Positions 1-64,000 of a DNA stretch of 64,000 nt are shown piece by piece; position 1 is the first letter of the stretch, and each line of letters begins with the position of its first letter. The stretch is taken from the IMG/VR virus record IMGVR_UViG_3300021963_006415, positions 1-64,000 of that record. One strand, written 5' to 3'. The DNA is from a virus. The notes under the pieces were generated by a model that was given only the letters and a program-made list of their open reading frames with translations, searched no databases and was not told where the DNA came from. The position numbers and the translations under genes were made by a program.

Positions 1-16
1 TAGAAAACTAAAGAAA

Positions 17-214
17 TTATTTGTTTTTATCAAAAAAATTTTGTAATTTCTCTTTTCTTATTGCCTTTTGCTTATTAATTCTCTTAGTTACAGATGGTTT
101 TTCAAACTCTTTTCTATCCCTAAGTTGCTCTATTTGCTTTACGCTTTTTACTTTATTTTTGTAAGCTTTTAATGCTTTTTCGATGTTTCCATCTTTTACA
201 TCAATAATCAACAT
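17..214 (-). CDS. rpsU: Phage-encoded ribosomal protein bS21, Bacteroidota-type
   Basis: 65 aa basic protein; MLIIDVKDGNIEKALKAYKNKV...LRDRKEFEKPSVTKR matches the bS21 pattern (ALK..K.K, F.KPS..KR). Confidence 0.9.
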   Translation of the reverse strand: MLIIDVKDGNIEKALKAYKNKVKSVKQIEQLRDRKEFEKPSVTKRINKQKAIRKEKLQNFFDKNK

Positions 215-220
215 AACTTA

Positions 221-592
221 TTACTGGTGGTTTACTAATTTATATTTTGTTTTATATAATAGGGATACAACTGTATCTATATCGTTCTGAATCCAACTAT
301 CTTGTAACTTTGGGTTTTGTCTTAATTTTGCAACCATAGTGCAAAGTTTTTCAAAATAATTAATTATATTTTTAATATCATTATTTTTATCCAATACTCC
401 AATGCCAGATAATTGAATTAATCCTTCTTTTCCCTGATATACTTCCACTAATCCATCAATTAATCCACCAATAGAATCATAATATTCACCCAATGCAACG
501 TGTGCCGAATGTGCTCCCACACCTCTAACACCCAAATGAAATGAATGCGCTTGTGTTCTACTTTGTAATAGTAATGATGCTAATTCTTCCAC
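221..592 (-). CDS. Ferritin/Dps-like four-helix protein (DUF5856-like)
   Basis: QAHSFHL...HVALGEYYDSI..LIDGLVEVYQGK pattern of ferritin-like phage proteins; GTG start overlaps the upstream TAG. Confidence 0.6.
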   Translation of the reverse strand: MEELASLLLQSRTQAHSFHLGVRGVGAHSAHVALGEYYDSIGGLIDGLVEVYQGKEGLIQLSGIGVLDKNNDIKNIINYFEKLCTMVAKLRQNPKLQDSWIQNDIDTVVSLLYKTKYKLVNHQ

Positions 593-1020
593 TATTTTTT
601 ATTTTTTGATTCTCTCAACCCTAATCTCTTTCTCATAACTTCTTCCGAAACATCTGCAATTTCAAAGTATCTATTCAATACATGCCCCATATCTTCGTAA
701 AGAGCCTCTAATCTTTGTTCTTGTGCTTTTGCTTCTAATGATTCTTTTTGAAATTTTTCGTGCAATGCTTTTAATTCCTTCATATTACGCTTGATAGTAA
801 CTCTATCAAACCAATCACCACCTTCTCTTAAAGTATATTCCTGTGCTGCATCTGCAATACCACCTAAAGTTTCAGCAATAGTTCTGATATCAGATTTTCT
901 ATTCATCTGCTCTCTGAATTGACCAAATGTAGAAATTATTTCCAAAAAGTGTTTTTTGATTTCGGTAGGAAGTTGTTGAAATTCTTCTTCCTCATTCAAA
1001 AGGTCTTTTAACTTTAACAT
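592..1020 (-). CDS. Hypothetical helical protein, probable head-internal protein
   Basis: N-terminus MLKLKDLLNE resembles a T4-type capsid-targeting/cleavage leader; lies in head gene cluster. Confidence 0.5.
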   Translation of the reverse strand: MLKLKDLLNEEEEFQQLPTEIKKHFLEIISTFGQFREQMNRKSDIRTIAETLGGIADAAQEYTLREGGDWFDRVTIKRNMKELKALHEKFQKESLEAKAQEQRLEALYEDMGHVLNRYFEIADVSEEVMRKRLGLRESKNKK

Positions 1021-1022
1021 AA

Positions 1023-1286
1023 TTATCTCTTTACAATTTTATATTTTTTCAATCTTTGAACGGCTTGTGCTAATTCTTGCGGAGTCATACCTAAAGCATC
1101 TACTAATTTTGCTATTACTAATTGTTCTTTTCTTCTACCTAAGTTATATGATTTGATAACATTTAATGCTCTATCTAAAAATCTTTCAACTTTAGATGGG
1201 ATTGCCACATCCATATCCTCCAAATCTTCTTTTATTACTTTTGGATTAATTTGTTTACCAGGTATTAAATTTACTAGCTTTGCCAT
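1023..1286 (-). CDS. Hypothetical small head-cluster protein
   Basis: 87 aa ORF tightly packed after the prohead protease; leader ends in VIKE. Confidence 0.5.
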   Translation of the reverse strand: MAKLVNLIPGKQINPKVIKEDLEDMDVAIPSKVERFLDRALNVIKSYNLGRRKEQLVIAKLVDALGMTPQELAQAVQRLKKYKIVKR

Positions 1287-1290
1287 TTTA

Positions 1291-1881
1291 TTAGTTTAAT
1301 TCTATTATAATTTCTCTCATTAAATCTTGTGATTTACACCATTTACCACATTCTTCTGCAACTTTTTTCCATTGCTTTGATTCGTTCATTGGTGCCATAA
1401 ATGCTCCGTGAGTTGATGGGTTTGAAACAAAATCCCAACCCACTAATTCAAAATCTTCTTGCACCATTAAAGTACCATCGTTTAATTCTTTTACTGAACC
1501 TAATCCTCTACTACTAATACCTAAACGGATATTATTCTTCAACAATTCTCTAAGAATGTTTCCTGATGGAGTTGAAAGGATTTCTACAACACCAACAACA
1601 TCATCACCATCCCATCCGATTTCTCTGATATTGTGGGAAACGTTTTTAAGGTTAATAACGGGAGAATCTGGGTGGTCTAATTCACCCAATGCTCTTCTTT
1701 CTTTGATAAGTTGCTCATATTTTTGACACTCTCTTTCTAAGATTTCTTTTGGATATCTTCTATTGTTTTGATTAGGAGCACCTGCTCTTTGTAGGATACC
1801 TTTAACTAAATAAGTACCATTATCCTGCTCAACAAGTTTAGCTTCAAACAAATGAGTTTCTATCAATAATCCTTTATTCAT
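1291..1881 (-). CDS. Prohead core protease (T4 gp21-like)
   Basis: NQNNRRYP, ALGELDHP, VSHNI, GISSRGLGS, DFVSNPST motifs of gp21-family proteases. Confidence 0.92.
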   Translation of the reverse strand: MNKGLLIETHLFEAKLVEQDNGTYLVKGILQRAGAPNQNNRRYPKEILERECQKYEQLIKERRALGELDHPDSPVINLKNVSHNIREIGWDGDDVVGVVEILSTPSGNILRELLKNNIRLGISSRGLGSVKELNDGTLMVQEDFELVGWDFVSNPSTHGAFMAPMNESKQWKKVAEECGKWCKSQDLMREIIIELN

Positions 1882-2304
1882 TTATTTTATATCTTTTTTT
1901 ACCTTTTCTACTGCTTTATCAGTTAACCCCCTATCATCCCACGCTTTTACTAAGGCGGTTTTTAGATGGTTTTTTAATTCATTTTCATCCAACTCTCCAT
2001 TTGTACTATCACTCATTTTTGTTATTTGAGTTTGTACATATCCCATTTTCACTATTCTATCCGCAACTCCGTTGTTTATTCCATCGTTGCTATCTAATAA
2101 CTTAGCTATATCGTTCATAACTGCTTTGTTATTCGATATAGATTCTAATATTTTGGTAACCGCTTTTTTGTATTCGTTGTTACCATTTATATAGTTTCCT
2201 ACTTTTTTAATTAATTCATAAAAAAAATAAAAAACTACTTTTCCTAAAATAGCAAAAGATATAGTTAAAAGTATTCCTTCAACTACACCTTCGTTAACTA
2301 CTTT
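1882..2304 (-). CDS. Membrane-anchored extension ORF, probably reached by -1 frameshift from 2298..2774
   Basis: The frame of track ORF 1882..2118 stays open upstream to the A10 run (2302-2311) and encodes VVNEGVVEGILLTISFAILGKVVFYFFYELI (TM helix); no ATG/GTG/TTG before 2118. Confidence 0.65.
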   Translation of the reverse strand, partial: KVVNEGVVEGILLTISFAILGKVVFYFFYELIKKVGNYINGNNEYKKAVTKILESISNNKAVMNDIAKLLDSNDGINNGVADRIVKMGYVQTQITKMSDSTNGELDENELKNHLKTALVKAWDDRGLTDKAVEKVKKDIK

Positions 2305-2311
2305 TTTTTTT
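2255..2311 (-). other. Candidate -1 programmed ribosomal frameshift signal
   Basis: Minus strand CAA AAA AAA AAG TAG (heptamer A AAA AAG), 8-nt spacer, then 17-bp hairpin 2292..2255 (5 GU pairs, AAUA loop). Confidence 0.7.
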
Positions 2312-2774
2312 GAGCCCCTTCATTTTTGGCTCTTAGTTTCGCTAAATCGCTTCCCTCAATTTCACCATCTTTATCAACATCAATTTGCTTTTGCTTATCG
2401 GTTAATTCAGCTTCTTTTAAACTTTTTAATTGTTTTTGTAATGGTTCAAACTGCTTTAAAAATTCATCGGCACTTATTCTACCAGCATTTGATGCTACCA
2501 CAAGCTTATATATTTTAGCCATAATAGGTTGCTCAGCCTTTGGATTGTTACGTTTATCGTATTCGTTTACCGAATCACCATATCCTTTCAATCTACCCTC
2601 CGATTTTGCTGTTGCAGCTTTATCCACAGCGTTGAAGAATGCTTTCTTTTCAGTATCACTCATAGAAGCGATTGATTTGCCAGTTCTGTCCAACATTGCT
2701 TTGAACATTTCTTGGTAATCGCTTTCTTCTTTAACAACTTGTTTGATAAGTTCTTTTAATTGAGTTAATTTCAT
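2298..2774 (-). CDS. Probable prohead core/internal protein with EF-hand-like motif
   Basis: Leader MKLTQLKELIKQVVKE; DVDKDGEIEGSDL is a DxDxDG Ca-binding loop; lies between portal and protease. Confidence 0.55.
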   Translation of the reverse strand: MKLTQLKELIKQVVKEESDYQEMFKAMLDRTGKSIASMSDTEKKAFFNAVDKAATAKSEGRLKGYGDSVNEYDKRNNPKAEQPIMAKIYKLVVASNAGRISADEFLKQFEPLQKQLKSLKEAELTDKQKQIDVDKDGEIEGSDLAKLRAKNEGAQKKK

Positions 2775-2775
2775 T

Positions 2776-3726
2776 TTATTCTGATATTTTTCGTATTTGT
2801 TGTTCTAATCTTATAAGTCTTTCCTTTATCTTATAAATATTACTATTTGTTCTTTTCCAAAAAGACTGATTAGAAACTCCGTTTTCTGATTTTAATTTAC
2901 CATACCACCCCAAAAACTTTTCTATTTCTGCAAGTTGTTTGTTTATATTTGAGATACCTCTATTTACTTTTGTAGTTGCTGGTGCATCTTCTTTTTTTAA
3001 TGCAACCCAACGATTTTCATTCATTACAAAGTTACCATCTTTATCCGATACATAGTAGGCAACCATATTATACGAACCCCCTCTTTGTTTTTCAAGCTTC
3101 TCCACTTCTTTTTTGGCTTCTTTGTATGATGAATAAGAATCTTTAAAAACTCCTTTACCTTGCCCTCTACCTTTGTTATATCCTACATAGTATAAACCTT
3201 CTTTTACTACACTATATCCGGTTAATGCTGCTTGCTTTTTACCTTTTTTATCCTCATCTTCTTTTCTACCAAATGCGTATGGAGTACCATATCCAGCTAC
3301 ATCGCCTGTTGTAGTAGCTTCATCAACTTTCAATTCAGCATCTTTATACATACCACTAACCTTAGCATCTAATTCTGCTGCTAGCTTCTTCTTTTGTGCC
3401 GTTAAAGTTTTTAATTGTTGAATGTGTTGTTTTTCTTCTGGTGTTCCTTTTGATTTTTTGTATAAATCCAAATGCTTCTCCATAGAATCGATTACTTTTG
3501 CATAATCGGTTTGTATAGCTCTAACTGAACGTAATTCTGCTAATACAATTTCTTTGATTTTATCCGGTAAGCCTTTATGAGAAGTTGATGCGAAATCTTT
3601 TGTATCTTTATCAGACATTGAGTCAGCTGCTTTTTCAACTTCTGGAGATGGGTTTTCCATATCACCTTTTTGTGCGGCGTGTACCATACCCATAAATCTT
3701 TGTTGTGCTTTACTTACTGCTGGCAT
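2776..3726 (-). CDS. Multi-module head-associated protein with N-terminal DUF3008-like module
   Basis: MPAVSKAQQRFMG...DFASTSHKGLP resembles DUF3008; further modules follow VLAE, VDE, VVKE, VMNE. Confidence 0.5.
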   Translation of the reverse strand: MPAVSKAQQRFMGMVHAAQKGDMENPSPEVEKAADSMSDKDTKDFASTSHKGLPDKIKEIVLAELRSVRAIQTDYAKVIDSMEKHLDLYKKSKGTPEEKQHIQQLKTLTAQKKKLAAELDAKVSGMYKDAELKVDEATTTGDVAGYGTPYAFGRKEDEDKKGKKQAALTGYSVVKEGLYYVGYNKGRGQGKGVFKDSYSSYKEAKKEVEKLEKQRGGSYNMVAYYVSDKDGNFVMNENRWVALKKEDAPATTKVNRGISNINKQLAEIEKFLGWYGKLKSENGVSNQSFWKRTNSNIYKIKERLIRLEQQIRKISE

Positions 3727-4588
3727 TTTTTAGTTCTTTTAAAAGTTCATAAGACATCATTAATGCCGATAAATGTGATTCTTTTAATTTCTTAACAGTC
3801 TTAATTTTCTTAATGTTAGAAATAGTTTCTGCTAATTTAATCTTTGTTACCTTATCTGAAACTTTAGAACCAATTTGCTTTAATCCTTCTGATAAAGAAT
3901 TAACCTCATTATTAACGTACTCCTTTAATTTTCCGGTGTTGTTAATATTGTTAATATATTCTTTGAGTAAGTTTTTTTGTTCTTCTGATAAATTATTATA
4001 TTTTTTGTTGAAGTTTTCAACTAACATTTTATATGATAGCATTCTAACTTCTTCATCCTGCTTTCTATATTCTTCTAAAACTCTATCATTTACTTTCTTA
4101 TCTTTATTTTCAATTGAAGAATTGATTATATTTTCAACAATTGTAAATTTAGAATTAACAATATCTTTTGGTTCAAATGATTCTTTGGTAATAGATGCTT
4201 CAAAAATTTTATAAATTGATGCTAATGATTTATAATTTGAAATTGGAGATTTTACAAACTCATCAATATTATAAGTTTCTTTTATCTGCTTTATAAGATT
4301 ATATTTTTCTTTTGTAAGTTTTTGCTCATCCAATCTTTTACGAGCTTCGCACACAGTTTCTACAAATTTTTCAGCCTTTGATTCTGAATTATATTTTTCA
4401 TTAATCAAATACTGATATAGTTTTAATTCTTTTGAAAGTTCTTTTTTAGAAGAAAAAAATTCTTTTAATATCTTCTCAGCTTTTGAACTGGTTTTGCCAG
4501 ACATGATTTCGGATGTAATCTGTCTTACTAACAACTCAAAAATGAATCCTGTGTTTTTAAACTTTGAATGTTTAATATTTTTCATCAA
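3710..4588 (-). CDS. Hypothetical helical protein downstream of portal (likely start ATG 4585)
   Basis: 292 aa ORF starting KHSKFKNTGFIFELLVRQI; has its own upstream ATATTTATA motif. Confidence 0.6.
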   Translation of the reverse strand: MMKNIKHSKFKNTGFIFELLVRQITSEIMSGKTSSKAEKILKEFFSSKKELSKELKLYQYLINEKYNSESKAEKFVETVCEARKRLDEQKLTKEKYNLIKQIKETYNIDEFVKSPISNYKSLASIYKIFEASITKESFEPKDIVNSKFTIVENIINSSIENKDKKVNDRVLEEYRKQDEEVRMLSYKMLVENFNKKYNNLSEEQKNLLKEYINNINNTGKLKEYVNNEVNSLSEGLKQIGSKVSDKVTKIKLAETISNIKKIKTVKKLKESHLSALMMSYELLKELKNASSK

Positions 4589-4605
4589 TTATATAATTTC
4601 TCTGA

Positions 4606-4614
4606 TATAAATAT
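4606..4614 (-). promoter_or_regulatory. ATATTTATA putative phage promoter
   Basis: Recurrent intergenic motif about 20 nt upstream of the start codon. Confidence 0.6.
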
Positions 4615-4631
4615 ACTTTTCTTTTAGATTA

Positions 4632-6386
4632 TTACTCCTTATCCAAATTCTCTGTCAAAATCGTCTTTTTATTACCATCCATATCCTTAAATACTTCTAA
4701 ATAAGAAGTTTTTCTCGGTTTATATTTGACAGAACCTTCTTTTTGTTTAAGAGTTTTAATTCCCAATGGGTCTCTACCTTCGGGATGGTCATCTTTACCA
4801 TATCTAACCGGGTCTTTTGGTCTACCAACTCCATCTTCTGCTAATTCATTTTTTATCCTCTGAATTTCTTCCTCCACATCGGTTGGAGCATCTGTTCCTG
4901 TTTCTTTTGCTGGGTCAACACCCTGCGTTTCAATAGATGTTAATCTGAACATTTGTTTAGTATCTTCTAATACTGCAACTGTTTGTTCATCTTGTTCATC
5001 TTGTGCCATTCCCATAATAGACTGATACATCCATTCTTTAGAGAACATCTTTGTTTGTTGCATTTGTTGAATCAATGCTACTTTTGATGTGTATAACTCA
5101 ACTTTCTCTTGCTCATATATTTTTGATGGAGTAGTTAGTTCTAATGAAAAATCTGTCAAACTATCATCATCAATTCCTTGCGAATATAAGTGAACGATTG
5201 CGATTTTTGTTAATTCTGAAATAAGTACTCTTTGAATTCTTTCGATTGTTTTTGCAAATCTAATATCTTGCGCTGCTAACGTTGCTTTACCATTAATATC
5301 TTCTTCGTATCCTAAAAACGCTTTAGGAATCTTTAAAGATGACATCAATTTATTTTTAAGGTAATTGATATCATCAATCATATTATATTCTAATCCTTTC
5401 AATGTATCGATAGATGTACCATTATCACTACCACGAACTGGCATATAGTAATCTTCGATAAGGTTCTGCATATTATATTTTAAATTATACTCACCTGTTT
5501 TTTCATCAACAAAAGGAACTTTTTTAGATGCATTGATAATCTTTTGCATATAGTTATCCACTTCGTTTGGTGGGATATTACCAACATCTACTTTGAAAAT
5601 CCTCTTTTCAGGAGCTCTCATTACTCTATGAATTAACATAGCATCTTCCATAAGAGATAGCTGCTTCCAAACCCTTCTACCACCTTCAATCATAGATTTT
5701 CCGTAAGGTAAGAAGTTTGCATCTGAATTTAAACGGAAGTGAGCTACTTCATAGTTTTCGTATTCTTTTTTATTTCCTGCGTTAGCTGGAGAATAACCAC
5801 TATTTGGATTCATAAATGGTGAATATACGAATTTTACTCTTTGAGGATTTTGTATATCAAACCCTTCAACTCTACTTGTTTCATAAACAGACATTGGCTG
5901 TACGTTAACAATACCCAACCCTTCTGCCATTTCTAATTGTAAAAATAAATCACCATACTTTACTAAATTTCTAGTCCAAGGCCATAATGTAAATTCTATA
6001 TTCATAATATCATAAAACAAATTTTCTAAAATTTGCTTTACATTATCATCTGGGTGATGTATTTTTAATATATTACCTTGTTCGTTTTTTGCGGTACATT
6101 CATCAGCGTATATATCTAATGCCGATGATAAAATCGGGTCCATATCCATTGAATCGTAATCTCTAAACAAGTCAATTCTAACTTGTTGATAAGCCATAGC
6201 CGATTCTATTAAACCTCCACTAAATTGTGGGGTTCTCATACGCATGTACCTGTCTACTAAGTTTGTTGTTAAACTTTGATGTTCGTCTGTGTCTATTACC
6301 TTAATACCCTTTTCTGTTTTACGAACTATGGTATTAGTTGAAAATAGTTTTTGTAACCTACCAAAAAATGATTTATCTGATGCCAT
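4632..6386 (-). CDS. Portal protein (T4 gp20-like)
   Basis: YGKSMIE, QLSLMEDAMLIHRVMRAPEKRIFKVDVGN, EDYYMPVRG, LKIPKAFL motifs. Confidence 0.93.
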   Translation of the reverse strand: MASDKSFFGRLQKLFSTNTIVRKTEKGIKVIDTDEHQSLTTNLVDRYMRMRTPQFSGGLIESAMAYQQVRIDLFRDYDSMDMDPILSSALDIYADECTAKNEQGNILKIHHPDDNVKQILENLFYDIMNIEFTLWPWTRNLVKYGDLFLQLEMAEGLGIVNVQPMSVYETSRVEGFDIQNPQRVKFVYSPFMNPNSGYSPANAGNKKEYENYEVAHFRLNSDANFLPYGKSMIEGGRRVWKQLSLMEDAMLIHRVMRAPEKRIFKVDVGNIPPNEVDNYMQKIINASKKVPFVDEKTGEYNLKYNMQNLIEDYYMPVRGSDNGTSIDTLKGLEYNMIDDINYLKNKLMSSLKIPKAFLGYEEDINGKATLAAQDIRFAKTIERIQRVLISELTKIAIVHLYSQGIDDDSLTDFSLELTTPSKIYEQEKVELYTSKVALIQQMQQTKMFSKEWMYQSIMGMAQDEQDEQTVAVLEDTKQMFRLTSIETQGVDPAKETGTDAPTDVEEEIQRIKNELAEDGVGRPKDPVRYGKDDHPEGRDPLGIKTLKQKEGSVKYKPRKTSYLEVFKDMDGNKKTILTENLDKE

Positions 6387-6411
6387 TTTGTTTTTAAATA
6401 ATTGTAATTGT

Positions 6412-6445
6412 TAAATATATGGAAAATTTTTGGAATTTCCAAAAA
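6412..6445 (-). promoter_or_regulatory. Portal promoter (TTTG-N20-TATATTTA) overlapped by a 19-bp palindrome
   Basis: Minus strand TTTG at 6443-6440, 20-nt spacer, TATATTTA at 6419-6412; palindrome TTTTTGGAA-T-TTCCAAAAA at 6427-6445. Confidence 0.5.
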
Positions 6446-6446
6446 A

Positions 6447-7523
6447 TTACCACTTTCTACAAGACCAATATCTTGCCTTCCATCTTGGACCTGGATTATC
6501 ACAATTATGTCTGGCTCTAAAAGATTTTCTTCTTTCAGGATTTGATTTTTTAATTCTCATATTTGGGTCACCAAAGTTTACTTTAACAACGTTACCGCTT
6601 GCATTTTTTACATAAACTTTGAACTTCTTAACATCTCCTTGCATTGGTTTACCCAATTGAACTTTTCTACCCTGATATTCAGCTTCATATACACAATTAC
6701 AATTTGCTTCAGCTAAATATTGTGTATATTCTTTCATAAACTGAACGAACTCTTTCATATCTTGTTCGTTTTCTACATCATATTCCTCTACTTCATCTAT
6801 TTGCTCGTTTACATTTTTTGCATTTACGGGCATTAAACTTTTTAATTTCATATCTTCATTATTTTCTTTTACAGGTACACAATTAGGGACCATTTTACCA
6901 TTTTTCATTTTTCCACCAACTGCTTTATATCCATCCCAACATTCATGTAATGCGTTTAATTCTCCTAAACTTTCATTACAAGTTTTCCAACCACCACCTT
7001 TTGATTTATAGTTTTTTGCAGCCCAACCATTTGCATAAGCTGATGGATAAACATCGAATTTTCTTTTTGCTGCTGCTTTTGATGCTGCCCATTTTCCTGC
7101 ATCAGTTGGACAATTCTTTTCTAAAAAAAGATTTAGTTTTTCTTCTATATTCATAGTTTCATTTTTTTTCTTGCCTTGGCAATGTGCTCTTTGGCTGAAA
7201 CCTTTTGGGTTATTACAATCTATACTCCTTTTATATTTTTCACTCCAATCTTCGTTTTTAGGTTTGGTAGAAACATATATTGGTGTTTTACCTTGTCCTT
7301 TACTATTACTACCACCTCTACCTGCTGCATTTTGTGCAGCTCTTTTTCTACGAGTTGCAGATTCTTTCTCCTTTTTACTCATTCCGGCAGCTTTTGCAGC
7401 CGGTACACATTTTGCATATCCACTCTTTTCTCCGGAAGTTCCACATGGTGGGTGTTTACCATCAACCTTTTTGCCGATGTTTACCCACTTTTCTTTAAAC
7501 CACTTATTTAAATCTTCCTTCAT
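6447..7523 (-). CDS. Multi-module basic/Cys-rich head protein (DUF5872/DUF6321-like modules)
   Basis: Modules KWFKEKWV..PCG..KCVP, IDCNNPKGFSQRAHC, KFDVYPSAYANGW, CWDGY..VPNCVP, and C-terminal RRKSFRARHNC..ARYWSC. Confidence 0.6.
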   Translation of the reverse strand: MKEDLNKWFKEKWVNIGKKVDGKHPPCGTSGEKSGYAKCVPAAKAAGMSKKEKESATRRKRAAQNAAGRGGSNSKGQGKTPIYVSTKPKNEDWSEKYKRSIDCNNPKGFSQRAHCQGKKKNETMNIEEKLNLFLEKNCPTDAGKWAASKAAAKRKFDVYPSAYANGWAAKNYKSKGGGWKTCNESLGELNALHECWDGYKAVGGKMKNGKMVPNCVPVKENNEDMKLKSLMPVNAKNVNEQIDEVEEYDVENEQDMKEFVQFMKEYTQYLAEANCNCVYEAEYQGRKVQLGKPMQGDVKKFKVYVKNASGNVVKVNFGDPNMRIKKSNPERRKSFRARHNCDNPGPRWKARYWSCRKW

Positions 7524-7540
7524 CTATGATAGTTTCAACA

Positions 7541-7549
7541 TATAAATAT
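7541..7549 (-). promoter_or_regulatory. ATATTTATA putative phage promoter
   Basis: Same motif about 17 nt upstream of ATG 7523. Confidence 0.6.
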
Positions 7550-7556
7550 ATAAAAA

Positions 7557-9164
7557 TTAACGAAGTAACCAAGTTAGATTTTCTTTCTCTCCTCTACCCA
7601 ACTCCATTTCATATGGATTTTTCTGCTGCCAGTTAGAAGTATATACCCCTGTACTGTTTTGTATTGTGGTTGCATTCAACATATTTCTTGTCAAATCAAT
7701 ACCTTCTTGTCTTAAACGAAGTGCGGTATTTCTAACCCATAATCCAATTCCTAACGCCATTACCAAGTCATCATTATATCCTTTCATTGCTTCCGCTCTA
7801 CCACCATTCCAAATAAATGTAAACAATTCATCTATCAATCTATTAGAACGAATCAAAATATCCTTATCAGTCATATAGGTATCCAATGCTGATATAATCA
7901 AAGGACGGGTTTTAGATGTTGTAGAAAATCCTGCAACCATTCCCCTTTCCTGTCTATAATATTTGTTAGACATTTGTTTTTCAACATCTACATATTGTAA
8001 ATCGTTACTCATATAGAATAGATTCGGATATCCTCTATCTATAATTTGCTGAATACAAGCCCAACCTACGTTTGAGTTCTCCACTACTAACAATGCGTTA
8101 TTATATTCAGTTGCTAATGCGGTTAAAAAGTTTCCAAAATCTTTTGTGTCAATCTTACCTCTATATTCACCAACTTGCGATGAATCTTCTATATCAATGA
8201 TTTGAGCAGTAGAATAGTCACTTCCATCTCCTCTCGCCACGTCGGCGGATATCATATATTGTCTATTGTAATTAGGATGTTCCCATATCCAAAGATTTCC
8301 ATCGAATCCTCTCTTTTCTACGGGCTCCATAACGTATGTATCTTTATACCACGTTAGTAATGCCGGGTCGATTACAGTATCACCCGAACCAATAAAGTCA
8401 CAATCACATTCTTGTGCTGCTCCTTTAACTCCTAAGATACGAGTTTGCTCATCTCTCCACGCTTGGTTTCTTTCAGGGTGTACAGTCCAATGTAAATTGA
8501 TACAATTGAACCCATTTGCACCACTTTCACCTTCTACCCACATTTTATGGAACCAGTTACCCACACCATTAGGAGTAGATAATACGATTGCCGAACCACC
8601 TGTTGATAAGGTAGATTGTGCTGATAACCAAATTTCATCAATATCTCTAATGAATGCCGCCTCATCCACAACTAATAGTGATAGGGCTTCAGAACGTCCG
8701 GCATCTGGAGAAGATGCGATTGCTTTTACTTGTGAGCCGTTCTTTAATTTAAGCGATAGTTTGTTATCTTCAACGGATGAATTACCACCATCTCTTAACC
8801 ATACAGGCAGTAAATCGTGCATAACCCTAACCTTCTCTACTAAGTTTTTTGCAACAGTCACTTTAGTTGCAATAACCAACGCATTGAAGTCTTGGTTGAA
8901 TAACATCTTCCAAAGAATAAAGCCCGCCGATAAAGTTGATAAACCTAATTGGCGGGATTTAAGAATGATGTTAAATCTATTATCTTTAAAATCATCTAAA
9001 CAATTTTCCTGAAATGGGTATAAATGAAAAGGTATTTTTCCTCTCGTTGGGTGCTGAATCACACAATACTTTTTCATAAAGTATATTGGGTCTAAAGCAC
9101 ACTTCTTATACTCATCGGCGATGATTTCTTTTAGAGTCTTTTTAGGTTGCCCTTGAACACTCAT
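7557..9164 (-). CDS. Terminase large subunit (T4 gp17-like)
   Basis: LKSRQLGLST Walker A region, LLVVDEAAF Walker B, STPNG, ADVARGDGSDYS nuclease, NDDLVMA. Confidence 0.95.
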   Translation of the reverse strand: MSVQGQPKKTLKEIIADEYKKCALDPIYFMKKYCVIQHPTRGKIPFHLYPFQENCLDDFKDNRFNIILKSRQLGLSTLSAGFILWKMLFNQDFNALVIATKVTVAKNLVEKVRVMHDLLPVWLRDGGNSSVEDNKLSLKLKNGSQVKAIASSPDAGRSEALSLLVVDEAAFIRDIDEIWLSAQSTLSTGGSAIVLSTPNGVGNWFHKMWVEGESGANGFNCINLHWTVHPERNQAWRDEQTRILGVKGAAQECDCDFIGSGDTVIDPALLTWYKDTYVMEPVEKRGFDGNLWIWEHPNYNRQYMISADVARGDGSDYSTAQIIDIEDSSQVGEYRGKIDTKDFGNFLTALATEYNNALLVVENSNVGWACIQQIIDRGYPNLFYMSNDLQYVDVEKQMSNKYYRQERGMVAGFSTTSKTRPLIISALDTYMTDKDILIRSNRLIDELFTFIWNGGRAEAMKGYNDDLVMALGIGLWVRNTALRLRQEGIDLTRNMLNATTIQNSTGVYTSNWQQKNPYEMELGRGEKENLTWLLR

Positions 9165-9820
9165 TATTTTTTAACTTTGATTTTCCAATAAGTACCAAAT
9201 CCAACGTATGGTGAAAATCCGCCGGTAGTACCATCAACTACTCTATTGTTTACACCTAAAGTAAATTGATATATTTTATCTTTTTTAGTTTTTAACATTA
9301 CACCTGCTCCAACCGAAGAAACTACATCTGCTTTATTAAATCCACCATTTAATCCATAATAAACTTGCATTTTAGCTGGCTCTTTAACAATAAGTTCTTC
9401 TTTAATAACTCTTTCTTTAACTTTAGCATCCCAAGTTCTACCTAAGATTCTATTCTTTGTGATAGTATCGGTAAGAGCGATAGTTCCTAAACCACCATCC
9501 AATACTAATGTATCTTTATAAACAATCTTAGCTAAGTAATCTTTAAGTATTGCTGCACTATCTACATTTACCATTTCTTTAAGTACTAAAGTATCTACAT
9601 CAATTACTTCATGTACAATATCTTTACCCTTTTTAGTTACCACTTTTACTTTCTCTACTTCAATAGTATCAATTGTATGTTTTATAACTTCATATTTTTT
9701 ACCATCAATTCTGATAGTTCTTCCACCTGGCATTACCCCACCTGGGTTAAACCATTGTAATAAAATCCAAATTACTAATGCTACAATAGCAATGTTTTTA
9801 AAATTCAATAATTTTTTCAT
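9164..9820 (-). CDS. Membrane-anchored protein, possible spanin-like
   Basis: N-terminal TM helix (IAIVALVIWILLQW), beta-rich middle, C-terminal amphipathic strands ending YVGFGTYWKIK. Confidence 0.45.
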   Translation of the reverse strand: MKKLLNFKNIAIVALVIWILLQWFNPGGVMPGGRTIRIDGKKYEVIKHTIDTIEVEKVKVVTKKGKDIVHEVIDVDTLVLKEMVNVDSAAILKDYLAKIVYKDTLVLDGGLGTIALTDTITKNRILGRTWDAKVKERVIKEELIVKEPAKMQVYYGLNGGFNKADVVSSVGAGVMLKTKKDKIYQFTLGVNNRVVDGTTGGFSPYVGFGTYWKIKVKK

Positions 9821-9824
9821 AATT

Positions 9825-10493
9825 CTATTTTTTTATAAGCTCTGAATGATTTAATTCACATAACTTATCTTCTAATGCTGCTTTCCTCTCCAATAGAGCT
9901 TCAATTGCTTCGGTAGCACCATCAATATCTTTTTGTAAATCTTCTTTTACTTTATCCATATCAACATCGTAATTCCATTTTTCGATTCTACCATCTTCAT
10001 TTACGAATTCCAATGTTTTAGAAAGTCCGGCTAACGCATCTTCAAATCTCATCTTCAAATCTCTAACATACGCTATTTGATTTCTTGTTATTTTATAATC
10101 TGCATAAAAAGGAAACGTTCCATCTATTTTTAATTTTGTTTCCATTTTTGCCAAACAATTTGAACAATATCCTGTTTTACGGATTAACTTTTTATCAGCG
10201 TGTCCATATTGTATAGTATTACAATCTTCTGCTGAGCAGGTATTTAACTTTTCTAAATATGCTCTAACATCATCTAATTGTGATACTGATATTTTATATC
10301 CCTCCTTTTGTTCCCATTTCTTACCCTCTTTATCAGTCCAAATTTCACCAACGTTTCTTTTGGTTTCTACTTCACCTTCGTAACCATGTACTTTTTGTGT
10401 ATTATCATCTCTACCAAATACCGTATCTATAATCTTTTTACGGGTTGGATGAATGTAATTATTTTTTTCTTCAAAGCTTTTTCTCTTTGCCAT
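9825..10493 (-). CDS. Hypothetical protein with Zn-finger-like Cys pairs and coiled coil
   Basis: CSAEDC...CSNC; C-terminal heptads. Confidence 0.5.
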   Translation of the reverse strand: MAKRKSFEEKNNYIHPTRKKIIDTVFGRDDNTQKVHGYEGEVETKRNVGEIWTDKEGKKWEQKEGYKISVSQLDDVRAYLEKLNTCSAEDCNTIQYGHADKKLIRKTGYCSNCLAKMETKLKIDGTFPFYADYKITRNQIAYVRDLKMRFEDALAGLSKTLEFVNEDGRIEKWNYDVDMDKVKEDLQKDIDGATEAIEALLERKAALEDKLCELNHSELIKK

Positions 10494-10539
10494 AATATTA
10501 TTTGTTTATAACTTATTTATATATACATATATATATAAT

Positions 10540-13500
10540 TTATCTTCCAAACTTAAAAATTCCTAAAATTTGATTCAACGGAGCGAATGTGCCCGTTAAT
10601 TTATAGGTATTTCCTTTGTAAAAGAATACTAATCCTTCGTTTGGAACTAACTTTTCAAATCCACCAATAGCGTTTAATCTAGCCAATTCCTTTTCCAATC
10701 TTTTTATTTGAGCTTCACTACCACCACTTCTGATATCAGATATTGATGATTCTAATGATGTTTTAATTGATTGTAAAGCCGCATCAGGCTGAGCTGTTAG
10801 TACTGAACTCATAAATGAAAGAACTTCTGCGCCAACTCCTAAAAAGATATCTTCAAATTTACGAAGGTTTCCTTTCATAATTTTATCCTTTGCATCCTTA
10901 TCAACACCATCTGCCCACTTTCTGGCATCCTCATCTGCAATTGATTTAATTGTAAATGATTTATTATCAAATGCCCATCTTCTTGCTAATCCTTCTTTTT
11001 CTAATTGTGCTAAATTCTTTTTTGATTTGTTTACAAAATTCATCCACCAAGCATAGTGATATTCAGCTACACCATCTCTATCGGATAATCCGAATTCAGA
11101 TTGTAGTTTGGATAACATACCATTAAACTTACCTTTTTGAGAACTTAACTTTTCATCCTTTGGTAACTTTGTAATTGGAGGTCCTTGAATTGTGTAAGTG
11201 TCTTGTACGTGCTTATTGATTTGTTTAATCATAGATGCTAATTTACTTTCAGCACCTTTTACACTACCTATTGCATTTCCTTTCTCATCGTATTCAACCA
11301 CATTATGGAATATTAATAGATTTTGTCCATATGGGATTACGTTTGCGTTTTGTGGATAGATTACTTCTAAATTACAAAATGCTGAACCATCTTTGAATAT
11401 GCTTTGTCTTTCTTTTTCGCTCAATCCGCTAATTGCTGAATATAAATCTCTCATTGCGAAATTATATGCATCACTCAATGCACCTCTACCGCCAAATTTA
11501 GATGCCAACGCATTCATATCTAAAGCGCTTGCTCCACCATTTGCCAAATGTCCTTTATTACGAGCTGCAATTAACTTACCATTTTTCCAACTGATTGCTA
11601 ATGCCTGTCCATCGGTTTTCTCTCTTACTACTCCCAATTTACCATCTAACGCATTATTAACAATTTTTTTTAAATCACCAAATGTAAGATTCATTGAAAT
11701 ATCAAATGGATGATTCATATGCCCATATGCACCACCTTCACTAATCATTTGTTTAGATTCGTAAATGTGTCCATTTCTTTTACCAAAATCTCTTAATAAA
11801 ATTCCAGCAGCTGCATTAGCTTCGTTTTCAACATCAGAACCGGTTGAACCATCTTCATATCCACCAATAGTTCCAACTTGTCTTTGTTTAAGGTGTACTA
11901 ATTCGTGTGCTAATGTTCTAAGAATATCTGGTAAACTTCTATTACTTACATAAACAAATATTTCATCGGTCTTAGGGTCATATCCTCCATAAGATTTGAA
12001 TGAAGTAGCAAATTCATTATCTTTTACTAATCGTATTCCAAATGGAAATTGGTCTAAAGATAACCTATCTTTTGCAAATTTAATAAACTCACCTATAGTC
12101 TGAGCTTTACTTTTTTTTTGCTCTGGAGCTGGAACTTCTTCTTTTAATAACCCCAACTTAACAGACATATCAGTTATTTCTTCATAATCTGTATCTCTTA
12201 AACTTCTTTCTACTTCTCTTCTATTTGCATTTGGGTCTGCACAAACGGCTGCTCCTATTTTTTTTCTACCAAATGAACCAGCTCTATCCCACATTTTCAT
12301 AATAGCTTTGTAATGCCAATCGCCATGTCCTACTTCATTAAATGCAGATGGTGTTTTTATTCTTACCCAACCACCCCAACGAAACACTTTAGCGGGTATT
12401 GGTAATGTAGAGCCTAATGGTAATTTATGCTGATACTTTTTATCAATTCCAATTACTTTTGTAACAAAATCCCTAGTCTTATTATCAGCACCTATTAATT
12501 CAACTTCTACTTCAACAGGCTGTCCACCTATTTTAATTTTACCTTTAAAAAATCCTTTATTGATTTCATTTATAGTTCTAAATGTAGTTGCTTGCTTACC
12601 ATTAATTGTTGGCATTCCGTGGTCATCAGTTCCAATATCTTTAACTTGTATTTTTTTGTTTTTGAACTTGCCCATTAAAACAATATCACCTTTATCAACA
12701 TCTACATTTACATCTTCTTTAACTAAATCTCCAAAATCTTTACCTTGCTTATATGATTTAATAGATTGTAATAATTGTTCATCTGACATTTCAAATGTTT
12801 CCATTTTCTCTGCCATTTTGTTAACTACGTTCTGAATATATTTTTCAGAATTGAATTCTTCGTTTTCATTAACTAATGAACGTAGTTCTAATAATCCCAT
12901 CGTTACTCCTGCCAACCCTGCTCCACCAACTGCGGCTTGAGTACCACCCAATCCCATCGATTCTAATGCAACGTGTTTGATTGCATCTTTACCTAAGTGT
13001 GCGGCAAATCCACCGGCACCGTGAGTAAATGCCCCAATAGCACCATGTCCTACCGCAGATGCTGCTCCGCCTAATCCTGCTCCGCCTGCTATTGCTTTTG
13101 CTCCGGCAGCTAAACCACTTCCTAATGCAACACTAGCAACTAAAAGACCTAAATCTTTATAAAAATGCTTCATATGATGGACTTGCTCTTTTCTTTTTTC
13201 ATCAGAATATTCCCATTCACCAGTTTCTTTATTTTTAGTAGAACCAATCTTTTGCCCACTTGCTAATGCTTTATGCGCATCATATGCACCTTTTAGCATT
13301 TCGCCTTTATGTTGTAAAACGTGTCCAATTGCTTTAACAACTTTAGTATCTGCTACTTTCTTTATACCATCTTTTAAAGAGTTCATAAACTTAGAACCCT
13401 TTTTATGCTCACCATTATTGATAAACTCCTGCTCTTCTTTACCTAAAGATTTAATTTCATTATCTAATGCAGATTTCAGTTCTTCAGCTTTTTTTTCTTT

Positions 13501-14568
13501 TGCTACTCTATCTTCTGCATTTGATTTTAATTCAGCACCACTTAATTTTTGTTCTGGTGGTGGAGCTTGTTTTTCTCCACTCTTTTCAGAACCATCTTTT
13601 GGTTTAGCATCTACTTTACCTTGAGCAGTATCACCTTTTTTAACAGGCTGACCTGGTTGAGGCGGTGTTTCTGCTTTTTTCTTCGGTTCGTTTGCTGGCG
13701 CATCATCCGGGCCAACTAACTTTTTAGCCTGAATATGTGCTTCGTGGTCTTTTGGTAATCTTAATGCGTTTCTTACACTAATTTTTTTCTTTTTACCATC
13801 TGCTGCAGTATATGTAAGCTCCTTATCCATATTTGGATTAGGCTCTTCTTCTAAAAAGTATTCTTCAATAAAATTATCTGCTTCAAATACTAATTTTGCA
13901 ATTTGTTCTGCAATAGGGTCATATACATATGAATCATCCGTAGTTGCTACTGAACGAATATCATCATTTTTCTTTTGTATCTTCTTAACATCCTCTTTGG
14001 ATGGATAACCTTTTATGAATTCTTCTTTTACTAATTTTTTAGTTATCATTTTATAAATTTCTTTATCAAATTTTGGGTATGCTTTCAAAAATAATTTTTC
14101 AGCATTATCCGAACTTAACCAATTTCTTACATCAGTTCCACTAATTGCTTCTGGTTCAGGTGGTATAATATAAGTATAACCAATCTCATCGTAACCATAT
14201 CCAGCCTTACCTTTGTATGGTTTAAAATATTTACCTGCTAATCTATCCGCATCTTTTTGTCCAACAGCTGCAATATATTGAGTAGTTTTACCATCGAATT
14301 TAGAAAGTATTTCTTTTGGAGCGTATGGGTTTGATACTTGTACAATTTTGTTTGGTGGAATACCAAACATTTTACCCATTATAACAACTTTCTCTTTGAA
14401 ATTAAACGGAGATTTACCACTATCGGTTTTATCGGATGTGCCAATATAAACGTTATTAGCACCAAATTTTGACACTAATTTTTGATAGGCAGCGTAATGT
14501 CCTTTGTGAAAAGGTTGAAAACGGCCCGAATATACAACTATGGTTTTTTTGACTACTGGTTTATCCAC
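10540..14568 (-). CDS. 1342-aa multidomain protein: HxGH nucleotidyltransferase, Gly-rich membrane segment, zincin metallopeptidase, ligase-like (KxDG) domain
   Basis: SGRFQPFHKGH; Gly/Ala hydrophobic stretch; LAHELVH...ENEANA; EKTDG...EGLVF...YKLTG. Confidence 0.7.
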   Translation of the reverse strand: MDKPVVKKTIVVYSGRFQPFHKGHYAAYQKLVSKFGANNVYIGTSDKTDSGKSPFNFKEKVVIMGKMFGIPPNKIVQVSNPYAPKEILSKFDGKTTQYIAAVGQKDADRLAGKYFKPYKGKAGYGYDEIGYTYIIPPEPEAISGTDVRNWLSSDNAEKLFLKAYPKFDKEIYKMITKKLVKEEFIKGYPSKEDVKKIQKKNDDIRSVATTDDSYVYDPIAEQIAKLVFEADNFIEEYFLEEEPNPNMDKELTYTAADGKKKKISVRNALRLPKDHEAHIQAKKLVGPDDAPANEPKKKAETPPQPGQPVKKGDTAQGKVDAKPKDGSEKSGEKQAPPPEQKLSGAELKSNAEDRVAKEKKAEELKSALDNEIKSLGKEEQEFINNGEHKKGSKFMNSLKDGIKKVADTKVVKAIGHVLQHKGEMLKGAYDAHKALASGQKIGSTKNKETGEWEYSDEKRKEQVHHMKHFYKDLGLLVASVALGSGLAAGAKAIAGGAGLGGAASAVGHGAIGAFTHGAGGFAAHLGKDAIKHVALESMGLGGTQAAVGGAGLAGVTMGLLELRSLVNENEEFNSEKYIQNVVNKMAEKMETFEMSDEQLLQSIKSYKQGKDFGDLVKEDVNVDVDKGDIVLMGKFKNKKIQVKDIGTDDHGMPTINGKQATTFRTINEINKGFFKGKIKIGGQPVEVEVELIGADNKTRDFVTKVIGIDKKYQHKLPLGSTLPIPAKVFRWGGWVRIKTPSAFNEVGHGDWHYKAIMKMWDRAGSFGRKKIGAAVCADPNANRREVERSLRDTDYEEITDMSVKLGLLKEEVPAPEQKKSKAQTIGEFIKFAKDRLSLDQFPFGIRLVKDNEFATSFKSYGGYDPKTDEIFVYVSNRSLPDILRTLAHELVHLKQRQVGTIGGYEDGSTGSDVENEANAAAGILLRDFGKRNGHIYESKQMISEGGAYGHMNHPFDISMNLTFGDLKKIVNNALDGKLGVVREKTDGQALAISWKNGKLIAARNKGHLANGGASALDMNALASKFGGRGALSDAYNFAMRDLYSAISGLSEKERQSIFKDGSAFCNLEVIYPQNANVIPYGQNLLIFHNVVEYDEKGNAIGSVKGAESKLASMIKQINKHVQDTYTIQGPPITKLPKDEKLSSQKGKFNGMLSKLQSEFGLSDRDGVAEYHYAWWMNFVNKSKKNLAQLEKEGLARRWAFDNKSFTIKSIADEDARKWADGVDKDAKDKIMKGNLRKFEDIFLGVGAEVLSFMSSVLTAQPDAALQSIKTSLESSISDIRSGGSEAQIKRLEKELARLNAIGGFEKLVPNEGLVFFYKGNTYKLTGTFAPLNQILGIFKFGR

Positions 14569-14586
14569 AATCCCTTTTTGTTTGTA

Positions 14587-14595
14587 TATAAATAT
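14587..14595 (-). promoter_or_regulatory. ATATTTATA putative phage promoter
   Basis: Same motif about 18 nt upstream of GTG 14568. Confidence 0.6.
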
Positions 14596-14609
14596 CTTTT
14601 TATAAAAGA

Positions 14610-14735
14610 TTAGAAACTTTTATAAACAAAAGGGTCTCTTTTTTTAAGTTCTTCTAATTTTTTTTTAAATCTTTTTTTACGTTTGTGCTCTTCCCAAAGT
14701 TTTACAAAGAAAGAAATTACTGGCCAATTTTTCAT
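14610..14735 (-). CDS. Small basic protein (41 aa), absent from the ORF track
   Basis: Manual translation MKNWPVISFFVKLWEEHKRKKRFKKKLEELKKRDPFVYKSF*; fills the gap in the operon. Confidence 0.6.
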   Translation of the reverse strand: MKNWPVISFFVKLWEEHKRKKRFKKKLEELKKRDPFVYKSF

Positions 14736-14741
14736 AATAAA

Positions 14742-15284
14742 TTAATTTTTGTAATACAATTCAGGGTATTCTACTAAGCAATGAACTCCGCCTGTTTTAT
14801 AAGCCCTTTCATATATTGGTTCTATATCATTCCAATTTGTTAAATTGTGAAATTCTATATTTTTACATAAAGATTTAAATTCATCAAAATAGTTTCCTTT
14901 ATGTTGGTGGCCAGGGTCTAATGGTTTATCAGAGCCTTTACCTAATCTTATTAATATATTTGCTTTTTTTCCAGTCATTAATTCATATTTGTCTATATGA
15001 TTAATTAACTGATTTGCTGCGCATATTATAAAATCCCAACGTGGATAGAATGTAACAACAGTTTTTCCGGTCATTGCTATTCCTAAACTCATACCCATTT
15101 GAGTTTCTTCCATTACAGGCAATTCTACCATCTTTTCTTTTGGTACATTACCCAATGTAGTACTCATAGGATTTCCGGCATAGACTATTTGTTGTCCTAT
15201 AAATATAACATCATCTTTTTCTCCTAAAATTTTCATAGCAGATGTCAATGCATCTTTATATGGAGTATATTCTGGTTGACTCAT
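14742..15284 (-). CDS. TPP-dependent enzyme beta subunit (E1-beta/transketolase pyrimidine-binding domain), short form
   Basis: VIFIGQ, ELPVMEETQMGMSLGIAMTG, ICAANQLIN, GHQH. Confidence 0.8.
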   Translation of the reverse strand: MSQPEYTPYKDALTSAMKILGEKDDVIFIGQQIVYAGNPMSTTLGNVPKEKMVELPVMEETQMGMSLGIAMTGKTVVTFYPRWDFIICAANQLINHIDKYELMTGKKANILIRLGKGSDKPLDPGHQHKGNYFDEFKSLCKNIEFHNLTNWNDIEPIYERAYKTGGVHCLVEYPELYYKN

Positions 15285-16288
15285 TATGGTTGTGAATTTG
15301 GGTTAAATAAATGTTTGTTTGCTTTATACCAATTTAGTGCATCTTCTAATCCACTTTTTAAATCGTATTTTGGTTTCCATCCCAATTTACGAAGTTTTTC
15401 ATTAGATAATAATCTAACAGGAATCATAGGTGCTTTATTACTTACATAATCGATTGGATTATTATTATTTTCAATTTCTTTAATAGTATTTAAAACCTCA
15501 TTAACACTATATCCCGTACCATAACATACATTGTAAATATCATATGTATCTACATTTTCAGCAACACATATGAATCCACTAACCATATCATCGACGTGGA
15601 TAATATCTCTAATCTCACTTCCATCACCCCAAACAGGTATTGGATTCAACCCATCTGCTACTTTACGAATGTTTGCAGGAGTAACGTGGCATTTTTCGTA
15701 ATCGTATTTATCGTTCGGTCCAAATGCGTTTGAAGGTCTGATGATTACACACTGCATTGGATTGTGAATGTGATTTGATAAGAAATCACAAAGAGTTTCA
15801 CCATATCTTTTCATATTACCAACTGCTTTGTAAACAGGGTATATATTTGGTGTTTGACAATTTTCTTCTTCATAACAATAGTTCTTTCCCAAATCTGGAT
15901 ATACTGTATTTGATGAAATATACATAAATTTACGGACTTTATTTTTCCAAGCTTGCTCCATTAAATTTACATTCATTTCTACGTTTTGTGTAACATGCAA
16001 TAGTGGATTTACTTTTGTATCCAATGCGTTTGTAGTGTTTGCTGCACAATGAAATATAACATCTATATTCGTTGTTACTATTTTACAAAATTCGGCATCT
16101 GTCAAATCACCTTTATAGTGTTCACATTGATTTAAATCGTTTGGTATATCGTTTGTTAAATTTCTTTTATAAGTAACTGCTCTAACGTTTGTATATCCCA
16201 AATCTAAAAGCATTTTTAATAATCGTGAACCTATAAATCCACTAGCTCCTGTGACTAATATTTTATCTGTTTTTTTCATAAAATTCAT
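15284..16288 (-). CDS. NAD(P)-dependent sugar epimerase/reductase (GDP-fucose synthase-like extended SDR)
   Basis: TGASGFIG, RPSNAFGP, HVTPA, VWGDGSEIRDIIHVDD. Confidence 0.85.
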   Translation of the reverse strand: MNFMKKTDKILVTGASGFIGSRLLKMLLDLGYTNVRAVTYKRNLTNDIPNDLNQCEHYKGDLTDAEFCKIVTTNIDVIFHCAANTTNALDTKVNPLLHVTQNVEMNVNLMEQAWKNKVRKFMYISSNTVYPDLGKNYCYEEENCQTPNIYPVYKAVGNMKRYGETLCDFLSNHIHNPMQCVIIRPSNAFGPNDKYDYEKCHVTPANIRKVADGLNPIPVWGDGSEIRDIIHVDDMVSGFICVAENVDTYDIYNVCYGTGYSVNEVLNTIKEIENNNNPIDYVSNKAPMIPVRLLSNEKLRKLGWKPKYDLKSGLEDALNWYKANKHLFNPNSQP

Positions 16289-17195
16289 ATGTTTTTTTAA
16301 TTCCTTCTTTTATACCCATTTTAGGTAGAATATTATAATAAATTTGATTTGTGATATCCATTTGCCTTCTTATATCACCATTTGGTTTAGTAGTATCCCA
16401 ATTTATTGAAATAGATTTTCCACTTATTTTTATTATAGTTTCTACAATTTCTTTAATAGTAATTTCTTCACCACACCCAAAATTTATGGTTATATGTTGT
16501 TTTTGTTCGTATAACTGAATAATTGCATCAGCTACATCTCCTGCGTAAACAAAATCTCTAATCGGAGAACCATCCCCCCACGCTTCAATTGAATCTATTG
16601 CCTCATATACTTTTTTAATGGTAGATGCTATAACAGTTCCCTTACCACTAAAATCATCATATTCTCCAAATATATTTGCGGGTCTGATTATTGCCCATTT
16701 TTCATATCCTTTTTGAACTTTATATGATTCTAACAATAATTCACCCATTCTTTTACTCCAAGCTGGAAACCAATCTGCTTCAGATGGTAAAGTTTTCCAA
16801 ACACTATCTTCTACAAATTTTTCAGCCGGTGCATATACTCCAACTGAACTTACAAATATTAACCAAATATTATTCTTTGCACATTGATTTATTATTTCTG
16901 TATTTATTTTAAACGATGGATATAAAAAATCTACTGGCTGTGTTTTTGCTCTCATTGGAGAACCTTTTACACCAAAAGCATTTAATACTACATCAGGAGA
17001 TTCATAAAAAAACAAATTTTTAATATTTTCTTCCAATGTTAAATCCAATTCATAAAATGTAAACTTATCGGATATGGGTAATTCTGATGAATATCTAATA
17101 TCTGCTCCAATTACATCGTATCCTTTTTCTAAGCATTTTTTTACTAGATGTATTCCAACTAAACCACTACAACCTGTTATTAATATCTTTTCCAT
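16263..17195 (-). CDS. NAD(P)-dependent sugar epimerase/reductase (extended SDR)
   Basis: TGCSGLVG, RPANIFG, WGDGSPIRDFVY; likely start ATG 17195. Confidence 0.85.
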   Translation of the reverse strand: MEKILITGCSGLVGIHLVKKCLEKGYDVIGADIRYSSELPISDKFTFYELDLTLEENIKNLFFYESPDVVLNAFGVKGSPMRAKTQPVDFLYPSFKINTEIINQCAKNNIWLIFVSSVGVYAPAEKFVEDSVWKTLPSEADWFPAWSKRMGELLLESYKVQKGYEKWAIIRPANIFGEYDDFSGKGTVIASTIKKVYEAIDSIEAWGDGSPIRDFVYAGDVADAIIQLYEQKQHITINFGCGEEITIKEIVETIIKISGKSISINWDTTKPNGDIRRQMDITNQIYYNILPKMGIKEGIKKTYEFYEKNR

Positions 17196-17197
17196 AA

Positions 17198-17827
17198 TTA
17201 AAACGCTACCCATTTTCCACTACCATAGTGTGGGAATTTTGATTTGTATTTGTAATATATTACATCGGATGGAATTTCTCTTTTTTTATTCCAAGTTGCT
17301 TCGGTTGGAGTATAAGTTGAAATATCGTTATCTTCCACAACAAAGTGTAAGGGTAAGTCAAAGTTTCTGGCATATTTGTGAACTTCATAAAATATACCAC
17401 TTTCAAAACTCATATCTCCAACAAAAACCCAAACTTTTTCATCACTACCACTTTTTTTAATAGATAAAGCAGTTCCTAATGCTATTGATAGAGTTGCTCC
17501 AACTATTGCCGATGCATAAAACTTTTCATCAATATTACATAATGTAATGGATTTTCCTTTTAAAATTTCTTCTTCAATCCAAACAGGACAAATTCCTTTT
17601 AATAATATATGATAATGTGAACGCCAGGTACTAAATACCCAATCGTTTGTTTTTATTCTTTTAAATATTTCAATTAAAGCTTGCTCATTTCCATTGGAAA
17701 GGTGTACGGGCCCTTTAATCTTACCCGCTTCCCAATGATTTACAATAAGTTTTTCAAAATCAATAAGAGATTCGGTTGTATGCTCAACTTCTCTTACTAT
17801 TGGATATTGTTCTAAATTTTTAATCAT
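17198..17827 (-). CDS. TPP-dependent enzyme alpha subunit (E1-alpha-like), short form
   Basis: GPVHLSNGNE, STWRSHYH, TPP motif GDMSFESG...VVEDN; likely start 17827 (ATGA overlap). Confidence 0.85.
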   Translation of the reverse strand: MIKNLEQYPIVREVEHTTESLIDFEKLIVNHWEAGKIKGPVHLSNGNEQALIEIFKRIKTNDWVFSTWRSHYHILLKGICPVWIEEEILKGKSITLCNIDEKFYASAIVGATLSIALGTALSIKKSGSDEKVWVFVGDMSFESGIFYEVHKYARNFDLPLHFVVEDNDISTYTPTEATWNKKREIPSDVIYYKYKSKFPHYGSGKWVAF

Positions 17828-18369
17828 CTGTCTCTTTTTTGTAATATTGGCGAATCTGTTGGCCATTCAATTTGAAATTCTGGGTCATTCCACTTAACTA
17901 CACATTGCGCATTTTCTTCTACAAAATCTCCTTCATAAAAAAGATTATAGTGAAATACACAATCTGTTAATGCAAAGTGTCCGTTGGCAAATCCCGGTGG
18001 TACTAAAATTTGGTCTCTATTTTTTTCTGAAATTAAGTACGAATTCCAATCACCATAAGTTGGTGATTCTTTTCTCATATCTAATACAACTAAAAATATA
18101 TCTCCTACAAGTGCTTGTACCAATTTCCAAGTTTTATTATCCCAATGTAATCCTCTTAATACACCTTTGTATGATTTTGAGAATCTACCATGAACTTTCA
18201 AATCACCACTCATAAAATTATGAACGGGATGTTCTTCAGAATGATATGTTGTCCATATTTCTCCTCTATATTCTCTATAAACAGATGGTGAAAATATTGG
18301 TACATCTTTACCAAATGGTTTCAAAAAAGAAACCTCAACATCATTCCATTTTTTGTCTTTGTAACTCAT
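17824..18369 (-). CDS. dTDP-4-dehydrorhamnose 3,5-epimerase family (RmlC-like)
   Basis: SKSYKGVLRGLH, KLVQ..G.IF.VVLDMRKESPTYG, VPPGFANGH, WNDP; likely start 18369. Confidence 0.88.
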   Translation of the reverse strand: MSYKDKKWNDVEVSFLKPFGKDVPIFSPSVYREYRGEIWTTYHSEEHPVHNFMSGDLKVHGRFSKSYKGVLRGLHWDNKTWKLVQALVGDIFLVVLDMRKESPTYGDWNSYLISEKNRDQILVPPGFANGHFALTDCVFHYNLFYEGDFVEENAQCVVKWNDPEFQIEWPTDSPILQKRDR

Positions 18370-18370
18370 A

Positions 18371-19336
18371 TTATGTTCTATTTGCGTAACCCAAAGGAAA
18401 TCCATTTCTGAACTCTGCTCCCATTTTAGGAACAATCATTTGATAACCTTGAATTAATTGTTTAATACCTCTATCTAAATCCCATTGTGGTAACCACCCA
18501 GTCGCTTCTATTTTAGCGTTTGATACGATATAATCTCTTTTATCGGGGTCCTCATAAAAATCGTTATATGATACCGCAAAATCCTTTACATGAGATTGTA
18601 TCTTTTCTAATAGTTCCTGCTTTGAAAGGTTTGCAGAACTTAATCCTACATTAAATACTTCACCTTTATATTCATCATAGTGATTTATCATAAAAAGAAA
18701 TGCAGATGCCACATCTTCGATATGAATAAAGTTTCTTTTAAATGTTTTCTCAAATACTACAATGTATTTATCGGTTATTGCTTTATAAACAAAATCGTTT
18801 ACTAACAAATCGGTTCTCATTCTGGGTGAAACTCCAAATACAGTTGCTAATCTAAATGTAATTGCTGATGTATTTGCCCTTAGAAAATTTTCAGCATCAC
18901 ATTTAGTTTGTCCGTAAACTGAAATAGGTGTGAGTGGTGATTCTTCTGTACATTCGGTTTGCCCAACGCCAATACCATATCCACTATTTGTATTTGGATA
19001 TAAAATCTTTTTATCTTTTGCAAATTTTACAATATTAAAAATTTGGTCAAAGTTAATTTCCTTTGCCAATTTAGGGTCTGCTGCGCAAGCAGGAAATCCA
19101 ACTATTGCCGCTAATGGTATAATCACATCAGCTTCTTTACATAATTCTTCTAATAGTGATTCGTTACGAACATCTCCATATACAAATTTAAATTTGGGAT
19201 ATGATGTATATTGCAAAAGAGAAGTTTGATTGAATAATAGTTTATCTAATACTGTAACTTCATATCCTACGTGTAGAAATCGTTCAACCATAACTGAACC
19301 TAAATAACCGGCACCGCCTGTAATTAATATTTTCAT
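18371..19336 (-). CDS. NAD-dependent epimerase/dehydratase
   Basis: TGGAGYLG, LAAIVG, YGQTK catalytic motif, RLATVFG. Confidence 0.88.
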   Translation of the reverse strand: MKILITGGAGYLGSVMVERFLHVGYEVTVLDKLLFNQTSLLQYTSYPKFKFVYGDVRNESLLEELCKEADVIIPLAAIVGFPACAADPKLAKEINFDQIFNIVKFAKDKKILYPNTNSGYGIGVGQTECTEESPLTPISVYGQTKCDAENFLRANTSAITFRLATVFGVSPRMRTDLLVNDFVYKAITDKYIVVFEKTFKRNFIHIEDVASAFLFMINHYDEYKGEVFNVGLSSANLSKQELLEKIQSHVKDFAVSYNDFYEDPDKRDYIVSNAKIEATGWLPQWDLDRGIKQLIQGYQMIVPKMGAEFRNGFPLGYANRT

Positions 19337-19692
19337 ATGTTCTTTAATTCACGTTTTGCTCTTTCTAAATCCATAGCTTTATCGTCTATAAGTAAATCAT
19401 AATGTAGTTTACCCATAAATAATCCATGATGCTTTATACCCCACTCTTTTAAATGATTTAATGTTAAGTCATACAATTTTTCATATATAACTTTAACATC
19501 TCCATCATATGTTTTCATACCTCTAGCTGTATAGATATATATTGTATTTCCTTTTTCATATAAAGAATTTGATATATCAATCATTTCTTGAATGGGTTTA
19601 CAATAGTGATATTTGTCTCCACCCATATGCTCTACATCCTTAGGTCTATAACATAACGTATCATCTAAATCAAAAGCGAATATTTTTTTCAT
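19333..19692 (-). CDS. HAD-family phosphatase (capsule biosynthesis phosphatase-like)
   Basis: FDLDDTL, YTARG, MGK...IDDKA. Confidence 0.85.
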   Translation of the reverse strand: MKKIFAFDLDDTLCYRPKDVEHMGGDKYHYCKPIQEMIDISNSLYEKGNTIYIYTARGMKTYDGDVKVIYEKLYDLTLNHLKEWGIKHHGLFMGKLHYDLLIDDKAMDLERAKRELKNI

Positions 19693-20636
19693 TATGGTAA
19701 GTGGTTTAATTTATTTTTAATATTTTCTTTTACTATGTGGTCTATTTTCGGTAAATCATATAATCCAAAACAATAATGCCCACATACTGCAATCAATTTC
19801 TTTTTATCCGAAAAATCAAAGTCGGTTGGCACCCATCTTTCCCATTTTTTAGAATCTAAACAAATTTTGTAAAATTCATTTATTTGAGTATCTGACATAT
19901 ATTCTAAATATGTCAATGTTTCTATTTGTACTATCTCTGGGCCTATATTTAAAGAAGTTAATCCATTTTTAAATCTAATGTTTATTTCATCTTTAGTTAA
20001 ATAATCTCCATTATGTTCTTTTGTGTCTTTATTAAAGGATTTAAATAGAAGTGATTGCTTTTTTAATTTTTCTAAATTAAATACACCAGTATTTTTCATA
20101 TTTACTAAATCCAATCCAACACCAGATTGAACTACCATATAAACAATACTATCAAATTCTTCTTTCGTCAAATTGTCTAACAAATATCGCATAATATCAA
20201 TCAGTTCTTCATCACTAAATTTTCTTATAGCTTCTTCCGTTAATACTTCAAACTTAACATTTGGATTTAAATAATGTATATACTTTATAGAACGAATTGT
20301 TTCGTTTATACCATCTAAATGATTAGAGAATCGCTTCCAAGGGTCTAAATGTATTATATCGAAATAGTTTGCATCATGCGTATATGTAACATATCCAAAA
20401 TCAGAAATTACTCCTTGATTTGGACCTGAATGGTCTCTTTGTAAAATAATATTCTTATCTTTACTTCTGATATATTCGTAGAATTCTTTGGTATTCCAAT
20501 TATTTACATAACCGCCATCCCAATCTATTTGCCTACGAGTCGGTAATAATCCAAACTTATTATTATTGTTCAATTCTAAAACAGAATCAACTATGTTTTT
20601 AGACATTGGGCATATATAATATCTAGGCAGTTGCAT
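19692..20636 (-). CDS. GatZ/KbaZ-like TIM-barrel sugar-phosphate epimerase/aldolase
   Basis: QIDWDGGY, RDHSGP, IHLDP, EHNGDYL, NIGPE parallel the GatZ/KbaZ motifs. Confidence 0.65.
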   Translation of the reverse strand: MQLPRYYICPMSKNIVDSVLELNNNNKFGLLPTRRQIDWDGGYVNNWNTKEFYEYIRSKDKNIILQRDHSGPNQGVISDFGYVTYTHDANYFDIIHLDPWKRFSNHLDGINETIRSIKYIHYLNPNVKFEVLTEEAIRKFSDEELIDIMRYLLDNLTKEEFDSIVYMVVQSGVGLDLVNMKNTGVFNLEKLKKQSLLFKSFNKDTKEHNGDYLTKDEINIRFKNGLTSLNIGPEIVQIETLTYLEYMSDTQINEFYKICLDSKKWERWVPTDFDFSDKKKLIAVCGHYCFGLYDLPKIDHIVKENIKNKLNHLP

Positions 20637-21264
20637 AATCTATTCCTGTATATAATTTAAATTGATGTTTTGCTTGATTCTCTGCCACCATTTTACCATA
20701 AAAAGTATTAGGTCTCAAATCTATTATTCTACTATAAATTGATTTTATTTCTATTGGCGTTGCATTTATAAATGTTTCATTTAGTATGGATGGAATCGTA
20801 TCGATATCTTTTCTTTCAAATATTTTATATTCTATGTTTAGTTTTCTACAAGCATATTGAATTGCTTTACTAAATCCACCATTACCAATTATGTTTATAT
20901 TTTTATCAATATTAATGTAGGAAAAAAAATCAATAATACCAAAAAAATCAGTATTGTATCCTGTTAATTCACCATTAGTATTAATAACAGTATTTACTGC
21001 TCCTATTTTATGTGAAATTTCATCTAAATGATTTAAATGTGGTATTACACTTATTTTATGTGGCATACTTAATGCAAACCCACTAAACTCCAAATGTTTA
21101 ACTGCTTCAATAGTTTTTTTTATATCATTAGAATAAAATGATTTATATATTGCATTTATGTTATATTTTTCAAACGCATTATTAAAAAATATACAGCCAT
21201 TATTTCCAGGAGTTTCTGAAAATGAACCATATATTTTTGTATCTTTATTTATTTGTTGCTGCAT
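20623..21264 (-). CDS. Shikimate dehydrogenase-like oxidoreductase (short)
   Basis: SMPHK, IGAVNTV, GYNTD, GNGG, INATP, QF.LYTG. Confidence 0.8.
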   Translation of the reverse strand: MQQQINKDTKIYGSFSETPGNNGCIFFNNAFEKYNINAIYKSFYSNDIKKTIEAVKHLEFSGFALSMPHKISVIPHLNHLDEISHKIGAVNTVINTNGELTGYNTDFFGIIDFFSYINIDKNINIIGNGGFSKAIQYACRKLNIEYKIFERKDIDTIPSILNETFINATPIEIKSIYSRIIDLRPNTFYGKMVAENQAKHQFKLYTGIDYATA

Positions 21265-23155
21265 ATAACATTTCTATTGATTTAAACCATAACATTTTTG
21301 AAAACTTTTCATCATGTAGTGGAGACATGTTTAAGAATATTAAACCTGTTATTAGTTTGATTTTATTTAAATCAAACCCCATATGTTCTGCCCAATTTTC
21401 GAATTCCTCTTTAAATATTTCTAAATTTTTAGAAATATCATATGAATATTTTATAGAATATTCGCCCTCTATATAAATTATATTATCTTCGTTTTTCATT
21501 TTATTATATGGAATTATACATCCACCATATAATTTAGCTAAATCGTAGTAAATATCACCGGCTGGCGTATATCCTCCAAATGATTCTCTCCAATCAATAT
21601 ATGTGAATTTATTTGCATCCGAATTATAAATGATGTTATCGAATTGTAAATCACCGTGGAACAATTTATAAAATGGATTAGCATTAAATTTATCATAATC
21701 TATTGATAAAAAGAATGAGTCTAAAGATGGATATTCTTTACCATTTATATTATATGAATATTGATAATATTTTTCCCCATTCTTTTTTACAAATTTATAA
21801 AATCTTTTTAATGTTTTTTGCTTATAAAATTCAAATGTGTGCTCATTCGAATTGGTAGAAATTTCTACTAAATTTTTTTCAAAATTATTTAAAAATTTTC
21901 TGAATAAATCCAAATCATCTATTTCATATAGCGTATTGCCTTCTTCCCAATTATAGTAAATAAAGTTAGATATACTATTAAAATTAGATGGTATAAATTC
22001 ATTTAAAATTTTTGCACGTTCTATTCTATTTTCTAATATAGATTTTTCTGGTGTGAATTTTATAAATAAGTTACCTTCTCTATAAGTTATTTCGTTATTA
22101 TCTTTTTGTAAAGATAATGGCTTATCATTAAAATATTGTTTTGTTTTAGCTAAATCATCTAAATTACCAGTATCAAGCCATTTTAATTTTTTAATTTTAA
22201 ATGTAGGATATTCTAATGGTGCTTCAAATGCCGATACTAATTCTCCATTAACCATTGATTTTTCTAATTTTTCCCAAAATATATTATAATCCCATATTCC
22301 AGCCAACCCAATAAAAGCTAAATCATAACCATTTTTACTTTTATTTGAATAATCTATTATGTTATCTCCGGATGTTAATACAGTAGAATATTTTTCAGGA
22401 TACGATGTTGGTTGAACCCCCAACCAGTTACCATCTAAATGTGGCATTGGAGAATCAATTAAACAATCGCACGTTGTAATGTAAAAAGGTCTTTGTAAAT
22501 ATTCTTTACATTTTAACGCCGAATATCCTGGTCCTGAGCCGTTTCCGTCTATTCTATCTACTTCTACAAATGTAAATTTATGATTAGGAAATACTAATTT
22601 ACAATATTCTTTAACCAATTCACCTTTATATCCAATTGCAACCACAAATTCGTAATCTTTTGGAAATTTATCAATTATGTGAGAAATAATTGCACGATTA
22701 TTAATTGGTAGAAGTGCTTTGTTTGTCTCTTTTGTAAGAGATTCTAATCGAGTGCCCAATCCAGCTGCTAATATTAATACGGCGGGTGTTTGGTGTTCAC
22801 CTTCTATTTTGCCATCACCTCTTGCAAACTCATCATTGATTCTGATTACATCATCAACTTCGGGTGTAGATACTTCTTGTAAAATGATATCGGTTAGCGC
22901 TATTACTCTATGCTTTTTGGGTGGAGTTACATTAAAGTAATCTCCTGCTTTCATAATTTTCTTTTCAACCAAACCTTCATCATTTTCAAGCCATATTTCT
23001 GCTTCACCTGAAATGATGTAATTCGTTTCTCTTTTAAAATTATGATATTGATACGATGTTTTGTAACCCGCATTGATGTATATACGTTTATAACAATATT
23101 TTTCGTTGAGTTCTAACCACTCTTCCTTTCCCCAAGGTTTTGTAACTGTTTTCAT
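21245..23155 (-). CDS. Trifunctional cupin + sugar nucleotidyltransferase + APH/choline-kinase-like phosphotransferase
   Basis: KPWGKE..SYQYH..KHR (cupin); ILAAGLGTRL...KALLP (NTP transferase); HGDLQFDNI..IDWR..YDLAKL (kinase). Confidence 0.85.
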   Translation of the reverse strand: MKTVTKPWGKEEWLELNEKYCYKRIYINAGYKTSYQYHNFKRETNYIISGEAEIWLENDEGLVEKKIMKAGDYFNVTPPKKHRVIALTDIILQEVSTPEVDDVIRINDEFARGDGKIEGEHQTPAVLILAAGLGTRLESLTKETNKALLPINNRAIISHIIDKFPKDYEFVVAIGYKGELVKEYCKLVFPNHKFTFVEVDRIDGNGSGPGYSALKCKEYLQRPFYITTCDCLIDSPMPHLDGNWLGVQPTSYPEKYSTVLTSGDNIIDYSNKSKNGYDLAFIGLAGIWDYNIFWEKLEKSMVNGELVSAFEAPLEYPTFKIKKLKWLDTGNLDDLAKTKQYFNDKPLSLQKDNNEITYREGNLFIKFTPEKSILENRIERAKILNEFIPSNFNSISNFIYYNWEEGNTLYEIDDLDLFRKFLNNFEKNLVEISTNSNEHTFEFYKQKTLKRFYKFVKKNGEKYYQYSYNINGKEYPSLDSFFLSIDYDKFNANPFYKLFHGDLQFDNIIYNSDANKFTYIDWRESFGGYTPAGDIYYDLAKLYGGCIIPYNKMKNEDNIIYIEGEYSIKYSYDISKNLEIFKEEFENWAEHMGFDLNKIKLITGLIFLNMSPLHDEKFSKMLWFKSIEMLYAATNK

Positions 23156-23164
23156 ATATACTTT

Positions 23165-23977
23165 TTATAATTTACTATTTACAAAGGTAAATAATTTTTT
23201 TGAAAATTCCAAATGCCATTTTTCGCCAGGGTGATGATTATCTCTAGCTGCCATATCTGATTCATAACAATTCGTAGGCTCAAAAAATCTATCGTAATCT
23301 ATTGTATCTTTTAAATGATTTTTTAAATCATTAAATATTTCATAATAGTATCCAGCTATTGTATGTATAACTTTTATATTATGTAACTTTGCTGTTGTTT
23401 CTACAAACTTATAAGCTTCCCAAAATTCCATTAAATCCTGATAGTCGTTTCTTAATTCTACAAATAGCTTATCTTCATCATCATTTTTCCAAATTACATC
23501 TCTTTCATGTGCCAAACGAAATCCGCCTACTTTTTTAAATACACCATTATCTTTCAAATAATCTCTTCTGCTAAATCCAGGCCACATTATTAAAACCAAA
23601 TCTGGTTTTATTTCGGATGCTACTATTTTGTAAAAATTTTTTGCTGTAAATGATGTAGAGATACCATATGTTCCGTAATTGAATACGGATACTTTTTTTT
23701 CTAATTTATTTTGAATGTTTTCAGCAATTAAATTTGGCCATATTGCTTCATTTCTAACGCCAACTCCCATTGTCCAAGAACAACCCAATGTCAATATATT
23801 ATACTCCGATTTATTTTTAAACGAATTTGAACGATAACCATGCTCATTCATTTTATATAAAATAGAACCATCATCTTTTGTATCACTAGCTATGGTAAGT
23901 AGTTCTTTGTTTATATAATTTTTATTAACAAATACTTTATCTGATAGTATTAATTCGTAGTCTTTTAGCATTATCAT
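23165..23977 (-). CDS. SGNH/GDSL-like hydrolase or acyltransferase
   Basis: LGCSWTMG ... DNHHPG. Confidence 0.7.
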   Translation of the reverse strand: MIMLKDYELILSDKVFVNKNYINKELLTIASDTKDDGSILYKMNEHGYRSNSFKNKSEYNILTLGCSWTMGVGVRNEAIWPNLIAENIQNKLEKKVSVFNYGTYGISTSFTAKNFYKIVASEIKPDLVLIMWPGFSRRDYLKDNGVFKKVGGFRLAHERDVIWKNDDEDKLFVELRNDYQDLMEFWEAYKFVETTAKLHNIKVIHTIAGYYYEIFNDLKNHLKDTIDYDRFFEPTNCYESDMAARDNHHPGEKWHLEFSKKLFTFVNSKL

Positions 23978-23984
23978 ATTTATT

Positions 23985-25412
23985 TCACATTATTTTAGTT
24001 CTATCATAAAATTCTTTTATTAAATCTTCTCCAAATAATTTATTTTTATGATGATTTAATAAAGTTGTATGATTATGAATTAATATATCTTCCATTTTCC
24101 AATACCATTCATGTATTTCTTCTTTACTCATTTCACACAATCTCTTTACTTCCAAAAATATGGCTTCCAATCTTTCATTTACATTTTCTATTTTATCATA
24201 ACTTTCATCTATAAATCCATCAAAAGTTTTAAAACCTAAATTTTTTAAAAGCTCTAATCCACCAGGATATGCTACAAAAAAGAAAGGTTGAAAATTTATT
24301 ATTGGTTTAAAAACTTTTTCAGTTAATGATTTATGCTCACCATGTACAAATGTTTCAAAACATATTTCAAAGTAGGAATTAATATGTGGTTCATAATGTT
24401 TATCCGTCCAAGCATTGATATGCCCATATGTAATACCTCTTTCGCTTTGTAGTATATGCGGTGCAGTTTCGTGTAATTTTTTTATATTACCCAAATGCAT
24501 ATTTTTTAAATCATATCTGTGAATTAAATGCTGTACAGTATCTGGAGAATATTGATTTCCATTTACTGCTAAGAAAGAAAAATCACCATATTCCAATAAC
24601 CCAGCGCTTACCATTTTATATAAGAACGCAATTCTATGCTCTCTACCATTTCTTATTTTCATTAAAAAATGATTTTTTCTAATAGTATTTTTTGTATTTA
24701 AAAAATCATTTTCATTCATGCATATACCACTATTACTATTCAATTCTTGTTGATAGTACCACGAACTATGGTCTAAACAAAATGGTAAATTTCTAACAGA
24801 ATATCTTCTTTGATTTTCTTCAAAATAATTTTCATAGCATTCTTTTGCATTAAAACTATTAACACATAAAATTATGGATTCTTTTGGAATACCGCTCAAT
24901 CTTAAACTTTCGTGAAAATCTTCATGTAAGTATTTATCAATATATGGCTCCATAGAATAATCTATGAATATGATTCCATTTTTCATTAAAATACGTTCCA
25001 TAGCTTGTTCGGATATGTATTTCCAAAAATACTCACCATTCATTCTACTACGAATTGTCTGATTTATTCCTATAAAATCACTCAATACAGGATTTGGTTT
25101 GATTGGATATATAAATAAATTTTTACCATCATTATTATTACCATATAATGGTTTTTCTAAATAATCTAATATTGGTTTATAAACTTGTGCTTGATAAAAG
25201 TAGCCTGTGCCAGAATTTGGCATTCCGTTAAAATTATTTCCAAACACATCTCCTATACCCAATTGTTGTTCAAATACTGTAGCGTTTTGCGCTTTATTAG
25301 TGTGCATTGATACCAAATAATTCATAATACCAATTTCTGGCATAGTTGCATTTGGTAAAACGAAACTAGGAAAAACGTAATCAAAAACAAAATTTAAATT
25401 GTATTTTTTCAT
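23985..25412 (-). CDS. Putative glycosyltransferase (GT10-like C-terminal region)
   Basis: FETF...SLTEKVFKPI...LKNLGFKTF..FIDESYD; likely start 25412. Confidence 0.5.
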   Translation of the reverse strand: MKKYNLNFVFDYVFPSFVLPNATMPEIGIMNYLVSMHTNKAQNATVFEQQLGIGDVFGNNFNGMPNSGTGYFYQAQVYKPILDYLEKPLYGNNNDGKNLFIYPIKPNPVLSDFIGINQTIRSRMNGEYFWKYISEQAMERILMKNGIIFIDYSMEPYIDKYLHEDFHESLRLSGIPKESIILCVNSFNAKECYENYFEENQRRYSVRNLPFCLDHSSWYYQQELNSNSGICMNENDFLNTKNTIRKNHFLMKIRNGREHRIAFLYKMVSAGLLEYGDFSFLAVNGNQYSPDTVQHLIHRYDLKNMHLGNIKKLHETAPHILQSERGITYGHINAWTDKHYEPHINSYFEICFETFVHGEHKSLTEKVFKPIINFQPFFFVAYPGGLELLKNLGFKTFDGFIDESYDKIENVNERLEAIFLEVKRLCEMSKEEIHEWYWKMEDILIHNHTTLLNHHKNKLFGEDLIKEFYDRTKIM

Positions 25413-25413
25413 A

Positions 25414-26208
25414 TTAAAATAATGGAGCACCGAATGCTTTATTTTTTTGTTGATTGAATTTTAATTGATATGATTGTTGCTGATTGTGCCAAGCAGATAA
25501 ATCTACTATTGATTCTAAAAATTCAAAAGTTTCTTTTGATTTTTCTGTATCGAATTGTGGAAATTTATCTATCATAAATTCGTAATGCATTTTTTGTGTT
25601 GGGTGTGCATCCTTAAAATTTTCTTTTTTATATAGATAATAATCATCGGGATATACATATTTTCTTTCTTTCCAACTATCCAATGATTCTGAATCCGATA
25701 AATTATTATAAATGTTATCAACGAATCTTACAGACAATGGGTTTGTTAAAGTTTCATCAAACGGAGAATCTTTATAGTATAAACTATCCATTGCTAATAG
25801 TAGTTTATTTTCAATTCCTTTATATCCCAACATTTGTTTAATAGTACTTATTGAAATCCAAGAATTATAAATTCCCCAATCTTCTGACCACATCTCATCC
25901 CTAAATTGCTTAGGATATGTTTCGTTCTGATAAACGCTTCCTTGTAGTTTCCAACCAACTTTATCATAGTAAGAAAATCTATTAAAATTTGTGAACATTA
26001 CTACAATATAGTCCGTATCCTTATCAAATTTGTATTTTACATCTGCTTCTATAAATTTATTTAGTATAAATGTATTACATGCGCCACCTCTAGCAAAATT
26101 ATAGTACTCTTCAAAATTAGAGCCGATGTAGTCAGCCCAAGTACCAGTTATATGACCTGTGTAACTACAACCAAATGCAAAAAATCTTTTTTTATTTAGC
26201 CCATCCAT
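25414..26208 (-). CDS. SGNH/GDSL-like protein
   Basis: FGCSYT, NFARGGACN, DAHPT. Confidence 0.7.
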   Translation of the reverse strand: MDGLNKKRFFAFGCSYTGHITGTWADYIGSNFEEYYNFARGGACNTFILNKFIEADVKYKFDKDTDYIVVMFTNFNRFSYYDKVGWKLQGSVYQNETYPKQFRDEMWSEDWGIYNSWISISTIKQMLGYKGIENKLLLAMDSLYYKDSPFDETLTNPLSVRFVDNIYNNLSDSESLDSWKERKYVYPDDYYLYKKENFKDAHPTQKMHYEFMIDKFPQFDTEKSKETFEFLESIVDLSAWHNQQQSYQLKFNQQKNKAFGAPLF

Positions 26209-26992
26209 TTTTTTCTAATTTTTTAATTATAGTTTCAAATACTTCTTTGTGCCCTTCAGCGGATGTATGTAGTGTATTCAAATCATCAGGATATTTCTTT
26301 GATAAAATTCCCCAATCTATATTCACTAAACTTTCATCAGGTATATAGTTTCTAAAATCGGAATCGTATGTTAATACCAAACATCTTATATCTCTATTTT
26401 CTAATAAATTATATGCCATAGTAATTACTCCAATATCATAATAACGTTGTATCCTATCATCGAATACTTCTGCATAATAATTTCTAAGAAGTTTCATTTT
26501 TTCCGGTCTTTCATTTTTAAATTTAGCAAAATAATCACCGGCGCCTCTTTTACCATTTAAAACATTATCAACATAATCTACTACACCATAATAATTTTCT
26601 GTAAACATTTCTCCGGTATAGTTTGTATCGTATTTCATAGGATTCTCCAACAAATACTGATATGTATCTTTACCATATGGTGGATATTGGTGGTAGTTAA
26701 CCCCTGTTAATTTTAAATCTCCATCCGATGTATCAACGTTATCCGGAAACCACTCAACTCTGTTATAAGATGTTGGGGCGATACACACAAAATCTATGTC
26801 GGATTTATTTAAGTTTTCTATTACATATTTTACTTGCAAAAATATAGATAGGTTTGTAGATGAACCTTTTGCAAAGTTTATAACATTTTCATTAAAATGA
26901 TTTGCTAATCTAGAACCATATGGTTCATTTTGTAAATCGTGACAGCCGATGCCAATACTAAAAGAATCACCACAAATAACTACATTTTTCAT
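26192..26992 (-). CDS. SGNH/GDSL-like protein
   Basis: CGDSFS, NFAKGSSTN, LHTSAEGH. Confidence 0.7.
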   Translation of the reverse strand: MKNVVICGDSFSIGIGCHDLQNEPYGSRLANHFNENVINFAKGSSTNLSIFLQVKYVIENLNKSDIDFVCIAPTSYNRVEWFPDNVDTSDGDLKLTGVNYHQYPPYGKDTYQYLLENPMKYDTNYTGEMFTENYYGVVDYVDNVLNGKRGAGDYFAKFKNERPEKMKLLRNYYAEVFDDRIQRYYDIGVITMAYNLLENRDIRCLVLTYDSDFRNYIPDESLVNIDWGILSKKYPDDLNTLHTSAEGHKEVFETIIKKLEKNGWAK

Positions 26993-26993
26993 A

Positions 26994-27752
26994 TTATCTC
27001 TTTATTCTACTTTTTAAATAACTATATATGATTTTTAATTCTTCTTCATCAAACATATTTATTTTTTTATAAAAATACATTATGGTAAACATATCCAATT
27101 GACCAGACCAATGCCAACCAAATGATTCCGTATTTATTGTAAAAAATGATGCAAATTTATTACAATCCCAATTTAAATCATGTATATGTGTATAATTTAT
27201 ATCAAATGGTTGATTTTCATAAATCCAATCATTTTCTAAACATTCTTTGTAAAAATTTTCATCAAATCTGTCATCATTTTTATGTACGTTTTTACAAACA
27301 TCATTAAAAAACAAAGAATAAAAAGAATCTTCATTACCGAAATAATTTGAATATTTTATATTTGATAATTTCCTCATTTTAGATGCTTTTCTTAATGAAA
27401 ATCCACCATTTTGTAATGAGTTACCTCCGCCCAAATAATCATATTTAAAAAAATCATTGTTCCATTTATTTGGGTTTATTATAAACCCATCCCACTGCAT
27501 AATTAAATAATATTCGGATTCTATTTCATATGGTAGTGTTTCAATCACCCATTTACTATATTCACTTCCATTTGCAAATTGTTTTTGAAAACCATTGAGT
27601 GGTGAAAAAACTTTTATATCAAAAAAATCAATATGAGCTTTAGCATATTTTATTACTTTATCCAATATTACATATCGTATATTTTTTTCGGTTGGTAAAT
27701 CTTTTAAATCATCTATAACAACCAATGTGATATTTGATAAATTTATTTTCAT
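26994..27752 (-). CDS. Putative glycosyltransferase (DUF5672-like)
   Basis: LIMQWDGFI..W...F..YDYLG, NGGFSLR, NEDSF, FGWH. Confidence 0.7.
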   Translation of the reverse strand: MKINLSNITLVVIDDLKDLPTEKNIRYVILDKVIKYAKAHIDFFDIKVFSPLNGFQKQFANGSEYSKWVIETLPYEIESEYYLIMQWDGFIINPNKWNNDFFKYDYLGGGNSLQNGGFSLRKASKMRKLSNIKYSNYFGNEDSFYSLFFNDVCKNVHKNDDRFDENFYKECLENDWIYENQPFDINYTHIHDLNWDCNKFASFFTINTESFGWHWSGQLDMFTIMYFYKKINMFDEEELKIIYSYLKSRIKR

Positions 27753-28633
27753 TATAATAATTTATATTGCTCTATATATCTTACCAACTCTTCAGCCCAA
27801 ACAGTATGAGATTCGGGTGATGGGTGCCATCCATAATATATTGGTGTTGGATTTTTCTTTTCCATAAAACTTTTAAATGTATTATTTGGTTGGTCTTTTT
27901 TATAAAAACGAATTCTATCTACTGTATCCCATAGTGGTACATAATTGTATTGATACACATGTCTACCTTTGTGATTAGATATATTATACGATGTTCCATG
28001 CAAATTTAGCTTTTGTAATTCATCTCTAACATTCAAATCTTCCCAATCCATTGGATTTTTTCCAGGTGTCTGATAGAATGCATTAAACATCATCCATTTT
28101 ATATTATGTGCTTTAAAAAAATTTTGAAGTTGTAAAACGTTCATAACATATCTTGGTAAATATTCTTCTGGATTCCAAAGATATTGAACATATAATTTCC
28201 AAAATTCTTCTTGTTGTGGTTTATCAAAATGTTGTACTTGTGGCCATAATCTAAATCTCATTGAAAAATTTTCACTATCATCTTTATACCAAAAGAAATT
28301 TCTTTCGGGAGATGACCACCCAACTATTACAAATAAATCATCGGTTGGTAATTCTTTCTCAATGTAATTTGATGTAATATATGTCATTGTCCTATGTGCA
28401 ATAGTTCCGTTATCATCTGCTGGCCAAGCTAAATTTGTAACGTCTGCGTTCATCATTTCTGATAATCTTGTTGGAAATATTTTTGGAATCCTATAATTGT
28501 CATTTTCTTCCATCCAATCATATTTGCCAGGATGTACTTCTCCATCGTATCTCATACTAATTTGTGGGTCTGCGATTTCAGAACCAAATACCCAACTATC
28601 TCCGTTGCAAATTATTTTTAATTTTTTATTCAT
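27752..28633 (-). CDS. SGNH/GDSL-like protein
   Basis: NGDSWVFG, VGWSSPER, WHPSPESH. Confidence 0.7.
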   Translation of the reverse strand: MNKKLKIICNGDSWVFGSEIADPQISMRYDGEVHPGKYDWMEENDNYRIPKIFPTRLSEMMNADVTNLAWPADDNGTIAHRTMTYITSNYIEKELPTDDLFVIVGWSSPERNFFWYKDDSENFSMRFRLWPQVQHFDKPQQEEFWKLYVQYLWNPEEYLPRYVMNVLQLQNFFKAHNIKWMMFNAFYQTPGKNPMDWEDLNVRDELQKLNLHGTSYNISNHKGRHVYQYNYVPLWDTVDRIRFYKKDQPNNTFKSFMEKKNPTPIYYGWHPSPESHTVWAEELVRYIEQYKLL

Positions 28634-29255
28634 ATTCTTTTATTTTTTGCAATATTTCTTCGTAAAATAATCTATGTCCTTCAAAAGACCAATGCCCATC
28701 GTTTATCTCTGCATCCACATGATTAATTCTTTCCCATTTATTTTGATAACCATCTTCTAAATCCCAAACAATACAACACTTTACTTTTTTATAAGTTTCA
28801 ATTATTTTTTTAAAAAATTGAATCCTTTCAATCCATCTATTATTATTTAAATCGGAATCGATAATTGATAATGTGTACATCAATGGAGCTATTTCATTTT
28901 CTACATATCCTTTTTCTTTTAGATGTAATTCTGATGCTGGTGTTATTGTTTTCCAATATTGTGTACCATCTTCTGCTTTTTCACATATATCAAATCTGTG
29001 TGAGAATGTTTTTTGTATTATAACGATATCACCTTTTCCGATTAGTTCAAAATTATGTATAATACTATCAATTATATAATCGTTACCGATTGCTCCCATA
29101 CCAAAATTAAATAATTTTAAATTTAATTTTTTAGCCAAATGTTCAGGCCATATTAAATCATTTTCTGATTTTTTATATTTTAAAAAATATGGGTCATCTG
29201 ATAAGCATCCGTTTCCACACGTAAATGAACATCCAAATACAATTAGTTTATTCAT
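28626..29255 (-). CDS. SGNH/GDSL-like protein
   Basis: FGCSFTCG, GAIGN, DGHWSFEGH. Confidence 0.7.
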   Translation of the reverse strand: MNKLIVFGCSFTCGNGCLSDDPYFLKYKKSENDLIWPEHLAKKLNLKLFNFGMGAIGNDYIIDSIIHNFELIGKGDIVIIQKTFSHRFDICEKAEDGTQYWKTITPASELHLKEKGYVENEIAPLMYTLSIIDSDLNNNRWIERIQFFKKIIETYKKVKCCIVWDLEDGYQNKWERINHVDAEINDGHWSFEGHRLFYEEILQKIKEYE

Positions 29256-29256
29256 A

Positions 29257-30153
29257 TTAATTTACATCCGATTTACTTTTATCAAAGTATCCGTTTTCAT
29301 ACCAATCTTTTGATATATTAAATATTTCTTGCCAATCATTGATACTATGCAATCCTTTATCTTCAGCTTCTTTTCTAACAACATAATATGGGTTGGCATG
29401 CTCTGCATATGGATGAATGTTCCAATTTGTTAAGTATTTATATAATAACGTTCCGGGGCCATAATAAAATTCTGGAAATTGTACAAATTCTTGTGTTACC
29501 TTTTGCTCTCTACCAACATTCATTATTTTTTTATACCATCTATATAGTTGCGCTGTTATATCCATTGTAGTTGAATCTCCATAAAAAAATACATCATCAA
29601 AACAAACCTGATTAAATTCATTGGGAAATCTCGTTGGAGTTGGAGATGATGCATATGCTGTAAATGGTTTTAAAGAATGTACATAAAACTTATTAATTGG
29701 TAATCCAAATTTATTAACCCCTTCTTGTGGAAAATTAATATCAAATCTAGTTTTGATAACCATATCATAAGTCATATCTTTCATTAACTCATATCTACGT
29801 TTAAGTTCTATACTCTTCATAAAACTATAAAACATACCTTCCCATGCTTCTAAAAAAGCATCGGAATTATATGTTTCATATTCCATTAATTTTGGTTTGA
29901 ATGCAAATTTAATTTCGCTTTCTTCGTTTGGATTATCTATTTTACAATCCACATTTTCCCAACGGGGTTGTGTTTTGTTTCTGTAACTATTTGTATCCCA
30001 TGTATGGATAAAATAATCCACATTTACTTTACAATTTTTATCTTTATTAATTTTTACATCAAAATAGTTAATTATATTTTCTTTAGCAGCTCTCCAAGTA
30101 CGAGATTGCCCGCTTAAACAAACTGCTATATTATATGTTGTTATTTTTTTCAT
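29257..30153 (-). CDS. Putative glycosyltransferase, paralog 1 of IAVC.SGQ.R family
   Basis: IAVCLSGQSR, FIHTWD, YDMVIKTRFD, DDVFFYG. Confidence 0.55.
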   Translation of the reverse strand: MKKITTYNIAVCLSGQSRTWRAAKENIINYFDVKINKDKNCKVNVDYFIHTWDTNSYRNKTQPRWENVDCKIDNPNEESEIKFAFKPKLMEYETYNSDAFLEAWEGMFYSFMKSIELKRRYELMKDMTYDMVIKTRFDINFPQEGVNKFGLPINKFYVHSLKPFTAYASSPTPTRFPNEFNQVCFDDVFFYGDSTTMDITAQLYRWYKKIMNVGREQKVTQEFVQFPEFYYGPGTLLYKYLTNWNIHPYAEHANPYYVVRKEAEDKGLHSINDWQEIFNISKDWYENGYFDKSKSDVN

Positions 30154-30995
30154 ATTATGCTTTTATTTATGTTTGGATTTGCTTCAATAGTACCTCTTAT
30201 TATATCCGGGTCGATTTTTAATCTTACATTTTTAATATCAAACATTCTTATTACATATGCTAATATTGATTCAACTTTGACATCAAATGGGAATATATCC
30301 GGTGATAATTGTGGTAAATAATTATAAACATTTGATACAATATCATATGTAAAACTATCTGAGTAAAAAAATATATCACCAATAGCATCATGTGGAAAAT
30401 ACTCTGTATTGAAGCTATGAACAGAATATAATGTTCTTTCTTTTGGTTTTTCAAAATCATTTGTAAATATCATACGATTTAAATAATCAAAACTTAAATC
30501 ACTCCTCATTCTAACAACCATATCATATTCAAATCCATTTTCAAATTCATAATTACGTTTCAGTTCAGCCGCTCTCATAATACCATATAATTGCGCTCCA
30601 GCCCAACTAATTGGTGCCCATTTTGTATAATCTCCCAATCTCCATTGTGTTCTTGCATCCAATTCTTCTTTTCTACTGGTACTTTTGAATATATTTTCAA
30701 TTAAATGTCTTTTTGGTTTTATGGTTTGTAAAAATTCTTCAATCTCTTCTTTACTAACTCCTTCTGCGGGCGGCTGTTCAAATCCTGTATGGAATTTTCC
30801 AGCATCCCATTGTTGTTTTGTCCAAACTGCAAATGGCGTACTATTAAAATCCCACGTATGTACAAAATAATCAACTTCAATATCATCACCATCAATTTCT
30901 GGTGAGGTTTTTAATTCATTAAAAAATGCATCCCAACTTTTTTGAGCATCTTTCCAAGTTCTTAATTGACCGCTTAAACAAACTGCTATTCTCAT
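30150..30995 (-). CDS. Putative glycosyltransferase, paralog 2
   Basis: IAVCLSGQLR, FVHTWD, YDMVVRMRSD, DIFFYS. Confidence 0.55.
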   Translation of the reverse strand: MRIAVCLSGQLRTWKDAQKSWDAFFNELKTSPEIDGDDIEVDYFVHTWDFNSTPFAVWTKQQWDAGKFHTGFEQPPAEGVSKEEIEEFLQTIKPKRHLIENIFKSTSRKEELDARTQWRLGDYTKWAPISWAGAQLYGIMRAAELKRNYEFENGFEYDMVVRMRSDLSFDYLNRMIFTNDFEKPKERTLYSVHSFNTEYFPHDAIGDIFFYSDSFTYDIVSNVYNYLPQLSPDIFPFDVKVESILAYVIRMFDIKNVRLKIDPDIIRGTIEANPNINKSII

Positions 30996-30996
30996 T

Positions 30997-31881
30997 TTAT
31001 TTTTCTTTTAATTCATCAATATAATATTCAACATCATTATCAATAATATATTTATCTTTTAATAAACTAATATAATATCCTTCCGGAGTCATTGAATTTT
31101 TATTTGGGTTTCCATAATAATAATCCTCACACCCAATACATTTATCATAAATACTTGTATATTCCAAACACTCTGGCCTTAACACAACATATCCTGTTTC
31201 TCCACCAAAATATCTTTGTTTAAAATCACACATTTTTACACCATTTAAAATACAATGTTTTATAAATCCATAAAAATTTTCACTGCCAAAGGCTAGCCCC
31301 CAATTTACCCATTTCAAATAATATTCGGATACTATATTCATTGATTTTGTGTTTGATAAAAAGTAAACATCATCTACTGTGTTTGTATTTATTGAATAAT
31401 CTCTTGCTAAATTTTCTATATAAATTTTTCCTGAATTCAAATCTTTCTCATAAAGCTCTATATCTTGACTTAACTTTCTATTATAATTAAAAAAAACATC
31501 TGGTCTTAGTTTTATAACATAATCATATTCAAATGAATTTTCTTTTTCAAATTCTTTTTTTAACTCTACGCTTTTATAAAAAGAATACCATAATGGCTGC
31601 ACTATGTTAAATATTTTTAATTCATCTCTCACCGATGCATAATTTTCAATAACAATTTTTTTAGGTTTATAATTTTGATTTATTGTTTCAATTTCATCTT
31701 CGTATAATTTTGTTTCTCTCGAAAATACATTAGATAAATTATAACATTTTTGCTTATTTATATCCCAAGTATGAATAAAAAAATCACAACTTGGATACAA
31801 TATTCCAAAAAATTCTTTCAAATCATTATAACAATTATTTCCAGTTCTCCACTGTCCACTAAAACAAACTGCTATTCTCAT
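30997..31881 (-). CDS. Putative glycosyltransferase, paralog 3
   Basis: IAVCFSGQWR, FIHTWD, YDYVIKLRPD, DDVYF. Confidence 0.55.
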   Translation of the reverse strand: MRIAVCFSGQWRTGNNCYNDLKEFFGILYPSCDFFIHTWDINKQKCYNLSNVFSRETKLYEDEIETINQNYKPKKIVIENYASVRDELKIFNIVQPLWYSFYKSVELKKEFEKENSFEYDYVIKLRPDVFFNYNRKLSQDIELYEKDLNSGKIYIENLARDYSINTNTVDDVYFLSNTKSMNIVSEYYLKWVNWGLAFGSENFYGFIKHCILNGVKMCDFKQRYFGGETGYVVLRPECLEYTSIYDKCIGCEDYYYGNPNKNSMTPEGYYISLLKDKYIIDNDVEYYIDELKEK

Positions 31882-31883
31882 AA

Positions 31884-32633
31884 TTAATAATATACGTTTC
31901 CTTCTATATAAATTTGTGGGTAGTTACCATTAAATGCGTAATTCCAAAGTTTATATCTATTCGATATTTTAAAATCACAAAAGAAGGCAAAATATTTAGT
32001 TAGTTCCAAATTTGGATTAAATATCTTATAATTTCCAAATATGTTTTTAGAATACTTTGAATCATAATTTTTTATAATATCTTGTACATCTAAATTTAAT
32101 ATTTTTTTTGAAGAACAAAATATTATTTCATATTCAAAATCACCAATTCCTCTTGTATCTTCATCGCCAAACATACTACCACACCCAATCCAAAATGGTG
32201 AATCTTTATAAGATAATTTATTAAACCCAGAATATACTATACTTCCTACTATATTACCATTTAAATAGCACGATATTTTTGCTTTATCATCATCATTAAT
32301 CATATATAAATCCACAAAATCTTCCATATCCGAATCTTTCAATTCTACATGTACTTGTTTAACGGATTTAGTACCATCTTCTTCGTTTTCGAACCAATAT
32401 GTGTATTGTAAAAATACTTTGTCCAATTGATTTTTAAAAACGGATATACCAGAATGCATTCCGCTTCTAGAAATAATAAATGATTCTTTTTCTGTCAATT
32501 TTTCTTTATCTATTTTTACTCTTGCAAAAAGAGTAAAATCCTTTTCCATAGAACCACCAATATTTGATTCTTTAAAGGATACATTTGATGGTAAAATCAA
32601 ATATAAATTATCTGCATTTATTTTTAAACTCAT
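31884..32633 (-). CDS. Standalone LamG/concanavalin A-like lectin domain protein
   Basis: DFTLFARVK, ISCYLNG, PFWIG; resembles the domains inserted in the GT7 genes; likely start 32633. Confidence 0.55.
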   Translation of the reverse strand: MSLKINADNLYLILPSNVSFKESNIGGSMEKDFTLFARVKIDKEKLTEKESFIISRSGMHSGISVFKNQLDKVFLQYTYWFENEEDGTKSVKQVHVELKDSDMEDFVDLYMINDDDKAKISCYLNGNIVGSIVYSGFNKLSYKDSPFWIGCGSMFGDEDTRGIGDFEYEIIFCSSKKILNLDVQDIIKNYDSKYSKNIFGNYKIFNPNLELTKYFAFFCDFKISNRYKLWNYAFNGNYPQIYIEGNVYY

Positions 32634-34048
32634 ATAGTAATTGTTGAACAAAAGTGATAAAATTCTTCTAATTCAGGAAATGTTTTACAAAAATCAGTTC
32701 CTCTTCTTCTATCGTGCTCACTAAAGTATTTGTAAAAATTATGTCTATTTTTTAGTTGTTGCATTGAATCTTGTGGTGCTAACATCCAATCATAAATTCT
32801 TTTAATTTTTTGAACTTCTACATCACTATAACCAATTTGTGTTGAGTTAAATGATGGTGTTGAAAAGAATGTTGCTAATTTTGCTTGATTCATTATTTTT
32901 TCAGAAAACTGATATGGTAGTATCTGAACAGTCTGATGTAGTGGCCATCTTAAATACGATGAATCTAAAAACGTTGCAGAGTTCCAGTACCTATATGGAC
33001 TTGCGTATGTTTCTTTTAATTTATAAACTTCTTTTATAAATTTATCATAATTTAAAACAGATAATGCATTATATGTAACCATAAATGTAATAACTATTTT
33101 TGGGCAACTTAACAATATTTTATTTATGTTATCCCAAAAACGATTAAATTCTAAACCTGTTCTAATATATTCCGCCTGTTGCCCCCAAGTATCGGCAGAT
33201 GTAAATAAAATTAATTCTTTTACCTTTCCACCATCTTCAATTTTTTTTATTTTTTCAATAAGTTTATCAATCAAAGCATCAGGTACACCTAAATTAGAAT
33301 TAATTGCTAATTTAAGATTTTTATTTGGATTCTTTTCGCTAATAATATAATCTAATACTCTCCATGTATCTTTTGATAATAATGGTTCTCCGCCCGTTAT
33401 TCTAAATGTGTGTAAACTATGATATAATTCGGGCCACCACTTCCAAAATGCTTCAACGTATGGATTATGTTCTCTTTGTGGAATTGGCATTTTATCTTCT
33501 CGCTTCATCCAAGTTATATCATTAAAATTATCAGTAGTTGGGTATCCGCCATATTCTTCAATTTCTTCCATCCAAGTTGTACTAAATGATGGTCCGCAAT
33601 ACGAACATTTAAAGTTACATGTATTTGAAAAGGCTACTTCCACATATTTTGGATTGTAATCATCTCTCCAATCTGAATTAAAAATTTCTTCTTTATGTTC
33701 CCAACTCCAACTTTCAGAAGATTTAAAAACTCTATCTGAAAAACGGTCTGAATTATCTTCTACATTCCAACAATAATCACATTCCGTTGGACGTGCTCCA
33801 CTCAACATTTCTTTTCTTTTTAATTTTTTAAAACGAGTGTTATGAAGTGCTGATGGATTTCGTGCTATTTCTTGCTCTGAAATTTTATGAGTGGCTGGGT
33901 GGTGACAAGAGTGATTGTGCCCACTTTGTAGTTGTAAAGTAACCTGTGTCCATTTAGCAAGACACATACCTGGCCCTATTGAATCTAACTCATTTTTTAT
34001 TTGGACATATAATGGATTTTCTCCTTTTATAATTTTATCTTCTGCCAT
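32630..34048 (-). CDS. Radical SAM protein with N-terminal Twitch/SPASM-like Cys cluster
   Basis: CNFKCSYC, TGGEPLL, YIRTG; N-terminal CLAKW...SCHH...CDYCW. Confidence 0.88.
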   Translation of the reverse strand: MAEDKIIKGENPLYVQIKNELDSIGPGMCLAKWTQVTLQLQSGHNHSCHHPATHKISEQEIARNPSALHNTRFKKLKRKEMLSGARPTECDYCWNVEDNSDRFSDRVFKSSESWSWEHKEEIFNSDWRDDYNPKYVEVAFSNTCNFKCSYCGPSFSTTWMEEIEEYGGYPTTDNFNDITWMKREDKMPIPQREHNPYVEAFWKWWPELYHSLHTFRITGGEPLLSKDTWRVLDYIISEKNPNKNLKLAINSNLGVPDALIDKLIEKIKKIEDGGKVKELILFTSADTWGQQAEYIRTGLEFNRFWDNINKILLSCPKIVITFMVTYNALSVLNYDKFIKEVYKLKETYASPYRYWNSATFLDSSYLRWPLHQTVQILPYQFSEKIMNQAKLATFFSTPSFNSTQIGYSDVEVQKIKRIYDWMLAPQDSMQQLKNRHNFYKYFSEHDRRRGTDFCKTFPELEEFYHFCSTITI

Positions 34049-34052
34049 GTTA

Positions 34053-35525
34053 TTATTTTATACAATGAACGTTTATCATTTTGTGTTTATCAAATATGGT
34101 TTTTGTATTTAGATATTTAAACTTACTATCTAAGTTACTCATACCATCTTTTTTATAATCTATTTTTCCTTGCTGCATTTCTAATACATATCTTCTTTCG
34201 TTTGCAGCTGTTGTTTCTCCCTTTGCCCATTTTTCTATTCCGCCAACGTTTATTAAACCTTCGGTTTGATGTGGCAAACATAAAAATTTACCATCTCTTC
34301 TATGTGGTAAAACTACATCGGAAATTTTTATTTCTCTATCTTCAAATGTTACATTTTTGCAAACACCATCATTTAATTCTGCTTGGTCTACAACTCTTCC
34401 AACTTCATCAAATTCTTTAAAATTATAGTGAAGTAACAATCCTTTTGTAGAAAATTGTTTATGTAATAATTCTATTTCAGCTGAATTTAATGCTCTATCC
34501 CAAAATTTTATATCAGCTATTTCTCCTTTAAAGAATGCATTTGGTTCAAATCCAGCTACCGATGTTGTATGTCCAATATAAAATGGTTCACTTCCATATC
34601 TTTTTAAATTATGTTCATATCTTATGGGTGATTCTGTGCCCGTACCATGTCTTGCACTATTTTCTCTACCATTTAGATACAAATGCATGTTTTTATTATA
34701 GTCATCTACAACCATTGTAATCCAACTCCACTCACCCTCATATCTTTTAAACCATTGATATATGTGCTCTTTGTGAGCGGTCCATAACATAGATGTATAT
34801 GCTCTACTATTGTTAAAAGATAATCCCCAATCATACCCTGGTTTTCTAATAATTGGATATTCTACAAATTTCCTTTCGGAATCACCAATTAACCAAATTG
34901 GAACTTTTTCTATTTGTTGGTCTGCTTTTACTAATACAGATATTGTATGAGAACTATTTAAAGCAAATCTCATATTTTCACTGCATGGTATTTTTATCAT
35001 CGATGATTTTCCATCAAATATAGCGGCTGTTTTTACTTTATCAAATTCAATGAATTGTCTATCAGCCATTCCCTCCATAACACATCTCCAAAATAGGTCA
35101 TCATCCTCCATACCCCAATCCCAATAATCGTTTGAATATCCATTGGTTTTTTCTACTTGTTCTTTTGAGAATAAAACTGCACCACCAAAGTATTCATAAT
35201 ATTTTAAAGCATAATCGGATTGAGATATACGAACTGCAATATGTTGTGGATTATCTTCTGGAAATGAATAATCACAACTTTCATCTTCCGGCACCATATC
35301 AATATCGTGCCAAACAATGTAATCACACCCATCTTCAAATGCGTATTTAGCAGCTACGTTTTTCATAAGTCCTCTATTAAAAAGGTACTCATCGCATTGA
35401 TGTGCCAAATATATAGTATGGTCTATTCCTCTTTCATCCAAAAATTTAGATACTTTAGGAACAAACTCATTCATATGAGCTTCTCTATTTCTATATGGTA
35501 CGCAAACGCCTAACTTATGCCCCAT
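34053..35525 (-). CDS. GT7 (beta-1,4-galactosyltransferase-like) glycosyltransferase with inserted LamG domain
   Basis: VPYRNR, FNRG, HDIDM, YFGG, NGYSNDYWDWGMEDDD, LamG insert, then H and DGMSNL C-terminus. Confidence 0.85.
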   Translation of the reverse strand: MGHKLGVCVPYRNREAHMNEFVPKVSKFLDERGIDHTIYLAHQCDEYLFNRGLMKNVAAKYAFEDGCDYIVWHDIDMVPEDESCDYSFPEDNPQHIAVRISQSDYALKYYEYFGGAVLFSKEQVEKTNGYSNDYWDWGMEDDDLFWRCVMEGMADRQFIEFDKVKTAAIFDGKSSMIKIPCSENMRFALNSSHTISVLVKADQQIEKVPIWLIGDSERKFVEYPIIRKPGYDWGLSFNNSRAYTSMLWTAHKEHIYQWFKRYEGEWSWITMVVDDYNKNMHLYLNGRENSARHGTGTESPIRYEHNLKRYGSEPFYIGHTTSVAGFEPNAFFKGEIADIKFWDRALNSAEIELLHKQFSTKGLLLHYNFKEFDEVGRVVDQAELNDGVCKNVTFEDREIKISDVVLPHRRDGKFLCLPHQTEGLINVGGIEKWAKGETTAANERRYVLEMQQGKIDYKKDGMSNLDSKFKYLNTKTIFDKHKMINVHCIK

Positions 35526-35528
35526 AAT

Positions 35529-36956
35529 TTAAATTAATACAGATAAGTGATGATATTTTTCTATATGTGTATCCCCAATTGTTTGATACAAACAGCTGTT
35601 TAATCCATCCTTTTTAGTATCATACAAATCTTGCTTTATCTCATTAAGAAATTTTATCTGATTTATTCTAGTTTCATTATGAACCCACTTTCCACTTTCC
35701 CAACTATTTGTTTTATGTGATAGCAATTTAAATAAACCAACACGTCTATATGGTACATCTATTGTTTTACCCAATGATTCTTGTGATTTAATAAAATGAG
35801 AATTAAATACTTGTCCATCATTTTTATTAAATGTTAAATCCATTATGTAATTATTTTTTACAAATTTAGAATCATAGTATAACATTAATTTTTCTGAAGA
35901 ATTATATCCTCTAAAATTTTCTAATAAAGAGTTTTCCAAAGCGTTCTCTGAAAGTGTTTGTATTTCTTTTGGATTTAATATATCATTGAATATAGCAAAC
36001 TCTGATATAATTCCTGAAAAATAATTTGGATTACTTCTTTTAGGGTCTCCTACTCCTAAATAAAAATGTTGTTCTTTTGAATAATCTTTTAATTTTCCTT
36101 TATATAAAATTTCTTCTATCAATTCACCATCTTTATAAAACGAAATTGTTTTTTCTATGGCATTTATTACTAAAGCAATTTGTGTAAAATGGTTTGTAAG
36201 TATTTCTGAATTTATTGAAATACATTTGTTTTTATCATCCCAAATATCAACTTTATATCTTCTAAATGAATTAAAAGAAATATTAGTATCATATCCTGGT
36301 ATGGAAAATGCAGTGAAATCATCATATTCATTATTTGGGTTGGATACCAAATCATCTGGTTTAAAACTTATTAAGATAGTTCTATTTTTTGAGAAATCTA
36401 ATAAATCTTTTTTTTCAATTTTAATATGTGATTGTGAACCATCAAAATATAAACCATAAACATTTTTTATGTCATTTTTTCCAATTATTGTAGTGTCCAA
36501 AGGTAAGTTTTCCTTTTTACTTCTAAATAAAAGGTCATCATCTTCAAACCCCCATCCCCAATATAAATTAGAATACCCATTTATTTTTTCAAATGCTTCA
36601 ATTGAAAACATGGTAACTCCGCCGAAATAATCTTCGAATGATAGATTTTTTGATTTATCATTTTCTAATTCAAATTCTGTTGCTAAATGAAGTGGTATAT
36701 CTGAATAAGAATAATCAACATCCAATGGAATCATGTCCACATCGTGAAACACTACATAGTCGCATTCTAATTTTTTAGCTTCTAAAAACCCAACATTTAA
36801 TAATTTTCCTCTATTAAATGGTTTTTTATCAGATTGCTCTACAACTATTAATTCGTATTCTATATTGTTGTTCAAAAGATAGGCTGGAACATTTTTTATA
36901 AACTTTTCTAAATGTTCTGGTCTATCTCTATATGGAACTATAACTCCTAATTTCAT
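35529..36956 (-). CDS. GT7 glycosyltransferase with inserted LamG domain
   Basis: VPYRDR, FNRGKLLNVG, HDVDM, NGYSNLYWGWGFEDDD, LamG insert, LSH, DGLNS. Confidence 0.87.
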   Translation of the reverse strand: MKLGVIVPYRDRPEHLEKFIKNVPAYLLNNNIEYELIVVEQSDKKPFNRGKLLNVGFLEAKKLECDYVVFHDVDMIPLDVDYSYSDIPLHLATEFELENDKSKNLSFEDYFGGVTMFSIEAFEKINGYSNLYWGWGFEDDDLLFRSKKENLPLDTTIIGKNDIKNVYGLYFDGSQSHIKIEKKDLLDFSKNRTILISFKPDDLVSNPNNEYDDFTAFSIPGYDTNISFNSFRRYKVDIWDDKNKCISINSEILTNHFTQIALVINAIEKTISFYKDGELIEEILYKGKLKDYSKEQHFYLGVGDPKRSNPNYFSGIISEFAIFNDILNPKEIQTLSENALENSLLENFRGYNSSEKLMLYYDSKFVKNNYIMDLTFNKNDGQVFNSHFIKSQESLGKTIDVPYRRVGLFKLLSHKTNSWESGKWVHNETRINQIKFLNEIKQDLYDTKKDGLNSCLYQTIGDTHIEKYHHLSVLI

Positions 36957-36964
36957 ATTTTAAT

Positions 36965-37282
36965 TTAGACTGTTTCTATATCTTTTTTTGGTCTTACCTT
37001 TCTAACAGGCATTGGATTTGATTCGGATTCAACTGATTCTACATCATCACCCGTGTTAGCTTTAGATTTAGCTAAGTTGTGAAATTCGTATAAATAATAC
37101 GCAATTCTTTCACTCCAATCTTTTTTATCGATTTCTTCAAACCAAATGGTTAGTGCATCTAATGAATTTGCAATTTTTTCTAATGCTTTAACTTTTCTAG
37201 TTTCTAAAACAACTAATTCTAAATTGGTTGGTTGTTGTGATTGTTCCTGCGTTGTTACTTCTTCTTTTTTGTTTGTAGCCAT
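36965..37282 (-). CDS. Hypothetical protein
   Basis: 105 aa ORF tightly packed among the GT7 genes. Confidence 0.55.
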   Translation of the reverse strand: MATNKKEEVTTQEQSQQPTNLELVVLETRKVKALEKIANSLDALTIWFEEIDKKDWSERIAYYLYEFHNLAKSKANTGDDVESVESESNPMPVRKVRPKKDIETV

Positions 37283-37287
37283 AATAA

Positions 37288-38742
37288 TTAAATTTTAATT
37301 GAATGTATGAATATGTTTTCTTTTATTTTTTTAGTATCTTTTAAATCATATGATACTGTATTTAATCCAAATTTATCGGTATTTAAAACACCAGATGCTA
37401 TTTCGTAGAAAAATATTTTTTCATTTTCTACAAAATTTTCATCCTTTTCATCCCACTTATAGTTATCTAATTTAAGGAATTTTTTTGAATTTTCCAAAAT
37501 TTCAAAATAACCAGGAGATTCTTCCGGCATATCAAATTTGTAAGATACGTTTATATCTTCTTTTTCAATTTCTGATATAAGACCCGTAGATATTCCTCTC
37601 ATATTACTTTTTGATTTTTTAGATACATCTACATAAAAATCTCCAAATCTTTTATCAAATGGAATGTTAATTACAGGTTCAAATGTAGTGGTTTTTTCTT
37701 TATATCCATCTACATATATTTTTTGAATTTCCGATTGTTTTAGGGCATAATCAAAAATTAATAATTCTGATATTTTTCCTCTTAGATTATTTTTATACTC
37801 TAAACTGCCTACCCACACATCACTTTTAGATGAATTTAAAATATTTGATGATATTGGTAATCTGCTGACATCTTTACCATTCATATATAAAATCATTTCT
37901 GAATTATTCAAATCAACTGTAAGAGCTATGTTAACCCACTCATTACAATAATTTCTATGTGGAAACCATATTTGTTGCAACTCTTTTTTATCGTTCCAAA
38001 TTTGTGCAACTACTGCTTCGTTTTTCATAACGAACAATCCAATATCATATCCTTTTTTACCTACTATACAAGCATTTTGTATTTGATTATCATTTATATA
38101 AACATTAGCAGAAATAGTAAAAGAATCATTAAATGTTAAATCTGTAATTTTATTTGATTTAATAACCCCACATATATTATCACTACATAAAAACGGATAT
38201 ATTGTTTTTTTAATTTCTCTATTTGCAAGTTTATTATCAGTCAATATGTGTGGTTTGTATATGTTTTTTGTAAAAAACTTACTTAGATTCAAATATCCAC
38301 TTTTATTCAATCTATAAAGTAAATCATTCCAATGAAATACTCCACCCCAATAATCATTACTAAATCCGTTTATTTTTTGAAATTGTTGTTTGTTTATTTT
38401 AAATGCACCACCAATCCAATCTGCGTAAGGTCTTAAATTTGGGCACAAATGAGTTGGTTTATCCGAATACCAATAATCACATCTTTCATCTTTTGGTAAT
38501 ACATCTATATCCTGAAAAACGAAATAGTCGTGGTCATCTTTTGTTAGTTCAAATCCTATATTACACAATTTACCATAATTAAAATATAAATCAGCATACT
38601 TTTGATTCATAAAGTGGATAGTATAATCCATTTTATCTTCTAAAAAATATTCCATATGACCGGAAAACTTATACATTTCATCTAAACGATTTTCTGTATA
38701 AGGTACTATAATAGCTAATTTTTTACCTTTTGCATCTTTCAT
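37288..38742 (-). CDS. Divergent GT7-like protein with LamG insert (catalytic motif altered)
   Basis: IVPY, FNYG, QDIDV, NGFSNDYWGG followed by VFHWND instead of EDDD; FGLNT C-terminus. Confidence 0.75.
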   Translation of the reverse strand: MKDAKGKKLAIIVPYTENRLDEMYKFSGHMEYFLEDKMDYTIHFMNQKYADLYFNYGKLCNIGFELTKDDHDYFVFQDIDVLPKDERCDYWYSDKPTHLCPNLRPYADWIGGAFKINKQQFQKINGFSNDYWGGVFHWNDLLYRLNKSGYLNLSKFFTKNIYKPHILTDNKLANREIKKTIYPFLCSDNICGVIKSNKITDLTFNDSFTISANVYINDNQIQNACIVGKKGYDIGLFVMKNEAVVAQIWNDKKELQQIWFPHRNYCNEWVNIALTVDLNNSEMILYMNGKDVSRLPISSNILNSSKSDVWVGSLEYKNNLRGKISELLIFDYALKQSEIQKIYVDGYKEKTTTFEPVINIPFDKRFGDFYVDVSKKSKSNMRGISTGLISEIEKEDINVSYKFDMPEESPGYFEILENSKKFLKLDNYKWDEKDENFVENEKIFFYEIASGVLNTDKFGLNTVSYDLKDTKKIKENIFIHSIKI

Positions 38743-39599
38743 TACAAACTTATAATTTTTTTACTTAAATGATTCCAATTTTTATAATTTTCATAATTTG
38801 GAGTTGAACACATTTCAAACATATAATCCTTATTAGAAACATCTACTATGAATCTATTATCTTTAAGAGCATCATACATTTTTTTATATTCATCCGAATA
38901 TGAATATTCACTATTAATATCTGCTACGGCTTTTAACCTTCTTCTTACTGTTGAATCCCATTTAAAGTGGTGAACTTGAGTAAAGTTTTTTTCTATTGGA
39001 TATCTAAATGGGTGATTCCATCCTTTCCATTTCCAAGTTGTTTCATTATCTATAATCGCATAATGTTGACCATTTGAAACCTCTACATTTCCTTTACATA
39101 AGGTAACTTTATTTGGACAAGCTCCACTCATTGGGTGTCTAAAAAATCCAGCCATTGGAAATTCTTTCCAAAGATTAGTATCATCATCTATTGATGGAAA
39201 ATCACCATCTATACCAATTCTATCTATAAATCCACCTGTTACAAATCTCCAACCATTTATTTCACAATCATCTATTATTTCTGAAATGGGTTTTGAATAT
39301 AATTGTAATTCATCATCATCAGCCACAATCCACCAATCATCTGGAAAAAGCAACTTTGTTTCATTGTATAGCTTTGTAACCATTTCCCAATCAAATGGTT
39401 TATGTGTTTTTACTTTATGAATTTCTAATCCAAAATCAGAGCATATTTCTGCTATCTCAAATTCTATTTTCTTATTTGTTTCGGAGTTTTCATATACAAC
39501 AACAAATATATCGCTCACTATATCTTTATAGTGATTTAATTGATGCCGTAATGTATTGGTACGATGGCCCGTAACTGTTACCAATTTTGGTTTAATCAT
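38742..39599 (-). CDS. GT-A fold glycosyltransferase (GT2-like)
   Basis: LNHY, WWIVADDDEL, GQH, VHHFKW. Confidence 0.65.
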   Translation of the reverse strand: MIKPKLVTVTGHRTNTLRHQLNHYKDIVSDIFVVVYENSETNKKIEFEIAEICSDFGLEIHKVKTHKPFDWEMVTKLYNETKLLFPDDWWIVADDDELQLYSKPISEIIDDCEINGWRFVTGGFIDRIGIDGDFPSIDDDTNLWKEFPMAGFFRHPMSGACPNKVTLCKGNVEVSNGQHYAIIDNETTWKWKGWNHPFRYPIEKNFTQVHHFKWDSTVRRRLKAVADINSEYSYSDEYKKMYDALKDNRFIVDVSNKDYMFEMCSTPNYENYKNWNHLSKKIISL

Positions 39600-39622
39600 A
39601 ACTTATTATATATGTATATATA

Positions 39623-40381
39623 TTACTTTTTACTTAATATTGCTAAACCCGTACTTGTTGCTTTGGATGTAAAAGTACGAAAATTTTTTAAATTTACCAA
39701 ATTCCATTCACTATTATTTTCCAATTCTTTAATAAATTTTGCGGGTCCATCAAATGGAACAAAATCTTTTTTAGCTTCTTCGGCTATAATTAATGTATCT
39801 TGATATTTTTGGTCTGTATCGTGTATTGTTATAATACCATTTTCTGACATTATGGTTGAATATAATTCAAAATCTTTTTTTACACCTTCATAAGAGTGGT
39901 CACCATCAATATGTAAGTAATCAATTTTAATATCTTGTCTTACAAAATAATCATAAAATGCTCTTTCAGATGTTTCTAAAATAACTTGTGGTTGAAAATG
40001 CTGTCTTAAAAAAGAATTGGTATCTGTCCAATCGGTATATCCCCCCACTCCATTTGAAGCATCTACTATAATTGTAGTTCCTATATCACCCCATTCATTT
40101 GTATTTTTCCCTTCAAAAATACCTTGCTCCCATAAATCATATCGTGATTGTGTCATAAGACGTGGTATAAACCCACCGCCAGTTCCAATACATACGCATA
40201 TTTTTGCTCTAATAAATTGGATAAAAGAATATATTAGAATACCATCTCCTAAATGTAAATCAGTTGCACCATGTGTCCATCTATATGAAACAGGATTTCT
40301 TATTATAATGCCATCGGTATTTATATAATGATTATTTGTTAAATAATCTTTTACTCTATTTAAATTGATAAGGCTTTGCAT
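39623..40381 (-). CDS. Class I SAM-dependent methyltransferase (Methyltransf_24-like)
   Basis: IGTGGG, LHIDGDHSYEGVKKDF, GIITIHDT. Confidence 0.85.
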   Translation of the reverse strand: MQSLINLNRVKDYLTNNHYINTDGIIIRNPVSYRWTHGATDLHLGDGILIYSFIQFIRAKICVCIGTGGGFIPRLMTQSRYDLWEQGIFEGKNTNEWGDIGTTIIVDASNGVGGYTDWTDTNSFLRQHFQPQVILETSERAFYDYFVRQDIKIDYLHIDGDHSYEGVKKDFELYSTIMSENGIITIHDTDQKYQDTLIIAEEAKKDFVPFDGPAKFIKELENNSEWNLVNLKNFRTFTSKATSTGLAILSKK

Positions 40382-41349
40382 ATTTCTTTAATCCATTTTT
40401 GTTTATTACTATAATCACTTAATCCATTTCTTAATTTAGAAAATTCTGAATTTATTGTTTCAAAATCATCTTCTAATATTTTTAAATATATGTGATTAAA
40501 TTCTTGCTTTGTGTTTGCTCTGTATTTGTAATCAATATGCTTCATCCAATCGGTGTGTATTATTGGAACTTTACCATTATCAATTGCATCAAATATTGCA
40601 TACCCAAATGGTTCTTTTGTATAACATCCGTGAAATATCTGAAAATTTCCATCAAAAAATTTCTGATGAAATTGGTAATCAAATTCTATGAATCTATGAT
40701 AATGAGAATTTATTTTACTACCTTCTAACATTCTTTTATAATCATATTTGTTAGAAAATATAATTGAAGGAATATTATCCAAATAATGTGCATTTTTTCT
40801 TGTCTCACATCTTGCAGCGTAACCAATTTTATTGCTGATAATTCCTACAAATGGTTTGTTATTTTTCCATTCATAGTAATTTGCTATGTTAATAACGTGT
40901 GGATAACTTTGATGTATATTATCATTTTCGTATCCTATCCAAACTATATTATTTGAATTATCTAATATTTGTTTTTGCCATTCCCAATCTATTTTAGTCA
41001 TTAGATTTTCATATTCATCATTCAACCCCAACATATCAGGAATGAAAGCATGAACAAATGTTGTGTGAGTTTTGTGTAGATATTTTTTGATTATGGGATT
41101 TGGCTTATAAGAATGATGTAAAAATACTATTTTATCACATGAATCTAATAAAGCATCTACTTTTCCATCATTTTCGTGAGTATATAACTTATAAAAGTTT
41201 TCTTTATTATTTACTAATGGTCTACCATCTATTAATAATACAAATTGCTCTTTTATTAAAGGGAAAATGTTTTCTATAAAGTTATTACACCATATATCCG
41301 AACCACCTACAACATTTTTTCCGTAACCTGTTGTTATGAATACTATCAT
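40360..41349 (-). CDS. GT-B fold glycosyltransferase (GT4-like)
   Basis: VGGSDIW N-terminus, ARCETRKN, EPFGYAIFDAIDNGKVPI. Confidence 0.7.
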   Translation of the reverse strand: MIVFITTGYGKNVVGGSDIWCNNFIENIFPLIKEQFVLLIDGRPLVNNKENFYKLYTHENDGKVDALLDSCDKIVFLHHSYKPNPIIKKYLHKTHTTFVHAFIPDMLGLNDEYENLMTKIDWEWQKQILDNSNNIVWIGYENDNIHQSYPHVINIANYYEWKNNKPFVGIISNKIGYAARCETRKNAHYLDNIPSIIFSNKYDYKRMLEGSKINSHYHRFIEFDYQFHQKFFDGNFQIFHGCYTKEPFGYAIFDAIDNGKVPIIHTDWMKHIDYKYRANTKQEFNHIYLKILEDDFETINSEFSKLRNGLSDYSNKQKWIKEICKALSI

Positions 41350-42065
41350 AAAGTTTTAAAATAAATGTTTTTTTCTATTATAGATTCAACATATGTATTA
41401 ATATTTGAATCGTTTCTACCAAAGCAAACCTTTGGATGAAAATTTTCTATATAGTTTTCTAAAGTGCAATTTGACCAAATTTGTATTGCAAATTCTTCAA
41501 TTAAAGTTTTTAAATTTTGATTTTTTGCAATTTGTAATAATTCAGTAGCTATGTTAGGATTTGATATGTAAATAAATCCAGCATTTGGTATTATATACGT
41601 TTCATCTTTTGACCAAGAGTATTTTTTTATTAAGTGTGATATATTATAATCAAATGATTCAACATCTTTATTAGAAGATTGTAATTCATTTATAGTATAT
41701 TCATATATTGGTGCTAAAAATATCTTTGTATTAAAATAGTTGAAAAAATCATCATCTAAATTTTTATATAAATTATAATCCCAATCTAAAAAAAGTATTT
41801 TTGAAAAGTTTTTAGATGCTTTTTCTATTGCAATTAATTTATGAATGAATTCATATAAAAATGATGTATATTTAAAATTTAATTTATTTCTATCGCATAG
41901 GATAGTAGTATATCCCATCGAATCCAATTGTAATTTATTTTCAATACCCCATACATATACAATTTCATTATATTGTGGTGTATTTGGAATTAATGATAAA
42001 TCCATATCTCCCCAAACTGCTCTAACAAATTTAATATCTCTCGTATTTTGCGGTGTTGTAATCAT
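41346..42065 (-). CDS. Putative GT-A glycosyltransferase
   Basis: HKLIAI...ILFLDWD (DxD), PNAGFIY, IEE. Confidence 0.5.
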   Translation of the reverse strand: MITTPQNTRDIKFVRAVWGDMDLSLIPNTPQYNEIVYVWGIENKLQLDSMGYTTILCDRNKLNFKYTSFLYEFIHKLIAIEKASKNFSKILFLDWDYNLYKNLDDDFFNYFNTKIFLAPIYEYTINELQSSNKDVESFDYNISHLIKKYSWSKDETYIIPNAGFIYISNPNIATELLQIAKNQNLKTLIEEFAIQIWSNCTLENYIENFHPKVCFGRNDSNINTYVESIIEKNIYFKTL

Positions 42066-42066
42066 A

Positions 42067-45000
42067 TTATTGATTTTCTAATTCTAAAATTCTTTCCTCT
42101 AATTGTTCTATTTTTATAAGTAATTCTTTTATAGCAGCTGTATTTAATGCTATTATTGCATTGTAATCTAATGATAATACATCGCTTAAATTATTTATAT
42201 TTCCTACATTTTTTATTAAAAATGGAAATTCATTTTGTACTTCTTGTGCTATGAATCCATATGAATCTCCCTTATCTGTCAATGGTGCAGTTATATCATT
42301 CCACAAAAATGATTTTGGATTTAACTTTTCAATTTTTACTAATGGAGATTCCAAATCTCTTATATTAGTTTTTAATCTTTCATCCGAAGATGATAGAACG
42401 GCAGATGTATATAAAGCTCCATTTATTCTAACATCTCCCAAAAATGCAGCACTATATGCAGTTCCACCTACTGTTGCAACCGGTCCGATTTGAGCAAAAC
42501 CACCGGCTGATGATACAATCATACCATTTACACCAATAGAAGTTTTTTCTTCTGCTGATGTTATATCAATTGTAGGAGAACCTCCGGTGATACCAGTCCA
42601 AGCAAATTGACCAGAAAGTGTTACTGAACCAAATGTGAAAGCAATATATTGAGATGATATTGTTCTCGAAATATCTACAACAGCATAATAAGTTCCACCC
42701 GATGTTAATCCTGAAAATGGTACTGCTGCCGTTCCTGCTGTTATAGCTGGGTGGGTGTATGGTGATGTTGCGGATGATAAATAATCACGTTGAGAGAAAA
42801 CCGTAACTGTTTTTGATGTAACATAAGAACCTCCCGATGTATATATTGTTACGGTAACTGTTTGTAGGGTAAGATTCTGAACACTTCTAAAATTTGCTAA
42901 AGTTTGATTCCATTGTGATTGACCTGGTACCGCAGTTCCCGTATATGGTACATTTACAATAATCGCAGTACCTCCTATTGTGAAGTTTCCAGTTGTGGCT
43001 GATGTACCAAAAGTATTACCTACAGTTTGTTGATAGTTAAAGCTACTAAATAGTGGATTTGCACTTGTATCGGTAGTACTTGGAAATGTCGCTGATGTAG
43101 ATGTGCTATTTGTTGATAAACTATCTTTTGTAATTTTAATTTTTTCAACACCACCACTTGATAATGTTATGTTACCATCGTTATACAATATAGTTTGACT
43201 ATTATTGGATGAAAGGGTTGTAGAACCAATCGTCCAACCACCAATAGTTCCCGATGTTGATTTTAAAACACCCGTTGGAGTTACACTAAATGGTGCGTTA
43301 GCAAATGTTATATTTCCTAAAGAAATTCCGCTTGAATTAGCTATAAAAATACTAGTAGTTCCACTACCAATAGAAATAGTTCCACCATTAAACGTTGAAG
43401 CATTCATAGTTCCGGTGATGGATAATGCACTTCCATTGAAAGTTAATTTATCTCCCAATGAAAATACATCGGTAGAACCGGATGCAAAATAAAATGGGGT
43501 ATCGGTATTATTATAATTTCCTGTACCTACAAATATTTTTTTATTAGTACCATCCAATGTAATACCACCACTACCAACTTTAAATACAGAAGAAATATAT
43601 CCAGCATTACCAGCTATAATTGGCGATGAAATTGATGTTGATGTTATAAACGTACCACTACCACCAACCCAACCACCATTTGCTAATAGGTTTACGGAAG
43701 CACTTGCAACGGCTAAAGCGTTTGAATTTGCAGTAGCAATAGCTGCTGCTTGTGCGGCACTAGCTGCATTTGAACCAGAAGTAACGGCATTATTTGCGGC
43801 AGTTTGAGCAAATAGTTGGGCTGCAGATGCTGATGCCGCAGCATTATTTGCGGCTGTTTGCCCAGCTAATGTAGCTGCTGTTTGAGCTGCTGATGCTGAA
43901 ATAGAACCCGATAAAGCTGCGTTTGAAGCGTATAGTGAGCCAGATGATACTGCGTTTGAGCCAACAGTATTTGCATATGTTTGTGTTGCCGCATCTCCAC
44001 CTGTAACACTAATAGAACCTTTTATTTCTAAATTAGTTCCTGTCCATTTTATATATGAAGTACTTCCATTTACAATACTAAATTTAGAAAGATTACTATC
44101 TCTACCCAAAAATATACCATCATTTGCATATCCTTGCGTTGTTTGGCCAACCGATAAATATGGATTTGTAGTGCCACCGGCAAGTGTGATATTTGCGGAT
44201 GAAACTCCACCACTATTATTAGTACCAATATTTAATGTACTTTGAACAAATGAATCTTCAAATAAACCTATTTTTGCTGCAACAAAGAAATCTTGTGTAC
44301 CTAAGTTTTCCCAACCCGTTTGTGCAGTTTGGTTTGGTGAGCCATCGGCTACGTTTCCTGTTGTGGATGTATGTTGTCTAATTGCTGCATAATAGTTTTC
44401 ATATGGTGCTACACCCGTTGGACTCCAAAGAACCACATCTCTGCGGCCTGTTCCTGCGCCCGTACTAAATTGGTAAGCTCTGTTAGCTTCCCAAACTCCT
44501 GTGAATACAACACCCGGACCTGTTTGACCATCTAATGTAACCGATACCGTATGTGTTTGAGAAACAGTTGCCGATGTACCGGCTGCATTTACATACACTA
44601 CATTGAAAGTCACAATTGTTCCAGCGGTTGTTGTTGGTGTTGTTGGTGTTATTGTTGCACCACTATTAGTACCACCTGATAACGATGTTATTCTAAATGT
44701 TGAATTTGCGTATGGCGATGAATCATCGTATGTGTATGTAGTACCTCCCTCAATTACACTAACAACAAATGAACCAGGCGTTCCATATGTTCCCGTATTA
44801 CTTCTCGTTACAATTTGTGATGCAGGATTTAAGTTTATTACAACCCCACTTTCACCTTGCTTTATTTTTGAAGCTCGTATTGTTATGGTTTGTGTTTGAC
44901 CCGTTGTACCTTCACTATCCGTATGCGTTACAGTCAATGTTACCGATGCTTCATCTGCATTCATTACCGCCGATGTCATTGTAAGTGTATTACTACTTAC

Positions 45001-48000
45001 AATTGGAGCGATTGAAAAGCCAGATGAAGAAGCAATAGCCATAGATGTAAATCTATTAGTTGTACCTTCTAAAGCCGTTATTGTAACGTTAGTAAGTGTG
45101 CCGGTTTGTGTACCAGCTGCATTTGCTGCAACAGTTTGTGATTGTGGAGTTGCTGAAATCGTAACGCTTGGTACTGCTTTTTTAACTTTAGTTAAAGATA
45201 TTGTATCACTTAAAGTTCTACTTTGTCCTTCCGAATCCGTAACTGATGCGGTAATTGCTACACTAGCAGCATTTGTTCCATTTGCTAAAGTTCTTCCTGC
45301 TAAAGTTACTAAACCTGTTGAATTATTTGTAACAATGTTTGCTAAATCAGAGCTACTACCACTCAATAGTATTAATCCTAAATTTGATGTAGAACCATTG
45401 TACGTTTCTGCGATAGTTACAACCGCATTTGCAAAAGAATCAATTTGTTCGCCAGTTGATTTTGCTGAAACAGATTGTGCTTTATTTGTTGTTGATAACG
45501 TTAAAGATGGTGCTGCTGCTTTTGCCTTTGAATACGTTACAACTTTTGTTATATCAGTTGAAGTTCCTCTACCATCTTTATATCTAACAACTAAACTTAA
45601 AGAACCACTATCAGCTGTTAATGATGTAATTCCATAAGTTGCGTCATCCGGCGTTGTATCATTTGGAGTACAATTTGTACCTGTTGCCGAAATTATATCA
45701 AATCTATTATTTGTTGATAATCCTTCTTCTCTTGTAATATCTTCACCACCTACTTTTACACTCACCGAACCACTTGTTGCAACGAATGAACCACTTGCTA
45801 CCCAACCCGTAGAACGTGCTGGCAAAGTTGCGTTTTCGTTTGTTAAATTTACTGATATTTGAGATTCAGCAATAACCGATGATAGTGTAACTTCGTCATT
45901 ATATGCGGTGCCATTTAAATCATATGCTGTAAATGTATATGTTTGTACGCCGGTACTATATTGGTAATTTGAGGATTGCCCAGCTGAAATTGTATAAGAT
46001 GTAACACCATTTCCTTCATAGTTTGGTGCTGATAAAGCAGGAACTCCACTACCGCTTGTTACAGTTATAGTATTTGTTAAACTTCCTAAGTTTAATCTTT
46101 TTGCTAATATTGTTATGGTTTGTGAAGATGGGATAGGCGATAAATCAGTCATTTTATAAAAAAACTGATTTGCATCCGATGTTGCTATTAATCCTTTACC
46201 CTTATCACCTTTTAATACTGCATCAATTGTTACCGATGAAGTAAAATCTCCATCAACAGTATCATATTTAAAATCATAATGGGATTGTCCAAAATCATAA
46301 ACATATCCACTTCCCGAAATTGGTGTTGCACTATATGGATGTGTAGATGAAGTTACAAATAATCTATAAACAGTCGCATTTCCAATACTTTCTATTTCAT
46401 GTAATGGTGGTGGTGTTCCAACTTCAGAGCCTGATGTGATATTAAATCCCTCATCTTCATATGATGGTAAATTTTGTCTTACCAAACGAATATCAATATA
46501 ATCATCGACTATATCCGATTTGTATCTATCATCCGGGTCAAATACAAAGCTATTTTTATCTGCCGTAGCATAAAATAATCTTGCAGGTGCACCTTGGTCT
46601 ATTCTAAAAATTGTAAAGTATCTATTAACATCTTCGCAACTGGCAGTATATGTAATTGCTCCAACAGTTACCCCTAAAGCAGAAGAACCTGTAAAGTTTG
46701 CTAAAGATAATGTTCTTGTATCAACATCGACATAATCTAATGTTCCGGGCTGCGGTGTTACTGTAATCAAATTTCCATTTACATCAACTGATTGTGATTG
46801 GAATGTAACAGAGCCAGTTAAACCTGTTTTTGTAAAATCAATTGTTACGAATTGTGGAAAAACAGATGCTGTTGAAAAGTTAAATGAATTATTAGAAACG
46901 TTTAATTGCAAATCTCTTCTAACATCAACATCATTACCACCACTAAAAGTAAATTCTTCTTCTAATAAAACGGGAACGTAATTGTTATTTATATCGTATA
47001 ACTCAAATTTAAAATCAAATGTTTCATTATTGATTTTAACAGGCACATTTACAGTCAATGTAATTTCATTTGGAGAAAAAGATGATTCTTGTGCCGCTCT
47101 TAAACTTATATCACTAATATGCCATACACCACCCTTTACAACATATACTAAATTACCAACACCATCCGAATCTGGTTTAAAGTTTATTTGTTGTTTATCG
47201 TATTTTCTAAATTGAGTATTTGTTGTTAAATCTCCAATTTTTTTTCCGTAGTTTGTTTCTAATGATGTTGGAGTAAACGCAGAACCACTCATATAAATTT
47301 CAATACCACCAAATGTATCAGCTGCCGCAGATAATAGTGGTGTAAAATCCAATTGATATTCTGTATTCTTTGTGAAGTTTATTGATTCTTTATTATAGAA
47401 CTTAAATAATCCAACCGATGAACTATAATCACTTTGTGGTGTTAATAAAACCGATTTTAAAAGAGTTGTATTATCAACACTAAGATTTACGCCGGTTTCT
47501 ATTGCCGATGATGTCCAAAATGATGATAATATAGCGTTGGTAAATAAACCGGTTCTAACATTTAGTTGATTTGCAAAAGATGATGTTAATAATAACTCAT
47601 TACTTTCTAATTGAACATCTTCTAATAATTGAAAATCTCCTAAATCATTTTTAGAACTCGCATAAACTTTGATTCGGTTTACATCACCACTAAATGTTTC
47701 TAAATCGGTAATATTAATTGTAGCAAATGATGAATTGATTGCTGAATCGGTTAATGTAACAGTTGCATCATATGACATTGTATATGATGCCGATGTAAAT
47801 GCGGTAACCGAATAATAATTTGGTAAAGATGAGCCTGTTATATAATATGGAACATCAACAAACGCTTTTTTGTTTGTTGTAACATCGGTTATAATTGGGG
47901 AGTATGATTTAGCTAATCCGTTTATTTGAATGGTTTCTCTTTCCATTGATTCGGAAAATTGAGATAATCCATTTAAAGATAGTTCGTATCGTGATACTCC

Positions 48001-48600
48001 TTTGAACGTTCTATAATCTTCCCCCGCTGATGGTAATGTTGGTGTACCATTTACTGAACCAGATATTGTTAATCTACTTACGTTTCTATTGTAGATTGGA
48101 AGTATTGATTCGCTTATATCGATTTTAGGTCTACGATAAAATCTTATTTTAGATGTATTTGCTAATATTGGGTTTACATTTATTTGCTTTTCCCATTTAA
48201 CATTATATGTATCTTTCCAATTTTCAGGAACAGGTATTGTAACTCCATTAAAATTATACTCACTTAATTCTCCTAATATTGTTATAGTGCAAGGACCAAA
48301 AGCAGTATCGGGGTATATGTAAACAGCAACAACTTTAGAAGTTCCTTCAAAATATTCAGGAATACCTTCGCCTGGTTCGTGATAAACTATTTTACCTTGC
48401 GAATCTCTGATTTGAATTTTTACAATTGTATCAGAAACCAATTCAGGAGAACCTTGAATAAGGAATGCGTTTTTACCTCCCGTAAAAGTATCGGGTAATT
48501 CTGTTATTTTAAAATATTTACTATTAGGGTCAGTATCGTTTACTAAAACATTAATTGTTTCTAAACTCTCATCAAAAAGGGTTTTCTTTAAAATTGCCAT
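42067..48600 (-). CDS. Long tail fibre/spike with C-terminal intramolecular chaperone (peptidase S74)
   Basis: 2177 aa, S/T/G-rich beta repeats, Ala-rich coil; C-terminal SSDERLKTNI...YGFIAQEV..FP..LDYN..AAIKEL. Confidence 0.88.
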   Translation of the reverse strand: MAILKKTLFDESLETINVLVNDTDPNSKYFKITELPDTFTGGKNAFLIQGSPELVSDTIVKIQIRDSQGKIVYHEPGEGIPEYFEGTSKVVAVYIYPDTAFGPCTITILGELSEYNFNGVTIPVPENWKDTYNVKWEKQINVNPILANTSKIRFYRRPKIDISESILPIYNRNVSRLTISGSVNGTPTLPSAGEDYRTFKGVSRYELSLNGLSQFSESMERETIQINGLAKSYSPIITDVTTNKKAFVDVPYYITGSSLPNYYSVTAFTSASYTMSYDATVTLTDSAINSSFATINITDLETFSGDVNRIKVYASSKNDLGDFQLLEDVQLESNELLLTSSFANQLNVRTGLFTNAILSSFWTSSAIETGVNLSVDNTTLLKSVLLTPQSDYSSSVGLFKFYNKESINFTKNTEYQLDFTPLLSAAADTFGGIEIYMSGSAFTPTSLETNYGKKIGDLTTNTQFRKYDKQQINFKPDSDGVGNLVYVVKGGVWHISDISLRAAQESSFSPNEITLTVNVPVKINNETFDFKFELYDINNNYVPVLLEEEFTFSGGNDVDVRRDLQLNVSNNSFNFSTASVFPQFVTIDFTKTGLTGSVTFQSQSVDVNGNLITVTPQPGTLDYVDVDTRTLSLANFTGSSALGVTVGAITYTASCEDVNRYFTIFRIDQGAPARLFYATADKNSFVFDPDDRYKSDIVDDYIDIRLVRQNLPSYEDEGFNITSGSEVGTPPPLHEIESIGNATVYRLFVTSSTHPYSATPISGSGYVYDFGQSHYDFKYDTVDGDFTSSVTIDAVLKGDKGKGLIATSDANQFFYKMTDLSPIPSSQTITILAKRLNLGSLTNTITVTSGSGVPALSAPNYEGNGVTSYTISAGQSSNYQYSTGVQTYTFTAYDLNGTAYNDEVTLSSVIAESQISVNLTNENATLPARSTGWVASGSFVATSGSVSVKVGGEDITREEGLSTNNRFDIISATGTNCTPNDTTPDDATYGITSLTADSGSLSLVVRYKDGRGTSTDITKVVTYSKAKAAAPSLTLSTTNKAQSVSAKSTGEQIDSFANAVVTIAETYNGSTSNLGLILLSGSSSDLANIVTNNSTGLVTLAGRTLANGTNAASVAITASVTDSEGQSRTLSDTISLTKVKKAVPSVTISATPQSQTVAANAAGTQTGTLTNVTITALEGTTNRFTSMAIASSSGFSIAPIVSSNTLTMTSAVMNADEASVTLTVTHTDSEGTTGQTQTITIRASKIKQGESGVVINLNPASQIVTRSNTGTYGTPGSFVVSVIEGGTTYTYDDSSPYANSTFRITSLSGGTNSGATITPTTPTTTAGTIVTFNVVYVNAAGTSATVSQTHTVSVTLDGQTGPGVVFTGVWEANRAYQFSTGAGTGRRDVVLWSPTGVAPYENYYAAIRQHTSTTGNVADGSPNQTAQTGWENLGTQDFFVAAKIGLFEDSFVQSTLNIGTNNSGGVSSANITLAGGTTNPYLSVGQTTQGYANDGIFLGRDSNLSKFSIVNGSTSYIKWTGTNLEIKGSISVTGGDAATQTYANTVGSNAVSSGSLYASNAALSGSISASAAQTAATLAGQTAANNAAASASAAQLFAQTAANNAVTSGSNAASAAQAAAIATANSNALAVASASVNLLANGGWVGGSGTFITSTSISSPIIAGNAGYISSVFKVGSGGITLDGTNKKIFVGTGNYNNTDTPFYFASGSTDVFSLGDKLTFNGSALSITGTMNASTFNGGTISIGSGTTSIFIANSSGISLGNITFANAPFSVTPTGVLKSTSGTIGGWTIGSTTLSSNNSQTILYNDGNITLSSGGVEKIKITKDSLSTNSTSTSATFPSTTDTSANPLFSSFNYQQTVGNTFGTSATTGNFTIGGTAIIVNVPYTGTAVPGQSQWNQTLANFRSVQNLTLQTVTVTIYTSGGSYVTSKTVTVFSQRDYLSSATSPYTHPAITAGTAAVPFSGLTSGGTYYAVVDISRTISSQYIAFTFGSVTLSGQFAWTGITGGSPTIDITSAEEKTSIGVNGMIVSSAGGFAQIGPVATVGGTAYSAAFLGDVRINGALYTSAVLSSSDERLKTNIRDLESPLVKIEKLNPKSFLWNDITAPLTDKGDSYGFIAQEVQNEFPFLIKNVGNINNLSDVLSLDYNAIIALNTAAIKELLIKIEQLEERILELENQ

Positions 48601-48623
48601 TGTATCTTTTTGGGGTTACAAAG

Positions 48624-48661
48624 ATAAATATTTCAAAAAAAATATTATCTTCATATTTATA
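48624..48661. promoter_or_regulatory. Divergent pair of ATATTTAT(A) motifs
   Basis: Minus-strand ATATTTAT at 48624-48631 faces the tail fibre gene; plus-strand ATATTTATA at 48653-48661 faces the small + strand gene. Confidence 0.6.
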
Positions 48662-48698
48662 TAAAGAAAACTAATAAAAACTAAAGAAATATAAAGTT

Positions 48699-48878
48699 AT
48701 GAAATACGCAATGTTACAAATAAAAAAAGAAACCCACGAACTTCTCAAACAATATTGTGAAGAACATGGGTTTAAGATGGGAAGTTTAGTTGAAAATTTA
48801 ATTAAGAAACACGTTGGTGTTACTAAACCTCAAGCGAGTGTGTTAAGAGCTGATAAGGTTAAAAATCAATCTTACTAA
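48699..48878 (+). CDS. Small ribbon-helix-helix-like DNA-binding protein (59 aa), absent from the ORF track
   Basis: Manual translation MKYAMLQIKKETHELLKQYCEEHGFKMGSLVENLIKKHVG...; strand-helix-G-helix pattern; own upstream motif. Confidence 0.65.
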   Translation: MKYAMLQIKKETHELLKQYCEEHGFKMGSLVENLIKKHVGVTKPQASVLRADKVKNQSY

Positions 48879-51800
48879 ATCCATCTATCTTTTTTATCTC
48901 TATCAATCCATCTACGATATCTCTCATTTGTTCTAAGTGAGAAATCATCCATATAAAATCGAATTGAGTTTTTAAATATTGCATCATCATAAATAATGAT
49001 GATAAGTTATTTGCATCCAACGTACCAAATCCCTCATCAATTACTAAGAAGTTAGGACGGGGCAGGTTACATATGTTAATCAGAGCTACTCTAATAGCCA
49101 AACCACTTACAAACTTCTCCATACCACTACACATTTCTAATGGCCATTCTTGGTCTTCGTAAACAATTTTTGCGTTAATAGATTTACCATCTATATCCAT
49201 TACGATACTAAAATCTACAACCTGCGCAAGTATATTATTGATTTCATTTTCAATAACAGGCATTGCTTTGGAAATGAGTTCGTATGGTACACCATCTCTC
49301 TTTACAGAATCGATATAATAGGTGTATAGGCGACTCTTTTCTTCCAATTCCTTAACTTCATCCATCTTATCCTTTACATTGTCTATAAACGATTGTATTT
49401 GAGTAATAGAGCTATTCAAATCAGATATTTGTTTGTTAAGCGATTTTACTTCGGATTCTATTTCACCTTTGGTTTTATTTAAACCTTCAATAACAGATTC
49501 TATTTGTTTATTACGTTTAATCGTATCTTCATTATCGTGATACTTTTGGATATCTGAATTTACTTGCTCCAATTGAGTGTCATACAATTGTTTTTGAGTT
49601 TCAAATCCATTTAATTCGGCAATTGTTTTTTCTTTAATTACAATTGCTTTCTGATATTTAGATTTTAACTCAACCAAATAATCCCATTGTTCTTCTACAT
49701 CCGCAATATAAGATGCCTGTTGAATTAGTGATTGGTGTTTGTTTCCTAATTCAGTTAATTTATCTTCTTGCTCTTCTACTTTAGATTTTGTTTCTAACGC
49801 ATCTTTTACGAATACGTTATTCATACAAAACTTACAGTTTGGGTCATATTCGTGTTGTTCCAAATGTGAAAGTTTTTCTCTATTGGATTCTAAAGATTGT
49901 TCTAATAACTGAATTTGATGTTCAGTTTCATTTATCTCACTTTTATACTCATCCCATTCCTTCTTAGCATCTTCGATTGGTTTACCATTAATAGTTTTGT
50001 GTTCTTCAATCGATTGTGATATTTCGGAAATACTTTGTGTGTATTCATCTAATTTTGCTTTCTTATTTTTTTCTTCTGAAAGAACATGTAGAATATCAAA
50101 TCCAATTTGATTCTTTTTCTTTTCCAATTTATCTAAATCTAAATTTGCATCTACTGGCACCAACTCTTTTGTTAATCCCAATATTCTATTAGATAAATCT
50201 TCTACATCATTTGCTTTTGTTTCTAATTCCTTTTCTTTTGCTCTTAATTCTGATTTCTTTGTTTGCTTTTCTAAACCCTTTTCAGCCAACTCTGTCGTAA
50301 AGTCGGTTTTCTTAAAATTTTTGATAAGTACTGCTACTTCCTTAATATCCTCACTTGCAGTTTCATACAATTTATCGAATATATCTAACCCCATAAATTG
50401 TGCCAATAAATCCTTACGTTCACTTTGTGATTTATCAATGAATAGTGCATTGTTACCTTGCAAACTCAATGCAGTTAATACGAAATCTTCGTACTTACCA
50501 ACGTATTGTTCAATTACTGCGTTTGTATCTCTTCTCTCCGTTCCGTTTAGAGATGTGATTGTACCACCTTCATCTTTCCAAAATTGTACATCTACTTTAA
50601 CGTTCTTTCCTTTGTTAATCGTTTTAGCAGTTCTACTAATATGAAAATCTATTCCATTTACTTGGAAGTGTAAGTTACATTCGAAATCCTTTTTACGATT
50701 GTTCATAATGTGAGTAGCCTTAAATGCTCTACTACACTTATCAAACAAACAAAAGGAGATTGCATCAAATAGGGATGATTTACCACTAGCGTTTGGTGCG
50801 AATAATCCCATTAATCCTCCTACTTTTGCGAAATCTATTTTATTATTTTCACCATAGGAGAACATATTACTGAATGTAAACTTTATAGGTTTCCAATGTA
50901 TGTTCCTATGTACTTCTTCTTGCGTTATTCTGCTATTGATATCTCTATTGATTGCTTCTAAACCATCTAAATCCGCAGTGGTTGTAAATGGCATCATTCT
51001 TTGAACATAATCCTTTATCAATGTGTTTTGATAGTTGATATCGGATATATCTTCAAAATCTAATTTGTTTAATCTATTACCTGTCTTTTGTTTTGAGAAT
51101 GAATCAGTTCTGATAATTGTAAAATCATCAACACCATATCTCATTTTGATTTCGGTAATTACTTTCTTTGTATCGGCAGTATCAGTATTTGATAAACGAA
51201 CTCTCAATCGAGGGAACTTTGGCATATCCGTTACAACTGGTACTACACCATTATCTACATCCAATGTATAATATCCATAATCATTTGGAATATCTATTGC
51301 TTCGTATTTTAAAGATGCAACATCCCAAATAAGGAATCCGTGTCCGTTTAAACTCTCACCAAAGTTTTGTTGTACCAATGAACCGGCGTAAACTACTTTA
51401 CATCCGCTTGGAGAAATCATAGTTTGTCTTTTATGAATATCACCTAATAAGGCTAAATCATAACCATCAAACATATCCGTTGTAAAATGTCTACTACTTA
51501 CTACATACCCCACGTCTGTCATTGAATTATCAACTGGTCCGTGAAATAATGCAATCTTTTTGTTTCCAAATAGTGTTTCTGCTTTTGGCCAATTATCTTT
51601 TTTATCAAAGATACTGAATACAGCAAAATCAACCCCACCTAACGAATATACTTGCGTATCTTTAAGATAGTGAAAATTTGGTAGGTTTAAAGCCTCTACG
51701 ATTGGAGTAAGTACATCCAAACGGTCAGAGTTGTTCATATTACAATCGTGATTACCTGCAATCAAAATTGTTTCACAATGTTTAGAGCATTCGGTAAATA

Positions 51801-52002
51801 ACCAACTAATCTCTTTCACCAATTCCGGTGACATTTCCAATTTAGCATGTGCAATATCACCTGCTAAATAAATGATTGAATCTTCCGTACCTCTTTTACG
51901 GATTTCTTCAAACATCTTTTCAAACACTGCTCTATACTCTTTGTGCCTTTGTACGTTACGAATATGAATATCCGCAATATGGTAAATTCTTTTTAAACTC
52001 AT
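48859..52002 (-). CDS. Fused Mre11/SbcD nuclease - Rad50/SbcC ATPase (T4 gp47-gp46-like)
   Basis: ADIH, GDIAH, GNHD, LFHG, GDIH; Walker A NASGKSS; Zn hook CKFC; SGME; LVIDEGFG. Confidence 0.92.
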   Translation of the reverse strand: MSLKRIYHIADIHIRNVQRHKEYRAVFEKMFEEIRKRGTEDSIIYLAGDIAHAKLEMSPELVKEISWLFTECSKHCETILIAGNHDCNMNNSDRLDVLTPIVEALNLPNFHYLKDTQVYSLGGVDFAVFSIFDKKDNWPKAETLFGNKKIALFHGPVDNSMTDVGYVVSSRHFTTDMFDGYDLALLGDIHKRQTMISPSGCKVVYAGSLVQQNFGESLNGHGFLIWDVASLKYEAIDIPNDYGYYTLDVDNGVVPVVTDMPKFPRLRVRLSNTDTADTKKVITEIKMRYGVDDFTIIRTDSFSKQKTGNRLNKLDFEDISDINYQNTLIKDYVQRMMPFTTTADLDGLEAINRDINSRITQEEVHRNIHWKPIKFTFSNMFSYGENNKIDFAKVGGLMGLFAPNASGKSSLFDAISFCLFDKCSRAFKATHIMNNRKKDFECNLHFQVNGIDFHISRTAKTINKGKNVKVDVQFWKDEGGTITSLNGTERRDTNAVIEQYVGKYEDFVLTALSLQGNNALFIDKSQSERKDLLAQFMGLDIFDKLYETASEDIKEVAVLIKNFKKTDFTTELAEKGLEKQTKKSELRAKEKELETKANDVEDLSNRILGLTKELVPVDANLDLDKLEKKKNQIGFDILHVLSEEKNKKAKLDEYTQSISEISQSIEEHKTINGKPIEDAKKEWDEYKSEINETEHQIQLLEQSLESNREKLSHLEQHEYDPNCKFCMNNVFVKDALETKSKVEEQEDKLTELGNKHQSLIQQASYIADVEEQWDYLVELKSKYQKAIVIKEKTIAELNGFETQKQLYDTQLEQVNSDIQKYHDNEDTIKRNKQIESVIEGLNKTKGEIESEVKSLNKQISDLNSSITQIQSFIDNVKDKMDEVKELEEKSRLYTYYIDSVKRDGVPYELISKAMPVIENEINNILAQVVDFSIVMDIDGKSINAKIVYEDQEWPLEMCSGMEKFVSGLAIRVALINICNLPRPNFLVIDEGFGTLDANNLSSLFMMMQYLKTQFDFIWMISHLEQMRDIVDGLIEIKKIDGFSKIDF

Positions 52003-52940
52003 AATGAATTTATTTTGTTTAATAGTAAATCTTCTGATGAAAACTCTTTAGTTTTCTTTAGTTCTTCATAAAATTTTTCATAACCCATATCCGATGCATC
52101 TTTATCTTTTAGATACATCATCTTTACATTGATTCCATTTTTTCTGAAGTAATCAGCTGCTTTAAGTGCTTCGTTGATTGCATCGTTATCTAATGAAATA
52201 ATGATATTGTTTACCCCACTCATAAAGATTTTTTCAACCAATTGTTTGGAAGGAAACTTACCTAAAAGTGGAATAGCGTTTCGTTTAATTGTAATAGCAT
52301 CAAATACACCCTCACAAAGTATAATTGGTTCATTCCAATTTACCTGTGATTCAAAACAAATTATATTCTTACTGATTGGCGGGTTTTTATATTTCATCTT
52401 CTCATCTTCATAATAAGAACGAGAAACAAAATAATTAAGTGAACCATCTGAATTGTATGATGGGATTATCACTCTACGGGCATATAAACCTTCTTTACAA
52501 TATCCAATATTGTGTTTGATGATATCTTTTATACTAATACCTCTTTGGGTAAGATAATGTATAGCATGTTTGTATTCAGGATTAAATCCCTTTGGTTCTT
52601 CTGCTAATGAAATAAATTCTTTTGGGAGTTGAATAAACACCTTTGTTTCAGCATCTTCTTGCTGTGGTGTCCAATTACTATCACCATAGATTTCTCTAAT
52701 AAGAGATATCGTTTTTCTATCTACATCTAATTTACGAAGTAAAGATGTAAGTTTCTTACCACCACTATTACAAGTCCAACAATGCCACTTTTGGGTTTCG
52801 GTATTAACTTGTAGTTTTGGTTTGTGATGATTACAAAAAGGACAGTAATATGCTATTTCGTTCCCTTTTAGGGATACTCCACTACCCAATACATTAGTAA
52901 GGGCAGTAATTACCTTATTTTTATCATTGCTACTTAACAC
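51999..52940 (-). CDS. DNA primase (Zn finger + TOPRIM)
   Basis: CPFC...HCWTC, EGVFDA, LDND, KDASD; likely start GTG 52940. Confidence 0.88.
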   Translation of the reverse strand: MLSSNDKNKVITALTNVLGSGVSLKGNEIAYYCPFCNHHKPKLQVNTETQKWHCWTCNSGGKKLTSLLRKLDVDRKTISLIREIYGDSNWTPQQEDAETKVFIQLPKEFISLAEEPKGFNPEYKHAIHYLTQRGISIKDIIKHNIGYCKEGLYARRVIIPSYNSDGSLNYFVSRSYYEDEKMKYKNPPISKNIICFESQVNWNEPIILCEGVFDAITIKRNAIPLLGKFPSKQLVEKIFMSGVNNIIISLDNDAINEALKAADYFRKNGINVKMMYLKDKDASDMGYEKFYEELKKTKEFSSEDLLLNKINSL

Positions 52941-52944
52941 AAAC

Positions 52945-52976
52945 CAAATATACAACAAATATTTGAAATTACCAAA
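52945..52976 (-). promoter_or_regulatory. Bacteroidota housekeeping-sigma promoter (-33 TTTG / -7 TAnnTTTG)
   Basis: Minus strand TTTG (52976-52973), 20-nt spacer, TATATTTG (52952-52945). Confidence 0.7.
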
Positions 52977-52985
52977 TTTTTATGG

Positions 52986-53396
52986 TTATAAGAACCATTC
53001 TTCTGGTATTTCTTTATCTGCGTATTTAAATCCGTTCTTTTCGCACCAATCTGCGTAGGTGGTTTTGGATTTTTTATTGATTTTATTCTTAGAGTTTGTA
53101 AAAACGAATCTGATATCCAATTCTGGATGTTGTTGTTTAACTAATAGGTGCTTTTTTCTATCTGCTATAACAAATCTACCTTTAGTTTCTATAATAATTC
53201 CATTTGGTAACTTAAAATCAGGATTGTAAGTATGTTCAGAAGCAGGTATAATATAAGCCACCTTTTCGGATTCATATTTAACCTCAATTCCTTTGCTTGC
53301 AATTTGATTGGAAATATTTTCTTCAAGACCGGATTTAAATCCATACTTTTTAGCAACCCATTTAGAGTTGGACTTTTTTGTAACTTTTTTTGGCAT
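52986..53396 (-). CDS. Endonuclease I / Holliday junction resolvase (T7 gp3-like)
   Basis: FKSGLE, YNPDF.LPNGIIIETKGRF...RKKHLL, DIRFVF, TTYADWC. Confidence 0.92.
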   Translation of the reverse strand: MPKKVTKKSNSKWVAKKYGFKSGLEENISNQIASKGIEVKYESEKVAYIIPASEHTYNPDFKLPNGIIIETKGRFVIADRKKHLLVKQQHPELDIRFVFTNSKNKINKKSKTTYADWCEKNGFKYADKEIPEEWFL

Positions 53397-53403
53397 TAAA
53401 TTA

Positions 53404-53613
53404 TTATTTCTTTACAGAATCCGAGTATTTTTTATCGTTAATTTCTCCACCTCTTCCGGTTTTGAATTTTGCAGCAGTTAACACTTGGTCATCTACCTTT
53501 TTCAAATCGTTTGTAGTGTATGGAGTTTGTGCGTTTACTCCAGCTTCAAATGAAATTTTATCAACACCTAAAGATGCTTGAGATGCTTTGTATAATTCTA
53601 AAATCTTTGACAT
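53404..53613 (-). CDS. Hypothetical small protein
   Basis: 69 aa ORF with upstream ATATTTATA at 53630-53638. Confidence 0.55.
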   Translation of the reverse strand: MSKILELYKASQASLGVDKISFEAGVNAQTPYTTNDLKKVDDQVLTAAKFKTGRGGEINDKKYSDSVKK

Positions 53614-53641
53614 AGTTTCTATTGTTTAATATAAATATAAG

Positions 53642-54838
53642 TTAAGTATCAAAACGAACAATAAAGTTTACAGGCAATTCAGGGTCTGACTTAATTGGTT
53701 GTGGTAATTTAGCTACCGCCACTAAATCACAATTATCATCGTATAATCCTATTGTAGTTATAAATGGTGCTAAGAAAGAACCTGTACTATCTACCGAACT
53801 ACTAGCTTCCCAATGTTCAAATCCAGCTTTTGCGCTTCCCGTAGTTCCACTAAATCTATAATCTAAAATATCTCCATTTTCTAATATAGATTTTTTACGA
53901 ATGTATTTTACACCAGGATTTGTTGTTACTTTTCTAACTATACCATTGGTATCTACATATGTAGAAGTTTCTGCACCAACAACCTCTACTGCTGATGGGT
54001 TTTGTGAAACGTTAAATTCATCGGGCTGAACTATTAATAAGAATTCGTTTTCATAAATGGTTTCGGTTGATTTATAATCTAAAGTCCAACCACTATTTAA
54101 TCTATTAGCTGCATCTCTCGTTAGTACTATCAATCCTTGTGTATAGAATACATTACCTATTTTTATACCCTGTGCTGCATCTGGTAAGAATGGTAAATCA
54201 TCTGCAATCAATACTCCTGATTGTACATCGTATGATATTAATTGTTGAAAATATGTAGTACCATCCCATAAAATTCTTATTTCTTCGTTTTGAATATCAA
54301 CAAATACAGTTGTTGGGTATGGAGATGAAGCACTATATTCATTATTAATATAATCTATAAAATTTATCTGATTTGTTTGATTATCTATTAGTGATAAAAT
54401 TATACTATCTCTTGGGTCTTGTATATTACCATATCCATCATCTACATAAGTGGTAGATGAATCTACTAATGTAACTGAAAACTTTTTTATACCTTCACCA
54501 ACTGCAATTTGTGGAATACTTATTACTTTTGCATAATCCTCTATATATCTTTCTTTAGCTAATGTTGCCGTTTCGTAATAATTTTTTTTAGAACCAAATC
54601 TTAAAAATGGATTATCTTCATTACCATTATAAAATTGTCCTTTAAGTTGCCCGTAAACGGATACTCTATTATATTCAGAACCACTTAAATATCCTTCGGA
54701 TACAGACGCAGTTGTGTTATTTGAATATAAAATATTTTCTGCTTCAAAAACTGAAGCATTGGAAGTTGCTCTATCCCACTCTTTATAAGCCTTAAAAGGT
54801 CTTATACTAATATCCGATTTTGGTATTCTTTTTAACAT
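53642..54838 (-). CDS. Virion structural protein (tail/baseplate-associated)
   Basis: C-terminal PFITTIGLYDD..DLVAVAKL motif shared with 54932..56146. Confidence 0.6.
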   Translation of the reverse strand: MLKRIPKSDISIRPFKAYKEWDRATSNASVFEAENILYSNNTTASVSEGYLSGSEYNRVSVYGQLKGQFYNGNEDNPFLRFGSKKNYYETATLAKERYIEDYAKVISIPQIAVGEGIKKFSVTLVDSSTTYVDDGYGNIQDPRDSIILSLIDNQTNQINFIDYINNEYSASSPYPTTVFVDIQNEEIRILWDGTTYFQQLISYDVQSGVLIADDLPFLPDAAQGIKIGNVFYTQGLIVLTRDAANRLNSGWTLDYKSTETIYENEFLLIVQPDEFNVSQNPSAVEVVGAETSTYVDTNGIVRKVTTNPGVKYIRKKSILENGDILDYRFSGTTGSAKAGFEHWEASSSVDSTGSFLAPFITTIGLYDDNCDLVAVAKLPQPIKSDPELPVNFIVRFDT

Positions 54839-54863
54839 ATCACATATAAATATCTTTCAAACT

Positions 54864-54890
54864 AAAAACCCAACTTTTTTGGAGTTGGGT
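54864..54890 (-). terminator. Rho-independent terminator
   Basis: Minus strand ACCCAACT-loop-AGTTGGGT followed by TTTT, downstream of 54932..56146. Confidence 0.7.
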
Positions 54891-54931
54891 CTAGCCTATA
54901 CATTGATAGTTCGATATAAGTTACTCTCTGA

Positions 54932-56146
54932 TTAAAAGTCCAATTTAACCTTAATTGCAACTTCCTTATCAAATGATTTTTCAATTGGTTTAGATACCTT
55001 TGCTACTGCTAATAATTCATTAGCATCATCGTAAAGACCTACAGTAGTAATGTACACTTTAGGGTCTCTTTCAAAAGTAGGTTGAACAAATTGTCCAGTT
55101 GAGCCGGTTACAAATGTTGGGTTGTTTGAGAAATTGAATTCTCTATTGTTAGCTCTTACGAAATAATGTGAAGTAGAAACGTTTTCAGTTCTACGAGCTT
55201 GGAAATCTTCTCCTTTTTTCAATGCACCAAATAAATTGTGCATATTAGTTACGTTACTATATGTGTTAGCTGCCGATGCTGAAACAAATGTTGTTCCAAC
55301 GCCTGCTCTAACAGCTGCTGGGTTTAAGATGATAACTCCTGCATCAGGATAGAATAATCCCCATCCTTGTCCGTTTGAAGCGGTTGTTGAATTGATTGTA
55401 CCTTCGTTGCCTGTACCAATGTTCAATGCACCACTTACCATATTAAATACCCTACCGCTTGAACCAACAGTTTCAACTTGGCCAGAATCATCAATTAAAG
55501 TTACTAATCCAGCTGAACCTGATAAACTTATTTGAATGTTACCTGGGTCTAATTTTTCTTTGTATCTAGCTCTATTGATGTTTAATGCGTAGAAGTGTTC
55601 TAAATCATGTCCACCTTCAGTAGACCCATTATAAACACTAAAATATGTATCACCACTATCTAACAATAAATTTCTCATTTGAGAATAGATAGCTTTAGTT
55701 GCTAAAGTAGAACTATCCGTTTGAGATAATGTTGGTACACCACCACCACTAATATGTGCGTATGCTATTGAAAACTGCACTTCTGCTGATGCTGATGTGT
55801 AGTGTTCGTTGTAAACATCTAAATAGTATTTACCACTTACAGAAGAACTTTGCTCTGAAGATGAATAGAAAGCGGTTAAAGAACCAGCATCACCACTCCA
55901 AATACCAGAAGTTACAACTTCTGTTCTATTTGTTACTTTATCAATAGCACCGAATTTTTTGTAAATACCATTTGTTACAGTAGTTACATCGGCACTGATT
56001 TGTTCACCTTGTCCTAAGAATTGGTTTACAATGTTTACTAATTCGTTTGTATCAACGGGAGTACCTGCGGTGTTAGCTGCACCTGCAAGATATTGTGATA
56101 AATTACTTGCTAAAAGGGCTCCTCTATTATCTCTTATTACTGCCAT
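54932..56146 (-). CDS. Virion structural protein (tail/baseplate-associated)
   Basis: EFNFSNNPTF, VYITTVGLYDDANELLAVAKV; paralogous C-terminus with 53642..54838. Confidence 0.6.
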   Translation of the reverse strand: MAVIRDNRGALLASNLSQYLAGAANTAGTPVDTNELVNIVNQFLGQGEQISADVTTVTNGIYKKFGAIDKVTNRTEVVTSGIWSGDAGSLTAFYSSSEQSSSVSGKYYLDVYNEHYTSASAEVQFSIAYAHISGGGVPTLSQTDSSTLATKAIYSQMRNLLLDSGDTYFSVYNGSTEGGHDLEHFYALNINRARYKEKLDPGNIQISLSGSAGLVTLIDDSGQVETVGSSGRVFNMVSGALNIGTGNEGTINSTTASNGQGWGLFYPDAGVIILNPAAVRAGVGTTFVSASAANTYSNVTNMHNLFGALKKGEDFQARRTENVSTSHYFVRANNREFNFSNNPTFVTGSTGQFVQPTFERDPKVYITTVGLYDDANELLAVAKVSKPIEKSFDKEVAIKVKLDF

Positions 56147-56154
56147 AGTTTATA

Positions 56155-56778
56155 TTATTGAACGTATGTTACTGTTACTGGAATTGTTTGTGAACCACCA
56201 GTTTCGTTACCATAAACAGTTATAGTTGTTTTGATAGTCGAAGTTAATGATGGGTTTGGAATAAATTTGAAAGTTAAACCCTTAGCTACTGCTGCTGTTG
56301 CTGATACATCATCACCAATAAAGATAGGTACAGTACCTACATCAGCGGTTACACCTTCACCTACAATATCACCAGCGTTTTTATTTGCTAATACGATTGT
56401 ATATCCTAATCTTCTATTTCCGGCAGGAGATGTAGTTGGAGATAATGAAACCTCACCACTTCTTTGATTTACTGCTACATTAGGAACACCAAATTCTACA
56501 ACTGGGATTCTTGTAGTATTTTTTGGAAGTGTTACGATTTTATATTTCATCACTTGAGTTTCATCAGGCGATGCTTCTAATACTGGCATATTTTTGATTG
56601 CTGCATCATAGTAAGCAGAACCCAATGGATGTGCTGGCTCATATAATGAATAATCTATCTCATCATCTGCTAAGGCAAATTGGGTAATATTTAAACCCAA
56701 ACCTGCTGCTAATTTTTCTCTACCTTTTTTAGTAAGAATTGCATCAACTGTCAATTCATTATTACTTAAATATCCCAT
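56155..56778 (-). CDS. Virion structural protein (tail collar/baseplate-like)
   Basis: DAILTKKGREKLA...ITQFALADDEIDY resembles tail-collar N-termini; Ig-like C-terminus; tandem ATATTTATA at 56800-56814. Confidence 0.55.
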   Translation of the reverse strand: MGYLSNNELTVDAILTKKGREKLAAGLGLNITQFALADDEIDYSLYEPAHPLGSAYYDAAIKNMPVLEASPDETQVMKYKIVTLPKNTTRIPVVEFGVPNVAVNQRSGEVSLSPTTSPAGNRRLGYTIVLANKNAGDIVGEGVTADVGTVPIFIGDDVSATAAVAKGLTFKFIPNPSLTSTIKTTITVYGNETGGSQTIPVTVTYVQ

Positions 56779-56826
56779 AGTTTTTTAATTATCTTTGTTT
56801 ATAAATATAAATATTTTAAAATTCCG

Positions 56827-59800
56827 TTATTCCACTTCCAATATTGGTTCACTTGCATCTCTACCCGCTTTATTAACTCTCAACGTATTTGGATTTGTTA
56901 AGAATGTTTCAACAGGAGGAGTACCATCCAATGTAGTTGCTGCCGTATTTTTTGAACCATTATAAAACGAATTTTGTAATCCTCTAGTTAAATCGGATGT
57001 ATTTCTATAATGCGTTTTTAAATATCCATTCAATGGAATTACTTCCATATTTGCATTTGATGATGTAAATTGATGTGAACCACTAAATGGTTGTATATTT
57101 AATTTTGTTTCAATATAAGTGTCCGTTCCAATTTTGTTATAAAGTCCACTAACTCCTACACTTCCTGTCAAATATACATATTCTCTAGTCTTTGTTTCTT
57201 TTATAATTTGAACTCTAACTCTTTCTTTTTTAAGATTACCATCTTTATCATAGTATGTTCTTATAGCAGAACCACTTTGTGCATAAATACCAAATCCAAC
57301 ATTCTCATAATCACTTTGCCCAACTACAACACTACTATTTATTAAATCTATTTCGGTTAATATAGTTGGTTCGTTAAACATAGAACCTATACTAGCCGTA
57401 TATTGATATGAATTACCTTCTAATATTGAAAACTCTTTTGCATCTATTGTAGATATGTGTTGATAAGATTCCCCATCTAATATTGCTGCTGAAGCAGATT
57501 GTATAGTTGATGTATATTGGTTATTTTCACCAATCAATGAATATTCACTTTCGGTATCTAATACAACATCGTATTGAGTATATTCAGCAGAAAGTAATTC
57601 ATTACCATATTGTATTACGGATTCATAATTGTTATGCTCACCAACTGGTTTTGAATATTGATGTTTACTTCTTTCTAAAATATGTGGTTCTATTAAAAGA
57701 CCGGTACTTGCTTTAACTCTTGCAGGTAACATCTTCTTAATATCTTCAAACATAGATTTCTCATATAGTTTGATTAAGTTGATGTATGAATAAATATCTC
57801 TGCCATCGAATCTTTGGAAATAGTAATGTCTTAACTTATCCAAATTTCTATAACTATCTTTATATCTATCCGATGGGTCACCAATGTAGTTATCCAAATT
57901 AATTCCACCAAACGATTTAGCAATATCAATATTCAACTCTTTTGTAGGAGAGAAGAATAAACCAACTCTATTTGAATCGGTTGGAGATTGGTCAAATGCT
58001 TTTTTAGTTGCTCTACCTTTTGATGATAAATCAGAAACTAATGTTTGCTCCTCAAATCTAACTTTATTAGTTGAATAACGAGATGAGCCCATATCAGGAA
58101 CTTCTAGCACAACACTTCTATCGATTGCCTCAAATTGATATGGATAATTTGGCTGTGCATTAAATCCTGCTACACTTGCGGAGAATGAAGCTGATGGATT
58201 AATTGAATACAAATCGGTTGAACTACCGCTTTCATAAGCTGCTCTATCAGAACCTTCAGCAAAGTAAATGTTTGTATCTACGTTTGGTAATGTTTGGAAT
58301 ACTGACAAATCTTTTGGATATTCAAAATCTAAACGGAAATGTAAATCATCGGTTGAAGATGAAATATGATTACCATTAATCATTTCAGGGAATGAAACGT
58401 GCTCATAGAATCTTTCTTTATTTAATGGCGTAGACCATAAACGGAATTCATCTGTTGTTCCAACAAAGTCATTACCAAATCTTATATTAGAACCATTGTT
58501 CCAATTTGAATTGGTTGCTAAAACGCTTATTGTTTTAGAGTCTTCAAATATAGTTCTATCTTTATCTGCTTGTCTTAAATTTAATTCAAAGTTATGATAG
58601 CTAGAACTAACTTCTCTACTAACTTCTACACCAAAAAATCTACCATTAAATATTGGTAATAATGATGATGATATTGCGTTTGAGCCCGAATAGTTTAATA
58701 TTACTCTACCATAATTTTGATTAGTAGAACCACTTATATGTACTCCCCAACCACTACCAGAAACAATATTATATTCACCGGCTACGGATGGTTTTACAAA
58801 AAATTCTATTGTATCTGGTTTTCTATTTTGATTTGTATTAAGCCAATCTATTGATATATAAGAGCCGTTATTCATTTTTAAACCATAAGTTAGATTATCA
58901 AATACTAACTTCGATTTACCAACTTCACTAACTTCCGGTCCCCCAAATTCTAAAATTGAAAGATTTGATGATGGAATACCATAACAACTTAATAGTGCAT
59001 ATATACCCCTTCTTGTACCTTTATGTTTTAATAGGTAAGGTAAGTTATTTACAATTCTTCTCCAAACTTCATATGTTCTTTGTTTAGCAGGATTTTCGTT
59101 TTTAATATTACCATCTACATCTATGCCAAATGCATATTCCCAAAGTTTAGAATCTGCTGCAAGATTTTTTGCATCCCAATTGAATGATTTAAGAATATCA
59201 AATAACAATTTATCTGATACGCCATCTTTTGCTTTATATCCCAGCCCTCTACTCCTTTCAATTGCTTTAGTGTGGAAGTAAATGTTATCAAAATGTTGAC
59301 CAACCATTGTAAAGAATAACGTAAATTGGTCATTTATTTCATTATTAACAATATATTCAGGTATGTTATTTAAAACATAATTTGGATTTTCAATATCAAA
59401 ATCTTCTGCTAAAGTTATTATATTATCATACCAAGGAGTAACACTTGCAGTATCAGATGAACTCAATCTAATATTGCCATTATAAGGCCATCCCATAGAA
59501 GATGATTCGTATAAGAATTTCTCAAATCCATCAAAACCAGCTATTAATGTATCTTTTTTAGATTGCTGTCTTTGTCTTTCTTGTATAGCAGATATTGAAC
59601 CTGTATGTGAGCCGGATAAAGGAGCTGAGCCTGTTAGGTATGTATTATTAAATGCCGTTTCATATACTTCAATTAATTGAACCTTATAAACAAAATTATC
59701 AACTCTTTCTTTAGCTGAACTAAAATGTACAAAGTTATTCCATAGATAGTCCGAACCGCTAGCATATTCCACATTTAATTCATCGGTATTTATTAAAGAT

Positions 59801-62004
59801 GATGTTAGGTATGTGGAAACTAATTGAGCCGATGATGTTGAACCACTTAATATAAGATTATCCAATGATTCATAAGTAGTAGATTGACCACTTACAAAAT
59901 CAGCATCAATATTAAAATTTGGTCCCTTTATTGGAGGGCATTTAACATCATCTTGCTCTGTAAGAACTATTGTTTCAATTAGTGGATTGGACATTAATTT
60001 GGTAATCCACAATGTAGAATTTACAGAAATGTTAGGATTTAAAGGCGTGTATAATTTAAGAATTAAAGAATCTACTTCATTAGTTATCTTTACGTTTCCT
60101 ATTTCATCTGTTTCTTTTTTCGATAAAGTCCAATTATCATTTTCCCAAGAAGAAATTAATATCTGCTCATCGTTACCAAAATTTGTTAAATGAGATAAAT
60201 ACTTATTTTCTTTTTCGGGTTCGATTACACTTAATTTTTCTGCAAAAGCATCAAATATAACAGTTGAGAATATATTTTCATCAAATTGAAATGCAGGTAA
60301 TCCTAAAGTAGTTATTACCTCATATTCGTTACCAATAAGTTCTTCGGCACCACCTCTATTAAATGGTTTAAATACTAAAGTTACGTTATCGCTTCCTGTC
60401 CAATTTGGAAACTTTTCTCTTAGAGTTTTTAAGTTTATTAAAACTTCTCCATTTGGATTTAAGTTTTTAAATAAACCTATTCTTCTTTTATCTTTTAGTA
60501 ATAAATCTACATCAATAGTTGTTGTTGAAAACGATGTATATTCTACTTTGTATTCTATATTAAAATCTGAAAACGATGGTACATCTATGTTTTGTGGAAA
60601 ATTTATTTCTGTAATTGATGGAAAATCGTTTACAGAATTAAAAGTAATTATTGAAGTAGCAGAATCACCTGTTCCGTATTTATCACTTTTAGCTAATAAT
60701 ACTACTTTTTTACTTCCGTAAATTTCACCAAAATCTTTTTTAAATGATAGTGTTATATATTCATTAGATGCTGGTATTGTTATTACTTCATCATTTCCAT
60801 TAATGTAAATTAATATATTATCAGCGTTTTGCGTTTTAAATGGAATAGAAATAGTTTTATCATCATCCGATTCTTTTACTTGGACAGATATTTGTTTATA
60901 TACATCATTTATTTCAATAGAAGGTCTTTCTACTTGTATTTCTTTTTCAAAAAGAGTTACAACCGATATGCCTGTTTTTAAAGATTGACCTGGTACACTA
61001 AAAACAGATGATTGACTAGTCCATTTACTATAATCAGAATCGTTTACCCCAGCTAATGCTGATGGGTTTGATGTTTGATATATGTTCTTTAAAAAATAGT
61101 TAGATGGTAAATTGTTGTATCTTATTTTAAAATCAACCCTACTATTATTTAAAGTATTTAAATCTATTTGTTTTATAGTATTTCCCGTCTCTAAATCAAT
61201 AGAACCTTCTCCTATTATATTGCCATTTGAAGAAAATATTGTATAATCTAATATTACATTTTTTCCTAATTCATTTTTTAAATTAGAAGAAAATCCAATT
61301 TCATATTCAACCATTTGTTGGGTTGGAGTTATTTGGTCTATTGGATTTACAACATCAATCGGAAAGTTTTTTTGTATAGGTTTTAATGTAAACGTTAATG
61401 GAACGCTACCAAAATTAAATGTTCTACTATCGGCAAATTGATATGTACCATCCGATTGTAATTGCCACTCTCTTAATGTTAATATTTCAGAGTAACTATA
61501 ATCGATGGCTGTTACGTTTGGTGTTATATTATAGTTAAATCCATAGTAACCATAATCATATCTGTTATAACCATAAAAATCATAATTTGTTGGTTGATAT
61601 GTGTTATAGTATGTATAATTTTGTGGTTGATATGTCTTTGTTACTTCTACCTCAAAATATTGATTTGGTAAAGTACCCTCTTTTCTAACCTCATATCTTT
61701 TAATACCATTAAATGTACTAGATGGAGAATATGTTATAGTATTTGAAATACCATATCCTTTGTTTATACCATTTTCTAAAAATTCTACTTCACCACTATT
61801 TGATAATAGAGTTATTGTTATAGAATTATTAGTTATTTGATTTGTATAATTAGTTGGTACATACGTTGGATTTGGGGTAACAGGTGGTACATAACCTCCT
61901 CCACCTCCACCACCTCCATTTATAAAAGCAGTGTAATTACCATATCCATCATATGAATTCAAAGTTGGTTCTCCACCAAATATATTTTCTAATGCTGCTA
62001 TCAC
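56827..62004 (-). CDS. Large baseplate wedge-like structural protein with LamG-like domain
   Basis: LLKHKGTRRGI (KGT motif of P2 gpI-like baseplate proteins), DTIEF..DEFRLW LamG-like region; ATATTTATA at 62019-62027. Confidence 0.6.
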   Translation of the reverse strand: MIAALENIFGGEPTLNSYDGYGNYTAFINGGGGGGGGYVPPVTPNPTYVPTNYTNQITNNSITITLLSNSGEVEFLENGINKGYGISNTITYSPSSTFNGIKRYEVRKEGTLPNQYFEVEVTKTYQPQNYTYYNTYQPTNYDFYGYNRYDYGYYGFNYNITPNVTAIDYSYSEILTLREWQLQSDGTYQFADSRTFNFGSVPLTFTLKPIQKNFPIDVVNPIDQITPTQQMVEYEIGFSSNLKNELGKNVILDYTIFSSNGNIIGEGSIDLETGNTIKQIDLNTLNNSRVDFKIRYNNLPSNYFLKNIYQTSNPSALAGVNDSDYSKWTSQSSVFSVPGQSLKTGISVVTLFEKEIQVERPSIEINDVYKQISVQVKESDDDKTISIPFKTQNADNILIYINGNDEVITIPASNEYITLSFKKDFGEIYGSKKVVLLAKSDKYGTGDSATSIITFNSVNDFPSITEINFPQNIDVPSFSDFNIEYKVEYTSFSTTTIDVDLLLKDKRRIGLFKNLNPNGEVLINLKTLREKFPNWTGSDNVTLVFKPFNRGGAEELIGNEYEVITTLGLPAFQFDENIFSTVIFDAFAEKLSVIEPEKENKYLSHLTNFGNDEQILISSWENDNWTLSKKETDEIGNVKITNEVDSLILKLYTPLNPNISVNSTLWITKLMSNPLIETIVLTEQDDVKCPPIKGPNFNIDADFVSGQSTTYESLDNLILSGSTSSAQLVSTYLTSSLINTDELNVEYASGSDYLWNNFVHFSSAKERVDNFVYKVQLIEVYETAFNNTYLTGSAPLSGSHTGSISAIQERQRQQSKKDTLIAGFDGFEKFLYESSSMGWPYNGNIRLSSSDTASVTPWYDNIITLAEDFDIENPNYVLNNIPEYIVNNEINDQFTLFFTMVGQHFDNIYFHTKAIERSRGLGYKAKDGVSDKLLFDILKSFNWDAKNLAADSKLWEYAFGIDVDGNIKNENPAKQRTYEVWRRIVNNLPYLLKHKGTRRGIYALLSCYGIPSSNLSILEFGGPEVSEVGKSKLVFDNLTYGLKMNNGSYISIDWLNTNQNRKPDTIEFFVKPSVAGEYNIVSGSGWGVHISGSTNQNYGRVILNYSGSNAISSSLLPIFNGRFFGVEVSREVSSSYHNFELNLRQADKDRTIFEDSKTISVLATNSNWNNGSNIRFGNDFVGTTDEFRLWSTPLNKERFYEHVSFPEMINGNHISSSTDDLHFRLDFEYPKDLSVFQTLPNVDTNIYFAEGSDRAAYESGSSTDLYSINPSASFSASVAGFNAQPNYPYQFEAIDRSVVLEVPDMGSSRYSTNKVRFEEQTLVSDLSSKGRATKKAFDQSPTDSNRVGLFFSPTKELNIDIAKSFGGINLDNYIGDPSDRYKDSYRNLDKLRHYYFQRFDGRDIYSYINLIKLYEKSMFEDIKKMLPARVKASTGLLIEPHILERSKHQYSKPVGEHNNYESVIQYGNELLSAEYTQYDVVLDTESEYSLIGENNQYTSTIQSASAAILDGESYQHISTIDAKEFSILEGNSYQYTASIGSMFNEPTILTEIDLINSSVVVGQSDYENVGFGIYAQSGSAIRTYYDKDGNLKKERVRVQIIKETKTREYVYLTGSVGVSGLYNKIGTDTYIETKLNIQPFSGSHQFTSSNANMEVIPLNGYLKTHYRNTSDLTRGLQNSFYNGSKNTAATTLDGTPPVETFLTNPNTLRVNKAGRDASEPILEVE

Positions 62005-62028
62005 TCTTTATTGTTTATTATAAATATC

Positions 62029-63405
62029 CTATTGTATGTTTTCTCTTTGAAGCATATCTCTTTCAAATACTTGCTCTCTACCATATCCAGTTCCTAAATC
62101 TCTTTCTATATAGCCGCCGCCTCCGCCACCGCCGCTATAAGATGGAGTATCTGCTATCGGAGTTTTTATTGGGTCCTCTAATATGGGCTCTTCTTTTACA
62201 GGTTCTATTTTAATAATAGGGTCTGGTTCTATTACTAAAATTGGTCTTGGTTTGATTGGCTCTATTTTAATAGGTTCAGGTTCTGCGGGTGGCGCTGGTG
62301 GTAAATCAACCGGCGGAATAACCTCTTTCGGTTGTTCTATAATATCAATTGGTTGTTCTACTTTTACATTATATATTTTACTACCTTTGATATTTAATTC
62401 TACTTTTTCAGGATTATATACATTCCTTACTCTATTTTCTTCAATTTTTATTTCACCAACTAAATCTTTAACTTCTTTTTTAAGTTCAGTAATTTCAAAC
62501 TCTTTAGGAAGTGTTTTTATAGTAATATCTCTTCTTTTTAATGTTTTTGTATGATAATCTATACAATTTCTTAATATAGAGTTTATTTCACTCAATAATC
62601 TACTAAATTCATATTGTTCACAATCTTCAAATCTAATTGCAGATGGTTTTCCAAAATTAGATTCTGAAACATTATAATTTTTATTGTTTACCCAATATGT
62701 TACACTATCTTTAAAATCAGAAAATATTCTTTTTTTAAATCCATCAAAATCAGATAAACCAAAATCTTTTTTAAGAATTGCAAAGAAATCTTTTCCGAAT
62801 CTAGCAATCATAGCATCGGTGATTGATTCTAAATATGTAACTTCAAATGAATCCAATGCATCTAATATATTTTTTTTGTAATATTTAAAATCTTTATTTA
62901 GGTTATTTATATTTTTAAATTCTAATTCTATTCTTTTATTAACAGTCGAATCACTTGTTTTTAATGGTAATACTCTTATCTCTTCTCTTGAGGGGGATAT
63001 TTCTTGTATCCAAACTCTACTTAATTCATTATCATTACCAACTCTATTTCTTACAAAGTTTATTATAACTTTAAGAATACCATTTGTAAATCCTAAGTCA
63101 TTTAATAATTTTTCAATATCAATTGCTAATTCTTTTTGACCACCTTTGTTTGTAAGGTTATATAAATAATTTTTAATATCGCCTGTTTTTATGTAAGCAA
63201 CATTATTACCCGTTTTGTGTGGAAGTAAATTGTTATTAATATCATAAACAGATACTTCCATAACATCGTATTTACAATCACCAAAATCGGTTTCTTCAAC
63301 TTCATTTTTTGTGACAATAAATTTGTCATCCTTCATCAAAAATTCACCTTGATTGGATTTATTTATGTCGATTGAATCGAAGTTTGTATATTTTGTAATA
63401 CTCAT
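62029..63405 (-). CDS. Probable structural protein with Pro-rich and poly-Gly C-terminus
   Basis: IQEISPSREEIR; lies in the structural cluster. Confidence 0.5.
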   Translation of the reverse strand: MSITKYTNFDSIDINKSNQGEFLMKDDKFIVTKNEVEETDFGDCKYDVMEVSVYDINNNLLPHKTGNNVAYIKTGDIKNYLYNLTNKGGQKELAIDIEKLLNDLGFTNGILKVIINFVRNRVGNDNELSRVWIQEISPSREEIRVLPLKTSDSTVNKRIELEFKNINNLNKDFKYYKKNILDALDSFEVTYLESITDAMIARFGKDFFAILKKDFGLSDFDGFKKRIFSDFKDSVTYWVNNKNYNVSESNFGKPSAIRFEDCEQYEFSRLLSEINSILRNCIDYHTKTLKRRDITIKTLPKEFEITELKKEVKDLVGEIKIEENRVRNVYNPEKVELNIKGSKIYNVKVEQPIDIIEQPKEVIPPVDLPPAPPAEPEPIKIEPIKPRPILVIEPDPIIKIEPVKEEPILEDPIKTPIADTPSYSGGGGGGGYIERDLGTGYGREQVFERDMLQRENIQ

Positions 63406-63415
63406 AATTTATTTA

Positions 63416-64000
63416 TTAATATGAATTAGGATGGTATTTACCAAAACCGGCATCATAAGTTTTTTCTTTGGATGTACCATCGGCACGTGTAATAGTTACT
63501 TTCAATGAACCACCTTTATAATCTTTTGAATGCGTATGCCCTCCAAATAATCCACCCTTCTTTCTAGCATCTAAATCACCAACACTATTTTCTGTTAGTG
63601 AAAATTCAATTGATTTGTTTTCGCCAGGAGCCATTGTGAATGATGTTGATGGTATTGAATAAAAATCTCTACCACCTTCCGGATTAGTTTTTGTTATTTT
63701 AACTGTTATTTCCTTTTTATCATTATTTGTTATACTTAATGATTTTCCGTTTTTCCATTGTGAACCACCGCCCGATTTGAATCTAGCCCATATCTTTGGT
63801 GCATTAGTATCTTCTTCAGGTTCTAACTTAACAATAGCAACTTCATTTATAACATCAGCTCCAGCAGCTTGTGCCTGTGCCTGTGTACCTTGTACAATTG
63901 CCTGTTGGTTTTGTACTGCTCCCAATTGAGATTGTAATCCTTCAACAATTGAATTCAATGAATCGATTTGTTTAATCAATGCTTGAATCTGAGCTTTAAA
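63416..64000 (-). CDS. Partial structural protein (coiled coil + Ig-like), runs off the window edge
   Basis: Frame remains open upstream of 63979 to the window end. Confidence 0.55.
   Translation of the reverse strand, partial: FKAQIQALIKQIDSLNSIVEGLQSQLGAVQNQQAIVQGTQAQAQAAGADVINEVAIVKLEPEEDTNAPKIWARFKSGGGSQWKNGKSLSITNNDKKEITVKITKTNPEGGRDFYSIPSTSFTMAPGENKSIEFSLTENSVGDLDARKKGGLFGGHTHSKDYKGGSLKVTITRADGTSKEKTYDAGFGKYHPNSY

Follow-up and report, generated by a model that had tools for sequence, protein, structure and literature searches.

A multi-module gene in a phage head region

The window analysed here is the whole of a 64,000-nucleotide stretch of viral DNA. In the ORF listing, positions 10540..14568 of its minus strand form one open reading frame of 1342 amino acids, with a GTG start and its stop codon at 10540-10542. 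An earlier, sequence-only reading had placed an RNA-ligase-like domain at 10540-11740; this interval is the C-terminal domain of the protein (residues 945-1342, window 10543..11736) together with the stop codon. The (H/T)xGH motif which that reading assigned to the N-terminus of the same protein is present as HKGH, 2.8 kb outside the interval, and some 760 residues of other modules separate the N-terminal nucleotidyltransferase (NTase) from the C-terminal ligase-like domain. This gap, the ISGTDVR motif and a helical insertion of ~170 residues had all been missed. Full-length relatives have 1331-1353 amino acids, and identity is 69-96% across the scored region 575-935. The protein is laid out as follows.

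14023..14568, minus strand: module 1, residues 1-182, NMN/NaMN-adenylyltransferase-like HIGH nucleotidyltransferase, ending in LVKE
14497..14508, minus strand: HKGH (HxGH), residues 21-24
14125..14145, minus strand: ISGTDVR, second HIGH-family motif, residues 142-148
13156..14022, minus strand: residues 183-471, a short helical piece, then a K/E/A/D/P-rich low-complexity linker (composition; alignment)
12886..13155, minus strand: residues 472-561, Gly/Ala-rich hydrophobic segment, ending in GLLE, then SLVNE (hydropathy, composition)
12139..12885, minus strand: residues 562-810, four small modules with the ends LVKE (616-618), INE (666-668), FNE (743-745) and LKE (808-810)
11737..12138, minus strand: residues 811-944, small HExxH zinc-peptidase-like module, with HELVH at 11893..11907 and ENEAN downstream
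10543..11736, minus strand: residues 945-1342, ligase-like covalent nucleotidyltransferase domain

The sequence-only reading had raised an NMN adenylyltransferase (NMNAT) as one identity for the HxGH domain, and this idea gains weight from the model of module 1 (pLDDT 91), which is predicted to fold as an NMN/NaMN adenylyltransferase. A Foldseek search returned 114 PDB matches at E <= 1e-3, the best ones being nearly all NadD, NadM or NMNAT (E 7e-7 to 1e-4). In alignment A2, HKGH and ISGTDVR vary little or not at all. Among sequence profiles, the module matches phrog_395 (E 1.7e-14) and PF01467 (E 0.0012; 19.5 bits against a cut-off of 21, which relatives exceed in 26/38), as well as the NCBIfam NMNAT models at E 5e-7, far under their cut-offs; its equivalog scores were 29.4 bits vs 127 for NF002243 and 27.7 vs 181 for TIGR01527. 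Module 1 probably makes NAD+ or a related dinucleotide. A glycan gene cluster adjoins the polyprotein gene. We rejected the candidate role of sugar-nucleotide cytidylyltransferase for that cluster, given the NMNAT fold and motifs and the fact that the gene stays by TerL in relatives.

The middle of the chain is less readily named. In the alignment with DUF5661-carrying relatives, the helical piece within residues 183-471 occupies the position of DUF5661, and indels in this region have borders that are not L/I-x-E. The Gly/Ala-rich segment (G 23 and A 21 in residues 481-561; hydropathy windows >1.0 at 468-496 and 542-548) is possibly membrane-active, going by its composition. The four small modules of residues 562-810 had no family match in Pfam or PHROGs. 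The HExxH module ends in IYE ... MISE (ISE at 11737..11745), immediately ahead of the ligase-like domain; its identity as a zinc peptidase is a weak assignment, with matches to phrog_87 metallo-protease (E 9.6e-4) and DUF3920 (E 0.13) and nothing significant among PDB sequences.

The polyprotein gene belongs to the head module; the neighbours of interest are listed below.

7557..9164, minus strand: large terminase TerL, downstream of the polyprotein gene
within 4632..9164, minus strand: 358-aa ORF, listed between portal and TerL, downstream of the polyprotein gene
4632..6386, minus strand: portal (Portal_T4), downstream of the polyprotein gene
1291..1881, minus strand: T4-type prohead core serine protease (PF03420 Peptidase_S77, E 6.6e-30, above cut-off; phrog_207, E 3.6e-53)
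592..1020, minus strand: 142-aa ORF just after the protease gene, with the N-terminus MLKLKDLLNE

Among relatives, TerL lies 0.75-2.0 kb downstream of the C-terminal domain at every one of the 60 related loci whose downstream sequence is 4 kb or longer, and the portal gene is downstream in 26/26, these loci being of one clade (at least 61% identity).

The C-terminal ligase-like domain

Within the C-terminal domain, the following elements were located.

11701..11736, minus strand: conserved N-terminal element GGAYGHMNHPFD
11608..11619, minus strand: motif I, KTDG (in REKTDGQ), residues 984-987, with K984 at 11617..11619
11551..11568, minus strand: motif Ia, AARNKG, residues 1001-1006
11359..11373, minus strand: motif III, NLEVI, residues 1066-1070
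11305..11319, minus strand: motif IIIa, LLIFH
~10666..11172, minus strand: helical insertion
10624..10638, minus strand: motif IV, EGLVF, residues 1311-1315
10591..10605, minus strand: motif V, YKLTG, residues 1322-1326

REKTDGQ, AARNKG, NLEVI, EGLVF and YKLTG had been read by eye as following the order of a ligase; all five were found by script, and they are near-invariant in an alignment of the C-terminal 430 amino acids of the query and 146 relatives, taken as representatives (n=147). In motif I the Lys is kept in 139/147 sequences and the Asp and Gly in 141/147 each; the x of KxDG varies between T (89), L (44) and V (6). Of the 147, the Arg of AARN is kept in 143, the Glu of NLEVI and the His of LLIFH in 144 each, the Glu and Gly of EGLVF in 145 and 146, and the Lys of YKLTG in 144. 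By residue, R1003, E1068, F1087-H1088, E1311-G1312 and K1323 are kept in 137-146/147. A KxDG of four letters is by itself not beyond chance; what goes further is this conservation across 147 aligned sequences. In motif V a single Lys is conserved instead of two, and the portion with motif I is missing in 2 of the 150 listed representatives (P0231 and P0240). In P0011, P0234 (PF14890, E 1.1e-10) and P0252 (E 1.1e-8), inteins sit exactly between the K and the TDG. Inteins favour catalytic motifs.

In the predicted model of the domain (pLDDT 79, pTM 0.71) the motifs fall on beta strands and their order is canonical, the strands for Ia to V being 63-75, 137-144, 157-167, 387-391 and 394-398. About 170 helical residues (domain residues ~207-375) are inserted between motifs IIIa and IV, half of the domain is helical bundle, and no known RNA-binding domain is found in the domain. 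After motif V there is a single helix (model residues 402-413) and no OB-fold domain; the chain ends 16 residues past the motif, and for 124 of the 125 representatives fitting the motif pattern this distance is 10-19 residues. Ending soon after motif V without an OB domain is RNA-ligase-like, unlike DNA ligases or capping enzymes, and for want of an OB domain we rejected the reading of the protein as a DNA ligase or a capping enzyme.

Structural comparison of the model stays in the grey zone. RNA ligases are 7 of the best 10 Foldseek matches in the PDB, none of which reaches E <= 0.001. In a structure search against 48,161 chains, ligases are 7 of the best 50 rows, aligned over model residues 55-208; alignments with the T4 Rnl1 and T7 ligase structures run from motif I to motifs IV/V (model 24..408 and 25..399). 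In the model, K984 superposes on the position of the nucleophile in seven ligase entries. In BFVD, many of the matches beneath the family's own members are annotated as RNA ligase.

Sequence profiles did not make the connection. PF09511 (RNA_lig_T4_1), PF09414 (RNA_ligase) and DNA_ligase_A_M had no match in the whole protein at E <= 1, among 30 members of profile A1 at E <= 10, or in 26 divergent members at E <= 0.01; as positive controls, the PF09511 and PF09414 models do find T4 rnlA and rnlB. By hhalign, the family profile gave E 0.089 and 0.3 against T4 Rnl1 and Rnl2, and the 147-row profile E 0.11 and 0.034, none of them significant, although the aligned columns were motifs I and III. The domain had no family match in Pfam, PHROGs or NCBIfam apart from weak PgdA_N rows (best E 6.6e-4, in 14/30 A1 members), which we take as chance. 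The sole PDB row for profile A1, ribosomal eS6 (E 0.0077), was aligned to the helical insertion and is spurious. In the ESM Atlas the nearest clusters are viral hypothetical proteins, one with PF19782 (DUF6267) on 24% of its members; we set this family aside, as its model finds nothing in the genome or in the 26 divergent members and no literature mention of it was found.

In the comparison with Rnl1 and Rnl2 that the sequence-only reading proposed, RNA ligases lead the PDB matches, with no match at E <= 0.001 and no significant hhalign score. Taken together, the ligase interpretation is supported, in that every computational check suggested for it comes out in its favour, each one being not strong alone. 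On motifs and model, the C-terminal domains look like putative enzymes of the lysine-nucleotidyl (ligase/capping) superfamily, in a family that had not been filed before.

The family is large, with 1,829 clusters (50% identity) at E <= 1e-3 and at least 583 viral-contig stretches encoding the domain. It is abundant in lake and marine metagenomes and almost absent from cultured phages, found in 3 of 50,697 phage records, and we conclude from this that standard annotation misses it. A cultured carrier is Microcystis phage Mel-JY01 (protein WWT39297), of which no literature mention was found. The ligase-like domain is nearly always C-terminal, with very variable N-terminal parts, and the NMNAT-like partner is present in 26 of the 38 representatives scanned, with permuted order in P0262. 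The two enzymes stay paired through hundreds of differing architectures. In the literature searched, including the available portions of PMC7824862, PMC5512222 and PMC9503650, no description of the NTase plus ligase-like architecture was found; Burroughs and Aravind (2016) may bear on whether the family already has a name.

Joints, leaders and proposed packaging

In T4, according to the available text of PMC9026906, cleavage by gp21 follows L/I-x-E, and internal proteins are loaded by means of capsid-targeting leaders of 10 residues. Many of the joints in the present family have this form. An [LI]-x-E stands directly ahead of the ligase-like domain in 103 of the 132 representatives that bear GGxxGH, with 14 different residues at P2; the exceptions are the other 29, with Cys at P1 in 13 and Met in 12. 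Over 359 relatives, P1 before the domain is E in 331. Insertions of whole cassettes in relatives fall precisely on the 616 and 664 joints. In stand-alone form, the two enzymes begin with leaders of 10-40 residues that end in L/I-x-E, some identical on both (MIRLKNILNE), and a leader of this type is found on 90/97 stand-alone NTases. The MLKLKDLLNE of the 142-aa ORF beside the protease gene matches in type the leaders of the relatives' stand-alone ligase-like and NTase proteins, and the S77 protease itself has LIE at residues 6-8.

The 1342-aa protein is a less tidy case. It has no N-terminal leader and begins with VDKP, which corresponds to the residue after the relatives' leader, and there is no upstream in-frame start. 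Nor is [LIVMF]xE enriched in it (22 occurrences, with 23.6 +/- 4.1 for shuffled sequences). For [LIVF][NKS]E, a narrower pattern chosen after looking, the count is 9 vs 5.1, and 130/2000 shuffles reach it.

We favour, at somewhat better than even confidence, the reading that this is a new family of the ligase superfamily within a protease-delimited, probably head-packaged RNA-repair polyprotein, with packaging, cutting and ligation as its inferred steps. The suggestion that the module is injected fits the gene's place in the head module and joints that match the T4 prohead-protease motif. On this reading the chain is probably a set of RNA-repair tools, made in advance and carried by the capsid.

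Its working might be as follows. The polyprotein would be a late product of an uncultured, distantly T4-like myovirus that infects aquatic bacteria. Once the prohead core has taken up the chain, the L/I-x-E joints would be cut by the phage S77 prohead protease, or possibly by the internal HExxH peptidase, and the separated enzymes would be carried inside the capsid and delivered to the cell along with the DNA. There, Lys984 of KTDG would attack ATP to form Lys-AMP, with the nucleotide held by motifs III, IIIa, IV and V; the AMP would be passed to a 5'-phosphate RNA end, and attack by the 3'-OH would seal the break. The ~170-residue helical insertion may stand in for the C-terminal substrate-binding domains of other RNA ligases. 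In this way tRNA or other RNA cut by host nucleases could be mended, and NAD+ supported, before any phage gene was translated. A bolder scheme, which we consider a long shot, would couple the two enzymes in a circuit: NAD+ made by the NMNAT-like module would serve the ligase-like module as adenylate donor in place of ATP, and the NMN would be recycled by the NMNAT-like partner. This would be the first NAD+-dependent RNA ligase, delivered by the capsid, and it could reseal defence-cut tRNA even with ATP, NAD+ and translation shut down.

Could the same enzymes do without packaging? The polyprotein might stay in the infected cell's cytoplasm and act there late in infection or during all of it, as one chain or cut by its HExxH module, the joints being linker conventions or targets of the HExxH peptidase and not of the prohead protease. 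The leaderless query (P0001), the lack of overall L/I-x-E enrichment and the internal zincin-like module all suit this account, such peptidases being proposed as processing hubs of polyvalent proteins in the available part of PMC5512222, and proximity to head genes may just be clade-wide synteny. We nevertheless hold it to be unlikely, as the stand-alone enzymes carry cleavable-looking leaders of the same type as the protease-adjacent ORF, and L/I at P3, E at P1 and a free P2 are exactly the gp21 rule. In addition, the HExxH module is missing in many relatives that keep the joints; 39/80 related loci have no MPT match.

A second question is whether the domain, if it is a lysine-nucleotidyl enzyme, seals RNA at all. 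Protein nucleotidylation, capping or adenylylation of RNA or DNA 5' ends, or DNA sealing (for example of nicks in the entering genome) could each be its task, with motif I common to DNA ligases and capping enzymes, a single Lys in motif V and an inserted helical domain to which no function is assigned. We think this improbable in view of the chain's early end without an OB domain, the RNA ligases as best structural matches, and the fusion partners of the relatives, which are enzymes of tRNA and RNA ends. Among the 38 representatives scanned, PolyA_pol/CCA-adding domains occur in 3, HD domains in 3 and an AAA_33 kinase in 1 (weak matches to PSTK, E 2.6e-7, and to Pnkp-kinase, E 0.005); the chain of P0165 runs from NTase through kinase, HD and CCA-adding enzyme to the ligase-like domain. 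These fusions of the C-terminal domain, the kinase being PNK/PSTK-like, also agree with the repair role put forward by the sequence-only reading. Counting against repair, the 92.6-kb record (an estimated 49% of the genome) has no tRNA gene, and Pnkp, RtcB, Tpt1 and Nampt were not found among the 34 further ORFs scanned.

Finally, it is very improbable that the domain lies outside the superfamily as a structural or capsid-anchoring part with convergent motifs, which its C-terminal place behind variable N-terminal cargo, its half-helical make-up and the lack of a significant sequence or Foldseek tie to ligases might suggest, given that the ligase-catalytic residues are near-invariant while the x of KxDG is free, that the lysine superposes on the nucleophile of at least seven ligase families, that inteins lie inside KTDG, and that cargo-free stand-alone forms are common (14 of the 125 motif-pattern-matched representatives have 480 aa or fewer).

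Comparison with known systems

As a candidate RNA ligase, the C-terminal domain shares with T4 Rnl1, fungal Trl1-LIG, T4 Rnl2/REL1, archaeal Rnl3 and Naegleria Rnl5 a KxDG and, after it, strands bearing motifs Ia, III, IIIa, IV and V in unchanged order, and its lysine superposes in the model on K99, K148, K35, K92 and K170 of these enzymes. The lack of an OB domain, the phage origin and the relatives' fusion to end-healing and CCA-repair enzymes are further likenesses, and in an hhalign alignment, whose score is not significant, the stretch around motif III looks similar to its T4 Rnl1 counterpart. Rnl1, Rnl2 and Rnl3 are marked by C-terminal accessory domains and Rnl5 by an N-terminal one; the present domain, in contrast, has no clade-defining accessory domain. 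It differs as well in the family-specific GGAYGHMxHPFD element ahead of motif I, the helical insertion between IIIa and IV, which is without precedent, the one Lys of motif V, and the absence of a PF09511 or PF09414 match. If our reading is correct, the RNA-ligase superfamily gains a large unannotated clade with a new domain topology.

Module 1 resembles archaeal NMNAT, NadM and NadD in having GRFQPFHKGH and ISGTDVR on a Rossmann-like fold (Foldseek TM 0.55-0.65). Among named phage proteins it comes closest to NadM-type NMNAT/Nudix enzymes, with which it shares 23% identity across 93% of the domain. Unlike phage NadM-Nudix, module 1 has no Nudix or kinase partner and is fused to, or encoded with, a ligase-like domain.

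The arrangement also recalls the head cargo of T4 (Alt and IPI-IPIII), with an S77 protease and T4 portal in the genome, L/I-x-E at many joints and at the end of the stand-alone relatives' short leaders, and a gene in the head module. In T4 there is one protein per gene, whereas here about ten modules share one chain, and this copy is leaderless; the T4 cargo is an ADP-ribosyltransferase or nuclease inhibitor, and the putative cargo here would consist of RNA and NAD enzymes. Should packaging be correct, leader-targeted, protease-trimmed head cargo of the T4 kind would widen from single small proteins to swappable multi-enzyme chains, and such leaders and joints might serve as a natural set of parts with which to put foreign enzymes into capsids. 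Polyvalent proteins of phages and conjugative elements, as described by Iyer, Burroughs, Anand, de Souza and Aravind (2017) in the available part of PMC5512222, likewise have many unrelated enzyme domains per chain, a zincin-like peptidase (weak here), a virion-gene neighbour and a predicted delivery with the DNA. In that same part of the source, their 2H phosphoesterase domains are never seen with RNA ligases and no HIGH NTase is listed. Unlike the polyvalent proteins of that account, the joints here appear to follow the prohead-protease rule, and the hub is the C-terminal ligase-like domain and not MuF, ArdC or a peptidase.

The closest functional parallel is T4 Pnkp with Rnl1, phage tRNA repair being described in the available text of PMC2610378 as a counter to the PrrC anticodon nuclease. 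The proposed healing and sealing of host-cut tRNA is alike, and relatives bear kinase, phosphoesterase-type HD and CCA-adding modules; the window's copy, unlike the T4 pair, has no kinase or phosphatase module. With its host's tRNA cut in response to infection, a phage has no way to translate a repair gene, yet it can arrive with the repaired state at hand, which, if our reading is right, would be a motive for capsid-borne repair. Whereas T4 Pnkp and Rnl1 come from separate early genes and are made after infection, the enzymes described here would arrive pre-made.

The C-terminal ligase-like domain

The span 10540-11740 encodes the C-terminal part (residues 945-1342) of a polyprotein of 1,342 residues (ORF 10540..14568, minus strand). 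The ligase-like domain found there belongs to a large family without an entry in the family libraries: it is covered by none of the models in Pfam, NCBIfam or PHROGs. With the last 416 residues as query, 1,969 proteins matched among 7,998 candidates scored, and an exhaustive search of clusters built at 50% identity matched 1,829 representatives, 596 of them at E <= 1e-30. Viral contigs carry the domain in at least 583 stretches, and deposited phage records in only 3 of 50,697 (Mel-JY01, LR756508 and LR756500). It lies at the extreme C-terminus of proteins of 277 to 1,930 residues, with the chain ending 10-19 residues past motif V in 124 of the 125 representatives that fit the motif IV-V pattern.

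The sequence-only reading had listed covalent nucleotidyltransferase motifs in this domain and an HxGH motif at the N-terminus of the same chain. All are present: KTDG (984-987), AARNKG (1001-1006), NLEVI (1066-1070), EGLVF (1311-1315), YKLTG (1322-1326) and, at residues 21-24, HKGH, to which a second HIGH-family motif (ISGTDVR, 142-148) can be added. The positions that are catalytic in ligases are near-invariant, and the x of KxDG is free.

Conservation of the domain in 147 aligned sequences
K984 (presumed nucleophile): 139
x of KxDG: T 89, L 44, V 6
D986: 141
G987: 141
R1003: 143
E1068: 144
H1088: 144
E1311: 145
G1312: 146
K1323: 144

Inteins are typically inserted in catalytic motifs. In three relatives (P0011, P0234 and P0252), a mini-intein splits KTDG exactly after its Lys, so that the sequence runs EK / C...HN / TDGQ; the P0234 intein matches PF14890 over the cut-off (E 1.1e-10) and that of P0252 falls 0.3 bit under it (E 1.1e-8). 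Two further relatives, P0231 and P0240, are missing the motif I part of the domain.

An AlphaFold model of the domain, built from a 30-row alignment (pLDDT 79.3, pTM 0.71), places the motifs on strands in the canonical order, with an all-helical block of about 170 residues between motifs IIIa and IV and one helix after motif V. Foldseek against the PDB returned nothing at E <= 0.001, but RNA ligases occupied 7 of the 10 top rows. Most telling is the point at which structural alignments with ligases start: domain residue 58 (K984) is paired with residue 170 of NgrRnl (entry title K170M), 99 of T4 Rnl1 (sibling entry title K99M) and 92 of the Palaeococcus ligase (sibling title K92A), three nucleophiles which the PDB entry titles confirm. 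It is likewise paired with residues 35 of Rnl2, 148 of Trl1, 151 of the ASFV ligase and 97 of 5d1o, and we take these lysines to be the nucleophiles of their enzymes. In BFVD, members of the family itself go by the name "cytidyltransferase-like domain-containing protein", and the rows under them are mostly annotated RNA ligases. One further BFVD row is a 591-residue protein of the same name from Synechococcus phage S-PM2 (A0A0M6VVW4), a weak match (E 3.4e-3, 11% identity); if this distant kinship is real, the published virion proteomes of S-PM2, a well-studied cyanophage, could bear on the question of packaging.

By sequence, the 30-member family profile (A1) found no significant ligase match among PDB sequences. 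Comparison with T4 Rnl1 and Rnl2 by hhalign gave E values of 0.089 and 0.3 (0.11 and 0.034 with a deeper profile), none of them significant, the aligned columns being those of motif I and, for Rnl1, also motif III. We consider it likely that the domain belongs to the covalent nucleotidyltransferase (ligase) superfamily. We see no support for placing it in a named RNA-ligase clade, since the accessory domains that define these clades are absent and an internal insertion stands in their place.

Partner enzymes and the rest of the chain

Which enzymes accompany the domain was surveyed by Pfam scan in 38 of the 150 listed representatives.

Partners in the 38 representatives scanned
HIGH nucleotidyltransferase (PF01467): 26
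DUF5661: 12
PolyA_pol / CCA-adding head: 3
HD: 3
Ros/MucR zinc finger: 2
AAA_33 kinase: 1
No family partner: 8

The longest arrangement, in the 1,930-residue relative P0165, runs nucleotidyltransferase, DUF5661, P-loop kinase, HD, CCA-adding enzyme and ligase-like domain, its kinase matching PSTK (E 2.6e-7) and Pnkp-kinase (E 0.005) weakly. Relative P0153 has two CCA-adding enzymes and HD, and GNAT and cupin domains are further partners. The activities predicted for these partners are end healing and tRNA 3'-end repair, which is the main reason why RNA would be preferred over DNA as the substrate of the ligase-like domain. Relative P0262 has the permuted order, with the ligase-like domain ahead of the nucleotidyltransferase; that the two co-occur even so suggests that their functions are linked.

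For the N-terminal module, the suggested kinship with NMNAT was upheld by structure, with a confident model (residues 1-186, pLDDT 91) giving 114 PDB matches at E <= 1e-3. The top matches are NaMN/NMN adenylyltransferases (NadD, NadM, archaeal NMNAT), and two PPAT rows appear in the top 40. Its sequence matches NMNAT models around the HxGH region only, far under cut-offs, and the closest named phage proteins are NadM-type NMNAT/Nudix enzymes (23% identity). The module is NMNAT-like, with NMN or NaMN as putative substrates.

Segments between the two modules of the polyprotein
183-471: helical piece at the place of DUF5661 in relatives, followed by a linker rich in K/E/A/D/P
472-561: Gly/Ala-rich hydrophobic stretch
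562-810: four small modules, none with a known family
811-944: HExxH module (HELVH, then ENEAN), matching the phrog_87 metallo-protease (E 9.6e-4), with no match to it among PDB sequences

Gene neighbourhood and proposed processing in the head

The window covers the opening 64 kb of an IMG/VR virus record of 92.6 kb (estimated completeness 49%), has a G+C content of about 30% and carries nearly all its genes on the minus strand. Downstream of the polyprotein, on the same strand, come two small ORFs, the large terminase, the portal, several small ORFs and the prohead protease.

Genes downstream of the polyprotein
9825..10493, minus: ORF of 222 residues, Cys-rich in one stretch and acidic and coiled at its C-terminus
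7557..9164, minus: large terminase (TerL)
4632..6386, minus: T4-type portal (PF07230, E 8.7e-73)
1291..1881, minus: T4-type prohead core protease (PF03420 Peptidase_S77, E 6.6e-30)

Judging from TerL, the phage is a distant T4-like myovirus: its TerL is nearest, at 53%, to that of Flavobacterium phage immuto, then to those of Microcystis phage Mel-JY01 (52%) and an uncultured phage of 484 kb (46%), followed by T4-like cyanophages (about 31-34%). The 80 best related loci, which form a single clade (>= 61% identity), preserve the order polyprotein, 222-residue ORF, TerL, portal and protease. TerL lies downstream in 60 of 60 loci with at least 4 kb of downstream sequence, and TerL plus portal in 26 of 26 with at least 8 kb. 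The 222-residue ORF, which in all 80 follows the polyprotein at a distance of 38-91 bases, has no family match and may be a small terminase or other head-assembly factor.

In T4, gp21 cuts after L/I-x-E, and ten N-terminal residues of IPIII are enough to target it to the capsid (PMC9026906, in excerpt). The residues right before the ligase-like domain are ISE in the window's copy, and [LI]-x-E directly precedes the domain in 103 of the 132 representatives with the GGxxGH motif, where P2 takes 14 different residues; the other 29 lack it at this place, and 13 of them have Cys and 12 have Met at P1. Among 359 stored relatives with the motif, a redundant set, P1 is Glu in 331 and P3 Leu or Ile in 354. 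The joint has pLDDT < 50 in the model, yet is nearly invariant. When 26 full-length relatives are aligned, whole cassettes of 41-462 residues are inserted after LV(N/K)E (616), at 664 and after IYE (937), and most inserts at 616 and 937 stop just before another N/K-E, completing an [LIV]-[NK]-E joint.

Similar sequences occur as leaders. Stand-alone ligase-like proteins begin with 10-40 residues ending in L/I-x-E, as do 90 of 97 stand-alone nucleotidyltransferases, and MIRLKNILNE is found on both enzymes. Relative P0137 keeps a complete stand-alone leader, Met included (MIRLKELLNEVLLTE), as an internal linker, a trace of gene fusion. The ORF adjoining the protease gene begins MLKLKDLLNE, and the protease has LIE at residues 6-8. 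The window's copy of the polyprotein has no N-terminal leader, starting VDKP where relatives continue after MNxxNE, and [LIVMF]xE is not raised along it (22, against 23.6 +/- 4.1 in shuffles). On balance we lean, by a modest degree, towards the polyprotein being packaged and processed in the head.

Other features of the record were noted. Small ORFs near the portal and protease (592..1020, 2298..2774, 2776..3726 and 6447..7523) are candidate prohead-core or internal proteins; two begin with L-x-E-ending leaders (MLKLKDLLNE, MKLTQLKE) and two hold the short domains DUF3008 and DUF5872. Immediately before the polyprotein start, a gap of 170 bases contains a Lys-rich ORF of 41 codons (14609..14734, minus strand). 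Farther upstream, the block from 14742 to about 41349 looks like a large auxiliary glycan-synthesis island, the family scan having covered 14742..23155. Among the ORFs of that part (14.7-23 kb of a block reaching about 41 kb) are genes for sugar-nucleotide enzymes: three NAD-dependent epimerase/dehydratase-like ORFs, one dTDP-4-dehydrorhamnose-epimerase-like ORF, a transketolase-like protein as two halves, a heptose-isomerase/HAD-like ORF and a cysteine-dioxygenase-like fusion. About 20 back-to-back minus-strand ORFs follow (25414 to 41349). Of two giant ORFs, 42067..48600 (2,177 residues) ends in a Peptidase_S74 intramolecular chaperone domain, as in tail fibres and spikes, and 56827..62004 (1,725 residues) has no family match. 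ORF 48859..52002 (1,047 residues) joins a calcineurin-like phosphoesterase to an SMC/AAA_23 ATPase and looks like a fusion of SbcD and SbcC (or gp47 and gp46), with a T7-type endonuclease I nearby (52986..53396; PF05367, E 1.4e-59). Beyond the window, the record codes for a baseplate gp25-like protein, carbamoyltransferase, peptide deformylase, UvdE UV-endonuclease, Hsp20 and FkbM methyltransferase (64001-82000), and two 2OG-Fe(II) oxygenases (82001-92631). With about half of the genome missing, no tRNA genes were found in the 92.6-kb record, and no kinase, phosphatase, RtcB, Tpt1 or Nampt among 34 further ORFs scanned.

A proposed role and its parallels

What might the polyprotein do? We infer each step of the following, from making and assembly through cutting and ejection to resealing and NAD+ support. 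The chain would be made late and built into the prohead core, where the S77 protease, or else the chain's own HExxH module, would cut its joints, and the freed enzymes would be ejected along with the DNA. In the cell, the ligase-like enzyme would use a Lys984-AMP intermediate to reseal RNA, most plausibly tRNA cut by host anticodon nucleases, and the NMNAT-like enzyme would support NAD+. Delivery as protein would avoid the deadlock of translating a repair gene with broken tRNA.

No description of this ligase-like/nucleotidyltransferase polyprotein architecture was found in the literature searched. The chain resembles the Alt and IP cargo of T4 and the polyvalent proteins (Iyer et al. 2017, PMC5512222, in excerpt); as excerpted, that survey reports never having seen an association between RNA ligases and the 2H domains of these proteins. 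As for the ligase-like domain itself, it is predicted to work as Rnl1, Rnl2 and Trl1 do, yet stands outside every filed family.

Follow-up and report, generated by a model that had tools for sequence, protein, structure and literature searches.

Here we describe a short linear motif that selection acts on in outward-facing proteins of the tail, baseplate and fibers in a large clade of aquatic, distantly T4-like phages. The clade includes the uncultured freshwater phage whose DNA was analyzed here (the window, 64,000 nucleotides, positions 1 to 64,000 of IMG/VR record IMGVR_UViG_3300021963_006415) as well as Microcystis phage Mel-JY01, Flavobacterium phage immuto and Rhodothermus phage RM378. 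The motif has the highly specific form hydrophobic-[ST]-[GA]-S-hydrophobic, and Ser/Thr-Gly/Ala-Ser occurs in the outer tail and fiber proteins of the phage and its relatives at three to six times the chance level. It may be a modification tag, most plausibly for O-glycosylation, a reading to which we assign a probability of roughly 40%. What is demonstrated here is the motif, with its specificity and distribution, and the gene content; any chemistry is inferred. The 27-kb sugar island next to the fiber gene is not required for the motif.

The features of the window are listed in Table 1. The 2177-aa protein matches the long tail fiber distal subunit in PHROG and carries a C-terminal Peptidase_S74 intramolecular chaperone (Pfam PF13884, E=3e-14). 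Its 16 [ST]GS sites compare with 5.8 expected from shuffles (p=0.001), and the 13 in the 1725-aa protein with 2.1 (p<0.001). The latter protein has 131 homologous loci in IMG/VR and homologs in Mel-JY01 and immuto at 27-31% identity. The preliminary description had counted 16, 13 and, in the 398- and 404-aa proteins together, 5 sites by eye, and these counts were reproduced exactly. It had also reported no [ST]GS in the terminase, portal and Mre11-Rad50 proteins and one in a 1342-aa protein, and this too was borne out. Pooled over the four tail proteins, there are 34 [ST]GS against 8.9 in whole-protein shuffles, so the enrichment exceeds S/T/G composition. When residues were shuffled only inside 60-, 30- or 15-residue blocks, 10.0-10.2 were expected (p<0.002). 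Since the excess survives even the 15-residue blocks, a locally S/T/G-rich composition is ruled out as its cause. SGS alone is the most over-represented tripeptide in the four proteins (24 vs 4.6 expected, z=9.7), with TGS at 10 vs 4.4. The [ST]AS variants, noted earlier as frequent, number 17 vs 7.6 (p=0.001), and SGT, TGT, SSG, GSS, SGN and SDS are not enriched in these proteins. The 34 [ST]GS sites are encoded by 24 different codon triplets, which places the signal at the protein level and rules out a DNA-level cause. Among the next baseplate genes, which continue past the window on the same contig, a 383-aa ORF has one site and a 361-aa ORF (64570-65655) has four against 0.47 expected.

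Table 1. Positions of the motif-bearing tail genes and of the neighboring sugar genes in the window.
Feature	Position	Strand	Sites or remarks	Basis
Soluble sugar-synthesis/glycosyltransferase island, 27 kb, directly downstream of the fiber gene	14742..42065	-		Pfam
Three GT7N+GT7C+LamG_3 fusion enzymes	34053..38742 (34053-35525, 35529-36956, 37288-38742)	-		Pfam
2177-aa long tail fiber	42067..48600	-	16 [ST]GS, 7 [ST]AS	
398-aa tail protein	53642..54838	-	3 [ST]GS, 2 [ST]AS; weak Mel-JY01 homolog	
404-aa tail protein	54932..56146	-	2 [ST]GS, 3 [ST]AS; 41% identity to a Mel-JY01 protein	
1725-aa baseplate or outer-tail protein	56827..62004	-	13 [ST]GS, 5 [ST]AS	
LamG/ConA-like jelly-roll domain of the 1725-aa protein, residues ~1034-1299	58108..58905	-		AF2 model
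Next baseplate genes, start only	63416..64000	-	continue past the window end	

Residue preferences were determined in 47 tail ORFs (33.5 kaa) from four genomes, which were not chosen on SAS or TAS. SGS and TGS reach 5.9x and 4.6x expectation, and the Ala-centered SAS and TAS reach 3.0x (P=5e-22) and 3.4x (P=2e-23). SGT, SGN, NGS, DGS, AGS and VGS are unenriched at 0.6-1.3x, and SNS, SKS, SDS and SES are depleted. The strict Ser is the one after Gly: when any other residue follows S-G, the ratio falls to 0.5-1.2x. Hydrophobic residues flank the tripeptide on both sides, at 62% of -1 positions vs 39% in the background and at 56% of +1 positions. Just after the motif, K and P occur at ~0.1 of background and D at ~0.3, and Asp is reduced to ~0.3 at both -3 and +1. 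Canonical Gly-centered β-turns do not account for Ala-centered words at 3.0x and 3.4x beside SGT at 0.9x, SGN at 0.7x and SGD at 1.2x, and overall the residue preferences are unlike those of ordinary turns. The 461 sites fall in 349 distinct contexts, which rules out a few repeated modules as their source. Non-homologous proteins share the motif, with contexts as different as a LamG jelly roll and the 21-residue repeats of a relative's fiber.

A purely structural micro-motif, recurring in the fiber and baseplate folds of this lineage with no modification, is nevertheless a serious possibility, only slightly less likely than a tag. It could be a tight connection, either a two-residue β-hairpin or a small residue that points inward and has an exposed hydroxyl on each side, which would have been inherited and then propagated as domains shuffled between fiber genes. 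The hydrophobic flanks fit such a motif; these flanks and the avoidance of K, P and D would also be expected of a structural turn, which counts against a tag. In the only confident structure prediction, AF2 model m44202efa40e0, the LamG domain of the 1725-aa protein has pLDDT >90 and Foldseek matches to neurexin LNS and pentraxin domains; LamG_3 is detected in 12 of 72 orthologs of this protein. Placed by secondary-structure position, all three sites in the domain (SGS 1082, 1091 and 1106) are predicted to lie in short β-strand connections, at strand ends or hairpin turns. This placement resembles two-residue β-hairpin turns whose first loop position is Gly and likewise counts against a tag. 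The 21-residue periodicity of the relative's fiber is also consistent with a structural role; a single-sequence model of that fiber had a mean pLDDT of 37 and an uninterpretable fold. Unlike in two-residue hairpins, however, Ala-centered variants are equally enriched and keep the same flank specificity, whereas a positive-phi turn position would forbid Ala. Thr, Asn and Asp, which are usual after Gly in such turns, are unenriched there.

Comparison of orthologs gave evidence in both directions. About half of the sites keep their position across 50-80% identity, an observation that counts against a tag, and eight columns show conservation in half or more of 72 orthologs. Many columns have Gly as the conserved element, preceded by N, V, T or S, as a structural motif might require. 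Evidence for turnover is that motif Gly overall are conserved no better than other Gly (0.69 vs 0.74). Between orthologs that are 76-80% identical, SGS or SAS swaps with AEG, QPN, ITT, NTY or KVL. The appearance of sites where close relatives have AEG, QPN, ITT or KVL argues against a structural motif, as does the absence of motifs from the LamG domains that the island enzymes themselves carry (zero found, with <1 expected there).

The excess is clade-wide. All 71 of 71 orthologs of the 1725-aa protein show it, each with 4-17 sites vs ~2 expected, and in two complete relatives 14-19 tail or fiber ORFs each are enriched. It is restricted to outer, receptor-facing tail proteins: in the four genomes that supplied the 47 tail ORFs, the remaining 647 ORFs are at 1.0-1.2x. 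Twenty-five distant S74 fibers gave 1.4x for SGS and 1.0x for TGS; 25 of 31 distant S74 fibers lack the excess and T4 gp34-37 show no enrichment, which rules out a generic fiber property and counts against a purely structural motif. When we looked for avoidance of the motif in non-target proteins, none was seen (observed ~ expected). This would suit a structural motif and counts against a tag. The restriction to receptor-facing proteins would also suit some other function of the outer tail, such as pairs of hydroxyl groups binding water or polysaccharide of the host, a different modification tag or an assembly-chaperone tag. Two hydroxyls around a small center do resemble the T-x-T surface ladders of β-solenoids, but in most proteins the sites do not line up in arrays and are scattered instead, and we consider such a function unlikely.

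The preliminary description had proposed a glycosylation sequon read by the adjacent island, with [ST]GS as the acceptor of its three GT7 enzymes by analogy to the proteoglycan linker on Ser-Gly. The motif is real and tag-like and the island is genuine, but the GT7 set does not appear to be its reader. The island lies on the same strand as the fiber gene and adjoins it (fiber stop 42067, next gene end 42065). It encodes epimerases, RmlC, NTP-transferase, radical SAM, methyltransferase and GT7-LamG proteins by Pfam, together with eleven ORFs that match no Pfam family. No polytopic membrane protein was found within 14742-42065, and thus no flippase, polymerase or oligosaccharyltransferase-like protein, which points to a cytoplasmic acceptor. 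The three GT7-LamG fusions are bona fide, as each exceeds the Pfam cut-offs (7N 45.6-79.5 bits, cut-off 27; 7C 28.9-67.3 bits, cut-off 23) and carries Laminin_G_3, likewise above its cut-off; a 105-aa ORF separates the last two. Homologs of these fusions occur at 246 loci in IMG/VR and in none of 50,697 cultured phage records; within the narrow clade, all complete relatives have them.

Proximity and presence throughout the narrow clade would favor the GT7 enzymes as readers, but the motif persists where they are missing. In Mel-JY01 no island gene is matched and GT7C domains are absent, a generic epimerase is all that immuto has in common with the island, and RM378 has no GT7 enzymes, yet all three show the excess. 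Tail proteins of the island-lacking Mel-JY01 and immuto have 11 vs 1.3, 9 vs 0.6 and 26 vs 5.9 sites, an excess equal to or stronger than that in the window phage, so co-occurrence with this particular island breaks down. The analogy to proteoglycans also fails in detail. The GT7-family fold is present and Ser stands beside Gly, as in linker synthesis. However, B4GALT7 galactosylates xylose and does not read peptide. The peptide reader in proteoglycan synthesis is a GT14 xylosyltransferase (XYLT1/2), which acts at acidic S-G-x-G. There the Ser precedes Gly, whereas the strict Ser of the phage motif follows Gly or Ala and Asp is depleted, and neither a GT14 nor a Branch domain turned up when every island ORF was scanned against Pfam. 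We therefore regard the GT7 enzymes as very improbable readers of the motif.

Glycosylation as such is neither refuted nor established by these comparisons, since the island-lacking relatives have sugar-gene clusters of other kinds. Mel-JY01, immuto, RM378 and Pelagibacter phage HTVC008M each encode some glycosyltransferase cluster, and among the relatives examined none was free of all sugar genes. A tandem GT4 pair (GT-A, 460 aa; GT-B, 421 aa) with a neighboring GT2 occurs in complete relatives and is common to the relatives G001 and G003, Mel-JY01 and immuto at 37-64% identity. In RM378 only GT-A is matched (26%), and an ORF of similar size adjoins it. Of the records that are at least 90% complete, 7 of 7 encode GT-A, and every complete narrow-clade record has both GT-A and GT7-LamG. 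The pair is not on the 92.6-kb partial contig that holds the window. Pair and motif occur together only within a single super-lineage, and their association therefore lacks phylogenetic independence. The closest solved relative of GT-A is the chlorovirus glycosyltransferase B736L, and GT-A exceeds the Pfam cut-off for 'GT4-conflict'. In RM378 it is located among replication genes, and GT-A could modify DNA instead of protein. The 'GT4-conflict' match, this replication neighborhood and the absence from the window's contig count against a role of the pair at the motif. HTVC008M fibers show a 2.5x excess in a genome without GT-A, which counts against a tag.

We favor a modification tag because the specificity is unlike that of turns, control proteins are unenriched, contexts are many, and sites turn over while counts are kept. 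Further support comes from the lack of export machinery in the island, the shared GT4 pair and GT2, and the precedent of TibC/AAH described below. The motif would mark serines where residues packed into the core are joined by tight, exposed connections, and soluble phage enzymes would modify these serines in the cytoplasm while the tail is assembled or earlier. Initiation would fall not to the GT7-LamG set but to an enzyme that every motif-bearing lineage has conserved, with the tandem GT4 pair and its neighboring GT2 as the best candidate. The hypervariable island by the fiber gene, GT7-LamG included, may then build or tailor strain-specific outer sugars. Tentatively, the outward-facing tail and fiber proteins of the clade could carry the tag dozens to hundreds of times, with the GT4 pair starting the sugar and the islands, including GT7-LamG, extending it into strain-specific glycans.

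A modification tag would mean that phage tails bear a map of their glycan coat that can be read from the genome. Sequence could then serve to predict receptor binding, resistance to proteases and grazing, and how phages compete with one another in lakes and oceans, and the large 'LPS-like' islands of aquatic myophages would be reassigned from host-surface conversion to self-decoration. Such a sequon-directed glycan coat on phage tails would be of a kind not previously described. If the motif is structural only, it still marks the outer tail proteins of this lineage sharply and cautions against inferring sequons from composition. Because three cultured relatives (immuto, Mel-JY01 and RM378) carry it, the question is directly testable by mass spectrometry.

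Literature searches for an SGS-type sequon or for glycosylated phage fibers returned nothing relevant, and the known systems below each resemble the proposed one in part. The host recognition cluster of pelagimyophages and cyanomyophages has been read as a means of host O-chain modification for superinfection exclusion (PMC7029224). Like that cluster, the window island is a hypervariable, glycosyltransferase-rich region with radical SAM and sugar-nucleotide genes beside the tail-fiber genes of an aquatic T4-like myophage, and neither Mel-JY01 nor immuto shares its gene content. It differs in having no membrane or export component, and PMC7029224 describes no fiber motif. In mycobacteriophages, glycosyltransferases encoded by the phage add sugars to its structural proteins, as is proposed here. 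According to the passage of PMC12619734 that cites Freeman et al. 2023, those virion glycans are reported at the C termini of capsid and tail-tube subunits. Both systems have soluble glycosyltransferases without export machinery, and the window island encodes several glycosyltransferases and sugar-nucleotide enzymes. The motif in the window differs from the arrangement in that passage in being internal, multi-copy and limited to baseplate and fiber proteins.

The GT4 pair also recalls GtfA/GtfB, the O-GlcNAc transferase pair of serine-rich-repeat adhesins, as a tandem GT-B-fold pair with one degenerate signature whose candidate targets carry S-small-S words. In PDB searches up to E=1, however, GT-A and GT-B gave no hit to GtfA or GtfB; the pair also lies off this contig, and its candidate targets differ from long Ser-rich repeats. 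The soluble heptosyltransferases TibC and AAH modify serines, not threonines, at S-G and S-A of beta-helical adhesins (PMC4358343). The phage motif differs from theirs in needing a second Ser behind the small residue and in lying on virion proteins, and no window ORF matches Glyco_transf_9, the GT9-type heptosyltransferase family, among ORFs that include the eleven island ORFs with no Pfam match. As with TibC/AAH acting on TibA and AIDA-I, the proposed system would combine soluble cytoplasmic enzymes with many serines of a β-rich, fibrous surface protein, there placed before Gly or Ala (PMC4358343) and here strictly Ser after Gly or Ala.

The [ST]GS counts of the preliminary description were reproduced exactly, and shuffling confirmed an enrichment beyond composition. 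Pooled over the 2177-aa fiber and the 1725-, 398- and 404-aa tail or baseplate proteins, 34 [ST]GS were observed versus 8.9 in whole-protein shuffles and 10.2 in shuffles confined to 15-residue blocks. SGS is the most over-represented tripeptide of all in these four proteins (24 vs 4.6 expected, z=9.7), and [ST]AS is likewise in excess (17 vs 7.6 expected), with no enrichment of SGT, TGT, SSG, GSS, SGN, or SDS. Since the 34 sites are spread over 24 different codon triplets, the signal resides in the protein. A 361-aa baseplate protein in the remainder of the contig carries four [ST]GS sites, with 0.47 expected. In the 1725-aa protein and the fiber, the second most over-represented tripeptide is HIS (5 vs 0.27), for example within HISGS.

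The window covers the first 64 kb of a 92.6-kb virus contig. GC content is about 30%, and every examined gene of at least 100 codons is on the minus strand. The contig encodes a T4-type portal, prohead protease, and large terminase, as well as a fused Mre11-Rad50, a primase, and a T7-type endonuclease I. The phage is distantly T4-like, and its tail genes flank the single-chain Mre11-Rad50 fusion (1047 aa) and the endonuclease, around which the gene order of Microcystis phage Mel-JY01 is identical. The 1342-aa protein, which has a single [ST]GS, carries a cytidylyltransferase-like domain at its N-terminus and has a weak metalloprotease-like match; its C-terminal third is 35% identical to a Mel-JY01 "cytidylyltransferase like protein".

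Coordinates of the features discussed (window positions unless a phage or relative is named)
Feature	Position	Content
1342-aa protein	10540-14568	
Sugar island	14742-42065	three NDP-sugar epimerases/dehydratases, RmlC, nucleotidyltransferase-kinase fusion
Sugar island, further ORFs	14742-42065	TPP-enzyme fragments, radical SAM, methyltransferase, DUF-type GT-like proteins, three GT7N+GT7C+LamG_3 fusions
Island ORFs lacking a Pfam match, examples	23985-25430, 25414-26208, 29257-30153, 40360-41349	
2177-aa fiber	42067-48600	C-terminal Peptidase_S74 chaperone
Mre11-Rad50 fusion	48859-52002	
T7-type endonuclease I	52986-53396	
1725-aa protein	56827-62004	
GT4 pair, relative G003	195136-197785	
GT4 pair, relative G001	59350-62005	
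GT4 pair, Mel-JY01	83441-86302	first gene annotated as two ORFs
GT4 pair, immuto	49128-51883	
GT-A and similar-sized neighboring ORF, RM378	9165-11893	
894-aa fiber, relative G003	143931-146615	
Fiber homolog, Mel-JY01	187738-190001	
S/G-rich ORF, Mel-JY01	635-3052	plus strand
Annotated CDS, Mel-JY01	739-2298	minus strand

The anatomy of the motif was determined from 47 enriched tail ORFs (33.5 kaa, four genomes). These ORFs were picked by [ST]GS, so the Ala-centered words are the independent result: S-A-S is enriched 3.0x and T-A-S 3.4x (P about 1e-22). Among Gly-centered words only S-G-S (5.9x) and T-G-S (4.6x) stand out; N-G-S, D-G-S, A-G-S, V-G-S, S-G-T, S-G-N, and S-G-D are near 1, as are all other Gly-centered combinations tested, and S-N-S, S-K-S, S-D-S, and S-E-S are rarer than expected. 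All of these words lie at 1.0-1.2x in the 647 remaining ORFs of the four genomes. Across 461 sites in 349 distinct contexts, I, V, L, or F precedes the tripeptide at about twice background; L, V, or I is favored after it, with K and P avoided (about 0.1 of background) and D also (about 0.3). The word is hydrophobic-[ST]-[GA]-S-hydrophobic: the observation is genuine and strong, and more sharply defined than first stated.

The excess extends well beyond this contig. The 1725-aa protein has homologs at 131 loci in IMG/VR, and all 71 full-length orthologs (49-82% identity) bear 4-17 sites versus about 2 expected. Significantly enriched ORFs number 19 and 14 in two complete relatives of 209 and 245 kb, respectively, and include runs of consecutive fiber genes (e.g., 28 sites vs 3.2, P=3e-17), with their other ORFs at expectation. 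Mel-JY01, which shares the core and tail module of the window phage at 27-60% identity, and Flavobacterium phage immuto, whose homolog of the 1725-aa protein is 31% identical, are enriched in the same way in syntenic baseplate and fiber genes. Five ORFs of Rhodothermus phage RM378 are moderately enriched, four of them in a cluster at 66-76 kb, and the fibers of Pelagibacter phage HTVC008M have an intermediate excess (about 2.5x). No excess was found in T4 gp34-37, and the ratio is near 1 in 25 of 31 distant long fibers (P0022-P0052) with only the S74 domain in common. The latter prefer SGT (2.0x), with SGS at just 1.4x; short hydroxyl-Gly-hydroxyl words may differ between lineages.

An 894-aa fiber of one complete relative carries 28 [ST]GS, many inside 21-residue tandem repeats with the motif at a fixed phase, and its N-terminus reads RRG-SGS. 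RRGT-A occurs at many fiber N-termini. In Mel-JY01 (PP395634.1), the fiber homolog reaches the edge of the linear record, and a plus-strand S/G-rich ORF with 37 [ST]GS near the start overlaps an annotated minus-strand CDS. The fiber gene may wrap around the record ends, and the annotation of that CDS may be wrong.

The preliminary description had proposed that the motif is the acceptor site for the adjacent island and its three GT7 enzymes. This is not supported: relatives lacking the island show the motif, an outcome that the preliminary description had itself named as refuting. No island gene was found in Mel-JY01, and a generic epimerase is the sole gene that immuto has in common with the island. 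The GT7-LamG fusions have 246 relatives in IMG/VR, but a search of 50,697 records of cultured phages yielded none. The motif therefore does not require the island, and the analogy to the B4GALT7 proteoglycan linker fails on every testable feature. No polytopic membrane protein was found in the island, which thus cannot alone flip, polymerize, or ligate a lipid-linked glycan; eleven of its ORFs have no Pfam match at E up to 0.01.

Other sugar genes are present in Mel-JY01 (a 6-kb cluster), immuto (11 kb), HTVC008M (a small cluster), and RM378 (a GT4 pair and a UDP-galactopyranose mutase homolog). The single element common to the compared clusters is a tandem GT4 pair, GT-A (460 aa) and GT-B (421 aa), with a 207-aa GT2. 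Among the complete relatives, Mel-JY01, and immuto, the three are 37-64% identical and the pair alone 43-64%, above most of their structural proteins, though all carriers lie within one super-lineage. In RM378 GT-A alone was matched (26% identity), followed immediately by an ORF of similar size. GT-A is present in 7/7 records at least 90% complete; the 92.6-kb contig, a partial genome, does not carry the pair. The best solved relative of GT-A is chlorovirus glycosyltransferase B736L (E=3e-10); none was found for GT-B. Since GT-A also scores above the cut-off of Pfam "GT4-conflict" and sits among replication genes in RM378, a DNA target is possible.

In the alignment of the 1725-aa protein, sites fall in 57 columns, of which eight are conserved in 50% or more of the sequences. 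Some keep SGS as a unit, some keep the Gly preceded by N, V, T, or S, and others keep S-x-S, where x is G, A, or S. The glycines of the motif are conserved no better than other glycines (0.69 vs 0.74). Between orthologs 76-80% identical, 14 of the 26 site columns do not vary, and in the remainder the motif alternates with AEG, QPN, ITT, NTY, or KVL. At these swapped positions a turn residue is not evidently needed.

For residues 690-1310 of the 1725-aa protein, an AF2 model built from 72 orthologs is of high confidence (pLDDT above 90) across a LamG/ConA-like jelly roll spanning roughly residues 1034-1299. Here SGS 1082, 1091, and 1106 occupy the final residue of a strand and the two- to six-residue connection leading into the next one. 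The model is of low confidence around sites 720, 749, and 791-801, and the fold of the relative's fiber with the motif every 21 residues was unreadable from a poor single-sequence model. The hairpin positions, the hydrophobic flanks, the conservation of sites by position, and the lack of avoidance elsewhere favor a structural micro-motif specific to this lineage, which we consider possible and only slightly less probable than a modification tag. The tag, to which we assign a probability of roughly 0.4, is favored by the specificity for particular residues, the Ala variant, the turnover of sites, and the restriction to outer proteins. The modification would probably be O-glycosylation, with a conserved enzyme starting it at the motif and variable islands extending the sugar.

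Our literature searches found no description of the motif in phage proteins. Glycan islands beside fiber genes have been described in aquatic T4-like phages and interpreted as host O-chain modification (PMC7029224). Virion glycosylation is established in mycobacteriophages, where, according to work cited in PMC12619734, it occurs on capsid and tail-tube C-termini. The nearest mechanistic precedent is TibC/AAH, soluble enzymes that add heptose to serines but not to threonines, at S-G and S-A sites in beta-helical adhesins (PMC4358343).
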